DNA from: an uncultured Spirochaetales bacterium
GTDB taxonomy: Bacteria > Myxococcota_A > UBA9160 > SMWR01
Direction of reading: 5' to 3'
DNA: 54,329 bases
Assembly (NCBI GenBank): GCA_964413375.1
Contig: CAYPSI010000075.1
Span: 1-54,329, forward strand
Shown here in pieces: positions 1 through 54,329 of this stretch. A program made the translations under genes and the position numbers. Below the pieces are notes generated by a model. It was not told the origin of the DNA. It worked only from the letters and a program-made list of their open reading frames with translations, and searched no databases. Position 1 is the stretch's first letter, and the number at the start of each line of letters is the position of its first letter.

Positions 1-225
1 TGCTGCGCAGCACGACGTCGTGGGGGAGCATGCCCATCTGCATGAGGCACAGGATGCGATCGACACCGGTGGTCTCGTAGGCGCAGGGGCCTCGTTCACC
101 GGGTCCCGGGTGACGTCCGGGTCCACGCCGAAGACGTCCCACTCGCTGGGTACCGAGCGCGCCAGACCCGACTCCAGGCGGCCTCCGCTCATCACGTCCA
201 GGAAGGCGGCGCGGTCGAACTTTGC
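1..225 (-). pseudogene. Remnant of an LLM-class (luciferase-like) flavin-dependent oxidoreductase, with an internal deletion and frameshift; runs off the window edge
   Basis: The minus strand reads DRAAFLDVMSGGRLESGLARSVPSEWDVFGVDPDVTRDPVNEA, then in another frame AYETTGVDRILCLMQMGMLPHDVVLRS. These resemble the middle and C-terminal segments of LLM proteins. The junction is near 81-86 and no clear start was seen. Confidence 0.5.
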
Positions 226-431
226 CCGAGCCCGAGCTCGAGATCCGGCCGCACACGGGGAATTTCTTCGACCCTCGGATCTCCGTGATCCCGGCTCCCA
301 CGATCGGGTAATCTCGGGCTACCAGGCCGTAGGCGGAAATGGGTGCCAGACTGGCAGCGCCGCGAGATCGCCGGCCTGTGTCGAGCTTGCGGGACGCCGG
401 GTAGACCCCGGCGAGGGGCGGGCGACGCGAG

Positions 432-1544
432 ATGCCGAGAGCCGGAATCCATCAGGCGCTGACCGACGAGGAAAGGCGGGCCGTCTACCGGTTTCGCTAC
501 GACGTCTACGTCGAGGAGATGGGCCGTTATCGATCGATCGCAGACCACCGCAACCGGCTGCTGGTCGAGCCCGAGGACGACACCGCGCGGATCTTCTACG
601 CCTGCGAGGACGGTCAGGTCGTCGGCACCGGGCGCTTCAGCTGGGGCGGCGACGCGCCCTTCTCCGGGCGACAGGTGACGCAGTACGGGCTGCAGCCCTT
701 CCTCGACGAAGTACCCGCCGACGCGATCGCCGTCGGCGAACGCGGCATGGTGGCGAAGCCCCTGCGCGGAACCGATCTCTTCGATCGCATGGGCGAGCGC
801 TTCCGCCGCTTCGTGAGCGAAAAGCGGATCCAGCTCACCTTCGGCGCCTGCGAGCCGCACCTGCTGGCGCTCTACCTGGGGAACGGCCACCGGACCTACT
901 CGAAGCGCCACATCAACAGCCCGGAGTCGGGATACCTGATTCCCATCGTCGTGGTGACGGAGGACGTCAAGTATTTCAAACGCATCGGCGCCCCGCAGGC
1001 CGATTCCCTGATCGACTTCGGAGACGATGCGCGAATCCCCGACTGCGTCGAGCGACTGATCACCGGCGGCGGGGGAGTGGTCAGTCAGCGTCTCGCTGCC
1101 CCCGACTCCTACTGGGGCGAGGTCCATGCCGCCCTGAGCGAGGTCGCACAGAGCCGGATCTCCCCGCTGGATGGGCTGGGCGAGGCGGAAGCCCTTCGCT
1201 GCCTGGGAAGGAGCAGCATCATCCAGTGCCGATCCGGCGACCGGGTGCTCAAGAAGGGCGGCGTCGCGCGCAACATGTTCGTCGTGCTCGACGGGATGCT
1301 GGAGGTCAGGGACGAAGACCGACTGATACGGGTGCTCGGGCCGGGCGACGTGATCGGGGAGATGGCGTTCCTGCTGGAGAGACCCCGCTCGATGGACGTG
1401 TACGCGGCGACGGACGACGTCCGCATCCTGAGCCTCAGCGAGAGCACTCTGCGCAAGATGATCACGAGCGAGCCCGAGTTCGCAGCCCGCCTGCTGCTCA
1501 ACCTCTCGAAGATCCTGTGCATGCGACTCTTGAATCCCGCCTGA
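432..1544 (+). CDS. N-acyl amino acid synthase-like (FeeM/GNAT-fold) acyltransferase fused to a C-terminal cyclic-nucleotide-binding domain
   Basis: The N-terminus (EERRAVYRFRYDVYVEEMG...GQVVGTGR) is typical of LuxI/FeeM-like acyltransferases. The C-terminus (GDRVLKKGG...MFVVLDGMLEV...LGPGDVIGEMAFLLERPRSMDVYA) is a cNMP-binding signature. Confidence 0.75.
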   Translation: MPRAGIHQALTDEERRAVYRFRYDVYVEEMGRYRSIADHRNRLLVEPEDDTARIFYACEDGQVVGTGRFSWGGDAPFSGRQVTQYGLQPFLDEVPADAIAVGERGMVAKPLRGTDLFDRMGERFRRFVSEKRIQLTFGACEPHLLALYLGNGHRTYSKRHINSPESGYLIPIVVVTEDVKYFKRIGAPQADSLIDFGDDARIPDCVERLITGGGGVVSQRLAAPDSYWGEVHAALSEVAQSRISPLDGLGEAEALRCLGRSSIIQCRSGDRVLKKGGVARNMFVVLDGMLEVRDEDRLIRVLGPGDVIGEMAFLLERPRSMDVYAATDDVRILSLSESTLRKMITSEPEFAARLLLNLSKILCMRLLNPA

Positions 1545-1568
1545 GACCGGGGCGTGGACACCCCTGCG

Positions 1569-2861
1569 TCAACCGATCCGGTCGGCCGCCTGGTGGAGTG
1601 AAGTGCGGAAGTCGGGATGTGCGATCTCGGCGAGTGCGTGTGCGCGGTGACGGACGGTGAGCCCCAGGACCTCGGCGACGCCGAACTCCGTCACCACGAC
1701 GTCGATCTGGTGACGCGGCGTCGTCACCACCGTGCCGGCGCTGAAGACGGAGTGGATCCGCGAGCGTGTCTCGCCAGCGACTTCGACCGTCGACGGGAGA
1801 CAGATCAGCGAGCGGTCGTCCGCCTCGAAGCTGCCCCCCGAGGTGAAGTCCTCGTGGCCACCAATGCCGGAGTGCTGACGCCCGTCGATGGAGTCGGCGA
1901 CGACCTGACCCATCAGGTCGAGCATCAAGGCCCCGTTGATGCAGCGCATGTTGCGGTTCGCCGCGATGATCGACGGTGTGTTGATGTGCTCGACCGGCAG
2001 GAAGCGAACCGCCTCCTGGCCGTCCAACCACTCGTAGAGCTCCGGGCTTCCCATGGCGAAGGTCGTGACCGAGTATCCTTCGTGCACCCCCTTGTGGGCG
2101 TTGGAGACCTTGCCCGCCTTGTGCAGGCGCATCAGACCCGTGGTGAACATCTCGCTGTGGATGCCGTAGTCACCACCCCTTCCTTCGGCCAGCAGGCCCG
2201 CTACGGCGCCCGGGATTGCGCCGATCCCCGTCTGGAGCGTCGCGCCGTCCGGAATGAAGGCGCGAACATGGCCGGCGATGGCGCGCTCGATCTCGCTCGG
2301 CTCGACCTCGGGGAGCGCCATCGGGTGGCGATCGGTGTCGATCAGGATGTCGACCTCGGCCACGTGAAGCGCGTGCCGATGCTCCGGCGGAAGCCCCAGG
2401 GTCCGCGGTTGCCACGGACTCGTCTCCACCACGAGCAGCCGTGCGGGGTCGCGTCCGCAACGAAGCGTCTCTTCGACGGTCGCGCCCGCGGAGAGCGAGA
2501 GGCTGAGCCAGCCGTCGGCGTCCGGGGGCGCAGCGGTGATCGCCATGACGCGGGAGGCCATGCGCTCGGCGAAGAGCTTGAAGCGCCGAAAGTCGCCGGG
2601 GAGAAAGGACACGTCGTGGCCCGCGTCGCGCAACGCGCGCTCCGCCGGGCCAAAGAATCCCGAGAGGAGGTGCACACCCGGCTTCGTGAACACCGCATAG
2701 ACCTCGAGCAGGAGGCCCCCGAACACGGTGAGATCCTGCCAGTCGTCGCGCTTGCCCATCGCCTCCAGCAGTACGCTGGGCTGGGCCGGACCGAACCCGA
2801 GGCTCATCGTGTCTCTCGGCCGCAGGAGCCCAACCGCCTCCTCGGCGGAACATCGCTTCAT
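1569..2861 (-). CDS. Acetyl-CoA hydrolase/transferase family protein (4-hydroxybutyrate CoA-transferase-like)
   Basis: Motifs DGATLQTGIGAIP, GIHSEMF, SGIGGHEDF and VVTTPRHQIDVVVTEFGVA. Start placed at MKRCSAEEA (ATG 2861) inside ORF 1569..2888. Confidence 0.88.
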   Translation of the reverse strand: MKRCSAEEAVGLLRPRDTMSLGFGPAQPSVLLEAMGKRDDWQDLTVFGGLLLEVYAVFTKPGVHLLSGFFGPAERALRDAGHDVSFLPGDFRRFKLFAERMASRVMAITAAPPDADGWLSLSLSAGATVEETLRCGRDPARLLVVETSPWQPRTLGLPPEHRHALHVAEVDILIDTDRHPMALPEVEPSEIERAIAGHVRAFIPDGATLQTGIGAIPGAVAGLLAEGRGGDYGIHSEMFTTGLMRLHKAGKVSNAHKGVHEGYSVTTFAMGSPELYEWLDGQEAVRFLPVEHINTPSIIAANRNMRCINGALMLDLMGQVVADSIDGRQHSGIGGHEDFTSGGSFEADDRSLICLPSTVEVAGETRSRIHSVFSAGTVVTTPRHQIDVVVTEFGVAEVLGLTVRHRAHALAEIAHPDFRTSLHQAADRIG

Positions 2862-3029
2862 CTCGCACCTCACTCGGGCTTCGACCAACTCGTCATCTTA
2901 CGCGAAGCCGTGCCGCACGCGGTGCGCAACGATCTGGCCGGGCTGCGGGAGCCCAGAAGGGCGTTTGTGTACGCACTGCGTAGGGTGTAGGCTAGGGAAG
3001 CGCGGCCTCGGCTGCGCAGGAGAAGTGCC

Positions 3030-4829
3030 CTGGCGTCATCGGACCCCCCTCCGGACGCTCGCCAGCCGATCCTACTCGTCGTCGACGACGACGAGGATTT
3101 GCGAGAGCTGCTGGTTCGCGTGTTGAGCGACGGGCAGTCCTACCGCGTCGAGCAGGCTTCGAGCGCCGCCACGGCCCGCGCCTGCCTGGCGAAGCAAGCC
3201 TACGACGTCGTGATCACCGATCTCAGCATGCCCGAAGAAGGCGGGCTCGAGCTGATGCAGTGGTCGCACGACCACCGTCCGGGGCCGGACTGGATCGTGC
3301 TGACCGGCCATGGGACTCTGGACGGGGCTGTAAAAGCGCTGCAGCTCGGCGCGTTCGATTTTCTCGAGAAGCCGCTGAAAGGCTTCGCCGCGCTGCAGAA
3401 CTCGGTGCGGAACGCACTGGCTCATCAGCAGCTGCGGGCCGAACGGGACCGCCTTCACGGCGAGCTGGCGCAGCGCAATGCACAGCTGGGCGAGCAGGTG
3501 GAGGTCCTCGAAGGGGCCTATCGACTGCTGCGCGAACGGGCCGACAAGGTGCGCGCCGATCTCCACACCGCCGGGGTCATCCAGCGGGCGCTGCTTCCCC
3601 AGGCAGCGCCCCAGCTGACCGGCATGCAGGTCCACGCGCTCTACCGACCCAGCCAGAGCATCGGTGGCGACCTCTACGACGTCGTACGGCTGGACGAGCG
3701 GAGGACCGCACTGCTGATCGCGGATGCCGCCGGCCACGGGCTCAGCGCGGCGATGCTGGCGGTGCTGTTCCGGAGCCAGCTGAGCTTCGTCGACCCCGAC
3801 TCGCGCCGCCCGCGGCGCCCCGGCGAGCTCCTTCGATCGGCGAACCGCGCCCTGTGCCGGAGAATCCCGCGCTCCGGCCTGTTCCTGACGGCCGCCTACT
3901 GTTTGTTGGACACGCAGAGTCGCAAGGCGACCTTCGCATCGGCCGGCCACCCGCCACTCCTCCTGCTTCGGAGCGGCGGCGAAACCGAGCGGATCTTCCC
4001 TACCGGTCCGGCCCTCGGCCTTCACGAAGAAGCGGAGTATGCCGAGGTGGAGCTGGTCCTCGAGCCGGGCGACCGGCTTCTACTCCACAGCGATGGTGTG
4101 TACGATGCGCTCCCCGAAGCCGCCGGATCGGCAAGCGAGAACATTGCGGTGATTCTGTCGGGGGAGCGCGAGCGCGGCGTCGAGGCCCTGCGTCGCCTGC
4201 TCGCCCCTTCCGGGGCCCCCGGCCCAGGGAACGAGGCCCCGGAAGACGACGTGACCCTGCTGCTGCTCGACGTCACGCCGGGGGCATCCCAGCTCGACAA
4301 CGGGACCCTGAGCCCCTTGCCGGTTCCAGCGCCCGCCTCCACCCGCTGCGAGATCCTGGTAGGCTCGGACCTGAATCGCGCGAGCTTCAGCATCCAGGGG
4401 CGCGGAGCCTGGGAGCACAGCGCCCAGTTCCACGAGGAGTGCGTCGCCGCAATCGATGCGGAACTCCCCGTATTGATCGACATGACGCTCTGTCGATCCC
4501 TCGACAGCACCTTCCTGGGCGTCCTCCACCAGCTTTCCGAGCGCGCCGAGGAAGTGGATGTCGAGTTCCGCCTGCAGGGAGTCACGCTTGCGGTCGAGGA
4601 TCTCTTCTCGGAGCTCGGCATGACGGGTGTGATGGAGCACGTCGTGCCGCGCATGTTGCCGCTTCCGACACGGATGGAGTCCCTCGCCAGCGCGGTCGAC
4701 GCGCGATCTCGAGCGTCCTTGACGCTTCTGGTGCACGAGAAGCTGGCGGGGCTCAGTGACCGCAACCGTCAGGAGTTCGACCCGCTCTTGACCTTGCTCC
4801 GACGGGAAGTCGCTGTGGCCTCGCACTGA
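3030..4829 (+). CDS. Receiver domain, coiled coil, PP2C/SpoIIE phosphatase and STAS domain fusion
   Basis: REC: ILLVVDDDED, VVITDLSMP, FLEKP. PP2C: IGGDLYD, LIADAAGHG, LLLHSDGV, EDDVTLL. STAS: LIDMTLCRSLDSTFLGVL. The ORF-finder start (TTG 3099) cuts off the DDD acidic pocket; the frame is open back to CTG 3030, which has AGGAG 7 nt upstream. Confidence 0.88.
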   Translation: MASSDPPPDARQPILLVVDDDEDLRELLVRVLSDGQSYRVEQASSAATARACLAKQAYDVVITDLSMPEEGGLELMQWSHDHRPGPDWIVLTGHGTLDGAVKALQLGAFDFLEKPLKGFAALQNSVRNALAHQQLRAERDRLHGELAQRNAQLGEQVEVLEGAYRLLRERADKVRADLHTAGVIQRALLPQAAPQLTGMQVHALYRPSQSIGGDLYDVVRLDERRTALLIADAAGHGLSAAMLAVLFRSQLSFVDPDSRRPRRPGELLRSANRALCRRIPRSGLFLTAAYCLLDTQSRKATFASAGHPPLLLLRSGGETERIFPTGPALGLHEEAEYAEVELVLEPGDRLLLHSDGVYDALPEAAGSASENIAVILSGERERGVEALRRLLAPSGAPGPGNEAPEDDVTLLLLDVTPGASQLDNGTLSPLPVPAPASTRCEILVGSDLNRASFSIQGRGAWEHSAQFHEECVAAIDAELPVLIDMTLCRSLDSTFLGVLHQLSERAEEVDVEFRLQGVTLAVEDLFSELGMTGVMEHVVPRMLPLPTRMESLASAVDARSRASLTLLVHEKLAGLSDRNRQEFDPLLTLLRREVAVASH

Positions 4830-4868
4830 CGAGCGTCCGGGCGCTCGATCGCCCCGGAGGGTGCCGCG

Positions 4869-5606
4869 ATGTTCGATCTGAGGAAGTTCAACCTCCGCGA
4901 CATGAGCGAGCTCGGGAGTTCACTCCGCAGGCTCGGCGACGGCACCGAGAGCATGGAGGAAGTGGCGGATCGCGTAGTCCGCCACCTCTACGAGAACCTG
5001 GGCGACGCGGCGGGCGACCGCTCCTGCGCGCTCGTTCGCTTCTTCAAGACCCATTCCTACAGCGCGCTCGACAGCGGACTGCGAGATTTCGCCGACGCGA
5101 TGCTGCCCGACGGAGCGAAGCCGGGCCTGCGATGCCTGACCCTGCTGGCCACGGCGGGGGACAAGAGCGCGTGGAACTCCCGGGAGGCGTCGGTGGCCCA
5201 CCGGGCCATTCCGCTCGTCGGTCCGCAGATCTTGAGCAACGCACCGATGATCGCGAGCCTGTTGCGGCAGCTGGGGGTGGAACTCGAGACCTTCCTGCGC
5301 CCGGAATCGGAGCGCCCCGTGGAAGCGGAGCATTCCTCCTTCAACATCTTCTACGTTCCCGACGCGCGTCGGAGCGCCCACATCCCGGCTCAGGAGGAAT
5401 TCGTCCGACCGATCGGGGTCCGTTCGGTGCTGGGATTCGGCGGGATGCTGCCCCGGGGCGACATCTTCGTCGTGATCCTGTTCGCGAAGGTTCCGATTCC
5501 GCCGGAGACGGCGGAAATGTTTCGAACGCTGGCGCTCAACGTCAAGGTGGCGGTTCTGCCCTTCGATGGCGTGGTGTTTGCCCGGGATTGCGGGCATGGA
5601 GCATGA
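4869..5606 (+). CDS. Conserved hypothetical protein, probable stand-alone cytoplasmic sensor domain
   Basis: 245-aa ORF with coding-like GC3. Its stop overlaps the kinase start (ATGA). It has a GAF-like-looking segment (HIPAQEEFVRPIGVRSVLGFGGMLP). I recall similar domains at the N-terminus of signalling proteins but have not verified this. Confidence 0.7.
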   Translation: MFDLRKFNLRDMSELGSSLRRLGDGTESMEEVADRVVRHLYENLGDAAGDRSCALVRFFKTHSYSALDSGLRDFADAMLPDGAKPGLRCLTLLATAGDKSAWNSREASVAHRAIPLVGPQILSNAPMIASLLRQLGVELETFLRPESERPVEAEHSSFNIFYVPDARRSAHIPAQEEFVRPIGVRSVLGFGGMLPRGDIFVVILFAKVPIPPETAEMFRTLALNVKVAVLPFDGVVFARDCGHGA

Positions 5607-6823
5607 CCGAACGCCGCGGGAAAGACAGCGAAACCCTGGAGCTGCGGGCTCGCATCAGCACTCTGGAGCAGCTTCTCGATGTCTACGAGCGCAGCGTCAT
5701 GGAACAGTCCGACCGGCTCTACGAGGAGCAGGAGCGCATACATTTCCAGAAAACCCTGCTCGAGAGCCAGGGCGAGGCATCGCTCGACGGAATCTTGAGC
5801 GTCGGCGTCGACGGGACCATCCTCTTTGCGAATCGACGACTCTCGGAAATGTGGGGAATCAGTCCGCCGGCGCTGGGAACCAAGTCGATCGATCGTGTCC
5901 TGCGGGCGATCGGCGAACGCAGCGGCGACTCCGAGGGCTTCCTCGAGCGCTCTTCCGGGGACGAGGATGGCGAGGAGCGCCGCCGGGAGATCTCACTCAG
6001 CGACGGCCGAACCTTCGAGCAGTACACGGCTCCCATCCGCAGCCGGGAGGGAAGGAACCTCGGTCGCGTGTGGCAATTCCGCGACATCTCCGCATTCAAG
6101 GAGATCGACCGGGTGAAGGACGAGTTCATCTCGGCCGTGAGCCACGAGCTGCGCACCCCGCTCACCTCCATCCGAGGTTCCATGGATCTGATGGCGGGTG
6201 GCGTGATGGGCGAGCTGCCCTCGGAGGCGATGGCCCTGTTGAAGGTGGGCCAGAAGAACTGCAATCGACTCGTCCGAATCATCAACGACGTGCTCGACAT
6301 CCAGAAGATCGAAGCCGGCCGAATGGAGTTCCGCTTCGAGGTGATCGCCCTCGAAGACGTGATGGCGGAATCGGTTGCGGCGATCCGGCCCTACGGCGAG
6401 CGTCTGGGCGTCGCGCTCCAGCTCGAGAGCACGGCACCCGGAGTGCGGGTGCGGGTAGATCCCGACCGTCTGATGCAGGTCATGGACAACCTGCTCTCGA
6501 ACGCAGCGAAGTTCTCGCCGGCCGGGGGGACGGTGGAGGTCAAGCTGGCCAGCCGCGGCCACTTCGCCCGCGTCAGGGTCGAGGACCGGGGCCCGGGGAT
6601 CGCTCCCGAGTTCCAGGGCCGAGTGTTCGAAAAGTTCTCACAGGGGGCCGCACAGCCTCCTCGCGACAGGACAGGAACGGGTCTGGGCCTCAACATCGCG
6701 CGAGCGATCGTCGAGCGGATGCAGGGATCCATCGGATTCCGGCCGAGGCCCGGTGGAGGAACGGTCTTCTACTTCGACCTGCCGCTATCGCGCGACTCGC
6801 AGCATGCGGAACCGGCGCGGTGA
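5603..6823 (+). CDS. Cytoplasmic PAS-domain sensor histidine kinase
   Basis: H-box EFISAVSHELRTPLTSI, N-box QVMDNLLSNAAKFS, G-boxes VEDRGPGI and GTGLGLNI; PAS-like DGILSVGVDGTILFANRR; no TM segment. True start MTERRGK at ATG 5603 within ORF 5132..6823. Confidence 0.92.
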   Translation: MTERRGKDSETLELRARISTLEQLLDVYERSVMEQSDRLYEEQERIHFQKTLLESQGEASLDGILSVGVDGTILFANRRLSEMWGISPPALGTKSIDRVLRAIGERSGDSEGFLERSSGDEDGEERRREISLSDGRTFEQYTAPIRSREGRNLGRVWQFRDISAFKEIDRVKDEFISAVSHELRTPLTSIRGSMDLMAGGVMGELPSEAMALLKVGQKNCNRLVRIINDVLDIQKIEAGRMEFRFEVIALEDVMAESVAAIRPYGERLGVALQLESTAPGVRVRVDPDRLMQVMDNLLSNAAKFSPAGGTVEVKLASRGHFARVRVEDRGPGIAPEFQGRVFEKFSQGAAQPPRDRTGTGLGLNIARAIVERMQGSIGFRPRPGGGTVFYFDLPLSRDSQHAEPAR

Positions 6824-7197
6824 AAGCGATGAAGGTGATGATCGTCGACGACGACGAGGACATCCGACTGATCTGTGAACTCGCCATCCGGAGAATCGGC
6901 AAGTGGGATGTCGTCGTGGCCGCCTCGGGGGAAGAGGCGCTTGCGCTGGCGCAAAGCGAAGGGCCGGACGTCATCCTGCTCGACGTGATGATGCCCGGGA
7001 TCGATGGACCCACGACCCTCGCGAGGCTGCGCGATCGGCCAGAGACCCGGAAGATTCCGGTGGTCTTCCTGACGGCGAAGGCCCAGCAGCGAGAAGTGGA
7101 TCGCTACATGGCGCTCGGTGCCACCGGCGTGATCTCCAAGCCCTTCGACATCATCAAGCTCGCGGACGAGATCCGCAGGATCGTCGAAGGTGGCTGA
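6820..7197 (+). CDS. Single-domain response regulator (CheY-like)
   Basis: KVMIVDDDEDI...VILLDVMMPGIDG...VVFLTAKA...ISKPF. GTG 6820 overlaps the kinase stop; ATG 6829 is an alternative start. This is the C-terminal part of ORF 5566..7197. Confidence 0.9.
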   Translation: MKAMKVMIVDDDEDIRLICELAIRRIGKWDVVVAASGEEALALAQSEGPDVILLDVMMPGIDGPTTLARLRDRPETRKIPVVFLTAKAQQREVDRYMALGATGVISKPFDIIKLADEIRRIVEGG

Positions 7198-7522
7198 GGT
7201 ACGCGACGGAGAGCTGGCACGCGAGCTCGAAGGCCTGCGCCGGACCTATCGGGGCAAGCTGATCGAAATGCTCGCTCGGCTGGCTTCGCTCGTACGCGAA
7301 GCACGAAAGATTCGCGACGGGGACGAGCTCCAGGTGGCTCGCGACCTGGCGCACAGGCTCAAGGGCACCTCGGGATCGTACGGCTTCGACGAGTGCAGCG
7401 CGCAGTTGAGCAAGATCGAGGAGCGCCTGGAGCGCCTCGCCGACGCTGCACCCGCAAGTGCCGCGGCGATCTGGATCGAGATCGAGCAGGCTCTCTCACG
7501 CGCGCGGAGCGGATGCTCGTAG
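7190..7522 (+). CDS. Hpt (histidine phosphotransfer) domain protein
   Basis: LAHRLKGTSGSYGF matches the Hpt motif AHxLKGSxGxxG; 110 aa, helical; overlaps the RR stop. Confidence 0.88.
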   Translation: MAEVRDGELARELEGLRRTYRGKLIEMLARLASLVREARKIRDGDELQVARDLAHRLKGTSGSYGFDECSAQLSKIEERLERLADAAPASAAAIWIEIEQALSRARSGCS

Positions 7523-7635
7523 CAAGGACCCGCCCGCGCTGCGATCCACAGGGGGCCGCGTTCAAGCCTTGACAAGCAGCCGCGCAGCGCCGGAAACTTG
7601 CCTCGACGGGAACGACTGCCAGCGGGGCGACTCGA

Positions 7636-8955
7636 ATGCGTGTCCGCTTCTGGGGAACCCGGGGATCCATCCCGAAGCCAGGCCCCACCACGCTCCGCTA
7701 TGGGGGCAACACCTCTTGTGTGGAGGTTCGCAGCGCGGACGGAACGCTCGTCGTGATCGACAGCGGGTCCGGCATTCATGCGCTCGGTCTCGAACTCATG
7801 CGCTCGGGCGAAGGGGCTCGACACGGGCATCTGCTGATCGGACACACCCACTGGGATCACCTCCAGGGGTTTCCCTTTTTCGCGCCCTTCTTCGTTCGCG
7901 AGGGCTGCTGGGACGTCTTCGCTCCCGGGGGGCGGGCCAAGCAGCTCGAGAACTCCCTCGCTGCGCTGATGTCCTACGACCACCACCCGATCACGCTCGA
8001 CTCGCTAGAGGCACGCGTGCGCTTCCACGACCTCAGGGAAGGCGAGTTCGAGATCGGCAGTATCCGCATCATCACCCAGTACCTCCATCACCCGGCCCTT
8101 ACCCTCGGCTACCGGCTCGAGGCGGACGGTGCGGCGCTGGTCTACGCCGCCGATCACGAGCCGCATTCGCTCCATCCCCTGCATGGGGGCCCGGGTGAGA
8201 ACCCCATCCACCACGAGGACCAGCGCCACGTGCGTTTTCTCGAAGCTGCCGACCTCGTCATCCACGACGCCCAGTACACGCTGGACCAGTTCCCGGCGAG
8301 GGCCGGATGGGGCCATTCACCGGCGGAGCGCGTCGTCGATTACGCGATCGCAGCTGGCGTGCGACGGCTGGCCCTCACCCACCACGACCCCGAAAGCGAC
8401 GACGACACGCTCGACGCCATCGTGGCGCGGTCCGCAGACCGGGCCTCGAAGGCAAGCCATGTCCTGGAGGTCTGCGGAGCGGCGGAGGGCCAGTGGGTAG
8501 AGTTGGGGGCCGGGGCGACCTCGTTCCGGCCGGCCGCGCCCCGCCCGTCGGCGTTGCTCTCGAGCGAGCCCCCCGTTGCCGCCAGGATTCTCATCGTCGA
8601 CGACGACCCGGACATGCTGGAGCTTCTCCGGGCCGCGCTCGACGACGAGCACGTGAGGCTCTTCTCTGCCCGCGACGGCGAGGAGGCCCTCCGCATCGCA
8701 CGCGCGGAGCTGCCAACGCTGATGCTGCTCGATCTGCATATGCCACGACTCGACGGGCTGGCGGTCTGCCGTGGCCTGCGCACGGACGAGAACCCGCGTC
8801 TGCGCGATCTACCGATCCTGGTCCTGACCGGAACGAGCCTCGACGAGAGGAGCGTGGTGGAGGCCTTCGTGGCCGGAGCGACCGACTTTCTCGTGAAGCC
8901 GATCAAACCGACGCTGCTTCGCTCGCGCGTTCGGGGCTGGCTCCTGCGTCAGTAG
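7636..8955 (+). CDS. MBL-fold metallo-hydrolase fused to a C-terminal receiver domain
   Basis: MRVRFWGTRGSIP...YGGNTSCVEV, metal motif GHTHWDHLQG, LHHP, VIHDAQY, GWGHS, LALTHHDP. REC: ILIVDDDPD, LLDLHMP, FLVKP. Confidence 0.88.
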   Translation: MRVRFWGTRGSIPKPGPTTLRYGGNTSCVEVRSADGTLVVIDSGSGIHALGLELMRSGEGARHGHLLIGHTHWDHLQGFPFFAPFFVREGCWDVFAPGGRAKQLENSLAALMSYDHHPITLDSLEARVRFHDLREGEFEIGSIRIITQYLHHPALTLGYRLEADGAALVYAADHEPHSLHPLHGGPGENPIHHEDQRHVRFLEAADLVIHDAQYTLDQFPARAGWGHSPAERVVDYAIAAGVRRLALTHHDPESDDDTLDAIVARSADRASKASHVLEVCGAAEGQWVELGAGATSFRPAAPRPSALLSSEPPVAARILIVDDDPDMLELLRAALDDEHVRLFSARDGEEALRIARAELPTLMLLDLHMPRLDGLAVCRGLRTDENPRLRDLPILVLTGTSLDERSVVEAFVAGATDFLVKPIKPTLLRSRVRGWLLRQ

Positions 8956-9033
8956 CGAGCAAAGCATGGACACGGCTGGCGATTGTCCGCCTATACTCCT
9001 TATCGCATCGACGGCTTACAGGGAGCGCGCCTC

Positions 9034-9864
9034 ATGAGCTTCGCAGATCGCTGGCTGGTTTCGGCTGGAGCCTTTCTGGTCGTGGCGCTGAGCATGGCGA
9101 GCGGCGTACATGCCGCCGGGCCGGACGAGGCGGCCTTGCGGCAACTCGCGGTGGGCCCGCACCGGGCGCCCGGTCACACGGAACGCAACGTCTATCGTCA
9201 TCCCGTGGAAACCCTGACCTTCTTCGGACTCGCGCCTGGCATGACGGTGGTCGAGATCGCCCCGGGTGGCGGTGGGTGGTACACCGAGATCATCGCGCCC
9301 TACCTCAAGGCGAGCGGCCGCTACTACGCCGCCGCCTACGACCCGCTTTCTCCGGAGGAGTACTACCGCCGTAACGCGCGTGCGCTGCAGGACAAGCTGA
9401 CCGAGCGGCTCGACCTCTACGGCAGCACGATCCTCAGCGTGTTCGCGCCGCCGACCAAACTGGAGATCGCCCCGGCGGGCAGTGCGGATCTGGTGTTGAC
9501 CTTCCGAAACGTGCACAACTGGATGGCCGATGGCACCGCCGATGCAGCCTTTGCATCGTTCTACCGCGCGCTCAAACCGGGCGGCGTACTCGGTGTGGTC
9601 GAGCATCGCGGCTCTTCCGACCAGCCCCAGGATCCGAAAGCCGACTCCGGCTACGTGCGTGAGGATGTGGTGATCCGGCTGGCGGAGAAAGCAGGATTCC
9701 GCCTCGACGCCCGCAGCGAGATCAATGCCAACCCGAAAGATACGCGCGACTACCCGAAAGGCGTGTGGACGCTGCCGCCGACTTTCGAACTGGGTGACGC
9801 GGATCGCGCGAAGTACGCGGCCATCGGCGAGAGCGATCGGATGACGCTGCGCTTCAGGAAATAG
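9034..9864 (+). CDS. Class I SAM-dependent methyltransferase (COG4798-like) with a predicted signal peptide
   Basis: YRHPVETLTFFG, VVEIAPGGGGWYTE, DLVLTFRNVHNW, LKPGGVLGVVEHR, IGESDRMTLRFRK; hydrophobic N-terminus; GGGAG upstream of ATG 9034. Confidence 0.85.
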   Translation: MSFADRWLVSAGAFLVVALSMASGVHAAGPDEAALRQLAVGPHRAPGHTERNVYRHPVETLTFFGLAPGMTVVEIAPGGGGWYTEIIAPYLKASGRYYAAAYDPLSPEEYYRRNARALQDKLTERLDLYGSTILSVFAPPTKLEIAPAGSADLVLTFRNVHNWMADGTADAAFASFYRALKPGGVLGVVEHRGSSDQPQDPKADSGYVREDVVIRLAEKAGFRLDARSEINANPKDTRDYPKGVWTLPPTFELGDADRAKYAAIGESDRMTLRFRK

Positions 9865-10252
9865 CGCCCGGCGCCGCTCACGACCCAGGCCCTACCCGGC
9901 GCAGGTTTCACTTCGGTGGGTCGCGGCGGGCGTGTCAGCCCGCCGTGCCGCCACCCCCAGCCTGGGACTCGCTGCGCCTCCGGTAGCGCCGCACCGGAGC
10001 CATCCCCCGGGATCTGACGGATCGGGAGTGATGGGGACCTTGGGGAGAGGCTCGCCAGGCCCCCGCTTGAACGGCCTGCCCGGCCCGCTCCAGGCCACTC
10101 TGGCCTACCGATCCCTTTGAAGAATCCTACCCGTTTATGCCATCATGGCCGCCAAGCCCGCGGCCCGCGGCCAGAACTGCACCCGTCGGGGGAAGAGACC
10201 GATGAGACCCCGCCTAGCCCGCGCGCTGCGCGCCGACGAGCGGTAGACCTGC

Positions 10253-10954
10253 GTGAGGCAGCACGGCGGGAACACGAGGGTCATCCTCGCCATCCACACG
10301 CTGCGCTTCCCGCTCGCGCTGGCGTTCGGCGTCATCGTGACCGCGTGTTTCTTCCTGCTGATGAAAGCGCTGATCAGCGTCAGGCCCGAGATGGTCGACG
10401 CCCAGGTCGTGCTCAATATCGAGTTCTCCCGGCTACGGACGGATTCGCAGATCGAGCCGCGGAAGCGCCCGAAGCCGGAACGCGTGACCCCCAAACAGGA
10501 ACCGCCCCCGCCCGGGATGGCCGTCGCGCAGACGCTCGATCCCCAGGGAGGCGTGAGCGAACTCGTCGCCGCCATGCAGCCCGGCGTCGGCTTCGGAGAA
10601 GTGACGAGTCTCGGCGGCGGCGGCGGCGGCGGGGGGGGTGGGGGCGGCGCTCGCGCGGACGGGAGCGGTGATCGCGACGTCCTCCCGCTGGTGCGGGTCG
10701 ATCCCGAGTACCCGGAGCGCGCCAAGCAGCAGCGCATCGAGGGATGGGTGGACGTCGAGTTCACGATCAGCCCGGCTGGGACGGTCAAGGATCCGCGTGT
10801 GATCGCGGCACAGCCCCCGTCCGTGTTCGACAAGTCGACGCTGAGCGCGATCCGCCGCTGGAGATACAACCCGAGGCTCGAGAATGGCGTCGCCGTGGAG
10901 CAGGTGGGTGTCCAGGTCCGCATGCGCTTCGAGCTGCCGCGGGGGGGCCGATGA
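10253..10954 (+). CDS. tonB: TonB family energy transducer
   Basis: N-terminal TM helix, Pro/Lys-rich linker (PRKRPKPERVTPKQEPPPP), C-terminal YPERAKQQRIEGWVDVEFTI...FDKSTLSAIRRWRY. Start uncertain. Confidence 0.88.
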   Translation: MRQHGGNTRVILAIHTLRFPLALAFGVIVTACFFLLMKALISVRPEMVDAQVVLNIEFSRLRTDSQIEPRKRPKPERVTPKQEPPPPGMAVAQTLDPQGGVSELVAAMQPGVGFGEVTSLGGGGGGGGGGGGARADGSGDRDVLPLVRVDPEYPERAKQQRIEGWVDVEFTISPAGTVKDPRVIAAQPPSVFDKSTLSAIRRWRYNPRLENGVAVEQVGVQVRMRFELPRGGR

Positions 10955-12225
10955 AGCGCCGGGTGGCCTGGCTGGCGTGCCTCGAGCTGCTGCTCCCGCT
11001 GCTGGCTCCGCTCGCGGCTCCCGCGAACGCGGTCGAAGACGAGCCGATCGACCTCGTGGCACTCGAGAACGAGCGGATCAAGCGGGCCGCTCTCTACCCC
11101 ATCCGGCGGCGTATCTCGCGCTATCTCGAGGCCGCCGCCAAGGCCGTCGACCGGGGAGAGCCCGAGGCGGGACGGGCGCTGCTCGCCAGGCTCGAACCGA
11201 AACGGCTCAACCCCTACGAGCGGGCGCAGGTCTACCGACTCCAGGCCCACTTCGCCTACTTCGCGTCGGATTACACGGCCGCTCGCGGGCACTTCGAGAA
11301 GGTCCTGGCCGAAGAGACACTTCCCGTCCGCGACGACAACAGGATCCGCTTCAACCTCGCTCAGCTCCACGCCGCCGCCCAGGAGTGGCGCGAGGCCCTC
11401 ACCGCGCTGGACCGTTGGGCGCGCTATGTCCCGGAGCCGGATCCGCTCGCGCTCTACCTGCGAGCGGTGGCGCACTACCAGCTCGAGGAGTTCGATGCGG
11501 CCCTCGCCAACGTCAAACAGGCGGTGGATCTCTCGCCCGAGCCGCCGGAGGGCTGGCTGCAGCTGCTGGCGGCCCTCTACACCCCGCGCGAGGAATACGC
11601 GAATGCGGCCCCCGTGGTCGAGCAGCTGGTCGCGCGCTTCCCGGCGAAGCCACAGTACTGGGTGCAGCTCGCGCTGATCTACGGTGCGCTGGAGAATTAC
11701 CCGGCGTCGCTCGCCGTCCAGCAGCTCGCGTACCGCCAGGGACTGCTCACGCGGGACAAGGACCTTCTCCGCCTGGTACGCTCCTCGCTGCATCAGGGCA
11801 TGCCCTTCTGGGCGGCGCAGCTCCTCCAGCACGAGCTCGCGAAGAAAAGGCTCGAGCGCGACCCGAAGACGCTCGAGATGCTCGCGAACAGCTGGATCGC
11901 GGCCCGCGACTACGAGCTATCCCTCCCTGCTCTGCGCGAGGCCGCGTCGCTCGCCGCAGACGGGAACCTGTTCGTCCGCCTGGGCCAGGTGTACATGCAG
12001 CGCGCGGAGTGGCCGGAGGCGATCGAGGCGCTCCAGAAGGCCATCGAGAAGGGGAGCATCAGAGATCAAGGCAACGCCCAGCTACTTCTCGGTATCTGCT
12101 ATTTCAACGACCAGCGCATCGACCAGGCGCGGTCCTCGTTCGCGCGCGCCCGCGAGCACGACTCGTCGCGCGAAGCGGCGGGCCGCTGGATGACGCACCT
12201 CGAGGAACCCAGCGGGTCGGGCTGA
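10951..12225 (+). CDS. Exported tetratricopeptide-repeat protein (TtpD-like partner of TonB systems)
   Basis: Signal peptide MKRRVAWLACLELLLPLLAPLAAPANA; multiple TPR-like helices; ATGA overlap with tonB. Confidence 0.82.
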   Translation: MKRRVAWLACLELLLPLLAPLAAPANAVEDEPIDLVALENERIKRAALYPIRRRISRYLEAAAKAVDRGEPEAGRALLARLEPKRLNPYERAQVYRLQAHFAYFASDYTAARGHFEKVLAEETLPVRDDNRIRFNLAQLHAAAQEWREALTALDRWARYVPEPDPLALYLRAVAHYQLEEFDAALANVKQAVDLSPEPPEGWLQLLAALYTPREEYANAAPVVEQLVARFPAKPQYWVQLALIYGALENYPASLAVQQLAYRQGLLTRDKDLLRLVRSSLHQGMPFWAAQLLQHELAKKRLERDPKTLEMLANSWIAARDYELSLPALREAASLAADGNLFVRLGQVYMQRAEWPEAIEALQKAIEKGSIRDQGNAQLLLGICYFNDQRIDQARSSFARAREHDSSREAAGRWMTHLEEPSGSG

Positions 12226-12333
12226 CGACTCCCGATCGGTGCCGCCTCGTCGCCGATCACGACCACGCTGTCGTCGGGGCTTTCGGCGTGCAGGCGCTCG
12301 CTGAGGGGGCGCACCCTTCGATAGTGGGGGCGA

Positions 12334-13128
12334 TCAGTAGGCCGAGAGGCCGCCTTCGGCGGAGATCGTCGCGGCGTTGATCATGCGGGATTCGTCGGAG
12401 GCGAGGAAGAGCGCGACGTTTGCGATGTCCTCGGGCTCGCCGATCGAGAAGGGGTGATCGGCGATCGACATCCCGCCGCTCGCGCGGATGGAGGCTTCCA
12501 CCGCTTCGCGCGTTCCACCCATCCGCTTGCGCAGGCGCTCGGTCATCACGAGCCCCGGGCAGATTGCGTTGACGCGCACGCCCTGACGCGAGTAGCGGCC
12601 GGCGAGTGCGCGCGTGAGCGAGAGGATCGCGCCCTTCGCCGCGGCGTAGGCGTGCAGCGGGTGGTCGCCGCGCAGCGCGGCGATCGAGCTCGTGTTCACG
12701 ACCGAGCCGCCGCCGGCGCGCACGATCTCGGGAATCGCATGGCGGCAGCACAGGAAGGTGCCGCGCAGGTTGAGCCCGAGGGTCTGCTCGAAGACGTCGA
12801 GGTCGACCTCCGTGACGGGGGCGTCCGTCGGGAGCGAGCCGCCGGCGCAGTTGAAGAGCACCTGGAGCGCGCCGAAGCGGGAGACTGCCGCCGCGACCGC
12901 GCGCGCGACGCTCTCCTCCTGCGTCACGTCGGTCTCGACGAAGAGCGCCTCGCCGCCGGCCGCGCGCAGCTCCGCCTCCGCCGCACGTCCACTCGCGGCA
13001 TCGAGCTCCGCGATCACGACGCGGGCTCCCTCGCGCGCGAAGATCCGGGCCGAGGCGCGGGCGATTCCGGCGCCCGCGCCGGTGATGAGTGCGACCTTCC
13101 CTGCCAGTCTTCCGCTGTCGCCCGCCAT
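12334..13128 (-). CDS. Short-chain dehydrogenase/reductase (SDR)
   Basis: GKVALITGAGAGIA, LFNCAGG, VVNTSS, catalytic YAAAK, VRVNAICPG. Start MAGDSG at ATG 13128. Confidence 0.92.
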   Translation of the reverse strand: MAGDSGRLAGKVALITGAGAGIARASARIFAREGARVVIAELDAASGRAAEAELRAAGGEALFVETDVTQEESVARAVAAAVSRFGALQVLFNCAGGSLPTDAPVTEVDLDVFEQTLGLNLRGTFLCCRHAIPEIVRAGGGSVVNTSSIAALRGDHPLHAYAAAKGAILSLTRALAGRYSRQGVRVNAICPGLVMTERLRKRMGGTREAVEASIRASGGMSIADHPFSIGEPEDIANVALFLASDESRMINAATISAEGGLSAY

Positions 13129-13171
13129 GCTCCGATCCCCCGCTGCTGCGCCGCCCGCGCCAAGGTCCGTC

Positions 13172-13738
13172 TCAGCCGGCGAGCTCGAGCAGCAACCCGT
13201 GGATGCGCGGGTCAGGGCCGAGCTCGGGGTGGAAGGTGGTGGCCAGGATCTTCCCCTGGCGGACGAAGACCGGCCAGCCCTCGACGCGCGCGAGCACCAG
13301 CACCTCCGGTCCGGGGCGGCGCAGGCGTGGCGCGCGGATGAAGACGCAGCGCAGGTTCTCGAGCTTCGAGTCCGCGACCTCCGCGAAGGAGTCGACCTGC
13401 GTGCCGTAGGCGTTGCGCACCGCGACGACGTCGAGGAGCCCAAGGCTGCGGACCGGGTGGTTCTCGACCTCGCGCGCGAGCAGCACGGCGCCCGCGCAGG
13501 TGCCGAGGATCGGGCGGCCGGCCTTCGCGAAGGCCTCGAGCGGCTCGTAGAGTCCGAGCCGCTCGAGGCCCTTCGAGATCGTCGTGCTCTCGCCGCCCGG
13601 GAGGATCAGCGCACAGATCCCCTCGAGATCCTCCGCGTGGCGCACCGCGACCGCATCGGCGTCCACGCGGGCGAGTGCCCGCGCGTGGGCCTCGATGTCG
13701 CCCTGGATCGCGAGGATGCCGACGCGCCGACGCGTCAT
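13172..13738 (-). CDS. pdxT: PLP synthase glutaminase subunit PdxT
   Basis: GILAIQGD, LILPGGESTT, GTCAG, RNAYGTQVDSF, FIRAP, TFHPE. Confidence 0.96.
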   Translation of the reverse strand: MTRRRVGILAIQGDIEAHARALARVDADAVAVRHAEDLEGICALILPGGESTTISKGLERLGLYEPLEAFAKAGRPILGTCAGAVLLAREVENHPVRSLGLLDVVAVRNAYGTQVDSFAEVADSKLENLRCVFIRAPRLRRPGPEVLVLARVEGWPVFVRQGKILATTFHPELGPDPRIHGLLLELAG

Positions 13739-13742
13739 CGCC

Positions 13743-14678
13743 TCACCAGCCCCGGTTCGCGAGACGCTCGTGCTCGGCCAGCTTCTCCATCTCGATCCCG
13801 GGCATCGCAGCGGCGAGACCGCGGCAGGCCGCGAGCACCTCCTGCGGCTCGTCCCAGTGGGTGGTGGCGCGCACCACCGCGCGCGCCCGCGCCTCGGGAT
13901 CCTCGCTCTTGAAGATGCCCGAGCCGACGAAGACCGCCTCGGCGCCGAGCGCCATGCACAGCGCTGCGTCGGCGGGCGTTGCGATGCCGCCGGCCGCGAA
14001 GTTCGGCACCGGGAGGCGCCCCGTCGCGGCCACGCGGCGCACGAGCTCGAGCGGCGCTCCGAGCGCCTTTGCGCGCGCCGGGAGCTCTTCGGGCCGCAGT
14101 GCCCCGAGGCCGCGGATCTCTCCGCAGACCCGGCGCAGGTGCCGCACCGCCTCGACGATGTTCCCGCTCCCGGCCTCGCCCTTGGTGCGGATCATCGCCG
14201 CGCCTTCGGCCACGCGGCGGAGCGCCTCGCCGAGGTCGCGCGCACCGCACACGAAGGGCGAGCGGAACTCGTGCTTCGCGACGTGGTGCTCCTCGTCGGC
14301 AGGCGTCAGCACCTCGCTCTCGTCGATGAAGTCGACGCCGAGGGCCTCGAGGATGCGCGCCTCCGCGAAGTGGCCGATGCGGACCTTCGCCATCACCGGA
14401 ATCGACACCGTGCGCTGGATGCCCTGGATGATCTCGATGCTGGCCATGCGCGCGACGCCGCCCTCGCGGCGGATGTCGGCCGGCACGCGCTCGAGCGCCA
14501 TCACCGCCGCCGCACCGGCATCCTCGGCGATCTTCGCCTGCTCGGGCGTGGTCACGTCCATGATCACGCCGCCCTTCAGCATCTCGGCGAGGCCCACCTT
14601 GATCTCGAAGGCCTCGGCCCCCGTCCGGACGCCCCCATTGCCCGGCGCATCCGATCCCCGACTCTCCTTCCCCGACAT
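13743..14678 (-). CDS. pdxS: PLP synthase lyase subunit PdxS
   Basis: [61 protein letters not shown]. Confidence 0.97.
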
Positions 14679-14710
14679 CGTTCCGTCCTCCTACTGGCTA
14701 GTGCAGAATC

Positions 14711-16195
14711 TCAGATGTGCGCGCCGACCGCGGGTCGCGGCCCCGCGGCGAGGCGCTTTCTCACGAGCCCGCCGAGCACGGCGACGCCCCGTTCGATCGC
14801 GACCTCGTCCGCCATCGCGAACGCAAGGCGCAGGCCGCTCGACGGGCGCCCGTCGTGGTGGAAGAGACTTCCCGGCGCGAAGAGCACCCCCGCTCCGACC
14901 GCGTCGGCGAGCAGATCGCTCGTGTCGATCCCGTGGCCGAGGTCGACCCACAGCTGCGTGCCGCCTTCCGGGCGCGTCCAGACCGCGGCGTCCGGCAGGT
15001 GACGCTCGACCGCCGCGCAGAGCGCGTCGCGGCGCCCGCGCAACACCCGGCGCAGCCGCGTGAGGTGGCGATCGTAGGCGCCCTCGGCCACGAACTCGGC
15101 GAGCGCGGCCTGGAGCGGCATCGCATCCGAGAGGTCCGTGGCCCGTTTGAGCGCGAGCAACGCCTCGAGCGGGCGGCCGCGTACCGCCACGGCACCGAGG
15201 CGCACCCCGGGAAAGAGCGACTTCGAAAAGGAATACAGGTGGACCACGAGCCCCGCGCCGTCCTGCGCAGCGAGCGGCGGCACCGGCCGGCCCTCGAAGC
15301 GCAGGTCGATCTGATAGCCGTCCTCGATCACCGGCTTGGCGAAGCGCGCGGCGATCTCGAGCAGCGCGCGGCGGTGGCCCTGTGAAGTCGTCGTCCCGAG
15401 CGGATTGTGAAAGGTGGGAATCGTGTAGAGGAGCTTCACCTCCGGCCGCGCGAGCACGCGCTCGAGCACAGCGAGATCGAGGCCTCCCTCGCGCATCGGC
15501 ACGGGCGCAGTGCGGAGGCCGAGGCCCGCGAGCGTGGCGAGGACGTTGTTGTAGGTGGGCTCCTCGAGCGCCACCACGTCCCCCGGCCCGGCGAAGAGCC
15601 GCACCGCGAGCGAGATGCCCTGGCTCGCACCGTGGCACAGGACGAGCTCCTCGGCGTCGATCGCGACACCCTCCTCGCGCAGCCGTGCCGCGAGCACCTC
15701 GCGCATGCGCGGATGGCCCCGCGGCTCAGCGTAGAGGAGGAGGCCCGGCCCGCCGCGGGCGAGCACGCGGTTGAGTACGCGGCGGAACTCGTCCGCCGGG
15801 TAGAGGCTCGGATCGGGGATCAGGGTGTGGAGCGGCACCGCACCGTTCGCGCTGCCGAAGCGCGGCCGCGAGCGCTCGAGCTCGAGCAGCCGTTCCGCGA
15901 GCCCCGACAGCGCCGGACTCGCGGCGCCGGGTCGGGCTTCGCCCCGGCCCGGACGCCTTGCCACGAAGGTTCCCCGCCCGACCGAGGACTCGACGACTCC
16001 GGCCGACGCCAGCGCCTCGTAGGCGAGTGCCACCGTGTCGCGGTTCACACCGAGCTGCTGCGCGAGCTCACGGATCGGCGGCAGTCGGTCGCCCGGCGCG
16101 AGCTGGGCCGTCTCGACCTCGCCGCGGATCCGCTCTGCGATCCGCTGGTAGATCGGCCGGCCATCGCCTGCGCGTCGGTCGAGCGAGATGCGCAT
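14711..16195 (-). CDS. pdxR: MocR/GabR-family regulator (GntR wHTH plus PLP-binding aminotransferase-like domain), probable PdxR
   Basis: N-terminal IYQRIAERIRGEV...LPPIRELAQQLGVNRDTVALAY; AAT-like YTIPTFHNPLG, IEDGY, SFSKSLFPGVRLG; directly upstream of pdxS. Confidence 0.85.
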   Translation of the reverse strand: MRISLDRRAGDGRPIYQRIAERIRGEVETAQLAPGDRLPPIRELAQQLGVNRDTVALAYEALASAGVVESSVGRGTFVARRPGRGEARPGAASPALSGLAERLLELERSRPRFGSANGAVPLHTLIPDPSLYPADEFRRVLNRVLARGGPGLLLYAEPRGHPRMREVLAARLREEGVAIDAEELVLCHGASQGISLAVRLFAGPGDVVALEEPTYNNVLATLAGLGLRTAPVPMREGGLDLAVLERVLARPEVKLLYTIPTFHNPLGTTTSQGHRRALLEIAARFAKPVIEDGYQIDLRFEGRPVPPLAAQDGAGLVVHLYSFSKSLFPGVRLGAVAVRGRPLEALLALKRATDLSDAMPLQAALAEFVAEGAYDRHLTRLRRVLRGRRDALCAAVERHLPDAAVWTRPEGGTQLWVDLGHGIDTSDLLADAVGAGVLFAPGSLFHHDGRPSSGLRLAFAMADEVAIERGVAVLGGLVRKRLAAGPRPAVGAHI

Positions 16196-16203
16196 GATCC
16201 GAG

Positions 16204-16232
16204 AGTTTATGGATGGGACAAAAGCCAGTCAA
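16204..16232 (-). promoter_or_regulatory. Sigma70-type promoter of the pdxR-pdxS-pdxT unit (probably leaderless)
   Basis: TTGACT(16232-16227)-N17-TAAACT(16209-16204), 8 nt before the pdxR ATG, in an AT-rich tract. Confidence 0.7.
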
Positions 16233-16320
16233 TACCCGAAAAAGATCGGACAATCATCGAAAAATCGGAAAAAAACCGATCAAATTTGCCAGACAATGAG
16301 CAGCGCGTGGCAAGCCCCGT

Positions 16321-16932
16321 TCACGCAGGGGTGCCGCTCGCCGCGGCGGGGTCGCGGTTCACATGGTTCATCGCAGCAGCCACGCCGTCGACGAGCGCGG
16401 CCTCGATCGCCGCCGCGGCCGCGTCGATGCGCAGGCCGAGCCCCGCTTCCTCCTCCGCGGAGAAGCGCTGCAGCACCCAGTCGGCGGTCTCCATCGGAAC
16501 TCCCGGTCGCCCGACCCCGAAGCGCAGACGCGGGAAGTCATCGCGCCCGAGGCAGGCGATCACGTCGGAGAGCCCGCGGTGGCCGCCCGCGCTGCCCCCC
16601 GGGCGCAGGCGCAGGCGACCAAAGGGTAGATCCACGTCGTCGAACACGACGAGTAGATCCTGCTCGAGCGGCCCGATCGGGAGCAGCTCGACGGCCTCGG
16701 ACACCCCCTGCCCCGAACGGTTCATGAAGCTCTCGGGCAGCAGGATCCCGATGTCGACGCGAAGACCGCCAGCAAGCGCTGCGCTCGCGCGCCCGAAGCG
16801 CCCGCCGAAGCGGCCCTGGTCGAGCGCAATGCGGCGTTGCTCGGCGAAGCGCAGGGCCACGCGGAAGCCCACGTTGTGCCGCGTAGCGGCGTAACGAGGG
16901 CCCGGGTTTCCGAGGCCGACAACGAGCTTCAC
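16321..16932 (-). CDS. pth: Peptidyl-tRNA hydrolase
   Basis: MKLVVGLGNPG...YAATRHNVGF, PESFMNRSG, VFDDVDLPFG, GGHRGL, RLRFGVGRP. Confidence 0.97.
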   Translation of the reverse strand: MKLVVGLGNPGPRYAATRHNVGFRVALRFAEQRRIALDQGRFGGRFGRASAALAGGLRVDIGILLPESFMNRSGQGVSEAVELLPIGPLEQDLLVVFDDVDLPFGRLRLRPGGSAGGHRGLSDVIACLGRDDFPRLRFGVGRPGVPMETADWVLQRFSAEEEAGLGLRIDAAAAAIEAALVDGVAAAMNHVNRDPAAASGTPA

Positions 16933-16945
16933 CCGGCCGTCGCCC

Positions 16946-17617
16946 CTACTCGGAAGCCTCTTCCTTCGCCTTCGCCTCGCCCTCGACAGCCGGCGCCGCC
17001 GCCTCGCCCTCGGCCGGCACGGCCTCGGTCGGAGTCGCCACGACCTCGGCAGCCGGCAGCACCACCGAGATGACGGACAGGTCGGCGTCGCTGCGCAGCT
17101 CGACTCCTTCCGGCAGCACGAGGTCGCGCACGTGCAGCGTGTCGCCGACGTCGAGCTCCGTCACGTCCACCTGGATCTCCTTCGGGATCGCGGTCGGCAG
17201 GCAGAGGAGCTCGATCTCGCGCAGCGAGTGGTCGAGGATGCCGCCGAACTCGACGCCGCGCGCCTTGCCGACGACGTGGACCGGGACCGCGACCTGGATC
17301 TTCTGCTGCAGGTCGACCGCGAGCAGGTCCGCGTGCAGGTAGTCGCCCTTCACCGGATCGCGCTGGAGCTCACGCACGAGCACCGGTAGGCCCTGGAGCG
17401 CACCGCCCCCCTCGACATCGAGCTCGAAGAGCGTGTTCAGGCCCGAGTCGCTGCGCGTCAGCACGCGCCGCAAGAGCTTCGGGTCGAGCGAGACCGGCAC
17501 CGCGGCCTGGGAACGCCCGTAGACGACCCCGGGGATGCGCCCGGCGGCGCGGAGCTTTCGCGCGACGCCCTTGCCCGAGGCCTCGCGAACCTGGATCTGG
17601 AGTGCGTTCTCTGCCAC
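16946..17617 (-). CDS. rplY: 50S ribosomal protein bL25 (long Ctc type)
   Basis: GKGVARKLRAAGRIPGVVYG, QRDPV...HADL, VPVHVVG...GGIL; lies between prs and pth. Confidence 0.96.
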   Translation of the reverse strand: MAENALQIQVREASGKGVARKLRAAGRIPGVVYGRSQAAVPVSLDPKLLRRVLTRSDSGLNTLFELDVEGGGALQGLPVLVRELQRDPVKGDYLHADLLAVDLQQKIQVAVPVHVVGKARGVEFGGILDHSLREIELLCLPTAIPKEIQVDVTELDVGDTLHVRDLVLPEGVELRSDADLSVISVVLPAAEVVATPTEAVPAEGEAAAPAVEGEAKAKEEASE

Positions 17618-17633
17618 GTGGGGAACCTCTCGA

Positions 17634-18572
17634 TCAGACGAAGAGCGAGCTCACGCTCTCCTCGTTGTTGATGCGGCGGATCGCCTCCCCGAGCAGGGGT
17701 GCGATGCTCACCTGGTGGAGCTTGCGGCACTCGCGTGCGTCGTCGCGCAGCTGGATGGTGTCGGTCACCACGAGCTCCTCGAGGCCAGATTCCTCGATTC
17801 GCTTGATCGCCGGCCCCGAGAGCACCGGGTGTGTGACGGCGCCCGCCACGCGTACCGCGCCCTCGCGTCGCAGCGCGTCGGCGGCCTGCGTCAGCGTGCC
17901 CGCGGTGTCGACGATGTCGTCCACGATCACGCAGGTGCGGCCGCTGACGTCTCCGACGATGTTCATCACCTCGGAAACATTCGGACCCTCGCGGCGCTTG
18001 TCGACCATCGCGAGCTGCGCACCCAGGCGCTTGGCATAGGCGCGCGAGCGCTCCACGCCCCCCGCATCCGGGGAGACGATCGTGAGGGGACCCTGGTAGC
18101 GCGCGCGGATCGCGTCGAGCAGCACCGGCGTCGCAAAGAGATTGTCGACCGGAATGTTGAAGAAGCCCTGGAGCTGACCGGCGTGCAGGTCGATGCAGAG
18201 CACCCGGTCGGTGCCAGCCGTCGAGACGAGGTCCGCGACGAGCTTCGCCGAGATCGGAACGCGCGGGGACACCTTGCGGTCCTGGCGGGCGTAGCCGTAG
18301 TAGGGGATCACCGCCGTGATGCGCCGCGCGGAGGAGCGGCGCAGCGCGTCGATCATGATCAGGAGCTCCATCAGGTGCGTGTTCGCCGGCGCCGAGGTCG
18401 ACTGCACGACGAAGCAGTCCGAGCCCCGCACGTTCTCGCAGATCTCGACGTGTACCTCGCCGTCGCTGAAGGTTCCTACCTCGGCACGGCCGAGATCGCG
18501 CCCGAGATAGCTCGCGACTTCGGCCACGAGGGTCGGATTCGAGTTCCCGGTGAAGAGCTTGAGGCTCGGCAT
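17634..18572 (-). CDS. prs: Ribose-phosphate pyrophosphokinase
   Basis: [44 protein letters not shown]. Confidence 0.98.
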
Positions 18573-18719
18573 GCGCTCCCCCCCTGCGTGAACGGGCGAT
18601 CTGGGTGACGGGTGATTCTATCCCCGCCGGAGACCCCGGACCAGCCGCGGCGAGGCCGGCTCTCCCCGCGCCTGGGCCTTTGCGCGTGCAGCGAGGCGGA
18701 AGGGCCAGGCAAGGGCGGG

Positions 18720-18791
18720 TTGGGGCGGTAGGACTCGAACCTACAGATGGCGGCTCCAAAGGCCGCTGCCTTACCATTTGGCTACGCCCCA
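18720..18791 (-). tRNA. tRNA-Gln(UUG)
   Basis: Reverse complement TGGGGCG-TAGCCAAATGGTAAGGC-A-GCGGC-CT-TTG-GA-GCCGC-CATCT-GTAGG-TTCGAGT-CCTAC-CGCCCCA. Full cloverleaf with U1-A72; CCA not encoded; conserved ispE-tRNA-Gln-prs position. Confidence 0.96.
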
Positions 18792-18821
18792 AGGCTTTCG
18801 CCCGCGGGCCACCGCCCGAGG

Positions 18822-19718
18822 CTATCGGGATTCGGCGCTTCTCGCGAGCCGCACCCACGCGGGTGGCGCGAGGCGCAGGCGATCCAACGCCAGCTCCGCG
18901 GCAGCTGGGGTCGCGAAGACTCCGTAGAGGGTGCCGCCGCTCCCGGACAGGCCCACGGCAAGGGCGCCCGCGGAGCGCAGCGCGCCCCGGACCGGGGCGA
19001 GGGCCGGGCAGACCCTCTCGGCTGCGGCTTCGAGATCGTTCACGACCAGCGCGGCCAGGCGACCGGTCACGCCCTGCGCAGGACCGCCGAGCGCCGCAGC
19101 CAGCTGCTCCGCGAGCTGACCGGCCAGGCCGGGGCGCGTCCCGGTCGATGCGTAGGCGGCGAAGACAGCTGCGGTCGCGACCGGATGGCCGGGGTTCGCG
19201 AGCACGACGGCGAGCGCCGGGAGCCGTCCAGGAAGCGGAAGCCGTCGCTCGCCGACCCCGTAGACCAGCGCAGGGCGCGGATCGAGAAAGAAAGGCACGT
19301 CGGCACCGAGGCGCAGCGCGATGGCCGCGAGGCCTTCGACGTCGATCGCCCCGGGGAAGCGCTCCGCGAGCGCGCGCAGCACCGCTCCCGCATCGCTCGA
19401 GCCGCCGCCGAGCCCCGCAGCCGCAGGAATCCGCTTCGCGAGCGCGATCCGCACGCGGGCGTAGAGCCCCGACGCGTCCAGGAAGGCGTGCGCCGCACGC
19501 ACCGAGAGGTTTGCGGCATCCGCAGGAACAAGAGCCTCTGCGCCCGAGAGCGCGAGCGAAACCTCGCTCGGCCCGTCGACTCGATCCTCGCATTCGATCT
19601 CGAGCTCGTCGGCGAGATCGATCGGCACGAAGACGCTCTCGAGCTCGTGGTAGCCGTCGGGCCGGCGGCCGACGATCCGCAGCCCCAAGTTGAGCTTGGC
19701 GGGGGCGAGGACGCGCAC
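18822..19718 (-). CDS. ispE: 4-diphosphocytidyl-2-C-methyl-D-erythritol kinase
   Basis: APAKLNLGLRIVGRRPDGYHELES, KRIPAAAGLGGGSSDA, LGADVPFF, LSGSG. Confidence 0.96.
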   Translation of the reverse strand: MRVLAPAKLNLGLRIVGRRPDGYHELESVFVPIDLADELEIECEDRVDGPSEVSLALSGAEALVPADAANLSVRAAHAFLDASGLYARVRIALAKRIPAAAGLGGGSSDAGAVLRALAERFPGAIDVEGLAAIALRLGADVPFFLDPRPALVYGVGERRLPLPGRLPALAVVLANPGHPVATAAVFAAYASTGTRPGLAGQLAEQLAAALGGPAQGVTGRLAALVVNDLEAAAERVCPALAPVRGALRSAGALAVGLSGSGGTLYGVFATPAAAELALDRLRLAPPAWVRLARSAESR

Positions 19719-19725
19719 GAGGCGG

Positions 19726-20094
19726 CTACTTGCGAGCCTTCCCCGCCTCGACGAAGTGCATGCGCAGCTCGTAGAGCAGGCTCTCGAGAAGCTCGTGCTC
19801 CTGGGCGTCGAGGTTGCCGCGCGTCTTCACCTCGAGCAGCTCGAGGGTATCGATCGTGTTGCGCGCGAGCGCAAGCTCGGGCGGGGAGATCTTCTGACCG
19901 GTCTCCGGATGGGCCACGATGCCGAGGTGGTAGAAAGCGGAAGTAGCGAGGGAGAGCACGAAGGCGCCGAAGTCTACGCGGGGAAGCCCCGTCGCAGCCG
20001 GCTCGCCAGGCCCGCTGGCCTCGCCCTCTGTCGCGCTCGCGCGCCGGTCGACGATGGTGAAGCCGCGCTCGCGATCGTCGGGTTCGCCCGCCAT
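19726..20094 (-). CDS. DUF1844-like protein
   Basis: VDFGAFVLSLATSAFYHLG...LALARNTIDTLELLEVKTRGNLDAQEHELLESLLYELRMHFV. Start MAGEPDD overlaps the upstream stop (TGATG). Confidence 0.8.
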   Translation of the reverse strand: MAGEPDDRERGFTIVDRRASATEGEASGPGEPAATGLPRVDFGAFVLSLATSAFYHLGIVAHPETGQKISPPELALARNTIDTLELLEVKTRGNLDAQEHELLESLLYELRMHFVEAGKARK

Positions 20095-20711
20095 CAGGCC
20101 TGCTCCCGCAGCGCTGCGCGCTCGCTCGCGTCGAGCTTCTCCATCTCCTGATAGGCGCGCAGGAAGCGCTGCCCGACCGTGAGCGTGCTCCCCAGGCCGA
20201 CGATCCACAGGGCGGGCAGCATGCAGCCGAAGAGCGCCCCCGCGGCCAGGATCAACACCCGCTCGGCGCGCTCCAGGAATCCCACGCGAAAGACCGGCAA
20301 CACGAGCTCCGCCCGGGCCTGCGCGTAGGAGACGAGCACGCTCGCGATCAGCGCGTAGCCGGCCAGCAGCACGTGCCACGGCTCGCCGACGATCGCGTAG
20401 TACGTCGCGATGCCGACGAGCAGTGCCATGTCGGTGAGGCGGTCGAGCGTCGAGTCCAGGAAGGCCCCGAAGCGGGTGGCGAGGCCGTGCGCGCGCGCGA
20501 CCACCCCGTCGACCAGATCGAAGACCCCGCCTGCAAGGATCAGCAGGCCGCCCGTCACGAACCAGCCCGTGGCGAAGGCCGTGGCCGCGCCGAGCGAGAC
20601 GACGCACCCCACCAGCGTGAGCAGGTTCGGGTCGAGCGGCCGGCGGAAGAGGAAGGGCAGGACCGCCTTGACGGTGGCGTCGAGCCGATATCCGAGCTTC
20701 GCCTTGATCAC
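20094..20711 (-). CDS. CDP-alcohol phosphatidyltransferase, PIP/archaetidylinositol-phosphate synthase-like
   Basis: DPNLLT; family motif DLVDGVVAR...GAFLDSTLDRLTD; LVSYAQARAE and GFLERAER; multiple TM helices. Confidence 0.85.
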   Translation of the reverse strand: MIKAKLGYRLDATVKAVLPFLFRRPLDPNLLTLVGCVVSLGAATAFATGWFVTGGLLILAGGVFDLVDGVVARAHGLATRFGAFLDSTLDRLTDMALLVGIATYYAIVGEPWHVLLAGYALIASVLVSYAQARAELVLPVFRVGFLERAERVLILAAGALFGCMLPALWIVGLGSTLTVGQRFLRAYQEMEKLDASERAALREQA

Positions 20712-20730
20712 GGGTTCCCTCCCGCCGCGC

Positions 20731-20913
20731 TCAGCGCTGCTCCGGCTCCCGCGACTCCTTGCGCGCGGGCTCCTCGATTCGAACCGATACGGACTTGCTC
20801 GCGACGTCGGGAAGCGCGCCGAGCGCGCGCTCGAGCTCCTCCTGGGACATGTGCCCCCGCCGCCGCATCAGGCGGCGATCGAGCTGCAGGCGATCTCGTG
20901 ATTGGCGATCCAT
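20731..20913 (-). CDS. Small hypothetical protein (60 aa)
   Basis: MDRQSRDRLQLDRRLMRRRGHMSQEELERALGALPDVASK...; SD GAAGGAG upstream; own extended -10 promoter; heads the phosphatidyltransferase-ispE operon. Confidence 0.65.
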   Translation of the reverse strand: MDRQSRDRLQLDRRLMRRRGHMSQEELERALGALPDVASKSVSVRIEEPARKESREPEQR

Positions 20914-20942
20914 GCTTTCTCCTTCCGGTCGAAGCGGAGGAA

Positions 20943-20981
20943 ACGCTAGCAAATTGACACCCCTCGAGGATCGGATAGCCT
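20943..20981. promoter_or_regulatory. Back-to-back divergent promoters
   Basis: Plus strand: TTGACA(20954-59)-N16-TAGCCT(20976-81) toward bamD. Minus strand: extended -10 TGcTAGCGT (20951-20943) toward the small ORF. Confidence 0.55.
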
Positions 20982-21009
20982 GCGCCGGACGCTGCCGGGG
21001 AGGCTTCCT

Positions 21010-21789
21010 TTGATCGCTCGCTGGCTGGCCTCGCTGGCGCTCCTCGCGCTCGTCGCAGCCTGCTCGAAGCCCCCGCCGAGCTTCGAGGAGGTCGAGCCGG
21101 CCGACGTGCTCTACCAGCGTGGGCTCGAAACCCTCGAGGGCGGCACCTGGCTCGGTGTGATTCCGCGCGTCGACTACGAAGACGCGATCAACACCTTCCA
21201 GTCGATCATCGACAACTACCCGTACAGCGAGTACGCGGTGCTCGCCGAGCTACGCATCGCGGACGCCTACTTCGACGACGCGAAGTACGAGGAGGCCCTG
21301 GCCTACTACCGGGACTTCGCCGACCTGCACCCGCAGCACGAGATGGTCCCCTACACGATCTACCGCGCCGCGTTGTGTCACGAGCGGAGGATGCGGAGCC
21401 CGAACCGGGACCAGACGCCGACTCGCGACGCCCTGCTCTTCCTCGATCGCCTGCTCGCGCACTACCCCTATTCGGAGTACGGCGCCGAGGCGGAAGTCCT
21501 GTGGCGCTCGCTGCGCACGCGCCTCGCGCAGCACGTGAAGGAGATCGCCGATTTCTACATCGCCCGCGATGAATGGGAGAGCGCCGCGGAGCGTTACCGA
21601 ACGATCCTGAACGAATACCCGGGGCTGGGCTTCGACGCGGAGGCCCTCTACCGGCTGGGCCTGTGCTATCTGCGCATGAACCGGGAGAGCGAGGCCGAGA
21701 GCATCTTCCAGGCCGTGGTCCAGAACTACCAGGACAGCGACCTCGCCCGCGACGCCGAGGACCGGATCGCGGCGATGCACGAAGGTTGA
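21010..21789 (+). CDS. bamD: Outer-membrane protein assembly lipoprotein BamD
   Basis: Lipobox LVAAC; DNYPYSEYAVLAELRIADAYF, FADLHPQHEMVPY, RDQTPTRDAL, SAAERYR. Confidence 0.93.
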   Translation: MIARWLASLALLALVAACSKPPPSFEEVEPADVLYQRGLETLEGGTWLGVIPRVDYEDAINTFQSIIDNYPYSEYAVLAELRIADAYFDDAKYEEALAYYRDFADLHPQHEMVPYTIYRAALCHERRMRSPNRDQTPTRDALLFLDRLLAHYPYSEYGAEAEVLWRSLRTRLAQHVKEIADFYIARDEWESAAERYRTILNEYPGLGFDAEALYRLGLCYLRMNRESEAESIFQAVVQNYQDSDLARDAEDRIAAMHEG

Positions 21790-21792
21790 GCC

Positions 21793-22584
21793 TTGCCCGA
21801 AGCAGGTCCCCTCTCCGCCTCGGAGCGCCGCCACTACCACCTCGGCCTGCGCAGCTTCGAGCGCGGCGAGGACGCTGCCGCCCTCGAGCATCTTTCCGAG
21901 CTGGCGCGAACGCGAGGGGGCTTCGCCGACGTCCACTACATGCTGGGTGTCCTGCACGAGCGGCGCGACGACATTCCCGCGGCGGCCAGCTGCCTGACCC
22001 GGGCGCTGCGGCTCAACCCCGGCTACGCCGAGGCGATGCTCGCGTTGGCCACGGTCTACGAGCGACAGGGAGACTTCGACCGCTCGCGCGAAGTGACCGA
22101 GCGCGCCCGGGCCGCCGCGCCGGCCGCGGATGGGAGACTGGACGCCACGACGCGCGGCAAACTCGCGAACCTCCAGGCGACGCTGGGCGACGCCTATCGC
22201 GAAGTGGGCGAGCTGCGCGAGGCGATGGAGGCCTACCGCAAGGCACTCGACCGCTGCCCGACCTTCCACGACATCCGGCTGCGCCTGGCCGTGGTATTGC
22301 GCGAGATCGGGCTGCCGCACCAGGCCCTCGCGGAGCTCGAGCGCGTGCGCCGGGCGAATCCGGGCTGGCTCGATGCCAGCGTGCAGATCGGCCTGGTCCT
22401 CTACACGCTCGGGCGTAGCGAGGAAGCCATCCGCGAATGGCAGGGGGTGATCGCGCACACTCCCGACCACCGCGATGCCGCGATGTACCTGCGCATGCTG
22501 GGCGCCGACCGCCCCGCGGGGGGAATCCCGCCGCCGGCCGCGCCCGAGGCGAAGCCAGGGGTTCCCTTCCGCGGCGATTCGTGA
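21793..22584 (+). CDS. Cytoplasmic TPR-repeat protein
   Basis: Repeated TPR motifs (FADVHYMLG, ALRLNPGYAEA, ALDRCPTFHDIR, ANPGWLDASVQIG). Confidence 0.85.
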   Translation: MPEAGPLSASERRHYHLGLRSFERGEDAAALEHLSELARTRGGFADVHYMLGVLHERRDDIPAAASCLTRALRLNPGYAEAMLALATVYERQGDFDRSREVTERARAAAPAADGRLDATTRGKLANLQATLGDAYREVGELREAMEAYRKALDRCPTFHDIRLRLAVVLREIGLPHQALAELERVRRANPGWLDASVQIGLVLYTLGRSEEAIREWQGVIAHTPDHRDAAMYLRMLGADRPAGGIPPPAAPEAKPGVPFRGDS

Positions 22585-22684
22585 TTGGATGGAGGGGCAA
22601 GGAGCGCCGGCTCTCCGCGGTGCTCGCATCGGGCCGGAGGTCCCTCGAGGCCCGCCTCGCGGCCTCCGGCGAGGAGGCCCAGAT

Positions 22685-23119
22685 ATGCACCGACTGCGTC
22701 ACCTCTTCGAGCGCCGCAACCTGGTGACCGCAGCGCCCGGCGCAAGCGTCTATGACGTGGCCGCGACGATGAGCGCGGGAGGCGTCGGCGCCGTCCCGAT
22801 CGTCGACGGGGATCGCCTCGTCGGGATCTTCAGTGAGCGAGACCTGATGACGCGCGTCGTCGTGCCGCGCCGCGATCCCGAGCGCACGCTCGTCTCCGAG
22901 GTGATGACGCACGAGGTCGTGACCGCCACGCTCGAGGACCACGTCGACTTCTGCGTCGAGGCGATGCGCAAGGCGGGCTGCCGGCACCTGCCGGTGCTCG
23001 TGGGAGATCGGGTGATCGGGGTCTTCTCGATGCGGGACCTGCTGCGCGACGAACTCGAGGAGCAGGATCTGGAGCTCCGGCACCTGCGCGCGTACCTGCA
23101 CCAGACGCCGGTTTCATGA
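22685..23119 (+). CDS. Tandem CBS-domain protein
   Basis: GAVPIVDGDRLVGIFSERDL and CRHLPVLVGDRVIGVFSMRDL. Start MHRL at ATG 22685. Confidence 0.9.
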   Translation: MHRLRHLFERRNLVTAAPGASVYDVAATMSAGGVGAVPIVDGDRLVGIFSERDLMTRVVVPRRDPERTLVSEVMTHEVVTATLEDHVDFCVEAMRKAGCRHLPVLVGDRVIGVFSMRDLLRDELEEQDLELRHLRAYLHQTPVS

Positions 23120-23133
23120 CGATGGCTCGGGTT

Positions 23134-23234
23134 TGAGGACGAGGGCTCGAGGTCCGAGGACGAGGGCTCGATTCGAGAGGCCGTGCCCACTCCGCTCGCC
23201 TTCGGCTCGCTGCGCGCGCGCTTCGCGCGCTTGC
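23134..23234 (+). repeat. Interspersed mini-hairpin repeat, full copy with duplicated head
   Basis: Head GAGGACGAGGGCTCGA twice (23135, 23156), then the core CACTCCGCTCGCCTTCGGCTCGCTGCGCGCGCGCTTCGCGCGCTTGC. Confidence 0.9.
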
Positions 23235-23322
23235 AGGTCCCGGTTCGGGATCGGGAGCGACGCGAATCAGGAGGCCGGTGCGCGTGGGGTAGCTCTCGCG
23301 GTGGTGCGCGGGGCGGTGTAGA

Positions 23323-23844
23323 TTGCCGGGCGTGGGGGGTTTGGCGCCGATCGATGTGGCGGCGCTCGCGATCCTCGGGATCGCGGCATTCCGCGGGCTT
23401 GCCCTCGGTCTCGTCCGAGAATCCTTCTCCGTCGGCTCGATCGGGATCGCCTATATGGCGGTCGTGCTCTACGCGGATCGCCTCGCGCAGTGGATCGAGC
23501 GCGAGACGAACGGCGAGGTGGGCGCGCTCGTCGCTCCCTGGGTCGCCGGCGCGGCGATCGTGGTCGCCGGCATCGCGGCGGCAGTGATCCTCGGGCGGCT
23601 CGCCAAACGCGGCGCGAGGCTCGCGGGCCTCGGCTGGATCGACCGCGCGGGCGGTGTCGTGCTCGGCTCGGCCGAGGGCCTGCTGGTGGTCGGAATCCTG
23701 CTGTCGATCGCGGCGGCGATCCTCGGGCGCGAGCACCCGGTGATCGCAAGCTCGCGCAGCCTGGTGGCCTTCGAGCGCTTCCAGCACCTCGCCGAAGCGG
23801 GCGAATGGTCGCTCCCGGACGTGGCGGCGCGCCCGAAGTCGTAG
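23323..23844 (+). CDS. cvpA: CvpA family membrane protein
   Basis: IDVAALAIL...AFRGLALGLVRE, GLGWIDRAGGVVLGSAEG, SRS; 4 TM helices. Start may be GTG 23332. Confidence 0.85.
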   Translation: MPGVGGLAPIDVAALAILGIAAFRGLALGLVRESFSVGSIGIAYMAVVLYADRLAQWIERETNGEVGALVAPWVAGAAIVVAGIAAAVILGRLAKRGARLAGLGWIDRAGGVVLGSAEGLLVVGILLSIAAAILGREHPVIASSRSLVAFERFQHLAEAGEWSLPDVAARPKS

Positions 23845-23881
23845 CTGGGCCCCCCGCTCAACCAGGCGAGCGGGTTGGGCA

Positions 23882-23911
23882 ACCCGCCCGCCCCGCCCGC
23901 CCGCCCGCCCC
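23882..23911. repeat. (CCCG)n simple repeat, G-tract-rich on the minus strand
   Basis: ACCCGCCCGCCCCGCCCGCCCGCCCGCCCC; the minus strand carries seven G3/G4 runs with 1-nt linkers. Confidence 0.8.
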
Positions 23912-23921
23912 GAACGGACCC

Positions 23922-24021
23922 GCAAGGCCGCGAAGCGGCCGCGCAGCGAGCCGAAGGCGAGCGGAGTGGGCAGGGCCTCCCGATTCGAGCCCTCGTCCTC
24001 GGACCTGAGCCCTCGTCCTCA
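23922..24021 (-). repeat. Interspersed mini-hairpin repeat, full copy, inverted relative to 23134-23234
   Basis: Reverse complement TGAGGACGAGGGCTCAGGTCCGAGGACGAGGGCTCGAATCGGGAGGCCCTGCCCACTCCGCTCGCCTTCGGCTCGCTGCGCGGCCGCTTCGCGGCCTTGC; it begins on the ispG TGA. Confidence 0.9.
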
Positions 24022-26028
24022 GACCTGATCTTCCCAGCGGCCGTGGGCGCGGATCAGCTCGACGAGCCGATCGGGTGCTTGCGCCTCGGGGACCTTGCGC
24101 TCGACGCAGTCCTTCCCGACGTAGAGATTCACGATGCCAGGCCCGGAGCCCACGTAGCCGAAGTCCGCGTCGGCCATCTCGCCCGGCCCGTTCACGATGC
24201 AGCCCATCACCGCGATCTTGACGCCCGGAAGATGCTGCGTGCGCAGCTTGATGCGCGCCGTCACTGCCTCGAGATCGAAGAGCGTGCGCCCGCAGGAGGG
24301 GCACGAGATGAACTCGGTGCGGGTCGTACGCTGGCGCGCGCCCTGGAGCACCCGGTAGCCGAGGTCGAGCGCCTGCGCCGCGTCTGCGAAGCCGGCAAGC
24401 GCAACGGCATCGCCGATCCCGTCCGCGAGCGGCACCCCGAGCTCGAGCCCGGCGCGCAGGCAGGTCTCCTCGTCGCTCGCGTCGGCCCGGCGTCGGTGCC
24501 GCAGCACGATCGGCGCGTCGCCAAGCCCCTGCGCGCGCAGGCGCGCAGCCGCGATGCGGACGGCCTGCACCGGCTGCTCCGCGTCGACCGAGAACGCGAG
24601 CGCCGTGGCGCCCGCCGCCGCGCTTGCGGCGAGACAGCGGTCGACGAGCCGGGGGATCTGCGCGACCTCGGCGCGCAGCTCCCACTCGAGCGGCACCCGT
24701 CGGCGCGCCGCACAGGTCGCCGCCGCGGAGAGCTCGACATCCGTCACCAGCGCCCCGGCCATCGCCACGATGCGCCCGGCCGCCACCGAGGCGCGCTCGG
24801 CCCAACCGGCCTCCACCCGGACGGCGAGTGGCAGCTCGATCCCGGCCGCAGCGAGGGCCTTCGCAAAGGCCTCGAGACGCTCCCCCGCGCCAGGATCGAG
24901 GCACTCGACGAGGATCCCCTCACAGGCGAGGCCGCGCGCCCGGAAGAACGCGCGCGCGAGGGAACGGGCCGTCCCAGCGGGATCCGTCGACACCGGACCC
25001 AGGTCGAGCTCGACGCGAACCGGGTTCTCGCCGCCGATCTCGAGGTCGCCGCCGCCGATCGGGCGCGTGGAGCGGCGACGCGGCGCGAGCGGATCGTCGA
25101 TGGTCGCGGCCCCGGGGTCCCCGGGATCGGCCGTGGCACGCGCGAGCGTCGCCTCCGCAAGCCGCGCCAGCTCCCTGGCGACTGGGATCTCCTTCACGGG
25201 ATCCTCGGTCAGCGAGACGCGGATCGTGTCGCCCAGGCCGTCGAGCAGCAGCGCCCCGATCCCGATCGCGCTCTTGACGCGGCCGTCCTCGCCGTCTCCG
25301 GCCTCGGTCACACCGACGTGGAAGGGATAGGAGGCTTGCCCGGGTGCGCGCTCCTCGAGCCGGAGGGCCAGGAGTCGATAGGCCTGGATCGCCACCAGCG
25401 GATTGCTGGCCTTCATGCTGAAGACGACGTCGCGATAGCCCTCGCCCTCGCAGACGTCGAGGAACTCGAGGGCGCTCTCGACCATGCCGCGCGGCGAATC
25501 GCCGTAGCGATTCATGATCCGGTCGGAGAGCGAGCCGTGGTTGGTGCCGATGCGAAGCGCCCGCCCGAGCTCCTTGCAGCGGCGCACGAGCGGCCGGAAG
25601 CGCTCCGCCACGCGCTCGATCTCCGTCTGGTACTCGGCGTCCTCGTACTCGCGGACGGCGAACTTCTTCTTGTCGGCGTAGTTGCCGGGGTTGATCCGGA
25701 CCTTCTCCACGTGCTCCGCGGCGATCAGCGCGGCGCCCGGGGTGAAGTGGATGTCGGCCACGAGAGGGACCCGGACGCCGCGCGCGGCGAGCGCCGCGCG
25801 GATCTCCGGCAGCTTCTCGGCCTCGCGCAACGAGGGCACCGTGAGGCGCACGATCTCGCAGCCGGCCGCGACGAGCCGCTCGATCTGCGCGACGCACCCG
25901 AGCGTGTCGAGCGTGTCGGTGGTCAGCATCGACTGCAGGCGGAGCGGATTCGCACCGCCCACGCCGACGTCGCCGACGCGCACCTCGCGGGTCGCGCGGC
26001 GTCGCGGAGAGAAGGGGCTCGCCCTCAT
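24019..26028 (-). CDS. ispG: (E)-4-hydroxy-3-methylbut-2-enyl-diphosphate synthase, long three-domain form
   Basis: RLQSM, PLVADIHF, KVRINPGNY, RIGTNHGSLS, HVGVTEAG, DTIRVSLT; Fe-S ligands SCPSCGR and MGCIVNGPGE; 669 aa. Confidence 0.96.
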   Translation of the reverse strand: MRASPFSPRRRATREVRVGDVGVGGANPLRLQSMLTTDTLDTLGCVAQIERLVAAGCEIVRLTVPSLREAEKLPEIRAALAARGVRVPLVADIHFTPGAALIAAEHVEKVRINPGNYADKKKFAVREYEDAEYQTEIERVAERFRPLVRRCKELGRALRIGTNHGSLSDRIMNRYGDSPRGMVESALEFLDVCEGEGYRDVVFSMKASNPLVAIQAYRLLALRLEERAPGQASYPFHVGVTEAGDGEDGRVKSAIGIGALLLDGLGDTIRVSLTEDPVKEIPVARELARLAEATLARATADPGDPGAATIDDPLAPRRRSTRPIGGGDLEIGGENPVRVELDLGPVSTDPAGTARSLARAFFRARGLACEGILVECLDPGAGERLEAFAKALAAAGIELPLAVRVEAGWAERASVAAGRIVAMAGALVTDVELSAAATCAARRRVPLEWELRAEVAQIPRLVDRCLAASAAAGATALAFSVDAEQPVQAVRIAAARLRAQGLGDAPIVLRHRRRADASDEETCLRAGLELGVPLADGIGDAVALAGFADAAQALDLGYRVLQGARQRTTRTEFISCPSCGRTLFDLEAVTARIKLRTQHLPGVKIAVMGCIVNGPGEMADADFGYVGSGPGIVNLYVGKDCVERKVPEAQAPDRLVELIRAHGRWEDQV

Positions 26029-28667
26029 CAGCGCATCTCGATCAGCGCATCGAGGCGGCGGAAGGCCTCGTCGAGACGCGTGGGATCCGTCCCGCCGCCC
26101 TGCGCGAAGTCGGGCCGGCCACCGCCCTTGCCGCCGAGCACCTGGCTGATCTCTCGAACGAGATCTCCGGCGCGGAAGCGGCCGGTGAGATCGGCCGTCA
26201 CCCCGAGTGCCAGTGTCACTTTGCCGCCCTCCTCCGCCGCGAGCAGCACGATCGCGGATCCGAGGCGCTGGCGAAGCTCGTCCACCATGCCGCGCAGGTT
26301 CTTCGCGTCGACGCCGTCGACCCGCGCGGTGAGCACGCGCACCCCGCCCACCTCACGCGCCGTCTCCGTGAGGTCGCGCGAGGCAGCGCCTCGCGCGGCG
26401 GTACGCAGCCCTTCGAGCTCCCGCTCGAGCGCGCGGCGCTCCTCGAGCAGCCGCTCGACGCGCTCGGGAAGCTCTGCGACCGGGGCCCGCAAGAGGCCCG
26501 CGGCGCGCTCCAGCAGCTCCTCGCGCCCGCGCGTCCACTCGAGAGCACCGAGCCCGGTGAGCGCCTCGATGCGCCGAACCCCCGCCGCGATGCCGGACTC
26601 CGAGAGGATTCGCAGCAGGCCGATCTCGCCCGTCGCCCGAGCGTGCGTACCCCCGCAGAGCTCCGTCGAGACGTCGCCGAAGGAGATCACCCGGACCTGG
26701 TCGCCGTACTTCTCCTCGAAGATCGCGACGGCGCCCGCCGCAATCGCATCGGGGTAGGCCATCTCCCGCAGCTCCGCGTGCGCGTCGGCCTCGATCCACG
26801 TATTCACGAGGTCCTCGATCGCACGAAGCTGGTCGCGAGAGAGCGGCGCGTCGTGCGTGAAGTCGAAGCGCAGGCGATCCGGGGCCACCAGCGAGCCCTT
26901 CTGGAGCGCCTGCGGCCCGAGCACGCGGCGCAGCGCCGCGTGCAGCAGGTGCGTACCCGAGTGATTGCGCACCGTCGCGGCGCGCGCCGAGGGGTCGACC
27001 CCGAGCGAGGCTTCGTCGCCGACGTGAAGCTCTCCGGACACGACCCGACCCCGGTGCACGACGAGGTCTCCGGCGGGCCGCTGCGTGTCGACGACCTCCA
27101 CCCGGCCGCTAGGCACGCGGATCTCGCCTCGGTCGCCGACCTGACCGCCCGACTCCGCGTAGAAGGGCGTCTCGTCGACGACGACCTCCACCTCCTCTCC
27201 CTCGCGCGCCGAGACGCGCGGCTCTCCGTCGACCAGCAGCGCACGCACCGTCGATGCGAAGCTCAGCGTCTCGTAGCCGTGGAACGCGGTCGAGAGCTCG
27301 TTCGCGAGGCGCCCATGCACCTCGTCGATGCGCGTCTCGCCGCTCCCCTTCCAGGCGGCGCGCGCGCGCTCGCGCTGCACCTGCATGGCCGACTCGAAGC
27401 CCGCGTGATCTACTGCGAGTCCGTACCCGCGCAGGACGTCTTCGGTCAGGTCGACCGGGAAGCCGAAGGTGTCATAGAGGCGAAACGCCGCCGCCCCCGG
27501 AAGGCGCTCGCCGCCCTCGCGGCGCAAGCCGGCGATCTCCTCCTCGAGAAGCGTCAGGCCCTTGGAGAGGGTCTCGAGGAAGCGCCCCTCCTCGCGTTCG
27601 ATGCGCTTCGTGATGAACGCGCGCCGCTCGGAGAGCTCTGGATAGGCGGCGCCCATCTCGTCGATCACCGCATCGGCGACGCGGTGCAGGAAGGGCTTCT
27701 CGATGCCGAGCAGCGCGCCGTGTCGGGCGGCCCGGCGCAGGATGCGGCGCAGCACGTAGCCCCGGCCTTCGTTCGAGGGAAGCACGCCGTCGCCGATCAG
27801 GAACGCGAGCGCGCGCGAGTGGTCTGCGATCACGTTCTGCGAGACGTCCTTCTCGGCGTCCGTCCCGCGCGACACTCCGGAGATCTCCTGCACACGCTGG
27901 AGAATGCCCCGGAAGAGGTCGGTCTCGTAGTTCGACCCGACGCCCTGGAGCACCGCCGCGAGCCGCTCGAGACCGGCGCCGGTGTCGATCGAAGGCCGCG
28001 GGAGCGGCACGAGGCGCCCGTCCGAGGAGCGGTCGAACTGCATGAAGACGAGGTTCCAGATCTCGAGGAAGCGCCCGCAGCCGCAGGCGGGCGTGCACGG
28101 CTTGCTCGTGCAGGCGGGCCGGGGGCCGAAATCGACGTGGATCTCCGAGCAGGGCCCGCAGGGGCCCGTCTCGCCCATCGCCCAGAAGTTCTCCTCCTCG
28201 TCGAGGCGGATCACCTTCTCCGCGGGCAGCCCGATGCCGCTGCGCCAGATCTCGTGGGCCTCGTCGTCCTCGCGGAAGACGGTCGCGACGAGCCGCTCGG
28301 GGGCCATGCCCAGGCCCTCGGTCACGAGCTCCCAGGCGTACTCGATCGCTTCGCGCTTGAAGTAGTCGCCGAAGGAGAAATTTCCGAGCATCTCGAAGAA
28401 GGTGTGGTGACGCGGCGTACGTCCGACGTTCTCGAGATCGTTGTGCTTGCCGGAGACCCGCATGCACTTCTGGGAGCTCGCGGCGCGCGCACTCCCGCGC
28501 GACTCCTCGCCGAGGAAGACGCGCTTGAAGGGGACCATGCCGGCGTTCGTGAAGAGCAGGGTCGGGTCGCCCTGCGGTACGAGCGAGGCGCTCGCGACCA
28601 CGCGGTGGCCGCGCGCCTCGAAGAAGCGCAGGAAGGTTTCACGGATCTCGCTCGCGCCGAGCGGCAC
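26028..28667 (-). CDS. alaS: Alanine--tRNA ligase
   Basis: DPTLLFTNAGMVPFK, RHHTFFEMLGNFSFGDYFK, TPFYAESGGQVGD, NHSGTHLLH, ELCGGTH, GGGRPDFAQGGG. Confidence 0.98.
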   Translation of the reverse strand: MPLGASEIRETFLRFFEARGHRVVASASLVPQGDPTLLFTNAGMVPFKRVFLGEESRGSARAASSQKCMRVSGKHNDLENVGRTPRHHTFFEMLGNFSFGDYFKREAIEYAWELVTEGLGMAPERLVATVFREDDEAHEIWRSGIGLPAEKVIRLDEEENFWAMGETGPCGPCSEIHVDFGPRPACTSKPCTPACGCGRFLEIWNLVFMQFDRSSDGRLVPLPRPSIDTGAGLERLAAVLQGVGSNYETDLFRGILQRVQEISGVSRGTDAEKDVSQNVIADHSRALAFLIGDGVLPSNEGRGYVLRRILRRAARHGALLGIEKPFLHRVADAVIDEMGAAYPELSERRAFITKRIEREEGRFLETLSKGLTLLEEEIAGLRREGGERLPGAAAFRLYDTFGFPVDLTEDVLRGYGLAVDHAGFESAMQVQRERARAAWKGSGETRIDEVHGRLANELSTAFHGYETLSFASTVRALLVDGEPRVSAREGEEVEVVVDETPFYAESGGQVGDRGEIRVPSGRVEVVDTQRPAGDLVVHRGRVVSGELHVGDEASLGVDPSARAATVRNHSGTHLLHAALRRVLGPQALQKGSLVAPDRLRFDFTHDAPLSRDQLRAIEDLVNTWIEADAHAELREMAYPDAIAAGAVAIFEEKYGDQVRVISFGDVSTELCGGTHARATGEIGLLRILSESGIAAGVRRIEALTGLGALEWTRGREELLERAAGLLRAPVAELPERVERLLEERRALERELEGLRTAARGAASRDLTETAREVGGVRVLTARVDGVDAKNLRGMVDELRQRLGSAIVLLAAEEGGKVTLALGVTADLTGRFRAGDLVREISQVLGGKGGGRPDFAQGGGTDPTRLDEAFRRLDALIEMR

Positions 28668-28730
28668 GCCTGTGGCCTCCTGGGTCCGGGAGGCCGGAAT
28701 ATACCGAAGCCCCGGGGGGCGCGGGCGACT

Positions 28731-29924
28731 CTAGAATTTCTGGATGATGTCGTCGTCCGGGCCGCGCTTCGCGGCGGGCTCGGGCTTCTGCTCGCCTGCC
28801 TCGGGCTCCGCATCGCCCTCGAAATCGTCCCAGGTGCCGTCCGAGGTGGATCCGATGCCACGGAAGCGCAGCGCGAAGTCGTCCGGGTTCGAGACGTGCT
28901 TGAGCGCCTCGTCGTAGGTGACGAGCTTCTGCTTCACGAGGCTCATCAGCGACTGGTCGAAGGTCTGCATCCCGTAGGTCGTGTAGCCCTTGGCGATCGC
29001 GTCGTGGATCTCCTTGGTGCGGTCCTTGTCGGCGATGCACTCGCGGATCCGCGCGGTGGAGACCAGCACCTCGAGAGCCGGGACCCGCCCCTTGCCGTCT
29101 GCCCGCGGCACGAGCCGCTGGGAGATCACGGACCTCAGAATCGAAGACAGCTGGAGCCGGATCTGCTTCTGCTGGTAGGGGGGGAAGACGGAGATGATGC
29201 GGTTGATCGTCTCGGTGGCGTCGAGCGTGTGCAGCGTGCTCATCACCAGGTGACCCGTCTCGGCCGCGGTGATCGCCGTCTCGATGGTCTCGAAGTCGCG
29301 CATCTCGCCGACGAGGATCACGTCGGGGTCCTGGCGCAGCGCCGAGCGCAATGCGGTGGAGAAGGTCTGCGTGTCGACGCCGATCTCGCGCTGGTTCACG
29401 ATCGAGCGCCGGTCACGGATCAGGAACTCGATCGGATCCTCGATCGTCATGATGTGGCAGGTGCGGTTCGCGTTGATGTATTCGATCATCGCTGCGAGCG
29501 TGGTCGACTTTCCCGAGCCCGTGGTCCCGGTGACGAGGACGAGCCCGCGCTGCTCCATCGCGATCGACTGGATCACCTTGGGCAGGTGCAGGTGCTCGAT
29601 CGACTTGACGCCGAAGGGGATCACCCGGAAGACGATGCCGACGGTGCCGCGCTGCTGGAAGGAGTTGACGCGGAAGCGGCCGAGGCCGGGGATCCCGTAG
29701 GCGAGGTCGACCTCGCGCGTCTCGTCGAAGCGCGCCTTCTGCACGGGGTTCATGATCGAATCGGCCATCGCCTGGATGTCATCGGGCATCAGGCGTTCGC
29801 CGTTCTTCAGCGGAACGAGCGCTCCGTCGACCCGGAACATCGGCGGAAGCCCCGACTTCAGGTGGATGTCGCTGGCCCCGCCCTTGAGCGCGATCTTGAG
29901 GATGTCGTTGAGCTCCAAACCCAC
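28731..29924 (-). CDS. pilT: PilT/PilU-family type IV pilus retraction ATPase
   Basis: ASDIHL, GRFRVN, Walker A GTTGSGKST, TIEDPIE, ALRQDPDVILVGEMRD, AETGHLVMSTLHT, GMQTFDQSL. Confidence 0.9.
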   Translation of the reverse strand: MGLELNDILKIALKGGASDIHLKSGLPPMFRVDGALVPLKNGERLMPDDIQAMADSIMNPVQKARFDETREVDLAYGIPGLGRFRVNSFQQRGTVGIVFRVIPFGVKSIEHLHLPKVIQSIAMEQRGLVLVTGTTGSGKSTTLAAMIEYINANRTCHIMTIEDPIEFLIRDRRSIVNQREIGVDTQTFSTALRSALRQDPDVILVGEMRDFETIETAITAAETGHLVMSTLHTLDATETINRIISVFPPYQQKQIRLQLSSILRSVISQRLVPRADGKGRVPALEVLVSTARIRECIADKDRTKEIHDAIAKGYTTYGMQTFDQSLMSLVKQKLVTYDEALKHVSNPDDFALRFRGIGSTSDGTWDDFEGDAEPEAGEQKPEPAAKRGPDDDIIQKF

Positions 29925-30074
29925 GTCCTCCCGCCGGATTTCGCACCGCCGCCCGGACTTCTTCGTCCGGCTCGGCAGCGCTCTTGAGGCGGCTTCCGGA
30001 ACCGGGCTGCGGGCTCAGGTCCGGCCCGCTGCCGGTCGATGAGCCCGGTACCGAACCCGATCCAGGGAGGGGAG

Positions 30075-31664
30075 ATGGCCCGGCGGACGCTCGCCTCGCT
30101 CGTTCTCGCCGCGCTGTGCGCGGCCAGCTCGGGCTGCCTCTTGCCAGTCCGCAGCGCGCCCGGCGTCGCAGGCCGGGTCGTGGAGGCCGGGTCCCGACGT
30201 CCGCTAGCCGGCGTTCTCGTAGTCGTCCGCTTCGACGGCCGCCACGGCACCCTGCTTCCGGACCGCGAGAACCTCGGCCATGCCGAGCTTCGCACCGACG
30301 CCGCTGGACGCTTCCAGTTCGCGCGGCACTTCGCGCCCGGAGTGGCGCTCTGGCCCTATTTCGAGGGCGAGGCCCGGGTCCTCTCGGTGCTGGCCGACGG
30401 CTACCGCTGCCCGAGCCCGCAGAAGGTTTCGCCGGGCGTTCCGATCGAGGTCGCGCTCGCGCCGGCCGCAGATCGCAGCGACCAGCGAGCGTCGTGCCGA
30501 CCGGTGGCCGCGCGTCCCGGCGAGGCGGCTGCCTACATGGCCGGCTGGCGCGCTCTCTTCGACGATCCGGACAGCGACCAGGCGCTCGAGGACCGGCGTC
30601 GCGTCGAGCAGGTCCTCGCCGCGCGCACTGCGCTCGGCTTCGCCGAGAACTGCGAGGGCCCGGTGTTCGACCTGGCGCTCTCGCCCGATGGCCGGATGGC
30701 CGCGATCGCGCAGCGCGAGAAGCAGCGCACTGCCGTCCACGTGGTGGATCTCGCGCCCGGCAGCGGCATCCGCGGCGTACGCGCGGGCGTGGCGGAGCGG
30801 ATGCCACCGCGGCGGCTCGCGTGGACCAGCCCACGCCAGCTCGTGGTCTGGTTGCCGGTCGCGACGCCGTTGCGCGCGGCAGCTACCGCTCGCGGTGCGG
30901 AGGGCCAGGTGGAGGTGCTTTGGAACGCTCCGGTGGAGCGCGTGAGCACCGCGCCGCAGAGAGCGTCCGCACGTCCTGTCGGGTCGAGCAGGCCACTCGA
31001 GCCCGAAGACATCTACGACGAGGGTGCGAATCGCTGGGCCGGGCGTAGCTTCACGCTCGTGCGCGGCGTCAATGCCTCGAGCGGCCTCGCGCGCGAGCAG
31101 CTTCGGATCGTCGCCCCGGATGGCGCGCGACACGAGATCGAGCTGCCCGGCGAGCCCTGCGGGCCGACCGGCCATTTCGGGCAGCCGCAGTACCGGATCG
31201 CCGCGGACGGGTCCCACGCACTCGACCTGCGCTTCGTTGGCGGGGCCTGCCGCGCCGTCTCGATCGACCTCGAATCCGGCTCGTGGAACGCGATCGACAC
31301 GGCCGGCGGCGCGCGGGCCGAGTGCCGCAACGAGCGCCGGATCCCGCCGAGCCACCTCCGCGTGGCGCTGCGCGGCTACCTCCGCCAGGCGGAGGGCTCG
31401 CTCGCAAGCGCCGGCGCCGACCCGACGCGCTCGTACCTGCTGCGCATCGAGCCCTCGGGCGCGGCCCAGGCGGAGACGCGCGACGCGAGCGGCCACACGC
31501 AGCACGTGGCGCTGGCGCCCTTCCCGGTTGCGACGCCGCTGCGCATCGTGCACGTCACGAACGTGGCGCCCGTGGACGGCCTGCAGCCGGCACCGAAGGC
31601 GGCCCCGAAGCCCGCGCCGTCCACGCCTTCGAGCGACGGCGAGCAGGGCCTCGAACCGCTGTAG
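30075..31664 (+). CDS. Hypothetical lipoprotein (carboxypeptidase-regulatory-like N-domain, possible beta-propeller segments)
   Basis: SD GGAGGGGAG; signal ending AASSGC; GRVVEAGSRRPLAGVLVVVRF; DLALSPDGRMAAIA. Function unknown. Confidence 0.65.
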   Translation: MARRTLASLVLAALCAASSGCLLPVRSAPGVAGRVVEAGSRRPLAGVLVVVRFDGRHGTLLPDRENLGHAELRTDAAGRFQFARHFAPGVALWPYFEGEARVLSVLADGYRCPSPQKVSPGVPIEVALAPAADRSDQRASCRPVAARPGEAAAYMAGWRALFDDPDSDQALEDRRRVEQVLAARTALGFAENCEGPVFDLALSPDGRMAAIAQREKQRTAVHVVDLAPGSGIRGVRAGVAERMPPRRLAWTSPRQLVVWLPVATPLRAAATARGAEGQVEVLWNAPVERVSTAPQRASARPVGSSRPLEPEDIYDEGANRWAGRSFTLVRGVNASSGLAREQLRIVAPDGARHEIELPGEPCGPTGHFGQPQYRIAADGSHALDLRFVGGACRAVSIDLESGSWNAIDTAGGARAECRNERRIPPSHLRVALRGYLRQAEGSLASAGADPTRSYLLRIEPSGAAQAETRDASGHTQHVALAPFPVATPLRIVHVTNVAPVDGLQPAPKAAPKPAPSTPSSDGEQGLEPL

Positions 31665-31684
31665 CGCGCCCCTCGGGCGTTCGC

Positions 31685-32767
31685 TCAGGCCGTCGCCTCT
31701 TCCGCCTCTACGGCCGGCGCCGTCGCCGGGATCTGATGCTTGAGCCCCTTCGCCGCGTAGACGGCGTCAGCCAGCCGCTCGCAGATCTCCGAGTTCTCGA
31801 GCAGGAAGCGGCGCGCGTTCTCCCGGCCCTGGCCGATGCGCTCGCCCCCGTAGGAGTACCAGGCCCCACTCTTCTCGACGATGCCGCACTCGGAGCCGAG
31901 GTCGAGCAGATCGCCCTCCTTCGAGATGCCGCGGTTGTAGAGGATGTCGAACTCGGCCTGCCGGAAGGGCGGAGCCACCTTGTTCTTCACCACCTTGACG
32001 CGGGTGCGGTTGCCGACCACCTCGTCGCCCTCCTTGAGGGCCGCGATGCGGCGCACGTCGAGACGCATCGAGGCGTAGAACTTCAGCGCGTTGCCGCCGC
32101 TCGTCGTCTCGGGGTTGCCGAACATCACGCCGATCTTCATCCGGATCTGGTTGATGAAGATCACCGTCGCCTGGGACTTCGAGACCGTGCCGGTGAGCTT
32201 GCGCATCGCGTGGCTCATCAGACGCGCCTGGAGACCCACGTGCTGGTCCCCCATCTCGCCCTCGATCTCGGCGCGCGGCACGAGTGCCGCCACCGAGTCG
32301 ACCACGACGAGGTCGATCGCGCCCGAGCGCAGCAGCACGTCGACGATCTCGAGCGCCTGCTCGCCGGTGTCCGGCTGCGAGACGAGCAGTTCCTCGACCT
32401 GCACGCCGAGCCGACGCGCATAGCCGACGTCGAGCGCGTGCTCGGCGTCGACGAAGGCGGCGATGCCCCCCTGGCGCTGGACCTCGGCCACCGCGTGCAG
32501 CGCGAGCGTCGTCTTTCCGCTCGACTCGGGGCCGAAGATCTCGACCACGCGCCCGCGCGGATAGCCGCCGATGCCGAGCGCCAGGTCCAGGCTCGCCGAG
32601 CCGGAGGAGAAGCTCTTCACCTCGCGGTCGATGGCCTCGTCGCTCATCATCAGGATGGCGCCCTTCCCGAACTGCTTCTCGATCGCGGAGACGGCCAGCG
32701 CCACCGCCTTCTGCTTCTGGGCGTCCATCGCCTCTGCGTTGCCTCGACCCTTGCCGTTCGTCGTCAT
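31685..32767 (-). CDS. recA: Recombinase RecA
   Basis: [54 protein letters not shown]. Confidence 0.99.
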
Positions 32768-32789
32768 GTCTTTCTCCAGTTCTTCTCTT

Positions 32790-33509
32790 CTAGATGGGGT
32801 GATGAACTCGTCCGGCGCCGAGCGGAACCCGCTCGAGCGGCAAGTAGAGCGAGCCGGCAGACGAGAGCTCGCTGCGGAACAAGACGGCTTGCTCGACCGC
32901 GAGCTCCGCTGCGGGAAGCGCCAGCGCCGCGACGCTCGGAAAGCTTCGCTCCTTCACGCGTCCGAGCGTGAGGTGGGCGCGGAAGGGGCGCTCCTCGGGA
33001 GGGAAGCCCTCCGCGACTACGGCGCGCTCGAGCGCCGCTGCGAGCTCCAGCAGCGGAGCGGTGGGCTCGAGCCCGAGTGCTACGACGCGCGGCCTGCGCG
33101 GCGATGGAAAGAGCTCGGCAGGCCCGAGCTGAAGCGCGAAGGGGCGCAGCGTCGCGAGCTCCTCCGATGCCCGGCGTGCGAGCGGAGCGGCGGCGCTGGC
33201 CTCGATCTCGCCCAGGAAGCGCAGCGTCACGTGCAGCGCCTCCGGACGGACCCAGCGCACGCCGTCGCCGCCGGGATCCTGCTGCAGCCGCTGCGCGACG
33301 GCCGCCGCGACCCGCCGCGCGTCGGCGCCGAGCTCGATCGCGAAGAACGCACGGATCTGGCCTGACTCACTTCGCTCGCCTGCGGCTCGCTGCGCGCTTC
33401 GCTTGCGAGACTCACTTCGCTCGGCTGCCCGGGGACGTTGCGTCGATTCGACCGGCTGTTGGCCACTCCGCTCGCCTGCGGCTCGCTGCGCGCTTCGCTT
33501 GCGATCCAC
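32790..33509 (-). CDS. thpR: RNA 2',3'-cyclic phosphodiesterase (2H family) with a repeat-derived N-terminal extension
   Basis: [31 protein letters not shown]; GTG 33509 with GAGGAG 8 nt upstream; lies between cinA and recA. Confidence 0.88.
33368..33406 (+). repeat. Mini-hairpin repeat core (inside the thpR 5' region)
   Basis: CACTTCGCTCGCCTGCGGCTCGCTGCGCGCTTCGCTTGC; a truncated third start follows at about 33413. Confidence 0.88.
33464..33502 (+). repeat. Mini-hairpin repeat core (inside the thpR 5' region)
   Basis: CACTCCGCTCGCCTGCGGCTCGCTGCGCGCTTCGCTTGC. Confidence 0.88.
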
Positions 33510-33528
33510 TCCAGCATCTCCTCGCTCC

Positions 33529-34842
33529 TCACCGCGCCGCGGGCGCCGTCGACGGGGAACTTGCGCCGCCGCGGGCGCGCATCAGCGTCGGGCCGACGAG
33601 GTCCACGCCGAGCAGCGCGCGGCGTACCCAGTCGAGCGCGACCTGCGCGGTCAGCATCCGGTGGCGGGGGCGGTCGAGCGGGAACGCGAAGGCATCGGCG
33701 TGCGTGCCCTCCGCACGGGCGAGCGCCACGTGCACGAGGCCGACCGGCTTCTCGGGCGTTCCCCCGCCGGGCCCGGAGATGCCGGTGGTGGCTACACCGT
33801 AGTCGGCACCGAAGCGCCCGCGCACGTTCTCGGCCATCGCGCGCACGACGGGATCCGACACGGCTCCATGCCGCTCGAGCAGCTCGCGCGGCACCCCGAG
33901 CAGCGCCTCCTTCGCGGCATTCGCGTAGGCCACGACGCCGCCGAGGAAATAATCGGAGGCGCCGGCGACCTCCGTGATGCGCTCGGCGACGAGGCCGCCG
34001 GTGCAGGACTCGGCCACCGCGAGCGACAGGCCGCGCTCGCGCAGCAGCCGTCCGAGCACCACTGGGAGTGTCTCCGCCTCGCCCTCGCCGTAGACGAGCG
34101 GCCCGAGCCGTGCACGGATCGCCGCGCAGATGCGATCGAGCTTCTCCTCGGCCTCGGCCGCGCTGGCGGCGCGGGCGACCGGCCGCAGGTAGTTGTCGGG
34201 AAAAGCCGTGCGGAAGCCGAGGGACACCCCGCCCGAGATCGCGATGTCGGAGAGCTCCGCGTCGAGCGCGGACTCGCCCATCCCGAAGGTGCGCAGCAGG
34301 CGCGCCCGCACCACCTCACCCCCGCCGCGGCGCTTCGCGATGCGCGGGAGCACCTGCTCGTCGAGCATCAACGCGAGCTCGCGCGGCACCCCCGGCATGC
34401 AGAAGAAGACCGCTCCGCCGGCCTCGAGCGCGAAGCCCGGCGCGGTTCCGACCGGGTTCGGCAGGATCTCGGCGCCCTCCGGGAACCACGCCTGTTTGGC
34501 GTTGTTCTCCGTCATCTCGCGCCCGACCCGGCGGAAGAACTCGCGGATCGTCTCGAGCGCGCCCTCGTCCTGGACGAGGCGGAGTCCGAAGCTGCGCGCC
34601 AGGACCTCGGCCGTGAGGTCGTCGCGCGTGGGGCCGAGCCCTCCCGAGACGAGGATCACCTCGACGCGACTGGCGGCGCGCACGAAGGCGTCGGTCATCT
34701 CCGCGGGATCATCGCCGACGGTCGCCTGGAAGCGCGTCTCCACGTCGAGGCTGAGCAGCCGGTCGGCAAGCAGCGCCTTGTTCGTGTCGACGATCTCGCC
34801 GCGCAACAGCTCGTCTCCAATCGTCAGGATCTCCGCCCTCAC
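33529..34842 (-). CDS. cinA: CinA (molybdopterin-binding-like domain plus PncC NMN deamidase domain)
   Basis: AEILTIGDELLRGEIVDTN, SGGLGPTRDDLT, NPVGTAPG, AVAESCTGG, TGISGPGGGTPEKPVG. Start GTG 34842. Confidence 0.95.
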   Translation of the reverse strand: MRAEILTIGDELLRGEIVDTNKALLADRLLSLDVETRFQATVGDDPAEMTDAFVRAASRVEVILVSGGLGPTRDDLTAEVLARSFGLRLVQDEGALETIREFFRRVGREMTENNAKQAWFPEGAEILPNPVGTAPGFALEAGGAVFFCMPGVPRELALMLDEQVLPRIAKRRGGGEVVRARLLRTFGMGESALDAELSDIAISGGVSLGFRTAFPDNYLRPVARAASAAEAEEKLDRICAAIRARLGPLVYGEGEAETLPVVLGRLLRERGLSLAVAESCTGGLVAERITEVAGASDYFLGGVVAYANAAKEALLGVPRELLERHGAVSDPVVRAMAENVRGRFGADYGVATTGISGPGGGTPEKPVGLVHVALARAEGTHADAFAFPLDRPRHRMLTAQVALDWVRRALLGVDLVGPTLMRARGGASSPSTAPAAR

Positions 34843-34879
34843 CGCGCGCTCACCCCCCGTTCGTTCACCCCCGAAAGCT

Positions 34880-35350
34880 TCATGCCCCGACGACCCAGGC
34901 GACCCCGGCCACCGCCGGCGCTGCGAACGCTCCCGCGACCACGTCATCGAACATCACGCCTGCCCCTCCAGCCAGCCGCTCGGCCCGGCGCGCCGGCGCC
35001 GGCTTCCAGATATCAAACACCCGGAATGCGACGAATCCGGTCACAACCGGAAGCCAGGACGAGCCGACCCCCGGCAGCGCCAGCGGGGCGAGCGCGATCA
35101 GCTGTCCCACCACCTCGTCGATCACGATGCGCCCGTCGTCCTTGCGGCCGTACCAGCGCTCCGCGGCATCCGCCGCCCGGATCCCGAGCGAGAGCAGCCC
35201 CAGCAACGCGAGCGCGTAGAGCCAGGGCCCGAGACCGGCGAGCGCGAGGCACAGGACGACTCCGACCGCCGCCCCTGCGGTGCCGGGCGCCACGGGCGCA
35301 AATCCGGCGCCTCCGGCGGTTGCCAGGAAGAGCAGCGCCGCGGGTCGCAT
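34880..35350 (-). CDS. pgpA: Phosphatidylglycerophosphatase A
   Basis: GAGFAPVAPGTAG, DDGRIVIDEVVGQ, FRVFDIWKP, GVMFDDVVAG. Start ATG 35350 or GTG 35380. Confidence 0.93.
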   Translation of the reverse strand: MRPAALLFLATAGGAGFAPVAPGTAGAAVGVVLCLALAGLGPWLYALALLGLLSLGIRAADAAERWYGRKDDGRIVIDEVVGQLIALAPLALPGVGSSWLPVVTGFVAFRVFDIWKPAPARRAERLAGGAGVMFDDVVAGAFAAPAVAGVAWVVGA

Positions 35351-35471
35351 ACCAATGGATTCGTGAGTACTTTCGGACACTTCAGCTTCGATGACGCGAC
35401 CCGGACGGGACCGCGGTTGGAGGGACCGCGGAAGCCAGCGCCTCGGCGGGGGAGCCGGACGCCTCGACCCT

Positions 35472-35501
35472 AACGTACCCGGGGGAGGTCGAGAGCGTCA
35501 A
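35472..35501 (-). promoter_or_regulatory. Putative sigma70 promoter of pgpA-cinA-thpR-recA
   Basis: TTGACG(35501-35496)-N18-TACGTT(35477-35472). Confidence 0.45.
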
Positions 35502-35582
35502 TGCGAGAAGGCGAAAAAAATGCAAAAACAGCGGCACAGAGTCGCGCCAGTGAGCCCGCCGTCCGGCTAGTCTCGCCCGACG

Positions 35583-36020
35583 ATGACTGCGCGCGGATCG
35601 GTCCTCGGCATCGACTACGGCGCTCGGCGCATCGGTCTCGCCGTCTCCGACCCGGACCGGATCTTCGCGTTCCCCGCGGGATTCCTACAGCGACACGGCA
35701 AGGAGCTGGACTTCGCCGAGCTGCGCCGGCTCGCCGATGAGCGCGAAATCGTCCAGATCGTCGTCGGGCTGCCGATCCACATGAACGGCCGGGAGGGGCC
35801 GGAAGCGCGCGCCGCTCGCGCGTTCGCGGAGGACCTCCGCCGGGAGACGGGTCGGAATGTGGAGCTACTCGACGAACGCTGGACGAGCCGTGAAGCGGAA
35901 CAGGCGTTGCGCGACTCCGGTCGGCGCTACGAGCGAGGTGACGTGGACGCGGCCGCGGCGACCCTGATCCTGCGCACCTGGCTCGAGCGCCAGGCCCAGC
36001 GGGGCGGGAGCGAGCCGTGA
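35583..36020 (+). CDS. ruvX: Holliday-junction-resolvase-like protein RuvX/YqgF
   Basis: LGIDYGARRIGLAVSD, VVGLP, DERWTS, VDAAAATLILRTWL. Confidence 0.93.
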   Translation: MTARGSVLGIDYGARRIGLAVSDPDRIFAFPAGFLQRHGKELDFAELRRLADEREIVQIVVGLPIHMNGREGPEARAARAFAEDLRRETGRNVELLDERWTSREAEQALRDSGRRYERGDVDAAAATLILRTWLERQAQRGGSEP

Positions 36021-37015
36021 AACGCATCCTGCTCGCAGGTCTCGCGATCGCGCTCGCAGCAGGCGGCGCGGCACTCGGCGTCGTTCGCTGGGCACTCGCG
36101 CCGCGAGATCCGTCCGGAGCAGAGCAGGTCTTCGAGGTCTCTCCCGGAGAGACCCTCCCCGCGATCACCCGCCGGCTCGAAGAGGCGGAGCTCGTGCGGC
36201 ACCGCTGGGGCGTCGAGCTGCTCGCCCGTCAGCGCGAGCTCGCCGCGCGGCTGCAGCGCGGCGAGTACGCACTCTCGCCCGCGCAGACCCCCGGCGAGAT
36301 CCTCGAGCAGCTCGCGAGCGGCCGCGTGATCAGCTACGCGGTGGCGTTTCCCGAGGGCTTCACGGCCGCGCAGTTCGCGGAGCGGCTCGCCAGCGCCGGG
36401 CTCGCCGACCGCGACGCCTTCCTCGCCGCCGTGCGCGACCCGCTGCTGCCCGCACAGCTCGGCGTCGAAGGCGACTCCCTCGAGGGCTACCTGTTCCCGG
36501 AGACCTACCGCTTTCCGCATGGCATGCCGGCCGCCGACCTCGCGCGCGCGATGGTCGGGCAGTTCCGCCGCGTCTGGGACGAGCTCGCCCCGCTGGCCCG
36601 CGAGCGAGGCCTCCCGATGCGAGAGGTCGTGATCCTGGCCTCGCTGATCGAGAAGGAGACCGGCGCGCCGAACGAACGACCGCTGATCGCCTCGGTCTTC
36701 CTGAACCGCCTCCGGATCGGCATGCGCCTCGAGACCGACCCGAGCGTGATCTACGGCATCCCGGACTTCGACGGGAACCTGCGCCGTCGCGACCTCGAGA
36801 ACGCCGAGAATCCGTACAACACCTACCGGATCTCGGGACTTCCGCCCGGTCCGATCGCAAATCCCGGGGCCGCGTCGCTGCGCGCGGTGGTGGACCCGGC
36901 CCGGACGGAGTACCTGTACTTCGTCTCCCGCAACGACGGGAGCCATACCTTCTCGAAGACCTACGCGGAGCACCTCGCGGCCGTGAACCGCTTCCAGCGC
37001 GCCGGAGGCTCCTGA
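36017..37015 (+). CDS. mltG: Endolytic transglycosylase MltG (YceG)
   Basis: LEGYLFPETY, LASLIEKET, VFLNRLRIGMRLETDPSVIY, NPYNTY...GLPPGPIANPG, YLYFVS. Confidence 0.96.
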   Translation: MKRILLAGLAIALAAGGAALGVVRWALAPRDPSGAEQVFEVSPGETLPAITRRLEEAELVRHRWGVELLARQRELAARLQRGEYALSPAQTPGEILEQLASGRVISYAVAFPEGFTAAQFAERLASAGLADRDAFLAAVRDPLLPAQLGVEGDSLEGYLFPETYRFPHGMPAADLARAMVGQFRRVWDELAPLARERGLPMREVVILASLIEKETGAPNERPLIASVFLNRLRIGMRLETDPSVIYGIPDFDGNLRRRDLENAENPYNTYRISGLPPGPIANPGAASLRAVVDPARTEYLYFVSRNDGSHTFSKTYAEHLAAVNRFQRAGGS

Positions 37016-37036
37016 CGCATCCATCGGAGGCCCCCG

Positions 37037-38467
37037 ATGTCCTCGCTCTCCGCCGCCGAGATCCGCGCCCGGCTCCCGCATCCGGTGATCGACAGCGACG
37101 GTCACGTGCTCGAGTTCATCCCCGCGGTGCGCGACGAGATCGAGTCTCTCGCCGGGCGCGAGGTGGCTGCGGCCTGGGACGGCGTGCTCGGGGTCTGGAA
37201 GCGCGCGCGCGCGATGAGCGCCGCGGAGAAGCGCGCCCAGGGGCTCTTCCGGATGACCTGGTGGGGCTTCCCGGCCCGCAACACCGACGACCGCGCGATG
37301 GCCATCCTCCCGGAGCTCCTGCACGCGCGGCTGCCGGAGCTCGGCATCGACTACGCCGTCCTGTATCCGACCTACGGTCTCGGCACGCTGAACATCGATG
37401 CCGACGAGCTGCGCCGCGCGTCGGTGCGTGCGTTCAATCGCCATGCGGCCTCGACGACCGACGGGCTACGCGACCGCCTTTGCCCGGTGGCGATGATCCC
37501 GATGCACACGCCCGAGGAAGCCGTCGCGGAGCTGGAGCACTGCGTCCATGAGCTCGGCTTCCGGGCCGTGCTGCTGGCGGGTCACGTAGCGCGCCCGGCG
37601 CCGATCCCGAACCCACCGCGCACGGCGCGCTGGATCGACACGCTCGGACTCGACAGCCTCTACGACTACGATCCGGTCTGGGCGAAATGCGAGGAGCTCG
37701 GCGTCTCGCCGACCTTCCACTCGAGCGCGATGGGCTGGAACGGCCGCGCTTCGCCCTCGAGCTACGTGCTGAACCACCTCGGAAACTTCGCGGCCGCCGG
37801 CGAGGCGACCTGCCGCTCGCTCTTCCTGAACGGCGTGACCCGCCGCTTCCCGCGCCTGCGCATGGCCTTCCTCGAGGGCGGCGTCGCCTGGGCCTGCCAG
37901 CTCTACTCGGATCTCATCGGCCATTTCGAGAAGCGCGGCGGCGGGCGCGTGCAGGCCTACGACCCCCGCGAGATCGATCGCGTGCGGATGCGGGAGCTCT
38001 TCGACCGCCACGCCCCCGCGAGCTTCCGTCGCCACGCAGCCGAACTCGACGCCGTGCTCCACCTGCTCGCCGAGCCGGACGAGGACCCCGCGGGCCTCGA
38101 CGAGTTCGCGCGCTGCGGGATCGACCGCCCCGAGCAGATCCGCGAGCTCTTCGCGGAGCCCTTCCTGTTCGGTTGCGAGGCGGACGATCCGATGAATTCG
38201 CTGGCCTTCGATCGGGCCCGCAATCCCTTCGGCGCGACGCTCAAGGCGGTCTGGGGCTCGGACATGGGCCACTGGGACGTGCCGGACTGCACACGGGTCC
38301 TGCACGAGACCGTCGAGCAGGTCGAGCGGGGACTCCTCAGCGAAGCGCAGCTCCGCGACTTCTTGTTCGCGAACCCGATCGACCTGTGGACCGCAGGAAA
38401 CCGGGACTTCTTCCGCGGGACGTCCGTCGAGGATGCGGTCGCGAAGGAGATCGCCTCGCGGCCCTGA
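37037..38467 (+). CDS. Amidohydrolase-2 family metallo-dependent hydrolase
   Basis: VIDSDGH, LYPT, VAELEHC, PTFHS, FPRLRMAFLEGGVAW, FGCEADD, WGSDMGHWD. Confidence 0.88.
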   Translation: MSSLSAAEIRARLPHPVIDSDGHVLEFIPAVRDEIESLAGREVAAAWDGVLGVWKRARAMSAAEKRAQGLFRMTWWGFPARNTDDRAMAILPELLHARLPELGIDYAVLYPTYGLGTLNIDADELRRASVRAFNRHAASTTDGLRDRLCPVAMIPMHTPEEAVAELEHCVHELGFRAVLLAGHVARPAPIPNPPRTARWIDTLGLDSLYDYDPVWAKCEELGVSPTFHSSAMGWNGRASPSSYVLNHLGNFAAAGEATCRSLFLNGVTRRFPRLRMAFLEGGVAWACQLYSDLIGHFEKRGGGRVQAYDPREIDRVRMRELFDRHAPASFRRHAAELDAVLHLLAEPDEDPAGLDEFARCGIDRPEQIRELFAEPFLFGCEADDPMNSLAFDRARNPFGATLKAVWGSDMGHWDVPDCTRVLHETVEQVERGLLSEAQLRDFLFANPIDLWTAGNRDFFRGTSVEDAVAKEIASRP

Positions 38468-38505
38468 GCGCCGACGGATCCACCCGAAGAGCCTCGCGGC
38501 CCGGC

Positions 38506-40458
38506 TCAGCCGCGCGCAGCGGCGTGCCGCTGCACCACGGCGAGCAGTCCCTCGCCATAGCGCGCGATACGCGCGGGCCCCATGCCGTAGAGCGGCTCCA
38601 GGTCTGCCGGCGTGCGGGGCTTCCAGCGGACGATCTCGGCGAGCGTGCGGTCGTGCGCAACCACGTAGGGCGGGACCCCGGCGGCCCGCGCAAGCGCGAG
38701 GCGCTGCGCGCGTAGCGCCTCCCACAGCACGCGGTCGCCCGCGCCAAGATCGCGCGCCTCGACGCCGGGGCGGCGCTCGGAACGCGACGGGGGTGCGCCC
38801 TCCCCCAGCGTCCGCGGCGCGGCGCGATCGGAGCGGCCAGCGCCGGCGCGATCCGGAAGCTCGATGCGCGCCGGCCGATCGGCATGCATCACCGCGCGGC
38901 CGGCCTCCGTGAGTCGAACGACCGGACGGCGATCGCCTTCGAAGTCGACCCAGCCCGCGGTGACGCAGCGTCGCAGCAGGCGTTGCAGCCAGTCGGCGTC
39001 GCGCTCCGCGAGGATCCCGAAGGTCGGCGTCCGGTCGAGTCCACTTCGCGTGAGTCGCTCATCGGCCGAACCGCGCAGCAGCGCGACGGCCGCACCGAGG
39101 CCGAAGCGCCCCTCGACGCGCGCGACCGCAGAGAGCGCCTTGCGCACCAGCAGGGTCGCGTCTTCGGCGTCGACCTCGCTTGCGTCGCCTGTCGCCTGCA
39201 GACGCGTGCAGACGTCGCAGATGCCGCAGCCCGAGAGCGTCTCGGCCTCGTCTCCGAAGTAGCGCAGGATGGCGTCGTGCCGGCAGCTGCCCCCTTCGGC
39301 CCAGCGCACGAGCTCGAGGAAGAGTCCCCACTTGTGCTCCACCACCTCTCGCGCGGGGGCCCCGCCGTCGGCGGCCGTCTCGATCAGGCGCCGCCGCAGC
39401 GGCAGATCGTTCGGCGCCCAGAGCAGCAGCCCGAGCGCGCGCGAGCCGTCGCGGCCGGCGCGCCCGACCTCCTGGTAGTAGGCTTCGAGCGAGCCGGGCG
39501 GCCCGAGGTGCACGACGGCGCGCACGTCGGACCGATCGATTCCCATGCCGAAGGCGTTGGTCGCGACCACGACCTCGAGCGTCCGGGACGTGAAGGCCCG
39601 CTGCACCTCCTCGCGCATCGCCCCGCCCTGGCCCGCGTGGTACGCGCGCGCCCGCCAGCCCTGCCCTGCAAGTCGCAGCGCTTCCTCCTCGGCGCCGCGC
39701 CGGCTCGGCGAGTACACGATCGCGGCGCCGCGCCCCTGCCCCGGCGCGGCGAGCGCCTCGGCGAGGGCCGCGTCGACCAGCGAGCGCCGCTCCCGCGCGC
39801 CCGAGACCTCCCTCGCGCGCAGCGAGAGCTCGGGGCGCGCGAAGCCGTGGACGAGCTGTGGCGTATCCGCGGGCAGGCCGAGCCGGGCCAGGATCTCGTC
39901 GCGGACGACGGGCGTCGCGGTTGCGGTGCACGCGAGCAGGCGCGCCTTCGGGAGCGCAGCCACCACCTCGCCGAGGTTCAGGTACTCCGGGCGGAAGTCG
40001 TGCCCCCACTCGCTGATGCAGTGAGCCTCGTCGACGGCTAGGAGCGGGCATTCGAGATCCATCGCGAGCGAGCGGAAGCCCGGGAGTGCCAGCCTCTCGG
40101 GAGCGACGAAGACGAGCGAATAGTCGCCCCGCGCGATACCCGCGAAACGGCGCCGCGCTTCGCCCGCATCGAGCGTCGAGGCGAGGTAGGTCGCGTCGAT
40201 CCCGACGCGCTGGAGCGCATCCACCTGATCCTGCATCAGCGCAATCAGCGGCGAGACGACGAGGGTCGTTCCCGGAAGGATGCAAGCGGGGAGCTGGTAG
40301 CACAGGCTCTTGCCGCCGCCCGTCGGCGCCACGAGGAGCAGACGGCCGACCGACAGGAGTGCCTCGATCGCCTCCCGCTGACCGGCGCGAAAAGTCGAGT
40401 GCCCGAAGCGAGCGAGTGCCGCGTCGAGAGCCTGGCCTGCGCGAGTGTCTGCGTTCAT
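38506..40458 (-). CDS. recQ: ATP-dependent DNA helicase RecQ
   Basis: PTGGGKSLCYQLP, DEAHCISEWGHDFRP, TATAT, ATNAFGMGIDR, YYQEVGRAGRDG; Zn motif CRH...CGICDVC; RQC and HRDC (VPPYVVAHDRTL). Start MNADT at ATG 40458. Confidence 0.96.
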   Translation of the reverse strand: MNADTRAGQALDAALARFGHSTFRAGQREAIEALLSVGRLLLVAPTGGGKSLCYQLPACILPGTTLVVSPLIALMQDQVDALQRVGIDATYLASTLDAGEARRRFAGIARGDYSLVFVAPERLALPGFRSLAMDLECPLLAVDEAHCISEWGHDFRPEYLNLGEVVAALPKARLLACTATATPVVRDEILARLGLPADTPQLVHGFARPELSLRAREVSGARERRSLVDAALAEALAAPGQGRGAAIVYSPSRRGAEEEALRLAGQGWRARAYHAGQGGAMREEVQRAFTSRTLEVVVATNAFGMGIDRSDVRAVVHLGPPGSLEAYYQEVGRAGRDGSRALGLLLWAPNDLPLRRRLIETAADGGAPAREVVEHKWGLFLELVRWAEGGSCRHDAILRYFGDEAETLSGCGICDVCTRLQATGDASEVDAEDATLLVRKALSAVARVEGRFGLGAAVALLRGSADERLTRSGLDRTPTFGILAERDADWLQRLLRRCVTAGWVDFEGDRRPVVRLTEAGRAVMHADRPARIELPDRAGAGRSDRAAPRTLGEGAPPSRSERRPGVEARDLGAGDRVLWEALRAQRLALARAAGVPPYVVAHDRTLAEIVRWKPRTPADLEPLYGMGPARIARYGEGLLAVVQRHAAARG

Positions 40459-40522
40459 CTCCCTGCGTCGACGGGGCGAAGTGCGCGATGCTAGCGGCGC
40501 TTTCCCGATGTGTCGCTTGGGA

Positions 40523-41503
40523 TCAGCGTGCGGAGGGCGGCTGCTGCTGGCCGAGGATCCAGCCTTCGATCTGCCGGATCTCGGGATCGGCGGGTTCGCC
40601 CGCGGGACGCTGGCCCAGCACGACGTCGAGCATTGCGAGGAGAGCCAGCGTGGCGTCGAAACGGTCTTCCCCGTCGGGTTTCGAGCCGAAGCCGTCGGCG
40701 AAGGCGGCCTGCAGCTCCGGCTCGAGCTCGACGCCGAGCCGAGTTGCGAACTCGAGTACACGCGGAAGCTGCGCGGCTCGCACCGCCTGCACGCGTTTTC
40801 CCCGCGCACCGCCTGCGGAGACCGCGGCTAGATCGAGGCCCAGATGCGCGTAGGCCTCGGCCGGATAAGTCTCCGCGACGACCGTGCGCCCTGGCGCGAG
40901 CAGCTCCGCGAGCGAACCCTCGAAGGGCCAGAGCGCGACGTCGAGGGCGCCGCGCAGCGCCGGGATCAGCGCGTCGCGCCAGCCGGAGATCGCGGCCTTT
41001 CCCACCTGCTGCGCACCGAGCGTCCAGAAGAGCGGGGCCGCTGCGCGGCGCAGCGGCGTCGCCCGTTCGCAGACCCGAAGCAGCTCGTCCATCGAGGCGA
41101 CGCCGAGGCCCGCTACGAGCTGGGCCTGCGAGCTAACACCCGGCCTCGCCGGGTAGAAGGGGCGCAGGATCGAGATCTCCTCGGGTCGTTCCGCCACCTC
41201 GAAGAAGGGGCCGGCGAGGCTCGGCAGCAGCGTGCGGAACGCGCGTACGCGGGCCTGGCGCGCGTAGGCGAGCGGAAGACCGATCGGGAAGTCGAAGCCC
41301 GCGAGGACGACGCCGCGGGGCCCGGCCTCGGCCGCGAGATCGGCCAGCAGCCGATCGGGTGCGGCCACCGGCGAAGGACCCTGCGCCCGCCAGCCGCGAC
41401 CCTGGCGCTTCGCGCGGGCGAGCCAGCGCTTGCCCGGAGTCGCGCCCCAGTCGGCGTGTGCGACGAGTGTCGGAGGCGTGGGGAGGGTGGACGTGGCACT
41501 CAC
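40523..41503 (-). CDS. DUF429-like predicted RNase H-fold nuclease
   Basis: VAHADWG, AGFDFPIGLP, FWTLGAQQVGKAA, VAETYPA, EDRFDA. Start GTG 41503. Confidence 0.7.
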   Translation of the reverse strand: MSATSTLPTPPTLVAHADWGATPGKRWLARAKRQGRGWRAQGPSPVAAPDRLLADLAAEAGPRGVVLAGFDFPIGLPLAYARQARVRAFRTLLPSLAGPFFEVAERPEEISILRPFYPARPGVSSQAQLVAGLGVASMDELLRVCERATPLRRAAAPLFWTLGAQQVGKAAISGWRDALIPALRGALDVALWPFEGSLAELLAPGRTVVAETYPAEAYAHLGLDLAAVSAGGARGKRVQAVRAAQLPRVLEFATRLGVELEPELQAAFADGFGSKPDGEDRFDATLALLAMLDVVLGQRPAGEPADPEIRQIEGWILGQQQPPSAR

Positions 41504-41561
41504 GGCAGCGCTGAGAATGCCACAAGCAGGCCCGCTTGGGCTTCGCCCGGCCGCGCGCCGG

Positions 41562-42599
41562 CTAGAGCAGGGACACCTCGCGCAGCAGCGCCAGGTTGTC
41601 GAGGGCGATGCCCGCGCCATGCACGACGGCGGTGAAGGGGTCCTCGCTGCGCAGGATCGGGAGCTTCGTCTCCTGACGCAGGACCTGGTCGAGCTCGCGC
41701 AGGAGCGAGCCGCCGCCCACCAGCATGATGCCGCGGTCGACGATGTCGGCCGCCAGCTCGGGAGGGGTCTTCTCGAGCGTCAGGTGCACCGTCTCGACGA
41801 TCGCATGGATCGGCTCGACGAGCGCCTCGCGGATCTCGTCGCTCGTGGCGACGACGACCTTCGGAATGCCCGCCACGAGGTCGCGGCCCTTGATCTCCAT
41901 CGTCTCGGTCTTCGCGGTCGGCGAAGCCGTTCCGATCGTCATCTTGATGTGCTCGGCCGTCCGTTCGCCGATCAACATGTTGTACTTGCGCTTGACGTAG
42001 TTGATGATGGCATCGTCCATCTTGTCGCCGCCGCAGCGGATCGACTTCGACGTCACGATACCCGAGAGCGAAATCACCGCGACGTCGGTCGTTCCGCCGC
42101 CGATGTCGACGACCATGTTGCCAGTGGCCGCAGTCACGTCGAGCCCGGCGCCGATCGCGGCGGCCATCGGCTCCTCGATCAGGAACACCTCACGGGCACC
42201 GGCCGACAGGGCCGACTCGCGCACCGCGCGCTTTTCGACGCTGGTGATGCACGGCGGAACGCAGATCACGACGCGGGGTCGCACGAGCTTGCCGCGGTTG
42301 TGCGCCCGCTGGATGAAGTAGCGCAGCATCGCCTCGGTGATCTCGAAGTCTGCGATCACGCCGTCCTTGATCGGACGGATCGCACGGATCCCGCTAGGCG
42401 TGCGCCCGAGCATCTCCTTGGCCTCGTGCCCGACGGCGAGGACCTTCTCGCCCCGCCCGTTCGGGTCCGCGATCACCGCGACCACCGATGGCTCCGAGCA
42501 GATGAGACCCTTGCCGCGCACGTAGACCAGCGTGTTGGCCGTGCCGAGGTCGATGGCCAGATCGTGCGAGAACATTCCTGCAATGGCGTCGAACAGCAT
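41562..42599 (-). CDS. mreB: Rod shape-determining protein MreB
   Basis: DLAIDLGTANT, RPIKDGVIADF, LIEEPMAAAIGAG, VDIGGGTTD, GGGSLL. Confidence 0.97.
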   Translation of the reverse strand: MLFDAIAGMFSHDLAIDLGTANTLVYVRGKGLICSEPSVVAVIADPNGRGEKVLAVGHEAKEMLGRTPSGIRAIRPIKDGVIADFEITEAMLRYFIQRAHNRGKLVRPRVVICVPPCITSVEKRAVRESALSAGAREVFLIEEPMAAAIGAGLDVTAATGNMVVDIGGGTTDVAVISLSGIVTSKSIRCGGDKMDDAIINYVKRKYNMLIGERTAEHIKMTIGTASPTAKTETMEIKGRDLVAGIPKVVVATSDEIREALVEPIHAIVETVHLTLEKTPPELAADIVDRGIMLVGGGSLLRELDQVLRQETKLPILRSEDPFTAVVHGAGIALDNLALLREVSLL

Positions 42600-42743
42600 C
42601 GCCCTTGCGCCCCTCCCACCGCGCGCCGTCGCGGCCTGTGGGCTGCTGTATCGGCGAATGAGCGGCAGGAGTTGAGCGGACGCTGCGTCGCGTGAAGGCT
42701 TCTCGCGGGCCAGAGGGCCGAGGGGCCAATCGGGTCGACCGAC

Positions 42744-42852
42744 GCGCAGCGAAGCGCTGCCGAGCCGAGGTCAGCGACAGGCAAGCGAAGCGCGCAGCGA
42801 GGCGAAGCCGAGCGGAGTGGGCTGCCCTCGACCGGTTCGAGCCCTCGTCCTA
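42744..42852 (-). repeat. Mini-hairpin repeat, full copy plus a degenerate partial copy
   Basis: Reverse complement TAGGACGAGGGCTCGAACCGGTCGAGGGCAGCCCACTCCGCTCGGCTTCGCCTCGCTGCGCGCTTCGCTTGC starts on the pafA TAG; extra GCGCAGCGAAGC at 42744-42755. Confidence 0.88.
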
Positions 42853-44256
42853 AGACTGGATCACGAGCTTCGAGAGGCTCGTCTTGCGCAGGTTGGTCTT
42901 CTGGATCGTCCGCACCAGCTCGGCGACCTTCTCGATGTCCGTCTCGAACGGATTGTTGCAGATCACGCGGACGTTGAGCAGGTTGCCGAGCCGGATGTTC
43001 GACCAGTCGAGGTCGTACTGGATCGAGTTCTGGCGGGCGAGCTTGATGAACTCGCCGCGCATGCGCGCGCGGGTGTCCGGCGGCGGCTCGGTCTTGGCCT
43101 TGATGATCTCTTCATCCTCGAGCACCCGCTCCACGCGGCCGTTCTTCTCGAGCAGGTAGTAGAGGCCCCGGTTCATGCGGATGTCGTGGTACTGGAGGTC
43201 GAGCATGAAGACGCGGGGGTCGTTCCACGTCGTGTTGCGCGAGTCGACATAGGACTGGATCATCCGGCGCTTGATCAACCAGTCGACTTCGCGGTCGAGC
43301 TTGTCGGGATCCGTGTCGAGGCAGTCGAGGACGTGCTGCCACATCGTCACCGCCTGGCGCACCTGGTCCGAGACCGGATACTGCTCGATGTACTTCTGGG
43401 CCATCTCGCAGTACTCGCGCTGGATGTTGATCGGCGAGTACTCGCGCCCGTTGTCGAGCCGGAGCTTGCGCTTGCAGGTGACGTCGTAGGAGATGTCCTT
43501 GATCGCCTTCACCGGGTTGCGCAGCGTGAAGTCCTGGTTGATGTAGTTGTCCTCGATCATCTGGAGGACGACGGCGCAGGTCCCGATCTTCAGGAAGTTC
43601 GTGTAGTCGGACATGTTGGAGTCGCCGACGATCACGTGCAGCCGTCGGTACTTCTCCCGGTCCGCGTGGGGCTCATCGCGCGTGTTGATGATCGACCGGT
43701 CGTTCGTCGTAGTGCCGGAGATCTTCTGGTAGATGTGCTGCGCGCGCTGGCTGATGCAGTAGTGGATCCCATCCTGCGTCTGGAAGACCTTCCCGGCTCC
43801 GGTGTAGATCTGTCGGGTCACGAGGAAGGGGATCAGCTGCTCGGCCAGGTAGTAGAAATCGACGTCGCGGTCCACGAGGTAGTTCTCGTGGCAACCGTAG
43901 GAGTTTCCGACGAAATCGGTGTTGTTCTTGAAGATCGAGAGCTTCCCGGTGATGCGCTCCTCGCGGATCTTCTCCTCCGCATAGAGCTGGAGGTCCTCGA
44001 GGATCCGCTCGCCCGCCCTGTCGTAGAGAACGACCTGGCGGGGCGAGGCGCATTCGGGCGTCGCGTACTCGGGGTGGCAGCCGGTGTCCTGATAGAAGCG
44101 GGCGCCGTTCTCCAGGAAGACGTTCAGGAAGTGCTCGGTGGTGATCAGCTTCTCGAACAAGAAGCGGATCGCCTTCTCGACGGGGAGCGTCTTCCGCCCT
44201 TCGGGCGTGAAGATGATCCCATACTCCGTCTCGATACCGTAGATCCGCTTCTGCAC
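42850..44256 (-). CDS. pafA: Pup--protein ligase PafA
   Basis: RIYGIETEYG, FLENGARFYQDTGCHPEYATPEC, GNSYGCHENY, RSIINTRDEPHAD, RRLHVIVGDSNMS, DLQYHDI, PPPDTRA. Confidence 0.93.
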   Translation of the reverse strand: MQKRIYGIETEYGIIFTPEGRKTLPVEKAIRFLFEKLITTEHFLNVFLENGARFYQDTGCHPEYATPECASPRQVVLYDRAGERILEDLQLYAEEKIREERITGKLSIFKNNTDFVGNSYGCHENYLVDRDVDFYYLAEQLIPFLVTRQIYTGAGKVFQTQDGIHYCISQRAQHIYQKISGTTTNDRSIINTRDEPHADREKYRRLHVIVGDSNMSDYTNFLKIGTCAVVLQMIEDNYINQDFTLRNPVKAIKDISYDVTCKRKLRLDNGREYSPINIQREYCEMAQKYIEQYPVSDQVRQAVTMWQHVLDCLDTDPDKLDREVDWLIKRRMIQSYVDSRNTTWNDPRVFMLDLQYHDIRMNRGLYYLLEKNGRVERVLEDEEIIKAKTEPPPDTRARMRGEFIKLARQNSIQYDLDWSNIRLGNLLNVRVICNNPFETDIEKVAELVRTIQKTNLRKTSLSKLVIQS

Positions 44257-44284
44257 GCTCGCCGCCCGACCGGCTATCTGTCCC

Positions 44285-44983
44285 CTAAGTCCCCAGGTGC
44301 TCCCGAAGTGTATCGGTGTCCAGACGCCGGAACTTTCGCCCCACGCGATGGCGCTCGAGCAGGCAGACCTCGAGGTTGTCGGCCGTCACGTTCGGCTCCC
44401 TGTCCGCGGCCCGCTGCAAGGCCCGGTAGCCGAGGAGCAGGGCCTCCCTGAGGGGAAGGCCGTCCCGGAACTCGGATCGCAACAGACTCCCGAGCTCCTC
44501 CGCGGCACCCCCGATCACGCAGAACCCTTCGTAGTCGCTGATGCTGCCGTCGAACTGCACGCGGTAGATGGCGTTGTTTTCGTGCCCGGCCAGGGTGTCG
44601 TCCCCCACCTCGGCCACGATCACCTCCACCTCGAGCGGCTTGAGCTCCCGGGTAAACACCTCACCCATGGCTTGAGAATAGGCGTTCGCCAGCCCCTTCG
44701 CTCGCACGTCGTCCCGGCTGTAGGCGTAGCCGCGTGTGTCGGCGTAGCGCACGCCGAGCTTCCGCAGCTGATCGAACTCGCTGAACTTGCCGACGCCGGC
44801 GAAGGCGATCCGGTCGTAGATCTCCCCGATCTTGGAGAGCGAGGAGGGATTCTCCGCCATCAGCAGGACACCCTCGTCGTACTGGAGTGTGACGCTGGAC
44901 TTGCCGCGGGCGATGCCCTTGCGGGCAAACTCCGCCTTGTCCTGCATCACCTGTTCGGGGGAGACGTAGAAGGGCATCGTCAT
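44285..44983 (-). CDS. prcA: 20S proteasome alpha subunit (actinobacterial type)
   Basis: MPFYVSPEQVMQDKAEFARKGIARGKS, KIGEIYDRIAFAGVGKFSEF, KPLEVEVIVAEVG, RKFRR; ATGA overlap with prcB. Confidence 0.95.
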   Translation of the reverse strand: MTMPFYVSPEQVMQDKAEFARKGIARGKSSVTLQYDEGVLLMAENPSSLSKIGEIYDRIAFAGVGKFSEFDQLRKLGVRYADTRGYAYSRDDVRAKGLANAYSQAMGEVFTRELKPLEVEVIVAEVGDDTLAGHENNAIYRVQFDGSISDYEGFCVIGGAAEELGSLLRSEFRDGLPLREALLLGYRALQRAADREPNVTADNLEVCLLERHRVGRKFRRLDTDTLREHLGT

Positions 44984-45795
44984 CGGCGTCCTCCCCGCGC
45001 CGGAACCCGGCGGCGCGCTCCGAGGATCTCCCGATAGATCCGGTCCATCTCCTCGTCTCCCGCCCGTTCGATTCCGCCTTCCGAACAGAAGTACACGAGC
45101 GGGTAGATTCCCCGCTCGAGATCGACCCCGCCCGTGGCGCGGTCCTCGTCGGAGGCATCGGCGAGTGCCTGGAGCGCGGCGCGCAGGCCTCCGTCGCGCG
45201 ACGCAGAGGCGTCGTAGGACTTCTTGAGCGACTCCCGGGCATAGAGCCCCCCGGAGCCGGTGGCCTCGTACTCGGTCTCTTCGTAGCGTCCGCCGGTCAC
45301 GTCGAACTTCCACAGGCGTCCCTGTCGCCGGCGAAGGTCGTAGCCGGCGAAGAGCGGCACCACCACGAGGCCCTGCATCGCGGCGGGGAGGTTCGCGCGC
45401 ACCATCTGCGAGAGCCGGTTGGCCTTGCCGTCGAGCTCGAGTCGATCGCCTTCGATCTTTTCGTAGTGCTCGAGCTCGATCCGCATCAACCGCGCCATCT
45501 CGAGCGCCGGCCCGGCCGCGCCGGCAATGGCGATCAGCGAGTAATCGTCCGTGGCGAGCACCTTCTCGAGATCGCGGGACGCGACGCGGTGCCCCTCCGT
45601 CGCGAGGCGGTCACCCGCGACGATGACTCCGTCGGCGTACTTGAACGCCAGCACGGTGGTACCGTGCGGTACCTGCTCGAGGTCGAGCCCCGGCGCGGAG
45701 AGCCGGCTCCAGTCCGGTACGAGCTGTGTGTGATCGACTGCCAGGAGCTCGTTGAAGCTCGAGCCCTGGTACTTGCCGCCGAAGCTGATCGGCAA
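44980..45795 (-). CDS. prcB: 20S proteasome beta subunit with propeptide
   Basis: SSFNELL...PHG/TTVLAFKYADGVIVAGDRLAT, IAGAAG, ELEHYEKIEG, ATGSGG; TTG 45795 with a purine-rich SD. Confidence 0.95.
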   Translation of the reverse strand: MPISFGGKYQGSSFNELLAVDHTQLVPDWSRLSAPGLDLEQVPHGTTVLAFKYADGVIVAGDRLATEGHRVASRDLEKVLATDDYSLIAIAGAAGPALEMARLMRIELEHYEKIEGDRLELDGKANRLSQMVRANLPAAMQGLVVVPLFAGYDLRRRQGRLWKFDVTGGRYEETEYEATGSGGLYARESLKKSYDASASRDGGLRAALQALADASDEDRATGGVDLERGIYPLVYFCSEGGIERAGDEEMDRIYREILGARRRVPARGGRR

Positions 45796-45930
45796 CGCCC
45801 CCCCCTTCTTTCGGGTCTCGGCGGGGGCCCGCACCCTGCCCGGCTTCGCCGCGCTGCTGGGCCGCTGCTCAGCCCTTGCGGTCGGCCCGCCCCCTCCGTC
45901 CGGCCCGACCGTAGCAGCCCTACGCTGTGC

Positions 45931-46200
45931 CTACTGGCCGCCCCGCTGAACGTAGTTCTTGACGAACTCCTCGGCGTTCTCCTCGAGGACCTCGTCGATC
46001 TCGTCCACCAGGGCGTCCATCTCCTCCTTCAGCTCCTTGCCCTTCTTGGCGAGCTTCTGGGATCCGGAGGCATCCTTGTCCTCGCCTTCTCCGCCGCCCC
46101 GCTTGGGCGTCTTCTTCTGGGTCGACTCGGCCGCGCCGTAGATCGGGAAGGCATCTCCCGCCACCTCGCGCTTCGGGCTCGTCGTCCTGAACATTCTCAT
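45931..46200 (-). CDS. pup: Prokaryotic ubiquitin-like protein Pup (C-terminal GGQ)
   Basis: ...KRGGGEGED...EMDALVDEIDEVLEENAEEFVKNYVQRGGQ-stop; lies between dop and prcB. Start ambiguous (46200, 46194 or GTG at EVAG). Confidence 0.95.
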   Translation of the reverse strand: MRMFRTTSPKREVAGDAFPIYGAAESTQKKTPKRGGGEGEDKDASGSQKLAKKGKELKEEMDALVDEIDEVLEENAEEFVKNYVQRGGQ

Positions 46201-46222
46201 GGCGCCCCCGCGTCGCGCGCCG

Positions 46223-47707
46223 CTAGGCGCGCAGGTTCCTCACCAGATCCGCCGCCGTCGGAGACTGGTTCAAGAGCTCCTCCACGTGCACCCGCGAGCC
46301 CTTGAGAGGCTCGGCCATCAGGATCCGCCTGATGGGCTCCTCATCGACGCTGAAGGAGATCGAATCCCAGTTCACGCCGAACACGGCCGAGCCGTAGCGC
46401 CGCAGACACTCACCCCGGAAATAGGCCCGTGTGTCCTCCGGCGGCTTGCCGATCGCGAGGGCGATCTCCGCATCCGTGACGATCCGCTCGGCCCTGCCCT
46501 GCCGTTCGAGCATGTAGTATAGGCCCTTGTCGGGCCGGAGGTCGTGGTACTGGAGGTCCAGCATCTGGACCTGCGGGGCGTCCCACGAGAGCGACTTCCG
46601 CTGCATGAAGCTCTCGATCATCGCCTTCTTCATCACCCAGTCGACCTGACGCTCGAGCTCCATCGGATCGCGGCGCAGGGACTCGATGGCACTCTGCCAT
46701 TTGACGAGCACGTCCTCCGTCTCCGCCGACAGCTCGCGGCCAGCGCAGTAGGCCAGAGCCATCTCGAGGTACTCCGCCTGGATCTCGACGGCGCTGAGCC
46801 GCTTGCCGTTCTCGAGGTGGAGCGCACGCCGGCAATCCGGGTCGTGGGACACCTCCTTGATGGCGGCCACGGGATCGCGAAGCGCCAGGTTCTTCCGGAT
46901 GGCGCCGTCCTCGATCATCGAGAGGACGAGGGCCGTGACGCCCGTGCGCAGGTAGATCGTGTACTCCGAGAGGTTCGCGTCGCCCACGATCACGTGAAGA
47001 CGCCGGTACTTCTCCCGGTCTGCGTGCGGCTCGTCGCGCGTATTGATGATCGGGCGCTTCACCATCGTGTCGAGCGCCACCTCGGTTTCGAAGAAATCAG
47101 CGCGCTGCGAGATCTGGAAATCACAGGGGTGAGCGCGGTTCTCGCTACCCACCTTGCCCGCGCCGCAGTAGACCTGGCGCGTCACGAAAAAGGGCATCAG
47201 ATGTTCGACGATCTGCTTGAAGGAGGTCCGGCGGTCCATGAGAAAATTCTCGTGGGCGCCGTAGCTATTGCCCTTCCGATCGCTGTTGTTCTTGTAGAGC
47301 AGCATCTCGGCGCCGGCGGGCAGCAGGCTCGAGGCCTCGCGCCGGCTGGCCTCGAGAATTCGCTCGCCCGCCTTTTCATGGATCACGAGTTCACGCGCGT
47401 TCGTGACCTCCGGACAGGAATACTCCGGGTGCGCGTGGTCCACATAGTAGCGCGCGCCGTTGACGAGAGTTTTGTTGCGGGCGATGTTCTCCTGCTGGTT
47501 CGGGGTGTACTTCTCCCCGTCGACCTGGAAGCCCCGCGCGTCGGCCAGCGGATTCTCCTGATCGTAGTCCCACAAGATCTCGCCGTAGTGCTCCTCCCGG
47601 TAACAGTTGACGAGGAGGACGCAGCTCGAGATCGGGTCGAAGTCGGGATCCCCCTTGACGGTGATCCCGTACTCGATCTCCGAGCCCATCACCTTCGGAA
47701 TGGCCAT
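46223..47707 (-). CDS. dop: Pup deamidase/depupylase Dop
   Basis: KVMGSEIEYG, Dop loop WDYDQENPLADARGF, NGARYYVDHAHPEYSCPE, NNSDRKGNSYGAHEN, RPIINTRDEPHAD, PPEDTRAYFRG. Confidence 0.94.
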   Translation of the reverse strand: MAIPKVMGSEIEYGITVKGDPDFDPISSCVLLVNCYREEHYGEILWDYDQENPLADARGFQVDGEKYTPNQQENIARNKTLVNGARYYVDHAHPEYSCPEVTNARELVIHEKAGERILEASRREASSLLPAGAEMLLYKNNSDRKGNSYGAHENFLMDRRTSFKQIVEHLMPFFVTRQVYCGAGKVGSENRAHPCDFQISQRADFFETEVALDTMVKRPIINTRDEPHADREKYRRLHVIVGDANLSEYTIYLRTGVTALVLSMIEDGAIRKNLALRDPVAAIKEVSHDPDCRRALHLENGKRLSAVEIQAEYLEMALAYCAGRELSAETEDVLVKWQSAIESLRRDPMELERQVDWVMKKAMIESFMQRKSLSWDAPQVQMLDLQYHDLRPDKGLYYMLERQGRAERIVTDAEIALAIGKPPEDTRAYFRGECLRRYGSAVFGVNWDSISFSVDEEPIRRILMAEPLKGSRVHVEELLNQSPTAADLVRNLRA

Positions 47708-47734
47708 GCATTCTCCCGCGCCATGCGCGCGCGC

Positions 47735-49576
47735 CTAGAGATACTGGCCCGAGGTGATGTTTTCAATCGATCGCTCCTTGCGGCTGATCCCCGTCATCAG
47801 CGTGCGCACGTTGATGATGCGCTCGCCCTTTCGGCCGGAGATGCGGGCCCAGTCGTCCGGGTTGGTGGTGTTCGGGAGATCCTCGTTCTCCTTGAACTCG
47901 TCGTTCACGGCCTCGAGGAGATCGTCGAACTGGATACCCCGCTCGCCGTGGCTGATCGTCCGCTTCACGGCCTTCTTCTTGGCGCGCGCGACGATGTTCT
48001 GGATCATCGCGCCGCTCGAGAAGTCCTTGAAGTAGAAGATCTCGCGCTCGCCCTTCGCGTAGGTCACCTCGAGGAACTTGTTCTCCTCGCTGGCGGCGTA
48101 CATGCGGGTGATCGTCTCCTCGATCATGCCTGACGCGATCTTCGCCGTGTCTTCCCCGTAGCGCTGAGCCGCCGTGGCGTGGAAGGGCAGATCCGAGGTC
48201 AGGTACTTCGCGAAGATCTCCTTGGCGGCCTTCGCGTCGGGCCGATTCACCTTGATCTTCAGATCCAGGCGCCCGGGCCGCAGCACGGCGGGGTCGATCA
48301 GGTCCTGGCGATTGCTGGCGCCGATCACGATCACGTTCTTGAGCGACTCGACGCCGTCGATCTCGGACAGGAACTGGGCGACGACCGTTGCCTCCATGTC
48401 CGACGAGATCCCCGATCCGCGCATGCGGAAGAGTGAATCCATCTCGTCGAAGAAGATCACGACCGGGACGTCCTCGCTCGCCTTGTCGCGTGCCTTCTTG
48501 AAGACCTCTCGAAGCTTGTGCTCGGTCTCCCCGACGTACTTGTTCAGGAGTTCGGGGCCCTTCACGTTCAGGAAGTAGGGCGTCGTCCTCCGGCCGGTGC
48601 GCTGCTCGATGCTGCGCGCGAGGCTGTTGGCCACCGCCTTGGCGATCAGCGTCTTCCCGCAGCCCGGAGGGCCGTAGAGCAGGATGCCCTTCGGCGGCGA
48701 GAGCTTGTGCTCGGCGAAGACCTCCGGGTACATGTAGGGCAGCTCGACCGAGTCCCGCAGGATCTCGATCTGCTCGCCGAGCCCGCCGATGTTGTCGTAG
48801 GTCGTGTCGGGGATCTCCTCGAGCACCACCTCCTCGACCGCGGACTTCGGCAGCTTCTCGAAGGCGTAGTGCGTGCGCGGATCGTAGAGCACGTTGTCGC
48901 CGACCTTGAGCTTCTCGCGGCGCAGCGGCTCAGCCAGCGTCACGACGCGCTCGTCGTCCGTGTGGCCGAGCACGATGGCCCGATTGTCCGCGAGCAGATC
49001 GACGATCGAGACGACCTCACCGCGTGCGGTGAAGCCGGCCGGCTCCACCACGTTCATCGCCTCGTTGAGCACCACGAGCTGCCCTTCCTCGAGCGTGAAG
49101 GGGTCGAGGTTCGGGTGCACGTTCACGCGCATCGCGCGGCCGTCGACGAGGATCTCCGCGGTGCCGTCCTTGTTGGGCCGGTTGAAGATCCCGTAGGTAT
49201 TGGGAGGCGCGCAGAGCTTGTCGACCTCCTCCTTCAGGACCTCGATCTGCTGCTTCGCTTCCTGGAGGACGGCCACGAGGCGCTCGTTCTGGCGCTCCGA
49301 GTCCGCAGCCTGCTCGCGGGTGCTCTGGTAGCGGCGGCGAAGCGCGTCGAACTCGGCGATCAGCCGATCGAGCCGCCGGCGGAACTCCTCCGAATCGCTG
49401 CCGAAGACGCGGATCGCGTCCTGCAGGTCTTCGACCTCGTCCTGATGCGGCCGAGCCGGGCCGCGATCGCGGCCCGCATCGTTGGGATCTCCCGCGCGCG
49501 GGGCCGCCGCGGAGATCCGACGCATCACGTCGTGTACGAAGCCCTTCTTGGTCGATCCGGAATCCGCTTCGCTCAT
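47735..49576 (-). CDS. arc: Proteasome ATPase ARC/Mpa
   Basis: Coiled coil ...LKEEVDKLCAPPNTYG; OB domains; GPPGCGKT; VKGPELLNKYVGETE; FFDEMDS; SNRQDLIDPAVLRPGRLD; C-terminal GQYL. Confidence 0.96.
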   Translation of the reverse strand: MSEADSGSTKKGFVHDVMRRISAAAPRAGDPNDAGRDRGPARPHQDEVEDLQDAIRVFGSDSEEFRRRLDRLIAEFDALRRRYQSTREQAADSERQNERLVAVLQEAKQQIEVLKEEVDKLCAPPNTYGIFNRPNKDGTAEILVDGRAMRVNVHPNLDPFTLEEGQLVVLNEAMNVVEPAGFTARGEVVSIVDLLADNRAIVLGHTDDERVVTLAEPLRREKLKVGDNVLYDPRTHYAFEKLPKSAVEEVVLEEIPDTTYDNIGGLGEQIEILRDSVELPYMYPEVFAEHKLSPPKGILLYGPPGCGKTLIAKAVANSLARSIEQRTGRRTTPYFLNVKGPELLNKYVGETEHKLREVFKKARDKASEDVPVVIFFDEMDSLFRMRGSGISSDMEATVVAQFLSEIDGVESLKNVIVIGASNRQDLIDPAVLRPGRLDLKIKVNRPDAKAAKEIFAKYLTSDLPFHATAAQRYGEDTAKIASGMIEETITRMYAASEENKFLEVTYAKGEREIFYFKDFSSGAMIQNIVARAKKKAVKRTISHGERGIQFDDLLEAVNDEFKENEDLPNTTNPDDWARISGRKGERIINVRTLMTGISRKERSIENITSGQYL

Positions 49577-49922
49577 TCCGTCGCCTCCTCGTTCACGCGC
49601 ATTCCCATCGCAGGGGCTGCGGTCATGAACGAGTCCTGCAAGGCGCGTGCCGCCCTTCCTCCAATGCCCAGCTCCCCCGGCGTGCCGGCCTCCTGCGCGT
49701 TGCCGAGGGTTTTCGCGCGCTCCCCATCACCGCAGTGTGCAGCCGAAACGGAGCGCGCGCACCCGCGCGCGAACCGGAGGTCCCGGCCCGCGCGTCCGTG
49801 CGCCACGAGATCCATCATCGAAGCTCCCGTGCGCGGTCCGAAAGACAACGCAGACTCGCCATTCGAGCTTCAGAACCGGCGCCGCCGCGCCTTGTCGGGA
49901 GGGTGAAAAAGGCGCCGAACAC

Positions 49923-49946
49923 CGCGAAAAGTTTATTCTTTTCGCG
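49923..49946. promoter_or_regulatory. Perfect 9-bp inverted repeat at the predicted arc transcription start
   Basis: CGCGAAAAG-tttatt-CTTTTCGCG, AT-rich against a GC-rich background. Confidence 0.6.
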
Positions 49947-49953
49947 ATTTTGG

Positions 49954-49981
49954 AAGATATCAGACGACCCCCGACTGTCAA
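49954..49981 (-). promoter_or_regulatory. Strong sigma70-type promoter of the Pup-proteasome operon
   Basis: TTGACA(49981-49976)-N16-TATCTT(49959-49954), with extended -10 TG (TGaTATCTT). Confidence 0.72.
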
Positions 49982-50304
49982 CCAGCCGGACGACACGCCG
50001 CCTCCCCGGGTGAGCGGTGCGCACGCGGCATCGCGTCTCGCCCCGCGAGGCGGCTGTCTCGAGGCCGTCGGACCCGAGGATCTGGGGTTGCGTGCGGGCT
50101 TTGCCCCAGAGCTTCCGGTGGCCTGCCGGCGAGGTGCCGCCGCGTGATGCGATGCTGCATCCCAGTTGCCGCCTTCTTGACGCCAGCGTCGGAGATCCCA
50201 CGGTCTGGCCGCTTCACGCGCGCCCCGCCGAACTTTGCGGCACTCGGGGGGCGCGGCATCAGAGTTCCCCGTTAGAGGAAGTCCGGTCGCCGACCCCACC
50301 CCGC

Positions 50305-51020
50305 TCACCGGGTGCCCGTAGCCGCGTCGAGGTCGAGCACCCGGACGCCCGGCGGGGGCTCGAAGCGGAAGAGCGACGCATCGGGGTCGCGATTCACCCG
50401 CAGGTCGCGCAGCGCGACCGTCGTGGCGTTGCCGAGCAGATCGATCACGGTGGTCTCGAGCAGCTCTCCCGAGCGCGGATCGATGCGGGCCTCGAGCCGC
50501 TCGTAGGTGGCAGCCTGGCGGGGCACGAGGTCGAGCCGTGCCGAGGCCTCTCCGCACTCGAGCGCCTTCACCTCGAAGTCTCGCAGGATCTCGCCTTCTC
50601 CGAGCAGGAAGGAGAGCGCCGCGCCGGAAAGGTAGGCCTCGGTCACGGTCAGACGCTGCGCCTCGCGGTTCGCGGCATCGTAGATCCACAGCTCTTTGCC
50701 GTCGCAGACGACGAGGCTCGGCTCGGGCTCCAGGTAGGTCCAGCGCATCCGGCCGGGCTTCGCGAAGACGACGCTGCCGCGAGACTTCGAGGTCGCACCG
50801 GGCTGCCCGAGCGCCACCGAGCGCGTCGACTGCTCGAAGCTGGCCTCGAGGTCGCGCACGGCCTCGTAGCGGCGCTGGAGGGCCTTTGCAGCGCGATCGG
50901 CGCAGTCGAGCCCCGCCTGTACAGGCGGGGCTGCGGCCGCCAGGGGCGCAACGGCAAGGCTCACGAGTGCGAGGACGCAGGCCCACACGTGGCGTTGGAC
51001 GCGGACCGGGCGCGCGAGCT

Positions 51021-51024
<4 letters not shown>
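50305..51024 (-). CDS. lolA: Outer-membrane lipoprotein carrier LolA
   Basis: Signal peptide; DLEASFEQ, GSVVFAKPGRMRWTY, LVVCDGKELWIYD, FRFEPPPGVRV; GTGA overlap with the ftsK stop. Confidence 0.92.
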
Positions 51025-53441
<2,417 letters not shown>

Positions 53442-53541
53442 GAAGCGCTCGGTTCGAGGCCAAGCCTCCCGCCCCCCTGGGAGGAACCACCGGAGAGTAC
53501 ATTCTTTAGGACGATGCCACGAATTGGTCGATGGCAGCCAT

Positions 53542-53578
53542 CTCCGCTCGCCTGCGGCTCGCTGCGCGCTTCGCTTGC
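53542..53578 (+). repeat. Mini-hairpin repeat core in the ftsK/ssb divergent region
   Basis: CTCCGCTCGCCTGCGGCTCGCTGCGCGCTTCGCTTGC. Confidence 0.88.
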
Positions 53579-53715
53579 TGCGCTACCGAATCCGGTTCGC
53601 GCCGTCGGGCGAACGGTGTTTGATCGGTGGGGCGAGGCCGAGCGTTCACAGTTGACGGCGCCGGTCGGGAACGGGATGCTACGGACATCCCCAGTCCCGA
53701 CGGAGAGCACTCCCC

Positions 53716-54156
53716 ATGGCAAGCGTCAATCGAGTCATCCTGGTCGGCAATCTCGGGCGCGATCCCGAGCTTCGTTACACGGCCGGTGGGCAGCCGGTCG
53801 CATCCTTCAGCGTCGCGACCAACGAGCGCTGGAACGATCGCGAGGGCAAGACCCAGGAGCGGACGGAGTGGCACCGCATCGTCGTCTGGGGAAAGCAGGG
53901 CGAGAACTGCGCCAACTACCTGCAGAAGGGCCGAACGGTCTACATCGAGGGTCGCCTGCAGACGCGCGAGTGGGAGGACAAGGAGGGCCAGAAGCGGCAG
54001 ACCACGGAGGTGGTGGCGCAGACGGTCCAGTTCCTCGATCGGCGCGACGGCGCAGCGCGCGGTGCCGGAGGCGCCGCCGGACCCGTCGGGCCCGCCGGCT
54101 CGTCCGAACCCGACCCCACTCCCGTTCCCACCGGCGGAGACGACATACCGTTCTGA
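53716..54156 (+). CDS. ssb: Single-stranded DNA-binding protein
   Basis: [42 protein letters not shown]; C-terminal GGDDIPF. Confidence 0.98.
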
Positions 54157-54225
54157 GGACGAGGGCTCGAGTCGGGAGGGGTTGCTCTCTCCGCTCGGCT
54201 TCGCCTCGCTGCGCGCTTCGCTTGC
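54154..54225 (+). repeat. Mini-hairpin repeat, full copy
   Basis: TGAGGACGAGGGCTCGAGTCGGGAGGGGTTGCTCTCTCCGCTCGGCTTCGCCTCGCTGCGCGCTTCGCTTGC; it begins on the ssb TGA. Confidence 0.9.
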
Positions 54226-54271
54226 TCGTCCCTCTCTGCCGTGATCGGGCGTCGCGAGCGCCCAGCACCCC

Positions 54272-54327
54272 AGCAAGGCGGCGAAGCCGTCGCGCAGCGA
54301 GCCGCAGGCGAGCGGAGAGGGCACGGT
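54272..54327 (-). repeat. Mini-hairpin repeat core, inverted partner of 54154-54225
   Basis: GCAAGGCGGCGAAGCCGTCGCGCAGCGAGCCGCAGGCGAGCGGAGAGGGCACGG. Confidence 0.88.
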
Positions 54328-54329
54328 TT

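Follow-up and report, generated by a model that had tools for sequence, protein, structure and literature searches.

Tiny-hairpin repeats of the REP/BIME kind in the intergenic regions of uncultured bacteria

Results and discussion

We identified a family of short, intergenic, interspersed repeats built of tiny hairpins, which is of the REP/BIME kind, has no match in Rfam or the searchable literature, and is in our view new. Our best explanation, which we hold at even confidence, is that its members are non-coding elements acting as DNA through mini-hairpins formed on their G-rich strand.

Copies and core organization in the window

Across the window, i.e. the whole 54,329-nucleotide stretch that was analysed, a core of 37-45 nt recurs between 23.1 and 54.3 kb in eight full copies and two degenerate ones, all ten of them intergenic. 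The pattern GCGCAGCGA-N9-GAGCGGAG, with at most one mismatch, matched nine times, compared to 0.03 matches expected from 100 shuffles. Full copies score 50-69 bits against a covariance model, and the model also detects a tandem copy that is degenerate (42725-42769; 25 bits) and another that scores weakly and has diverged (45834-45879; 18 bits). On the G-rich strand the core consists, in order, of GCAA, HP1, GCGCAGCGA, HP3 and GAGCGRAG, that is, of two small hairpins (HP1 and HP3) free in sequence and variable in length among three fixed single-stranded boxes, which hold GCGAGC twice at a separation of 11 bp, plus GCAAGC. A putative middle hairpin, GC-GCA-GC, is invariant across copies, and its pairing therefore yields no covariation information. 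The copies are parts of longer composites of ~75-110 nt each, in which an accessory module, itself an imperfect copy, in inverted orientation, of part of the core, accompanies the core; at its far end, T(G)AGGACGAGGGCTCGA, the composite overlaps the adjoining gene's stop codon, and the GNA strand is antisense to the adjacent gene in every window copy.

Core copy A (23190-23234, minus strand; 67.8 bits) reads, on its G-rich strand, GCAA, HP1 GCGCGC-GAA-GCGCGC, GCGCAGCGA, HP3 GCC-GAA-GGC and GAGCGGAG. Its accessory module (23117-23189, plus) comprises a degenerate unit, TGACGATGGCTCGG, starting at the stop codon of the CBS gene (23117-23119), two exact units, GAGGACGAGGGCTCGA (23135-23150 and 23156-23171), and small spacer hairpins after the repeated units. 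Copy B (23922-23966, plus; 65.9 bits) is made up of GCAA (23922-23925), HP1 GGCCGC-GAA-GCGGCC (23926-23940), the box GCGCAGCGA (23941-23949), HP3 GCC-GAA-GGC (23950-23958) and the box GAGCGGAG (23959-23966), and adjoins an accessory module (23967-24022, minus) with units at 23985-24000 and 24005-24020, the second of which includes the ispG/gcpE TGA stop (24019-24021).

Copies C (33370-33406, minus; 49.9 bits) and D (33466-33502, minus; 51.5 bits) stand in tandem at a 96-nt spacing. The former, with a minimal HP1 (GC-GAA-GC), HP3 GCC-GCA-GGC and the box GAGCGAAG, starts 4 nt past the TGA (33363-33365) that ends the upstream gene. The stretch between the two (33410-33465, minus; 10.4 bits) holds a truncated core fragment (ACTCACTTCGCTCGGC on the plus strand) together with a degenerate accessory module that contains GGACGTTGCGTCGA at 33433-33446 and a small hairpin, GTCG-ATT-CGAC. 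The degenerate core (42725-42769, plus; 25.2 bits) is found immediately upstream of copy E (42781-42817, plus; 50.1 bits; HP3 GGC-GAA-GCC), in whose accessory module (42818-42853, minus) TAGGACGAGGGCTCGA includes the TAG stop of a Pup-ligase gene (42850-42852). The diverged relative (45834-45879, minus; 18.3 bits, E 0.004) has pup on one side and the proteasome beta-subunit gene on the other, and has kept HP3 GGC-GAA-GCC.

Copy F (53542-53578, minus; 51.5 bits) occupies the divergent ftsK-ssb intergenic region, with a diverged accessory module (53507-53541, plus) of TAGGACGATGCCACGA followed by a hairpin, GATGG-CAG-CCATC. For copy G (54189-54225, minus; 50.1 bits; HP3 GGC-GAA-GCC), the accessory module (54154-54188, plus) carries TGAGGACGAGGGCTCGA, which includes the ssb TGA stop (54154-54156); in a near-identical strain this site is occupied by two units in tandem. 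Copy H and its accessory module (54273-54329, plus; core 54273-54317, 69.1 bits) lie head-to-head with copy G, and HP1 here is GGCGGC-GAA-GCCGTC, with one G·T. The accessory module passes the window end, and its counterpart in locus L109 ends at the radC stop.

An earlier, sequence-only reading of this DNA had placed copies at eight positions, each of which does hold one, and had quoted the core string correctly. The exchanges of paired stems that it described are also present, i.e. GCC/GGC against GGC/GCC in HP3 and GCGCGC/GCGCGC against GGCCGC/GCGGCC in HP1, and copy H adds GGCGGC/GCCGTC to the latter. As it further stated, a UUCG-tetraloop register on the complementary strand is unpaired, forming at most one closing pair. 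It had missed the longer composites, the invariance of the middle hairpin and the two degenerate copies.

Covariation of the hairpin stems

Among 22 copies picked by the fixed anchors alone, 97.9% of cells are paired, compared to 75.5% in shuffles, with changes on both sides in 5 of 6 HP1 pairs and 1 of 3 HP3 pairs. Extending the comparison to 135 distinct copies gave 98.0% paired cells against 73.4%, and both-side changes in 7 of 9 pairs. The covariation that the sequence-only reading had described is strong for both HP1 and HP3, in the window and in ~150 further copies, and at the level of sequence these comparisons show that the two hairpins are under selection for pairing. G·U-type pairs make up ~0.5-1% of cells, and the asymmetry of wobbles between strands is weak (10 G·T versus 2 A·C). 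Stem length is highly variable: HP1 ranges from 2 to 15 bp, with a 2-bp-only stem in 29 of 84 copies, and HP3 is expanded to 13 bp in locus L141. Nearest-neighbour folding energies were no better than those of shuffles (z -1.8 to +1.2), with a parameter set that may not credit GNA mini-hairpins.

Stems that are near-perfectly Watson-Crick with very few wobbles, palindromic expansions at hairpin tips in both HP1 and HP3, and accessory units differing in tandem copy number between strains might also be produced without any selected structure, if GC-rich palindromes arose and stayed perfect through replication slippage, template switching or intra-hairpin repair, and recombination then spread them. 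We consider this extremely improbable, as it leaves unexplained the identical 9-nt and 8-nt boxes in ~30 species-level metagenome-assembled genomes (MAGs), the loop and closing-pair rule against a background of 4.4% (see below), and the dispersal of copies to unrelated loci. The conservation of GCGCAGCGA and GAGCGRAG in these MAGs while the hairpins between them vary, together with the occurrence of both orientations, could point instead to arrays of double-stranded binding sites for a host DNA-binding or nucleoid protein, with the hairpins as spacers. Spacers, however, need not remain palindromic, yet 98% of cells pair; stem lengths of 2-15 bp would change the spacing of the boxes; and duplex DNA offers no reason for the GNA and closing-pair rule, making such arrays very unlikely.

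Loops and the DNA mini-hairpin rule

GNA loops are found in 60 of 84 HP1 (71%) and 101 of 118 HP3 (86%) hairpins, compared to 4.4% of comparable GC hairpins from the same loci. A C·G pair closes every GNA-looped HP1 (60/60) and nearly every such HP3 (97/101), and the next pair gives GC/GC (46) or CC/GG (14) stems in HP1 and CC/GG (49) or GC/GC (46) stems in HP3. For DNA mini-hairpins it has been reported that only GNA triloops work, N being free, with a C·G closing pair, and that GC-GC and CC-GG stems form them whereas CG-CG and GG-CC stems do not; melting temperatures are 70-76 C for d(GCGNAGC) versus 39 C for r(GCGAAAGC) (PMC13037366). Judged by their sequences, the GNA-loop copies match this rule in loop, closing pair and next pair (G-C or C-G).

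The restriction of loops to GAA and GCA, as put forward in the sequence-only reading, holds within the window, but not in the wider family, where GGA, GTA, AAA, CTT, TTT and several tetraloops also occur. GNA loops are likewise dominant rather than exclusive, since 24 of 84 HP1 and 17 of 118 HP3 loops (14-29%) are of other kinds, including a CTT/TTT class closed by a G·C pair. That reading's proposal of a structure in single-stranded DNA is strengthened, short of proof, by the loop and closing-pair rule, the 2-bp stems and the antisense position of the GNA strand in the window, and we regard it as plausible. Further points in favour of action as DNA are the rarity of G·U-type pairs, the use of both orientations relative to genes, and the very few positions at which cores differ between near-identical strains. 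Against it stand the folding energies, the loops that are not GNA, the weak strand asymmetry of wobbles, the want of a GTAG/CGTC tag and of a transposase in the loci searched, the even orientation of copies within contigs, and the link to stop codons together with the G·T-rich accessory hairpins, which would suit an RNA role equally well.

Following this proposal, the element would act at the DNA level, each mini-hairpin on the G-rich strand taking the form C-GNA-G with a sheared G·A pair, and HP3 probably being lengthened by tandem G·A pairs (GC-GA-[HP3]-GA-GC). Two or three neighbouring mini-hairpins may form whenever the G-rich strand is exposed as a single strand, be it in replication, in repair or by extrusion under negative supercoiling. 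A putative trans-acting protein, which by analogy might be an HUH/Y1-type single-strand nuclease, would recognise the hairpins and fixed boxes and copy or maintain the element, while insertions would survive only in short spacers directly after stop codons. Any effect on neighbouring mRNAs would be secondary.

By a different analogy, SSB-excluding mini-hairpins could serve as single-strand initiation or processing signals read by primase, a PriA-type factor or RNA polymerase. The hairpin sequences CCGAAGG, GCGGAGC and GCGAAGC serve such roles, as at phage G4 origins, in RSF1010 ssiA (CCGAAGG) and in phage N4 early promoters (GCGGAGC), and SSB binds two consecutive mini-hairpins poorly (PMC13037366). 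Given that copies show no orientation bias within contigs, and that such signals would leave the placement beside stop codons unexplained, we find this role highly improbable for the present family.

Distribution and genomic context

Beyond the window, we found 166 further copies in 0.64 Mb of sampled loci, adjoining unrelated genes. The family is common to the ~30 species-level MAGs, which are from uncultured organisms mostly labelled Myxococcota or Deltaproteobacteria, and is absent from viral contigs and plasmids. The bacterium carrying the window copies is, in our reading, itself uncultured, high in GC and of Myxococcota type. Copies are arranged in inverted pairs and in tandem arrays, and the accessory modules attached to them differ by lineage. 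Relative to gene orientation in the sampled loci (>> 39, << 25, >< 35, <> 19), they lie mostly between unidirectional or convergent genes, and both orientations occur. No orientation bias within contigs of the sort that lagging-strand-targeted transposition should leave was detected, nor was any conservation in the flanks upstream of GCAA or, in the related loci, any gene family recurring beside copies. Strains that are 99.4% identical keep the same copies at the same sites, and the only differences in their cores are a G·T/G-C exchange in HP1 and a change of the loop N in an HP3; it is in the accessory units that tandem copy number differs.

Copies sometimes supply the stop codon of the neighbouring gene, and their placement directly after stops, with the stop abutting the GCAA end (-1 to +3 nt) in 16 of 54 cases and merging into the accessory module in loci L120, L131 and L141 as in the window, would suit an RNA-level element of the 3'-UTR. 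Such an element might shield mRNA 3' ends against exonucleases, cause transcription to pause or terminate, or, because the hairpins start at or a few nt from the stop codon, act on terminating ribosomes. The prevalence of unidirectional and convergent spacers is in keeping with this, as are the small accessory hairpins, which are G·T-rich and stay paired through G·T on the gene-sense strand; known REPs, which are intergenic and stand beside stop codons in inverted pairs and tandem arrays, have been read as RNA-functional from the same pattern (PMC3733652). With both orientations common, however, the RNA would have GNA loops in some copies and UNC in others, and in all window copies the mRNA loops are UUC or UGC while the GNA rule holds on the opposite strand. 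As RNA, the 2-bp HP1 stems would be marginal (PMC13037366); there are very few G·U pairs, the hairpins are not followed by a U-tract, and Rfam gave no match. On balance, we view an RNA-level function as possible but doubtful.

Search for a mobilising enzyme and known families

GTAG-tagged REPs of Enterobacteria and Pseudomonas, and REPINs, are mobilised by RAYT Y1 transposases. A tblastn search with E. coli RayT returned nothing credible in the window and ~0.8 Mb of related loci; this covers less than ~1% of any genome, and the result therefore counts neither for nor against a transposase. Among the ~45 ORFs of the window, Pfam and NCBIfam scans identified housekeeping genes only and no transposase, in keeping with the sequence-only reading, which had noted no cognate enzyme there. 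ORFs enclosed by inverted copies were considered as candidate RAYTs and rejected, being ordinary genes.

At the gathering score, Rfam 15 identified only a tRNA in the window, and when two full copies were searched at E values up to 10, the single match, to mir-589, was dismissed as chance. The searchable literature likewise contained nothing like this family, in support of the suggestion that it is undescribed. No more than 4 of 103 copies have one of the tetranucleotides GTAG, CTAC, CGTC or GACG 8 nt or less from an end, and membership of the GTAG-/CGTC-tagged REP super-families was rejected, as the unpaired tag is missing. MITE identity was also rejected: the two ends of the unit, GCAAGC... 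and ...GAGCGGAGT, lack complementarity, and no duplication is seen in the flanks.

Comparison with known systems

The likeness to REPs proposed in the sequence-only reading holds for the interspersed, intergenic and palindromic character of the family and for its distribution, but not for the GTAG/CGTC tag. Taken in the broad sense, REPs are palindromic units with many extragenic copies, downstream of ORFs and near stops, all of which is seen here, although the core combines two or three small hairpins in place of the single one of a 20-40 bp REP unit. In REPINs, two inverted REPs at a fixed short spacing make up one long hairpin; inverted pairs do occur here (54189/54292, 47 nt apart), but singletons, direct tandems and variable spacings are equally common. 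Like the REP/BIME elements of Enterobacteria and Pseudomonas, these repeats are short, GC-rich, palindromic, strictly intergenic and locally dense, reside mostly in unidirectional or convergent spacers within ~20 nt of stops that they sometimes supply, occur as singletons, inverted pairs and clusters in mosaic with other short motifs, and persist vertically. Unlike them, they lack the GTAG tag, replace one 8-12 bp stem by two or three mini-hairpins split by fixed single-stranded boxes, are hypervariable in stem length (2-15 bp), and have a core identical across ~30 species-level MAGs instead of confined to one genus, with no RAYT in sampled loci amounting to less than ~1% of any genome.

MITEs are similarly short, non-autonomous, dispersed and often structured, and differ in the terminal inverted repeats and recognisable target-site duplications that are missing here. 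CGTC-tagged REPs (Alphaproteobacteria; Neisseria dRS3, Rickettsia RPE-4/6) share a REP distribution without an identified transposase and an organization in head-to-head dimers and clusters; their terminal CGTC, 8-9 bp stems starting with A-T, 4-5 nt loops and CCA tail (PMC3733652) are all wanting in the present family. At the level of the hairpin itself, the d(GCGNAGC)/d(CCGAAGG) mini-hairpins of phage G4 and related complementary-strand origins, RSF1010 ssiA and phage N4 early promoters have identical sequences and rules, i.e. a GNA triloop and a C·G closing pair on stems of down to two G-C pairs, and these sites function only as single-stranded DNA and exclude SSB (PMC13037366). Whereas they are single phage or plasmid sites with a known reader (primase or vRNAP), the present elements are many and chromosomal, with ~10 copies in this 54-kb window and 166 more in the sampled loci.

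A core of fixed boxes and variable hairpins

All eight copies of an interspersed repeat previously read from the sequence alone (23134, 23922, 33368, 33464, 42781, 53542, 54154 and 54272, spanning 23.1-54.3 kb) were recovered as full 37-45 nt cores at exactly those positions, where a covariance model built from related copies scored them at 50-69 bits. With the same model, two further hits emerged: at 42725-42769 a degenerate core in tandem (25 bits), and at 45834-45879 a diverged relative that matches weakly (18 bits). Allowing at most one mismatch, the anchor GCGCAGCGA-N9-GAGCGGAG matched nine times in the window compared with 0.03 matches expected from shuffled sequences. Every window copy is intergenic, and the surrounding genes are ordinary chromosomal housekeeping loci, including recA, alaS, ispG, mreB, recQ, ruvX, mltG, ftsK, ssb, pdxS, prs, rplY and a Pup-proteasome operon, in a sequence of 69.6% G+C. 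The ten copies are confined to the last 31 kb, positions 1-23000 lacking a copy despite several intergenic spacers.

Read on its G-rich strand, the core comprises GCAA, a first hairpin (HP1), the box GCGCAGCGA, a second variable hairpin (HP3) and GAGCG(G/A)AG, after which a T usually follows. HP1 pairs perfectly and is free in sequence, with stems of GC, GCGCGC, GGCCGC or GGCGGC around GAA in the window and stem lengths of 2 to 15 bp across the family; HP3 combines a 3-nt loop with a 3-bp stem, as GCC-GNA-GGC or GGC-GNA-GCC. A putative middle hairpin, GC-GCA-GC, lies within GCGCAGCGA, and the sequence of this box is conserved, including the loop C, even in copies not selected for it. Predicted folding also offers alternative pairings of the box, namely GC..GC around HP1, and GC-GA-(HP3)-GA-GC, in which two G·A mismatches lengthen the HP3 stem. 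In a 5'-CGAG-3' context tandem sheared G·A pairs are favoured, and GA..GA around HP3 would take this form; at these positions the complementary strand would have T·C mismatches. We also observed that the G-rich strand of the core lacks T and the other strand lacks A, so that no stop codon occurs in any of the six frames; the length of the 45-nt form is, moreover, divisible by three. In other REPs, copies inside genes are known.

In the window each core is extended into a composite by an accessory module, consisting, beyond the GGAG box, of one or two small variable hairpins followed by the reverse complement of T(G)AGGACGAGGGCTCGA, which includes the stop codon of the neighbouring gene: TGA of ssb (54154-54156), TAG of a Pup ligase (42850-42852), TGA of ispG (24019-24021) and, in the strain contig L109, TGA of radC. 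A metagenome scan for module, gap and core returned 59 stretches, of which three were real composites (L120, L131 and L141), likewise fused to TGA or TAG; the chance matches arose because the gap was variable. RNAalifold predicted a long hairpin pairing the accessory module with the GGAG side of the core; most of its pairs do not vary, and covariation contributes a term of just -0.44. The gene cvpA (23323-23844) is flanked by a 91-nt inverted repeat (23150-23240 and 23916-24006; 91% complementary), whose transposon-like appearance was rejected upon finding that it corresponds to two composite copies belonging to neighbouring genes.

Other features of the window

The window carries a complete Pup-proteasome gene cluster on the minus strand (42850-49576), in a host whose repeat family points to Myxococcota. 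It comprises an ARC/Mpa-type AAA ATPase (47735-49576), a Pup-ligase-family protein that is probably Dop (46223-47707), Pup ending in GGQ (45931-46239), proteasome beta (44980-45834) and alpha (44285-45313) subunits, and a second Pup-ligase-family protein, probably PafA (42850-44256); the direct repeats D6, D15 and D20 correspond to the two paralogous ligase genes. A tRNA-Gln at 18717-18792 was confirmed by both ARAGORN and Rfam. ARAGORN additionally called an 86-nt tRNA-Arg(CCG) at 38730-38815 on the minus strand, mostly overlapping the 3' part of a recQ-like ORF (38506-40809); this call was not reported by Rfam and is probably a false positive.

Occurrence in other genomes and differences between strains

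A scan of species-representative genomes identified at least 108 stretches, of which at least about 85 are true members, from at least about 30 assemblies. The carrier assemblies listed are labelled Myxococcota, Myxococcales, Deltaproteobacteria or "delta proteobacterium", with several labelled "uncultured Spirochaetales". The latter MAGs include CAZUYC01, which supplied at least 20 loci among the matches listed, as well as CAYTJA01, CAZCTH01, CAZZFT01, CAZQYK01, CAYWRY01 and CAZTOE01 (loci L004, L019, L023, L025 and others); their sampled loci look G+C-rich, and the record taxonomy of MAGs sharing this family with Myxococcota MAGs looks doubtful. No match was found among PLSDB plasmids, and a scan of viral contigs, serving as a negative control, gave four chance matches only, all with non-palindromic 9-mers.

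Across the listed genomes the fixed boxes are identical, with variation residing in HP1, HP3 and the flanks. Downstream of GGAG, lineage-specific modules were found, comprising TCGAACAGNGGCCTC, TTCAYTCAGG, GCGGGCCCCCGC hairpins or the GGACGAGGGCTCGA module of the window. Cores also form tandem arrays with periods of 45, 46, 54, 72 and 81 nt; head-to-tail examples with periods of 45, 46, 72 or 81 nt occur at L018 4587-4715, L090 1898-1979, L093 3497-3623, L067 5058-5242, L104 6927-7035 and L019 3056-3284. Units within arrays differ at loop and stem positions, and the arrays are therefore not recent duplications. A CRISPR interpretation was rejected, the "spacers" of these arrays being constant.

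Near-identical strains carry core copies at the same sites. Contigs of this kind were obtained from JGI metagenomes 3300037264 and 3300037014, while exact-protein look-ups with MreB and IspG, made for further strain contigs, returned no record. Following the ssb stop (window 54154), the window has a single 20-nt accessory unit, GAGGACGAGGGCTCGGGTTC, and L109 (6038-6058) and L110, two metagenome contigs 96-99% identical to the window, each have two, which constitutes a tandem copy-number polymorphism between strains. Another strain contig, L176 (1-60), lacks 44 nt between two direct repeats of ACTCACTTCGCTCG (window 33380-33423), comprising most of the third copy. This difference may represent real slippage or excision, or an assembly artefact, because the contig ends there; as it ends inside a copy, the repeats appear to break short-read assemblies. 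At L141 (95-201, minus strand) the HP3 loop is replaced by the palindrome CCCGCGAGGG-CAG-CCCTCGCGGG, giving a stem of 13 bp, and in several genomes HP1 consists of nested stems with small internal loops (L045, L033 and L086). Growth of palindromes at the hairpin tips is thus part of the evolution of the family.

Covariation of the hairpin stems

To the sequence-only reading the stems appeared to exchange bases while remaining paired, and this covariation proved real in two sets of copies, both above shuffled controls. The unbiased set comprised every sequence fitting GCAA-N15-GCGCAGCGA-N9-GAGCGRAG, with the N stretches free; the window and 16 other assemblies together yielded 22 distinct sequences. 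Here, 97.9% of cells were paired versus 75.5% after shuffling, pairing fell to 20-56% when the partner was slid by one to three columns, and changes on both sides were found in 5/6 HP1 pairs and 1/3 HP3 pairs. Among 135 distinct copies in a model-fitted alignment, which leans towards the model, the corresponding values were 98.0% versus 73.4%, and both sides change in 7/9 pairs. As a control, chance anchor matches in unrelated bacteria and viral contigs contain non-palindromic 9-mers.

Loop and closing-pair preferences

The proposal that loops are only GAA or GCA held within the window and failed family-wide, where GGA, GTA, CTT, TTT and other tri- and tetraloops also occur. Among the matches listed, HP1 loops are GNA in 60/84 copies (GAA 39, GCA 11, GGA 8, GTA 2), the others being CTT (6), TTT (3) and assorted tri- and tetraloops, and HP3 loops are GNA in 101/118 copies. 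By comparison, GNA accounts for 4.4% of 3,468 other GC-only 4-bp hairpins with 3-nt loops at the same loci. A strict GNA restriction thus fails, and the GNA bias is very strong. The closing pair is more informative still: GNA-looped hairpins are closed by a 5'-C·G-3' pair in 60/60 HP1 and 97/101 HP3 cases, and the second pair is divided between G-C and C-G at comparable frequency (46:14 in HP1, 46:49 in HP3).

This combination of loop and closing pair follows the rule that has been published for mini-hairpins of DNA (PMC13037366). There, GNA is the sole member of the 64 triloops to make the structure, with GC-GC and CC-GG stems working and CG-CG and GG-CC stems failing; melting temperatures are 76 C with N = A, 73 C with G, 71 C with C and 70 C with T, compared with 39 C for r(GCGAAAGC), TTC-loop hairpins lack nuclease resistance, and SSB binds poorly to consecutive mini-hairpins (PMC13037366). 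The HP3 "swap" noted initially is the free second pair of this rule. An RNA tetraloop, C(UUCG)G, fits the GCCGCTTCGGC variant only and not GCGGCGCTTCGCCGC, and was therefore discarded as a rule for the family.

Action as DNA or RNA

REP-type repeats are abundant, and whether they act as DNA, RNA or neither is still disputed. The present family has a built-in discriminator, in that its loops and closing pairs obey a rule of known importance to DNA hairpins and of much smaller importance to RNA. In every window copy the G-rich strand is antisense to the stop-adjoining gene; the mRNA would therefore carry UUC or UGC loops, and the DNA mini-hairpin rule is kept on the opposite strand. Also counted for DNA are the 29/84 copies, among the matches listed, in which HP1 has just two base pairs, the scarcity of G·U-type pairs (~0.5-1% of cells), and the finding of cores oriented either way with respect to flanking genes (>> 39, << 25, >< 35, <> 19; classes resting on a crude GC3-based gene call). 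Between 99.4%-identical strains (6.2 kb), two substitutions account for all core changes, one turning a G·T pair of an HP1 stem into G-C and the other replacing C by T at the free N of an HP3 loop.

A role at the RNA level would fit the position of the stop codon within -1 to +3 nt of the GCAA end in 16/54 cases, and two small hairpins of the accessory module, which stay paired only through G·T on the gene-sense strand. Three further observations also count against a simple DNA story: predicted folding energies are no better than those of shuffled sequences, wobble pairs lean only weakly towards the G strand (G·T 10, A·C 2), and copies lack the orientation bias within contigs that lagging-strand-targeted IS200/IS605 elements display. 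A recoding signal or SECIS element after the stop was rejected, as the stops include TAG and follow complete C-termini (...DDDIPF in SSB, ...GGQ in Pup). Weighing these findings, action as DNA is more likely than action as RNA but unproven; the central proposal of a structure selected in ssDNA has gained specific support from the closing-pair rule while sharing this unproven standing. The question is directly testable with a few oligonucleotides, for example d(GCAAGCGAAGCGCGCAGCGAGCCGAAGGCGAGCGGAG), and one complete genome.

Partner enzyme and relation to known repeats

As initially noted, no cognate transposase is present among the window genes, and no RAYT-like gene was found in the window or the sampled loci, which represent <1% of the genomes concerned. 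E. coli RayT, used as a tblastn query for the window and every locus, produced chance matches only, the best lying in a cytochrome-c-like ORF at L019 (E 0.77). Clustering of 848 ORFs from the loci revealed no recurrent family travelling with the repeat beyond common domains. ORFs lying between inverted copies likewise show no resemblance to transposases: translations read by eye look BioB-like, methionine-aminopeptidase-like, PEP-CTERM or hypothetical, and Pfam identifies CvpA and SSB as the enclosed proteins of the window and L109.

With no match in Rfam (at the gathering score or up to E 10) or in the searchable literature, by sequence and by topic, the suggestion of an undescribed family stands, and the repeat is a real, apparently undescribed REP/BIME-like family. 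It extends REP-like elements to Myxococcota-type lineages, in which we found none described. A bolder reading, which we regard as improbable, is that a lineage of uncultured Myxococcota keeps hundreds to thousands of chromosomal C-GNA-G clusters that would fold only as ssDNA, exclude SSB and be recognized by a dedicated non-RAYT reader, making them a host-level ssDNA signal and not a selfish REP. Such a reader might be a primase, a factor for restart or repair, or a new type of HUH nuclease; if the reading is true, DNA mini-hairpins would here be seen in natural use on a genome scale for the first time.

The distribution expected of a REP-like element was borne out, matching traits described by Di Nocera et al. 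(PMC3733652): REPs are intergenic, mostly between unidirectional and convergent genes and ~20 bp or less from ORF 3' ends, and occur as dimers, in clusters and in association with other short repeats (PMC3733652). Their termini often supply the stop codon (PMC3733652), so that the stop-codon overlap of the core family is a known REP trait. Conversely, neither a GTAG nor a CGTC tag is present, so that the family fails the sequence hallmark of both described REP super-families; like the core family, CGTC REPs lack a known transposase. Whereas described REPs have one stem of 8-12 bp, the core family places fixed single-stranded boxes between expandable mini-hairpins, and this tagless architecture may point to a different partner enzyme. 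The closest functional precedents of the hairpins are phage G4-type origins, RSF1010 ssiA (CCGAAGG) and the N4 early promoters (GCGGAGC), all of which act as ssDNA (PMC13037366).

Follow-up and report, generated by a model that had tools for sequence, protein, structure and literature searches.

The window analyzed here is a stretch of 54,329 nucleotides. Between positions 42850 and 49576 it carries six intact genes, arc/mpa, dop, pup, prcB, prcA, and pafA, all on the minus strand and contiguous over ~6.7 kb, which together encode a Pup-proteasome system (PPS). With intergenic gaps of only 22–96 nt and an ATGA overlap between prcB and prcA, they make up a tight operon. A sequence-only reading of the window had named these co-oriented genes in this order and listed diagnostic motifs for them. 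Both points are borne out: open reading frames are present at the positions below, curated family models match all six products, and the ARC GQYL tail, the PrcB HG/TT site, the Pup GGQ end, and the catalytic-Asp motifs of PafA and Dop are intact. That reading also remarked on the lack of the usual neighbors pafBC and tatAC, and the window ORFs scanned include no WYL/HTH (pafBC-like) or Tat genes.

The first gene, arc/mpa (47735..49576), encodes a proteasomal AAA+ ATPase of 613 aa that matches TIGR03689 at 737.5 bits (cutoff 504.75) over profile positions 5–511 of 512. Its architecture comprises an N-terminal coiled coil, two OB domains, an AAA module, and the C-terminal GQYL, with matches to PF17758, PF16450, and PF00004. 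The alignment to Mpa of Mycobacterium tuberculosis (7PX9; 648 bits) reaches the final residue of GQYL. Walker A (GPPGCGKT), Walker B (FFDEMD), and pore loop (KYVG) motifs and the C-terminus ...SGQYL can be read directly from the sequence, and the start codon is confirmed by a Shine-Dalgarno sequence, GGAGA, and by ATGAGCGA, kept in relatives. The dop gene (46223..47707) encodes a Pup deamidase/depupylase of 494 aa, with 582.2 bits to TIGR03688 (cutoff 492.3) and 577.7 bits to PF03136. It aligns with Acidothermus Dop (4B0R; 541.7 bits) over residues 5–492, a span that takes in the Dop-loop region and the catalytic-Asp motif YYVDHAHPEY. The pup gene (45931..46200) encodes a prokaryotic ubiquitin-like protein of 89 aa that scores 73.5 bits against PF05639 and 56.8 bits against TIGR03687 (cutoff 41.45) and ends in ...YVQRGGQ. 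An N-terminal extension of ~24 aa in Pup is kept in close relatives (L001, L002, L005, L006, L007, and L012).

The beta subunit of the 20S proteasome is encoded by prcB (44980..45834; 284 aa; TIGR03690, 298 bits, cutoff 191.9). Its processing site is PHG|TTVLAF, and Thr1 is residue 59 (codon 45660-45658), which leaves a propeptide of 58 aa when counted from the mechanically called, putative GTG start at 45834. Thr59 aligns with residue 1 of the mature beta subunits of Rhodococcus and M. tuberculosis (chains 1Q5Q_H and 2FHG_H), and the protein has Asp17 and Lys33 (mature numbering). The match to the Rhodococcus beta subunit 2H6J is 233.9 bits and that to HslV only 24 bits. The alpha subunit is encoded by prcA (44285..44983; 232 aa; TIGR03691, 292.4 bits, cutoff 139.05), and the trimmed protein also matches PF00227. 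The mechanical ORF of 342 aa is over-extended, with the TIGR03691 match beginning at its residue 111, and the true start is the ATG at 44983. The last gene, pafA (42850..44256), encodes a Pup ligase of 468 aa with 510.3 bits to PF03136. Its 550.4 bits to TIGR03686 fall 0.9 bit under the NCBIfam equivalog cutoff (551.3), yet this is the best-scoring model (TIGR03688, 416.4) and covers profile positions 1–455 of 457. PafA aligns end to end with PafA of Corynebacterium glutamicum (4B0T; 355 bits); its Asp57 lines up with that enzyme's catalytic Asp64, which is replaced by Asn in 4BJR. The N-terminus of PafA is ~37 residues shorter than that of Dop and, because the two align only from residue 43, PafA lacks the Dop loop.

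Genes flanking the operon encode BamD, LolA, TonB, MreB, FtsK, and RecA and indicate an outer-membrane-bearing, Myxococcota-like genome. The host was described in these terms from the sequence, and Pfam models match the genes in question: bamD (21010-21789; PF13525), lolA (50305-50952; PF03548), tonB (10253-10954; PF03544), and a PilT-like ATPase gene (28731-29924; PF00437). In the window, mreB follows pafA by 250 bp. The order ftsK-lolA-arc-dop-pup-prcB-prcA-pafA-mreB is common to 80 species-level MAGs labeled Myxococcota or Deltaproteobacteria (L001-L080), that is, to every one of them whose contig extends far enough; lolA and arc are both on 61 loci. Such a survey of relatives had been proposed along with the initial claim, and it places the same locus at the same chromosomal position throughout, including in three closed chromosomes (OZ245002, OZ245817, and OZ252299). 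All hosts of the locus are MAGs, and the lineage is globally distributed, from wastewater, sediment, soil, and marine sources. The clade, assigned from placeholder names rather than a marker tree, is most likely class UBA9160 of GTDB Myxococcota_A; one member is genome UBA6930 (L071), and family UBA6930 is within that class. The literature consulted does not credit the host phylum with a PPS, a point on which the sequence-only reading had made its case depend. The rarity it implied does not hold, in that PafA relatives are encoded on at least 561 stretches of GTDB species representatives, public MAG annotations already call these proteins Pup--protein ligase or PafA2 family protein, and deltaproteobacterial Pup conjugation, albeit lacking a proteasome, was noted in 2008 (PMC2588565).

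Upstream of arc is a predicted sigma-54 promoter, GGCACGCGCCTTGCA (49637..49651, minus strand), 61–75 nt from the arc ATG. On the coding strand, its -24 GG and -12 GC elements are spaced exactly as in TGGCAC-N5-TTGCW, and it is the sole match to GGCAYN5TTGCW in the window when both strands are searched. For the window alone, one match by chance has an expectation of ~15%, and the case for a promoter rests on conservation across genomes. The window and 52 of 61 related loci each have a single copy of the motif, similarly spaced from arc; the reverse strand gives no matches, and the chance expectation from shuffles is 0.3 loci. These arc-upstream sites make up 52 of the 60 strict matches across 1.38 Mb of related loci. 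The nine of 61 loci that lack the strict motif belong mainly to the most divergent subclade. Farther upstream, a promoter scan detected a distal sigma-70-type promoter-like site, TTGACA-16-TATCTT with TG (49954..49981, minus strand), followed by a conserved stretch of ~45 nt that extends to about 49905 and in which no conserved RNA fold was found. TTGACA-N17-TAnnnT and the conserved downstream block are present in 56–58 of 62 loci. Between this site and lolA, conservation in blastn and a consensus over ~35 loci define a noncoding element (50115..50216, minus strand) in which a short hairpin (GACGN..CGTC) is followed by AAAA and next by two sigma-54-like GG-N10-GC motifs; it has no match in Rfam at E<=1.

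The operon is apparently switched on by the sigma-54 promoter. Transcription would initiate at this conserved promoter ~75 nt upstream of arc, and the distal sigma-70-like promoter is a second, also conserved, candidate start. A conserved sigma-54 promoter implies that the operon should depend on an enhancer-binding activator encoded elsewhere: rpoN and activator genes are not in the window. Actinomycetota have neither rpoN nor enhancer-binding proteins (EBPs), whereas Myxococcota are EBP-rich (PMC12316311), and because Actinomycetota are effectively without sigma-54, regulation of a PPS by this factor is impossible in them. It is unlikely, but deserves some weight, that GGCAC-N5-TTGCA is instead a conserved binding site or 5'-UTR element and that the operon is transcribed solely from the distal sigma-70-like promoter. 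That near-consensus promoter is kept 240–760 nt upstream, none of the 80 relatives has an EBP gene within 10 kb of the locus, no obvious upstream activator site was identified, and sigma-54-like strings arise by chance in high-GC genomes (PMC12316311). Against this reading are the consensus -24 and -12 elements with their exact spacing, the confinement to one strand, the constrained distance to the start codon, and the concentration of strict matches upstream of arc.

Across relatives, the genes of the cassette are under strong purifying selection, with dN/dS of 0.05–0.12 for pafA, 0.07–0.19 for dop, 0.09–0.21 for arc, and 0.11–0.24 for prcA and prcB, values comparable to or below those of mreB and ftsK. 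The HG|TT site is kept in nearly all PrcB proteins, and Pup ends in GGE (n=47) or GGQ (n=25). Nothing points to inactive proteins, an outcome that would have undone the initial claim. We conclude that the locus very probably encodes a canonical, functional PPS in one six-gene operon, inherited vertically as part of the core genome in an uncultured lineage of diderms labeled Myxococcota; activity is predicted from its sequence features.

On the basis of homology with the mycobacterial system, the C-terminal Gln of Pup (GGQ) would be deamidated to Glu by Dop. PafA would then phosphorylate the gamma-carboxylate of Pup with ATP and ligate Pup onto substrate lysines. Tagged proteins would be caught through Pup on the N-terminal coiled coils of the ARC/Mpa hexamer and unfolded via its pore, and with the GQYL tail docked on the PrcA ring, the substrate would be passed into the PrcAB 20S core and cleaved by Thr1 of autoprocessed PrcB. 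Dop may also strip Pup off, making tagging reversible. An improbable variant of this scheme is that the system serves mainly for reversible regulatory tagging, or that the 20S core mostly operates independently of Pup, such that degradation of pupylated proteins is not the main output. Consistent with it, PafA has a median identity among relatives (88.8%) far above those of PrcA (67%) and PrcB (64%), and some actinobacteria pupylate yet have no proteasome. The Pup ligase of Plesiocystis is likewise unlinked to proteasome genes (PMC2588565). Against this variant, the Pup-binding coiled-coil region of ARC and its GQYL docking tail are kept in 60 of 65 relatives, Thr1, Asp17, and Lys33 of PrcB are retained, and all six genes are maintained by selection in one operon.

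The locus was initially proposed to be a complete actinobacterial-type system, probably acquired as a cassette. Completeness, intactness, and the canonical gene order stand; recent acquisition does not. Any transfer must be ancient because synteny is clade-wide, GC at third codon positions (GC3) is host-like, dN/dS is housekeeping-like, and the closest PafA and Dop are in diderms. That an actinobacterium recently donated a compact cassette by horizontal transfer is thus largely refuted and highly improbable. The total GC of the cassette (0.63–0.64) is below that of the flanks (0.70–0.72), gene order is as in Actinobacteria (PMC8223512), and reviews regard proteasome genes as horizontally acquired. 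The drop in GC, however, affects only codon positions 1 and 2, and GC3 of the cassette (0.86–0.95) resembles that of the flanks (0.83–0.95). Furthermore, there is one insertion site in all related genomes with sufficient contig, identities of cassette genes track those of flanking genes, and the predicted sigma-54 promoter is of host type. PafA shares 61–65% identity with its counterparts in further diderm lineages (Moduliflexus, Entotheonellia-like, L081, and L082) versus 40–48% with those in Actinomycetota. That an actinobacterial fragment was fused to a Myxococcota contig through chimeric assembly or binning contamination has almost no probability left: although the window is presumably metagenomic and its PafA is absent from the gene-position index, codon-position composition is uniform and both junctions, the cassette edges at which a chimera had been envisaged, are seen again in dozens of assemblies made independently by many projects, the closed chromosomes among them.

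The proteins are canonical, and the locus extends, genuinely but incrementally, a system that textbooks assign to Actinobacteria, with no new biochemical mechanism. Reviews and primary papers confine the PPS to Actinobacteria, or to Actinobacteria and Nitrospirota, and Pup systems beyond Actinobacteria have been known since 2008 (PMC2588565). The new element is the predicted, conserved sigma-54 promoter upstream of arc, which suggests a regulatory logic unlike that of Actinobacteria. More tentatively, and with slightly less than an even chance of being correct, the PPS could be an ancestral, near-universal core trait of a class-level diderm lineage (Myxococcota_A/UBA9160) that is wired into the sigma-54/EBP network, with the diderm PPS branch that it would form with Moduliflexus, the Entotheonellia-like Dop cluster, and L081/L082 being sister to, and not derived from, actinobacterial systems; the tree, which is neighbor-joining, midpoint-rooted, and mostly unlabeled, is too weak for deep relationships. 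If this were true, proteasomal degradation would be a signal-activated program rather than constitutive or PafBC-linked. The locus poses the testable question of the signal and activator behind proteasomal degradation in these organisms. A full, strongly conserved PPS is a stable, housekeeping-like feature of a large diderm lineage and broadens the comparative base for where pupylation arose and in which direction it moved between phyla. Compact six-gene operons from Gram-negative hosts are also usable for reconstitution.

Compared with the actinobacterial PPS (M. tuberculosis Rv2115c-Rv2097c: mpa, dop, pup, prcB, prcA, and pafA), the window locus has all six components in identical order, shares their domains and their residues for catalysis or docking (ARC GQYL; PrcB Thr1, Asp17, and Lys33; the catalytic Asp of PafA and Dop; Pup GGQ), and matches the curated equivalog models. 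It differs in being an operon of ~6.7 kb without intervening genes and without pafBC beside pafA, in its diderm host, in the low identity of its PafA to labeled Actinomycetota PafA, and in having an upstream sigma-54 promoter and an N-terminal extension of Pup. UBact of Gram-negative phyla, reportedly described by Lehmann et al. in 2017, is said to be a Pup-like modifier encoded beside homologs of Mpa, Dop, PafA, and the proteasome. The diderm hosts and the gene order reported for UBact are like those of the window locus. In a comparison that did not include a UBact profile, the window modifier, with its GGQ end, matches only Pup models (PF05639 and TIGR03687), even at E<=10.

The Pup-ligase loci of Plesiocystis pacifica and Rhodopirellula lack linked proteasome genes and encode ligases into which four transmembrane segments are inserted (Iyer, Burroughs & Aravind 2008, PMC2588565). 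Those of P. pacifica resemble the window locus in that a deltaproteobacterial (myxobacterial) genome carries genes for Pup conjugation. In contrast to both, the window has proteasome and ARC genes in the operon, and its PafA has no insertion relative to the soluble C. glutamicum PafA. A membrane-anchored ligase system of the Plesiocystis type is ruled out by this PafA of 468 aa and by the adjacent prcA, prcB, and arc.

Nitrospirota are also credited with a PPS (PMC12053664), and other diderm PPS loci are those of Candidatus Moduliflexus flocculans (GAK54162.1), the Entotheonellia-like Dop cluster, L081 (GCA_037446715.1), and L082 (GCA_900174565.1). Differences are a low GC (40–47%) and sigma-70-like instead of sigma-54 motifs upstream of arc in L081-L083, and a third Pup_ligase paralog nearby in L082. 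Nevertheless, the six-gene order is identical and these are the closest sequences, at 61–65% for PafA, 61–62% for Dop, and 62–65% for ARC. The C-terminal 23 residues of Pup in L081 and L082 are identical to those of the window Pup, and L081 has the wider neighborhood ftsK-lolA ... yceG-ruvX ... cinA-ligT-recA-pilT in common with the window.

Six ORFs, all on the minus strand, occupy positions 42850-49576 and are unambiguously assigned by Pfam and NCBIfam models with near full-length profile coverage. In transcription order, these are arc (mpa; 47735-49576; TIGR03689, proteasome ATPase, 737.5 bits), dop (46223-47707; TIGR03688, 582.2 bits), pup (45931-46200; PF05639 and TIGR03687), prcB (44980-45834; TIGR03690, 20S beta, 298 bits), prcA (44285-44983; TIGR03691, 20S alpha, 292 bits), and pafA (42850-44256; TIGR03686, 550.4 bits). 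PafA scores 0.9 bit below the trusted cutoff of TIGR03686; the Dop model gives it just 416 bits. The prcA ORF as mechanically listed is over-extended, and the family match starts at ATG 44983, which overlaps the prcB stop as ATGA. Given this overlap and remaining intergenic gaps of 22-96 nt, all six are tightly packed into one operon.

The Pup-proteasome system (PPS) has its functional residues in place. ARC aligns with Mycobacterium tuberculosis Mpa over the coiled-coil, OB, and AAA regions up to the terminal GQYL. Thr59 of PrcB, directly preceded by HG, corresponds to residue 1 of the mature beta subunits of Rhodococcus and M. tuberculosis, and Asp17 and Lys33 follow at the correct spacing. 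PafA aligns end to end with PafA of Corynebacterium glutamicum, its Asp57 matching catalytic Asp64, and with Dop from residue 43 only, indicating that it has no Dop loop. Dop aligns along its entire length with that of Acidothermus, including the Dop loop and the YYVDHAHPEY motif, and Pup ends in YVQRGGQ. Because residues and motifs unambiguously match those of solved structures, the locus described in a sequence-only reading of this DNA is confirmed in every particular.

Homology to the mycobacterial system makes the canonical mechanism most likely. Dop would deamidate Pup-GGQ and PafA would join Pup to lysines. ARC would then bind Pup, unfold the substrate, and dock on the PrcAB core via GQYL, where Thr1 of processed PrcB would cleave it; Dop would also reverse tagging. 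Sequence comparison shows the set of parts, their conservation, and the architecture of the promoters, from which we infer both the activity of the locus and its physiological role.

The same reading had taken the genes for an actinobacterial-type cassette, probably acquired. As a recent event, this is not borne out. In tblastn comparisons of window proteins with related species-level loci found via PafA, the order ftsK-lolA-arc-dop-pup-prcB-prcA-pafA-mreB recurs wherever the contig reaches, with both lolA and arc present in 61 loci. Junctions between cassette and flanks are repeated on both sides in dozens of independent assemblies, and on this synteny, together with GC content at third codon positions (GC3), we reject an assembly chimera. 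Total GC of the cassette is 0.63-0.64 compared to 0.70-0.72 in the flanks, as might be seen in recently transferred DNA. However, the dip is confined to codon positions 1 and 2, and GC3 spans 0.86-0.95 across the cassette genes versus 0.83-0.95 in neighbors; we reject recent transfer on synteny and GC3 as well. Sequence comparison indicates an ancient, vertically maintained locus of a diderm type.

Between the window and eight close relatives, dN/dS values, which are rough as dS is near saturation, are 0.05-0.12 for pafA, 0.07-0.19 for dop, 0.09-0.21 for arc, 0.11-0.24 for prcA and prcB, and 0.13-0.41 for pup, and in the flanking genes 0.07-0.18 for mreB, 0.18-0.37 for ftsK, and 0.27-0.61 for lolA. 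PafA shows the highest conservation in the neighborhood (median identity of 88.8% versus 85.1% for MreB across 80 genomes); medians of the other proteins across 80 species are 75% (ARC), 76% (Dop), 67% (PrcA), and 64% (PrcB). Among relatives, 60 of 65 ARC proteins keep GQYL, and nearly every PrcB has HG|TT. The C-terminus of Pup is polymorphic across the clade, with 47 genomes having GGE and 25 having GGQ; Dop is retained with either type. A poorly conserved N-terminal extension of Pup of ∼20-30 aa (46135-46200), directly after the dop stop, is common to the window and six of its closest relatives (L001, L002, L005, L006, L007, and L012), and Pup of another (L013) begins directly at MADTTQKQ. 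The 250-bp pafA-mreB spacer (42600-42849) holds GC-rich CTTCGC-type repeats with multiple matches in other loci. Among relatives, including L012 and L029, mreB starts 1.6-4.4 kb after the start of pafA, so up to ∼3 kb of additional DNA separates the two genes in some.

The 728-bp lolA-arc spacer has three non-coding elements conserved across the clade. The one nearest arc is a predicted sigma-54 promoter. In the 54-kb window, the strict consensus GGCA[CT]-N5-TTGC[ATC] has a single match, which lies on the arc strand at 49637-49651 and precedes the arc ATG by 61-75 nt. Of 61 related loci, 52 have it once, as does the window, at positions -64 to -180 (mostly -71 to -82), compared to 0.3 loci expected after shuffling, and it is absent from the opposite strand of lolA-arc spacers. 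Of the 60 strict matches within 1.38 Mb of related loci, 52 are these sites upstream of arc. The motif is followed by a conserved GGAGA ribosome-binding site and a conserved start, ATGAGCGAGTTCGA. Three more distant low-GC loci outside the clade (L081-L083) do not carry the motif; sigma-70-like sites take its place. No gene for a sigma-54 activator is present in the window or within 10 kb in 80 loci. RpoN and enhancer-binding proteins, the activators needed by sigma-54 promoters, are effectively missing from Actinomycetota, and the latter are abundant in Myxococcota (PMC12316311). Sigma-54 dependence of the operon is therefore predicted to represent a host-specific rewiring.

The second element is a distal, near-consensus sigma-70-type promoter-like site (TTGACA-N17-TAGACT-like, often with an extended -10 TG; 49954-49981, minus strand), located 240-760 nt upstream of the sigma-54 promoter across the clade. 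It is followed by a conserved block of ∼45 nt (CGAAA..AAAA..ATTTCGAGRGGTTCGRCGTTT) that extends to ∼49905; site and block are present in 56-58 of 62 loci. No conserved RNA fold emerged in the distal leader: RNAalifold predicted no pairs, and ViennaRNA z-scores for its first 50 nt averaged -0.15. A candidate dyad in this leader, CTCGAAA...TTTCGAG, is not convincing (60.7% paired cells versus 58.3% in shuffles). Just 3' of the distal -10, a perfect 9-bp inverted repeat, CGCGAAAAG-N6-CTTTTCGCG (∼49922-49945, minus strand), is window-specific; even the relaxed form GAAAA-N5-12-TTTTC is found in just 5 of 61 related loci. The third element, of ∼75 nt (∼50115-50216, minus strand), lies just 3' of lolA and 130-190 nt upstream of the distal site in ∼35 loci. 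A short hairpin, GACGN..CGTC, for which some compensatory variants exist, is followed in this element by AAAA and two weaker sigma-54-like GG-N10-GC motifs, CGGCAA-N5-nTGCA and GCGGCACC-N4-nGGCA. Rfam has no match at E<=1 to this element or anywhere in 49500-50400, and its sole match in the entire window is a tRNA. Similarity in tblastx across the spacer is multi-frame and at the DNA level only, arguing against a conserved small ORF.

On sequence evidence, the remainder of the window is ordinary diderm core genome. It encodes BamD (21010-21789), TonB (10253-10954), LolA (50305-50952), FtsK (51021-53441), and MreB (41562-42599), as well as RecA, AlaS, IspG, RecQ, SSB, PdxST, ribosomal protein L25, Pth, a PilT-like ATPase, and one tRNA. 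Pfam gives no match at E<=0.01 for two high-GC3 ORFs, one of 365 aa between recQ and mreB (40523-41620, minus strand) and one of 541 aa (30039-31664, plus strand).

At least 561 relatives were found in a PafA scan of one genome per GTDB species. Identity to the window PafA is 84-94% for the best 80, nearly all of which are MAGs labeled Myxococcota, Myxococcales, or Deltaproteobacteria, with three closed chromosomes. Some MAGs with syntenic loci are labeled Spirochaetales, Spirochaetaceae, Gammaproteobacteria, or Geobacter (L014, L020, L021, L025, L028, L030, L031, L048, L049, L058, L069, and L075). One Spirochaetaceae-labeled MAG bears the isolate name HK-STAS-MYXO-51, and we therefore consider such labels to be probable taxonomy-mapping artifacts. 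Genome UBA6930 (L071) falls within the clade, and a 2026 Myxococcota MAG preprint assigns family UBA6930 to GTDB phylum Myxococcota_A, class UBA9160 ("Vahlivitia"). From these placeholder names, not a marker tree, we infer membership of the host in this class-level lineage.

Outside the clade, a search of 1.84 billion cluster representatives yielded 6415 members of the PafA/Dop superfamily at E<=0.001. The cluster representative of the window PafA is 61% identical to it, and the next full-length representatives are <=48%. Identity to the window PafA is 65% in L082 (GCA_900174565.1), 64% in L081 (GCA_037446715.1), 62% in Candidatus Moduliflexus flocculans, 48% in Ilumatobacteraceae (Actinomycetota), 43-45% in Candidatus Tectomicrobia, 40-41% in Dermatophilus (Actinomycetota), and 38% in Nitrospinota. 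The window Dop is 61% identical to that of Candidatus Entotheonellia. L081 and L082 have the same six-gene order and the same last 23 residues of Pup. Despite a GC content of 40%, L081 also shares ftsK-lolA, the PPS, yceG-ruvX, and cinA-ligT-recA-pilT with the 70%-GC window; its lolA-arc interval has an inserted MiaB-like gene, a DksA/TraR-like gene, and a small ORF. In a rough, mostly unlabeled neighbor-joining tree of PafA and Dop, diderm sequences group apart from labeled actinobacterial ones, and a separate diderm branch is likely. A third Pup_ligase-family paralog of 455 aa, found in L082 (14639-16006) and L083, lies 3 kb from the six-gene operon amid Fe-S/redox genes and is placed close to diderm PafA sequences in that tree.

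The finding is real and was well described by the sequence-only reading; its novelty is moderate. Genes of the locus are already annotated in public MAG records, and an exact look-up of the window PafA in a gene-position index returned no record. A 2017 study reportedly described Pup-like "UBact" loci, sharing this gene order, in several Gram-negative phyla; the window modifier matches Pup models only. Reviews and recent papers describe the full PPS as actinobacterial or as restricted to Actinobacteria and Nitrospirota. In the literature searched, no Pup-linked 20S proteasome is reported for Myxococcota, Myxococcota_A, or Deltaproteobacteria, and the preprint defining class UBA9160 does not mention the PPS. 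A 2008 paper described Pup conjugation outside Actinobacteria, with the deltaproteobacterium Plesiocystis among the hosts; the Plesiocystis system has no linked proteasome genes and a four-TM insertion in the ligase (PMC2588565). In contrast, the window locus has neither the proteasome-less linkage nor the insertion. Relative to known systems, sequence comparisons suggest that the noteworthy additions are its conservation as part of the core genome in a large diderm lineage and a predicted control by sigma-54.
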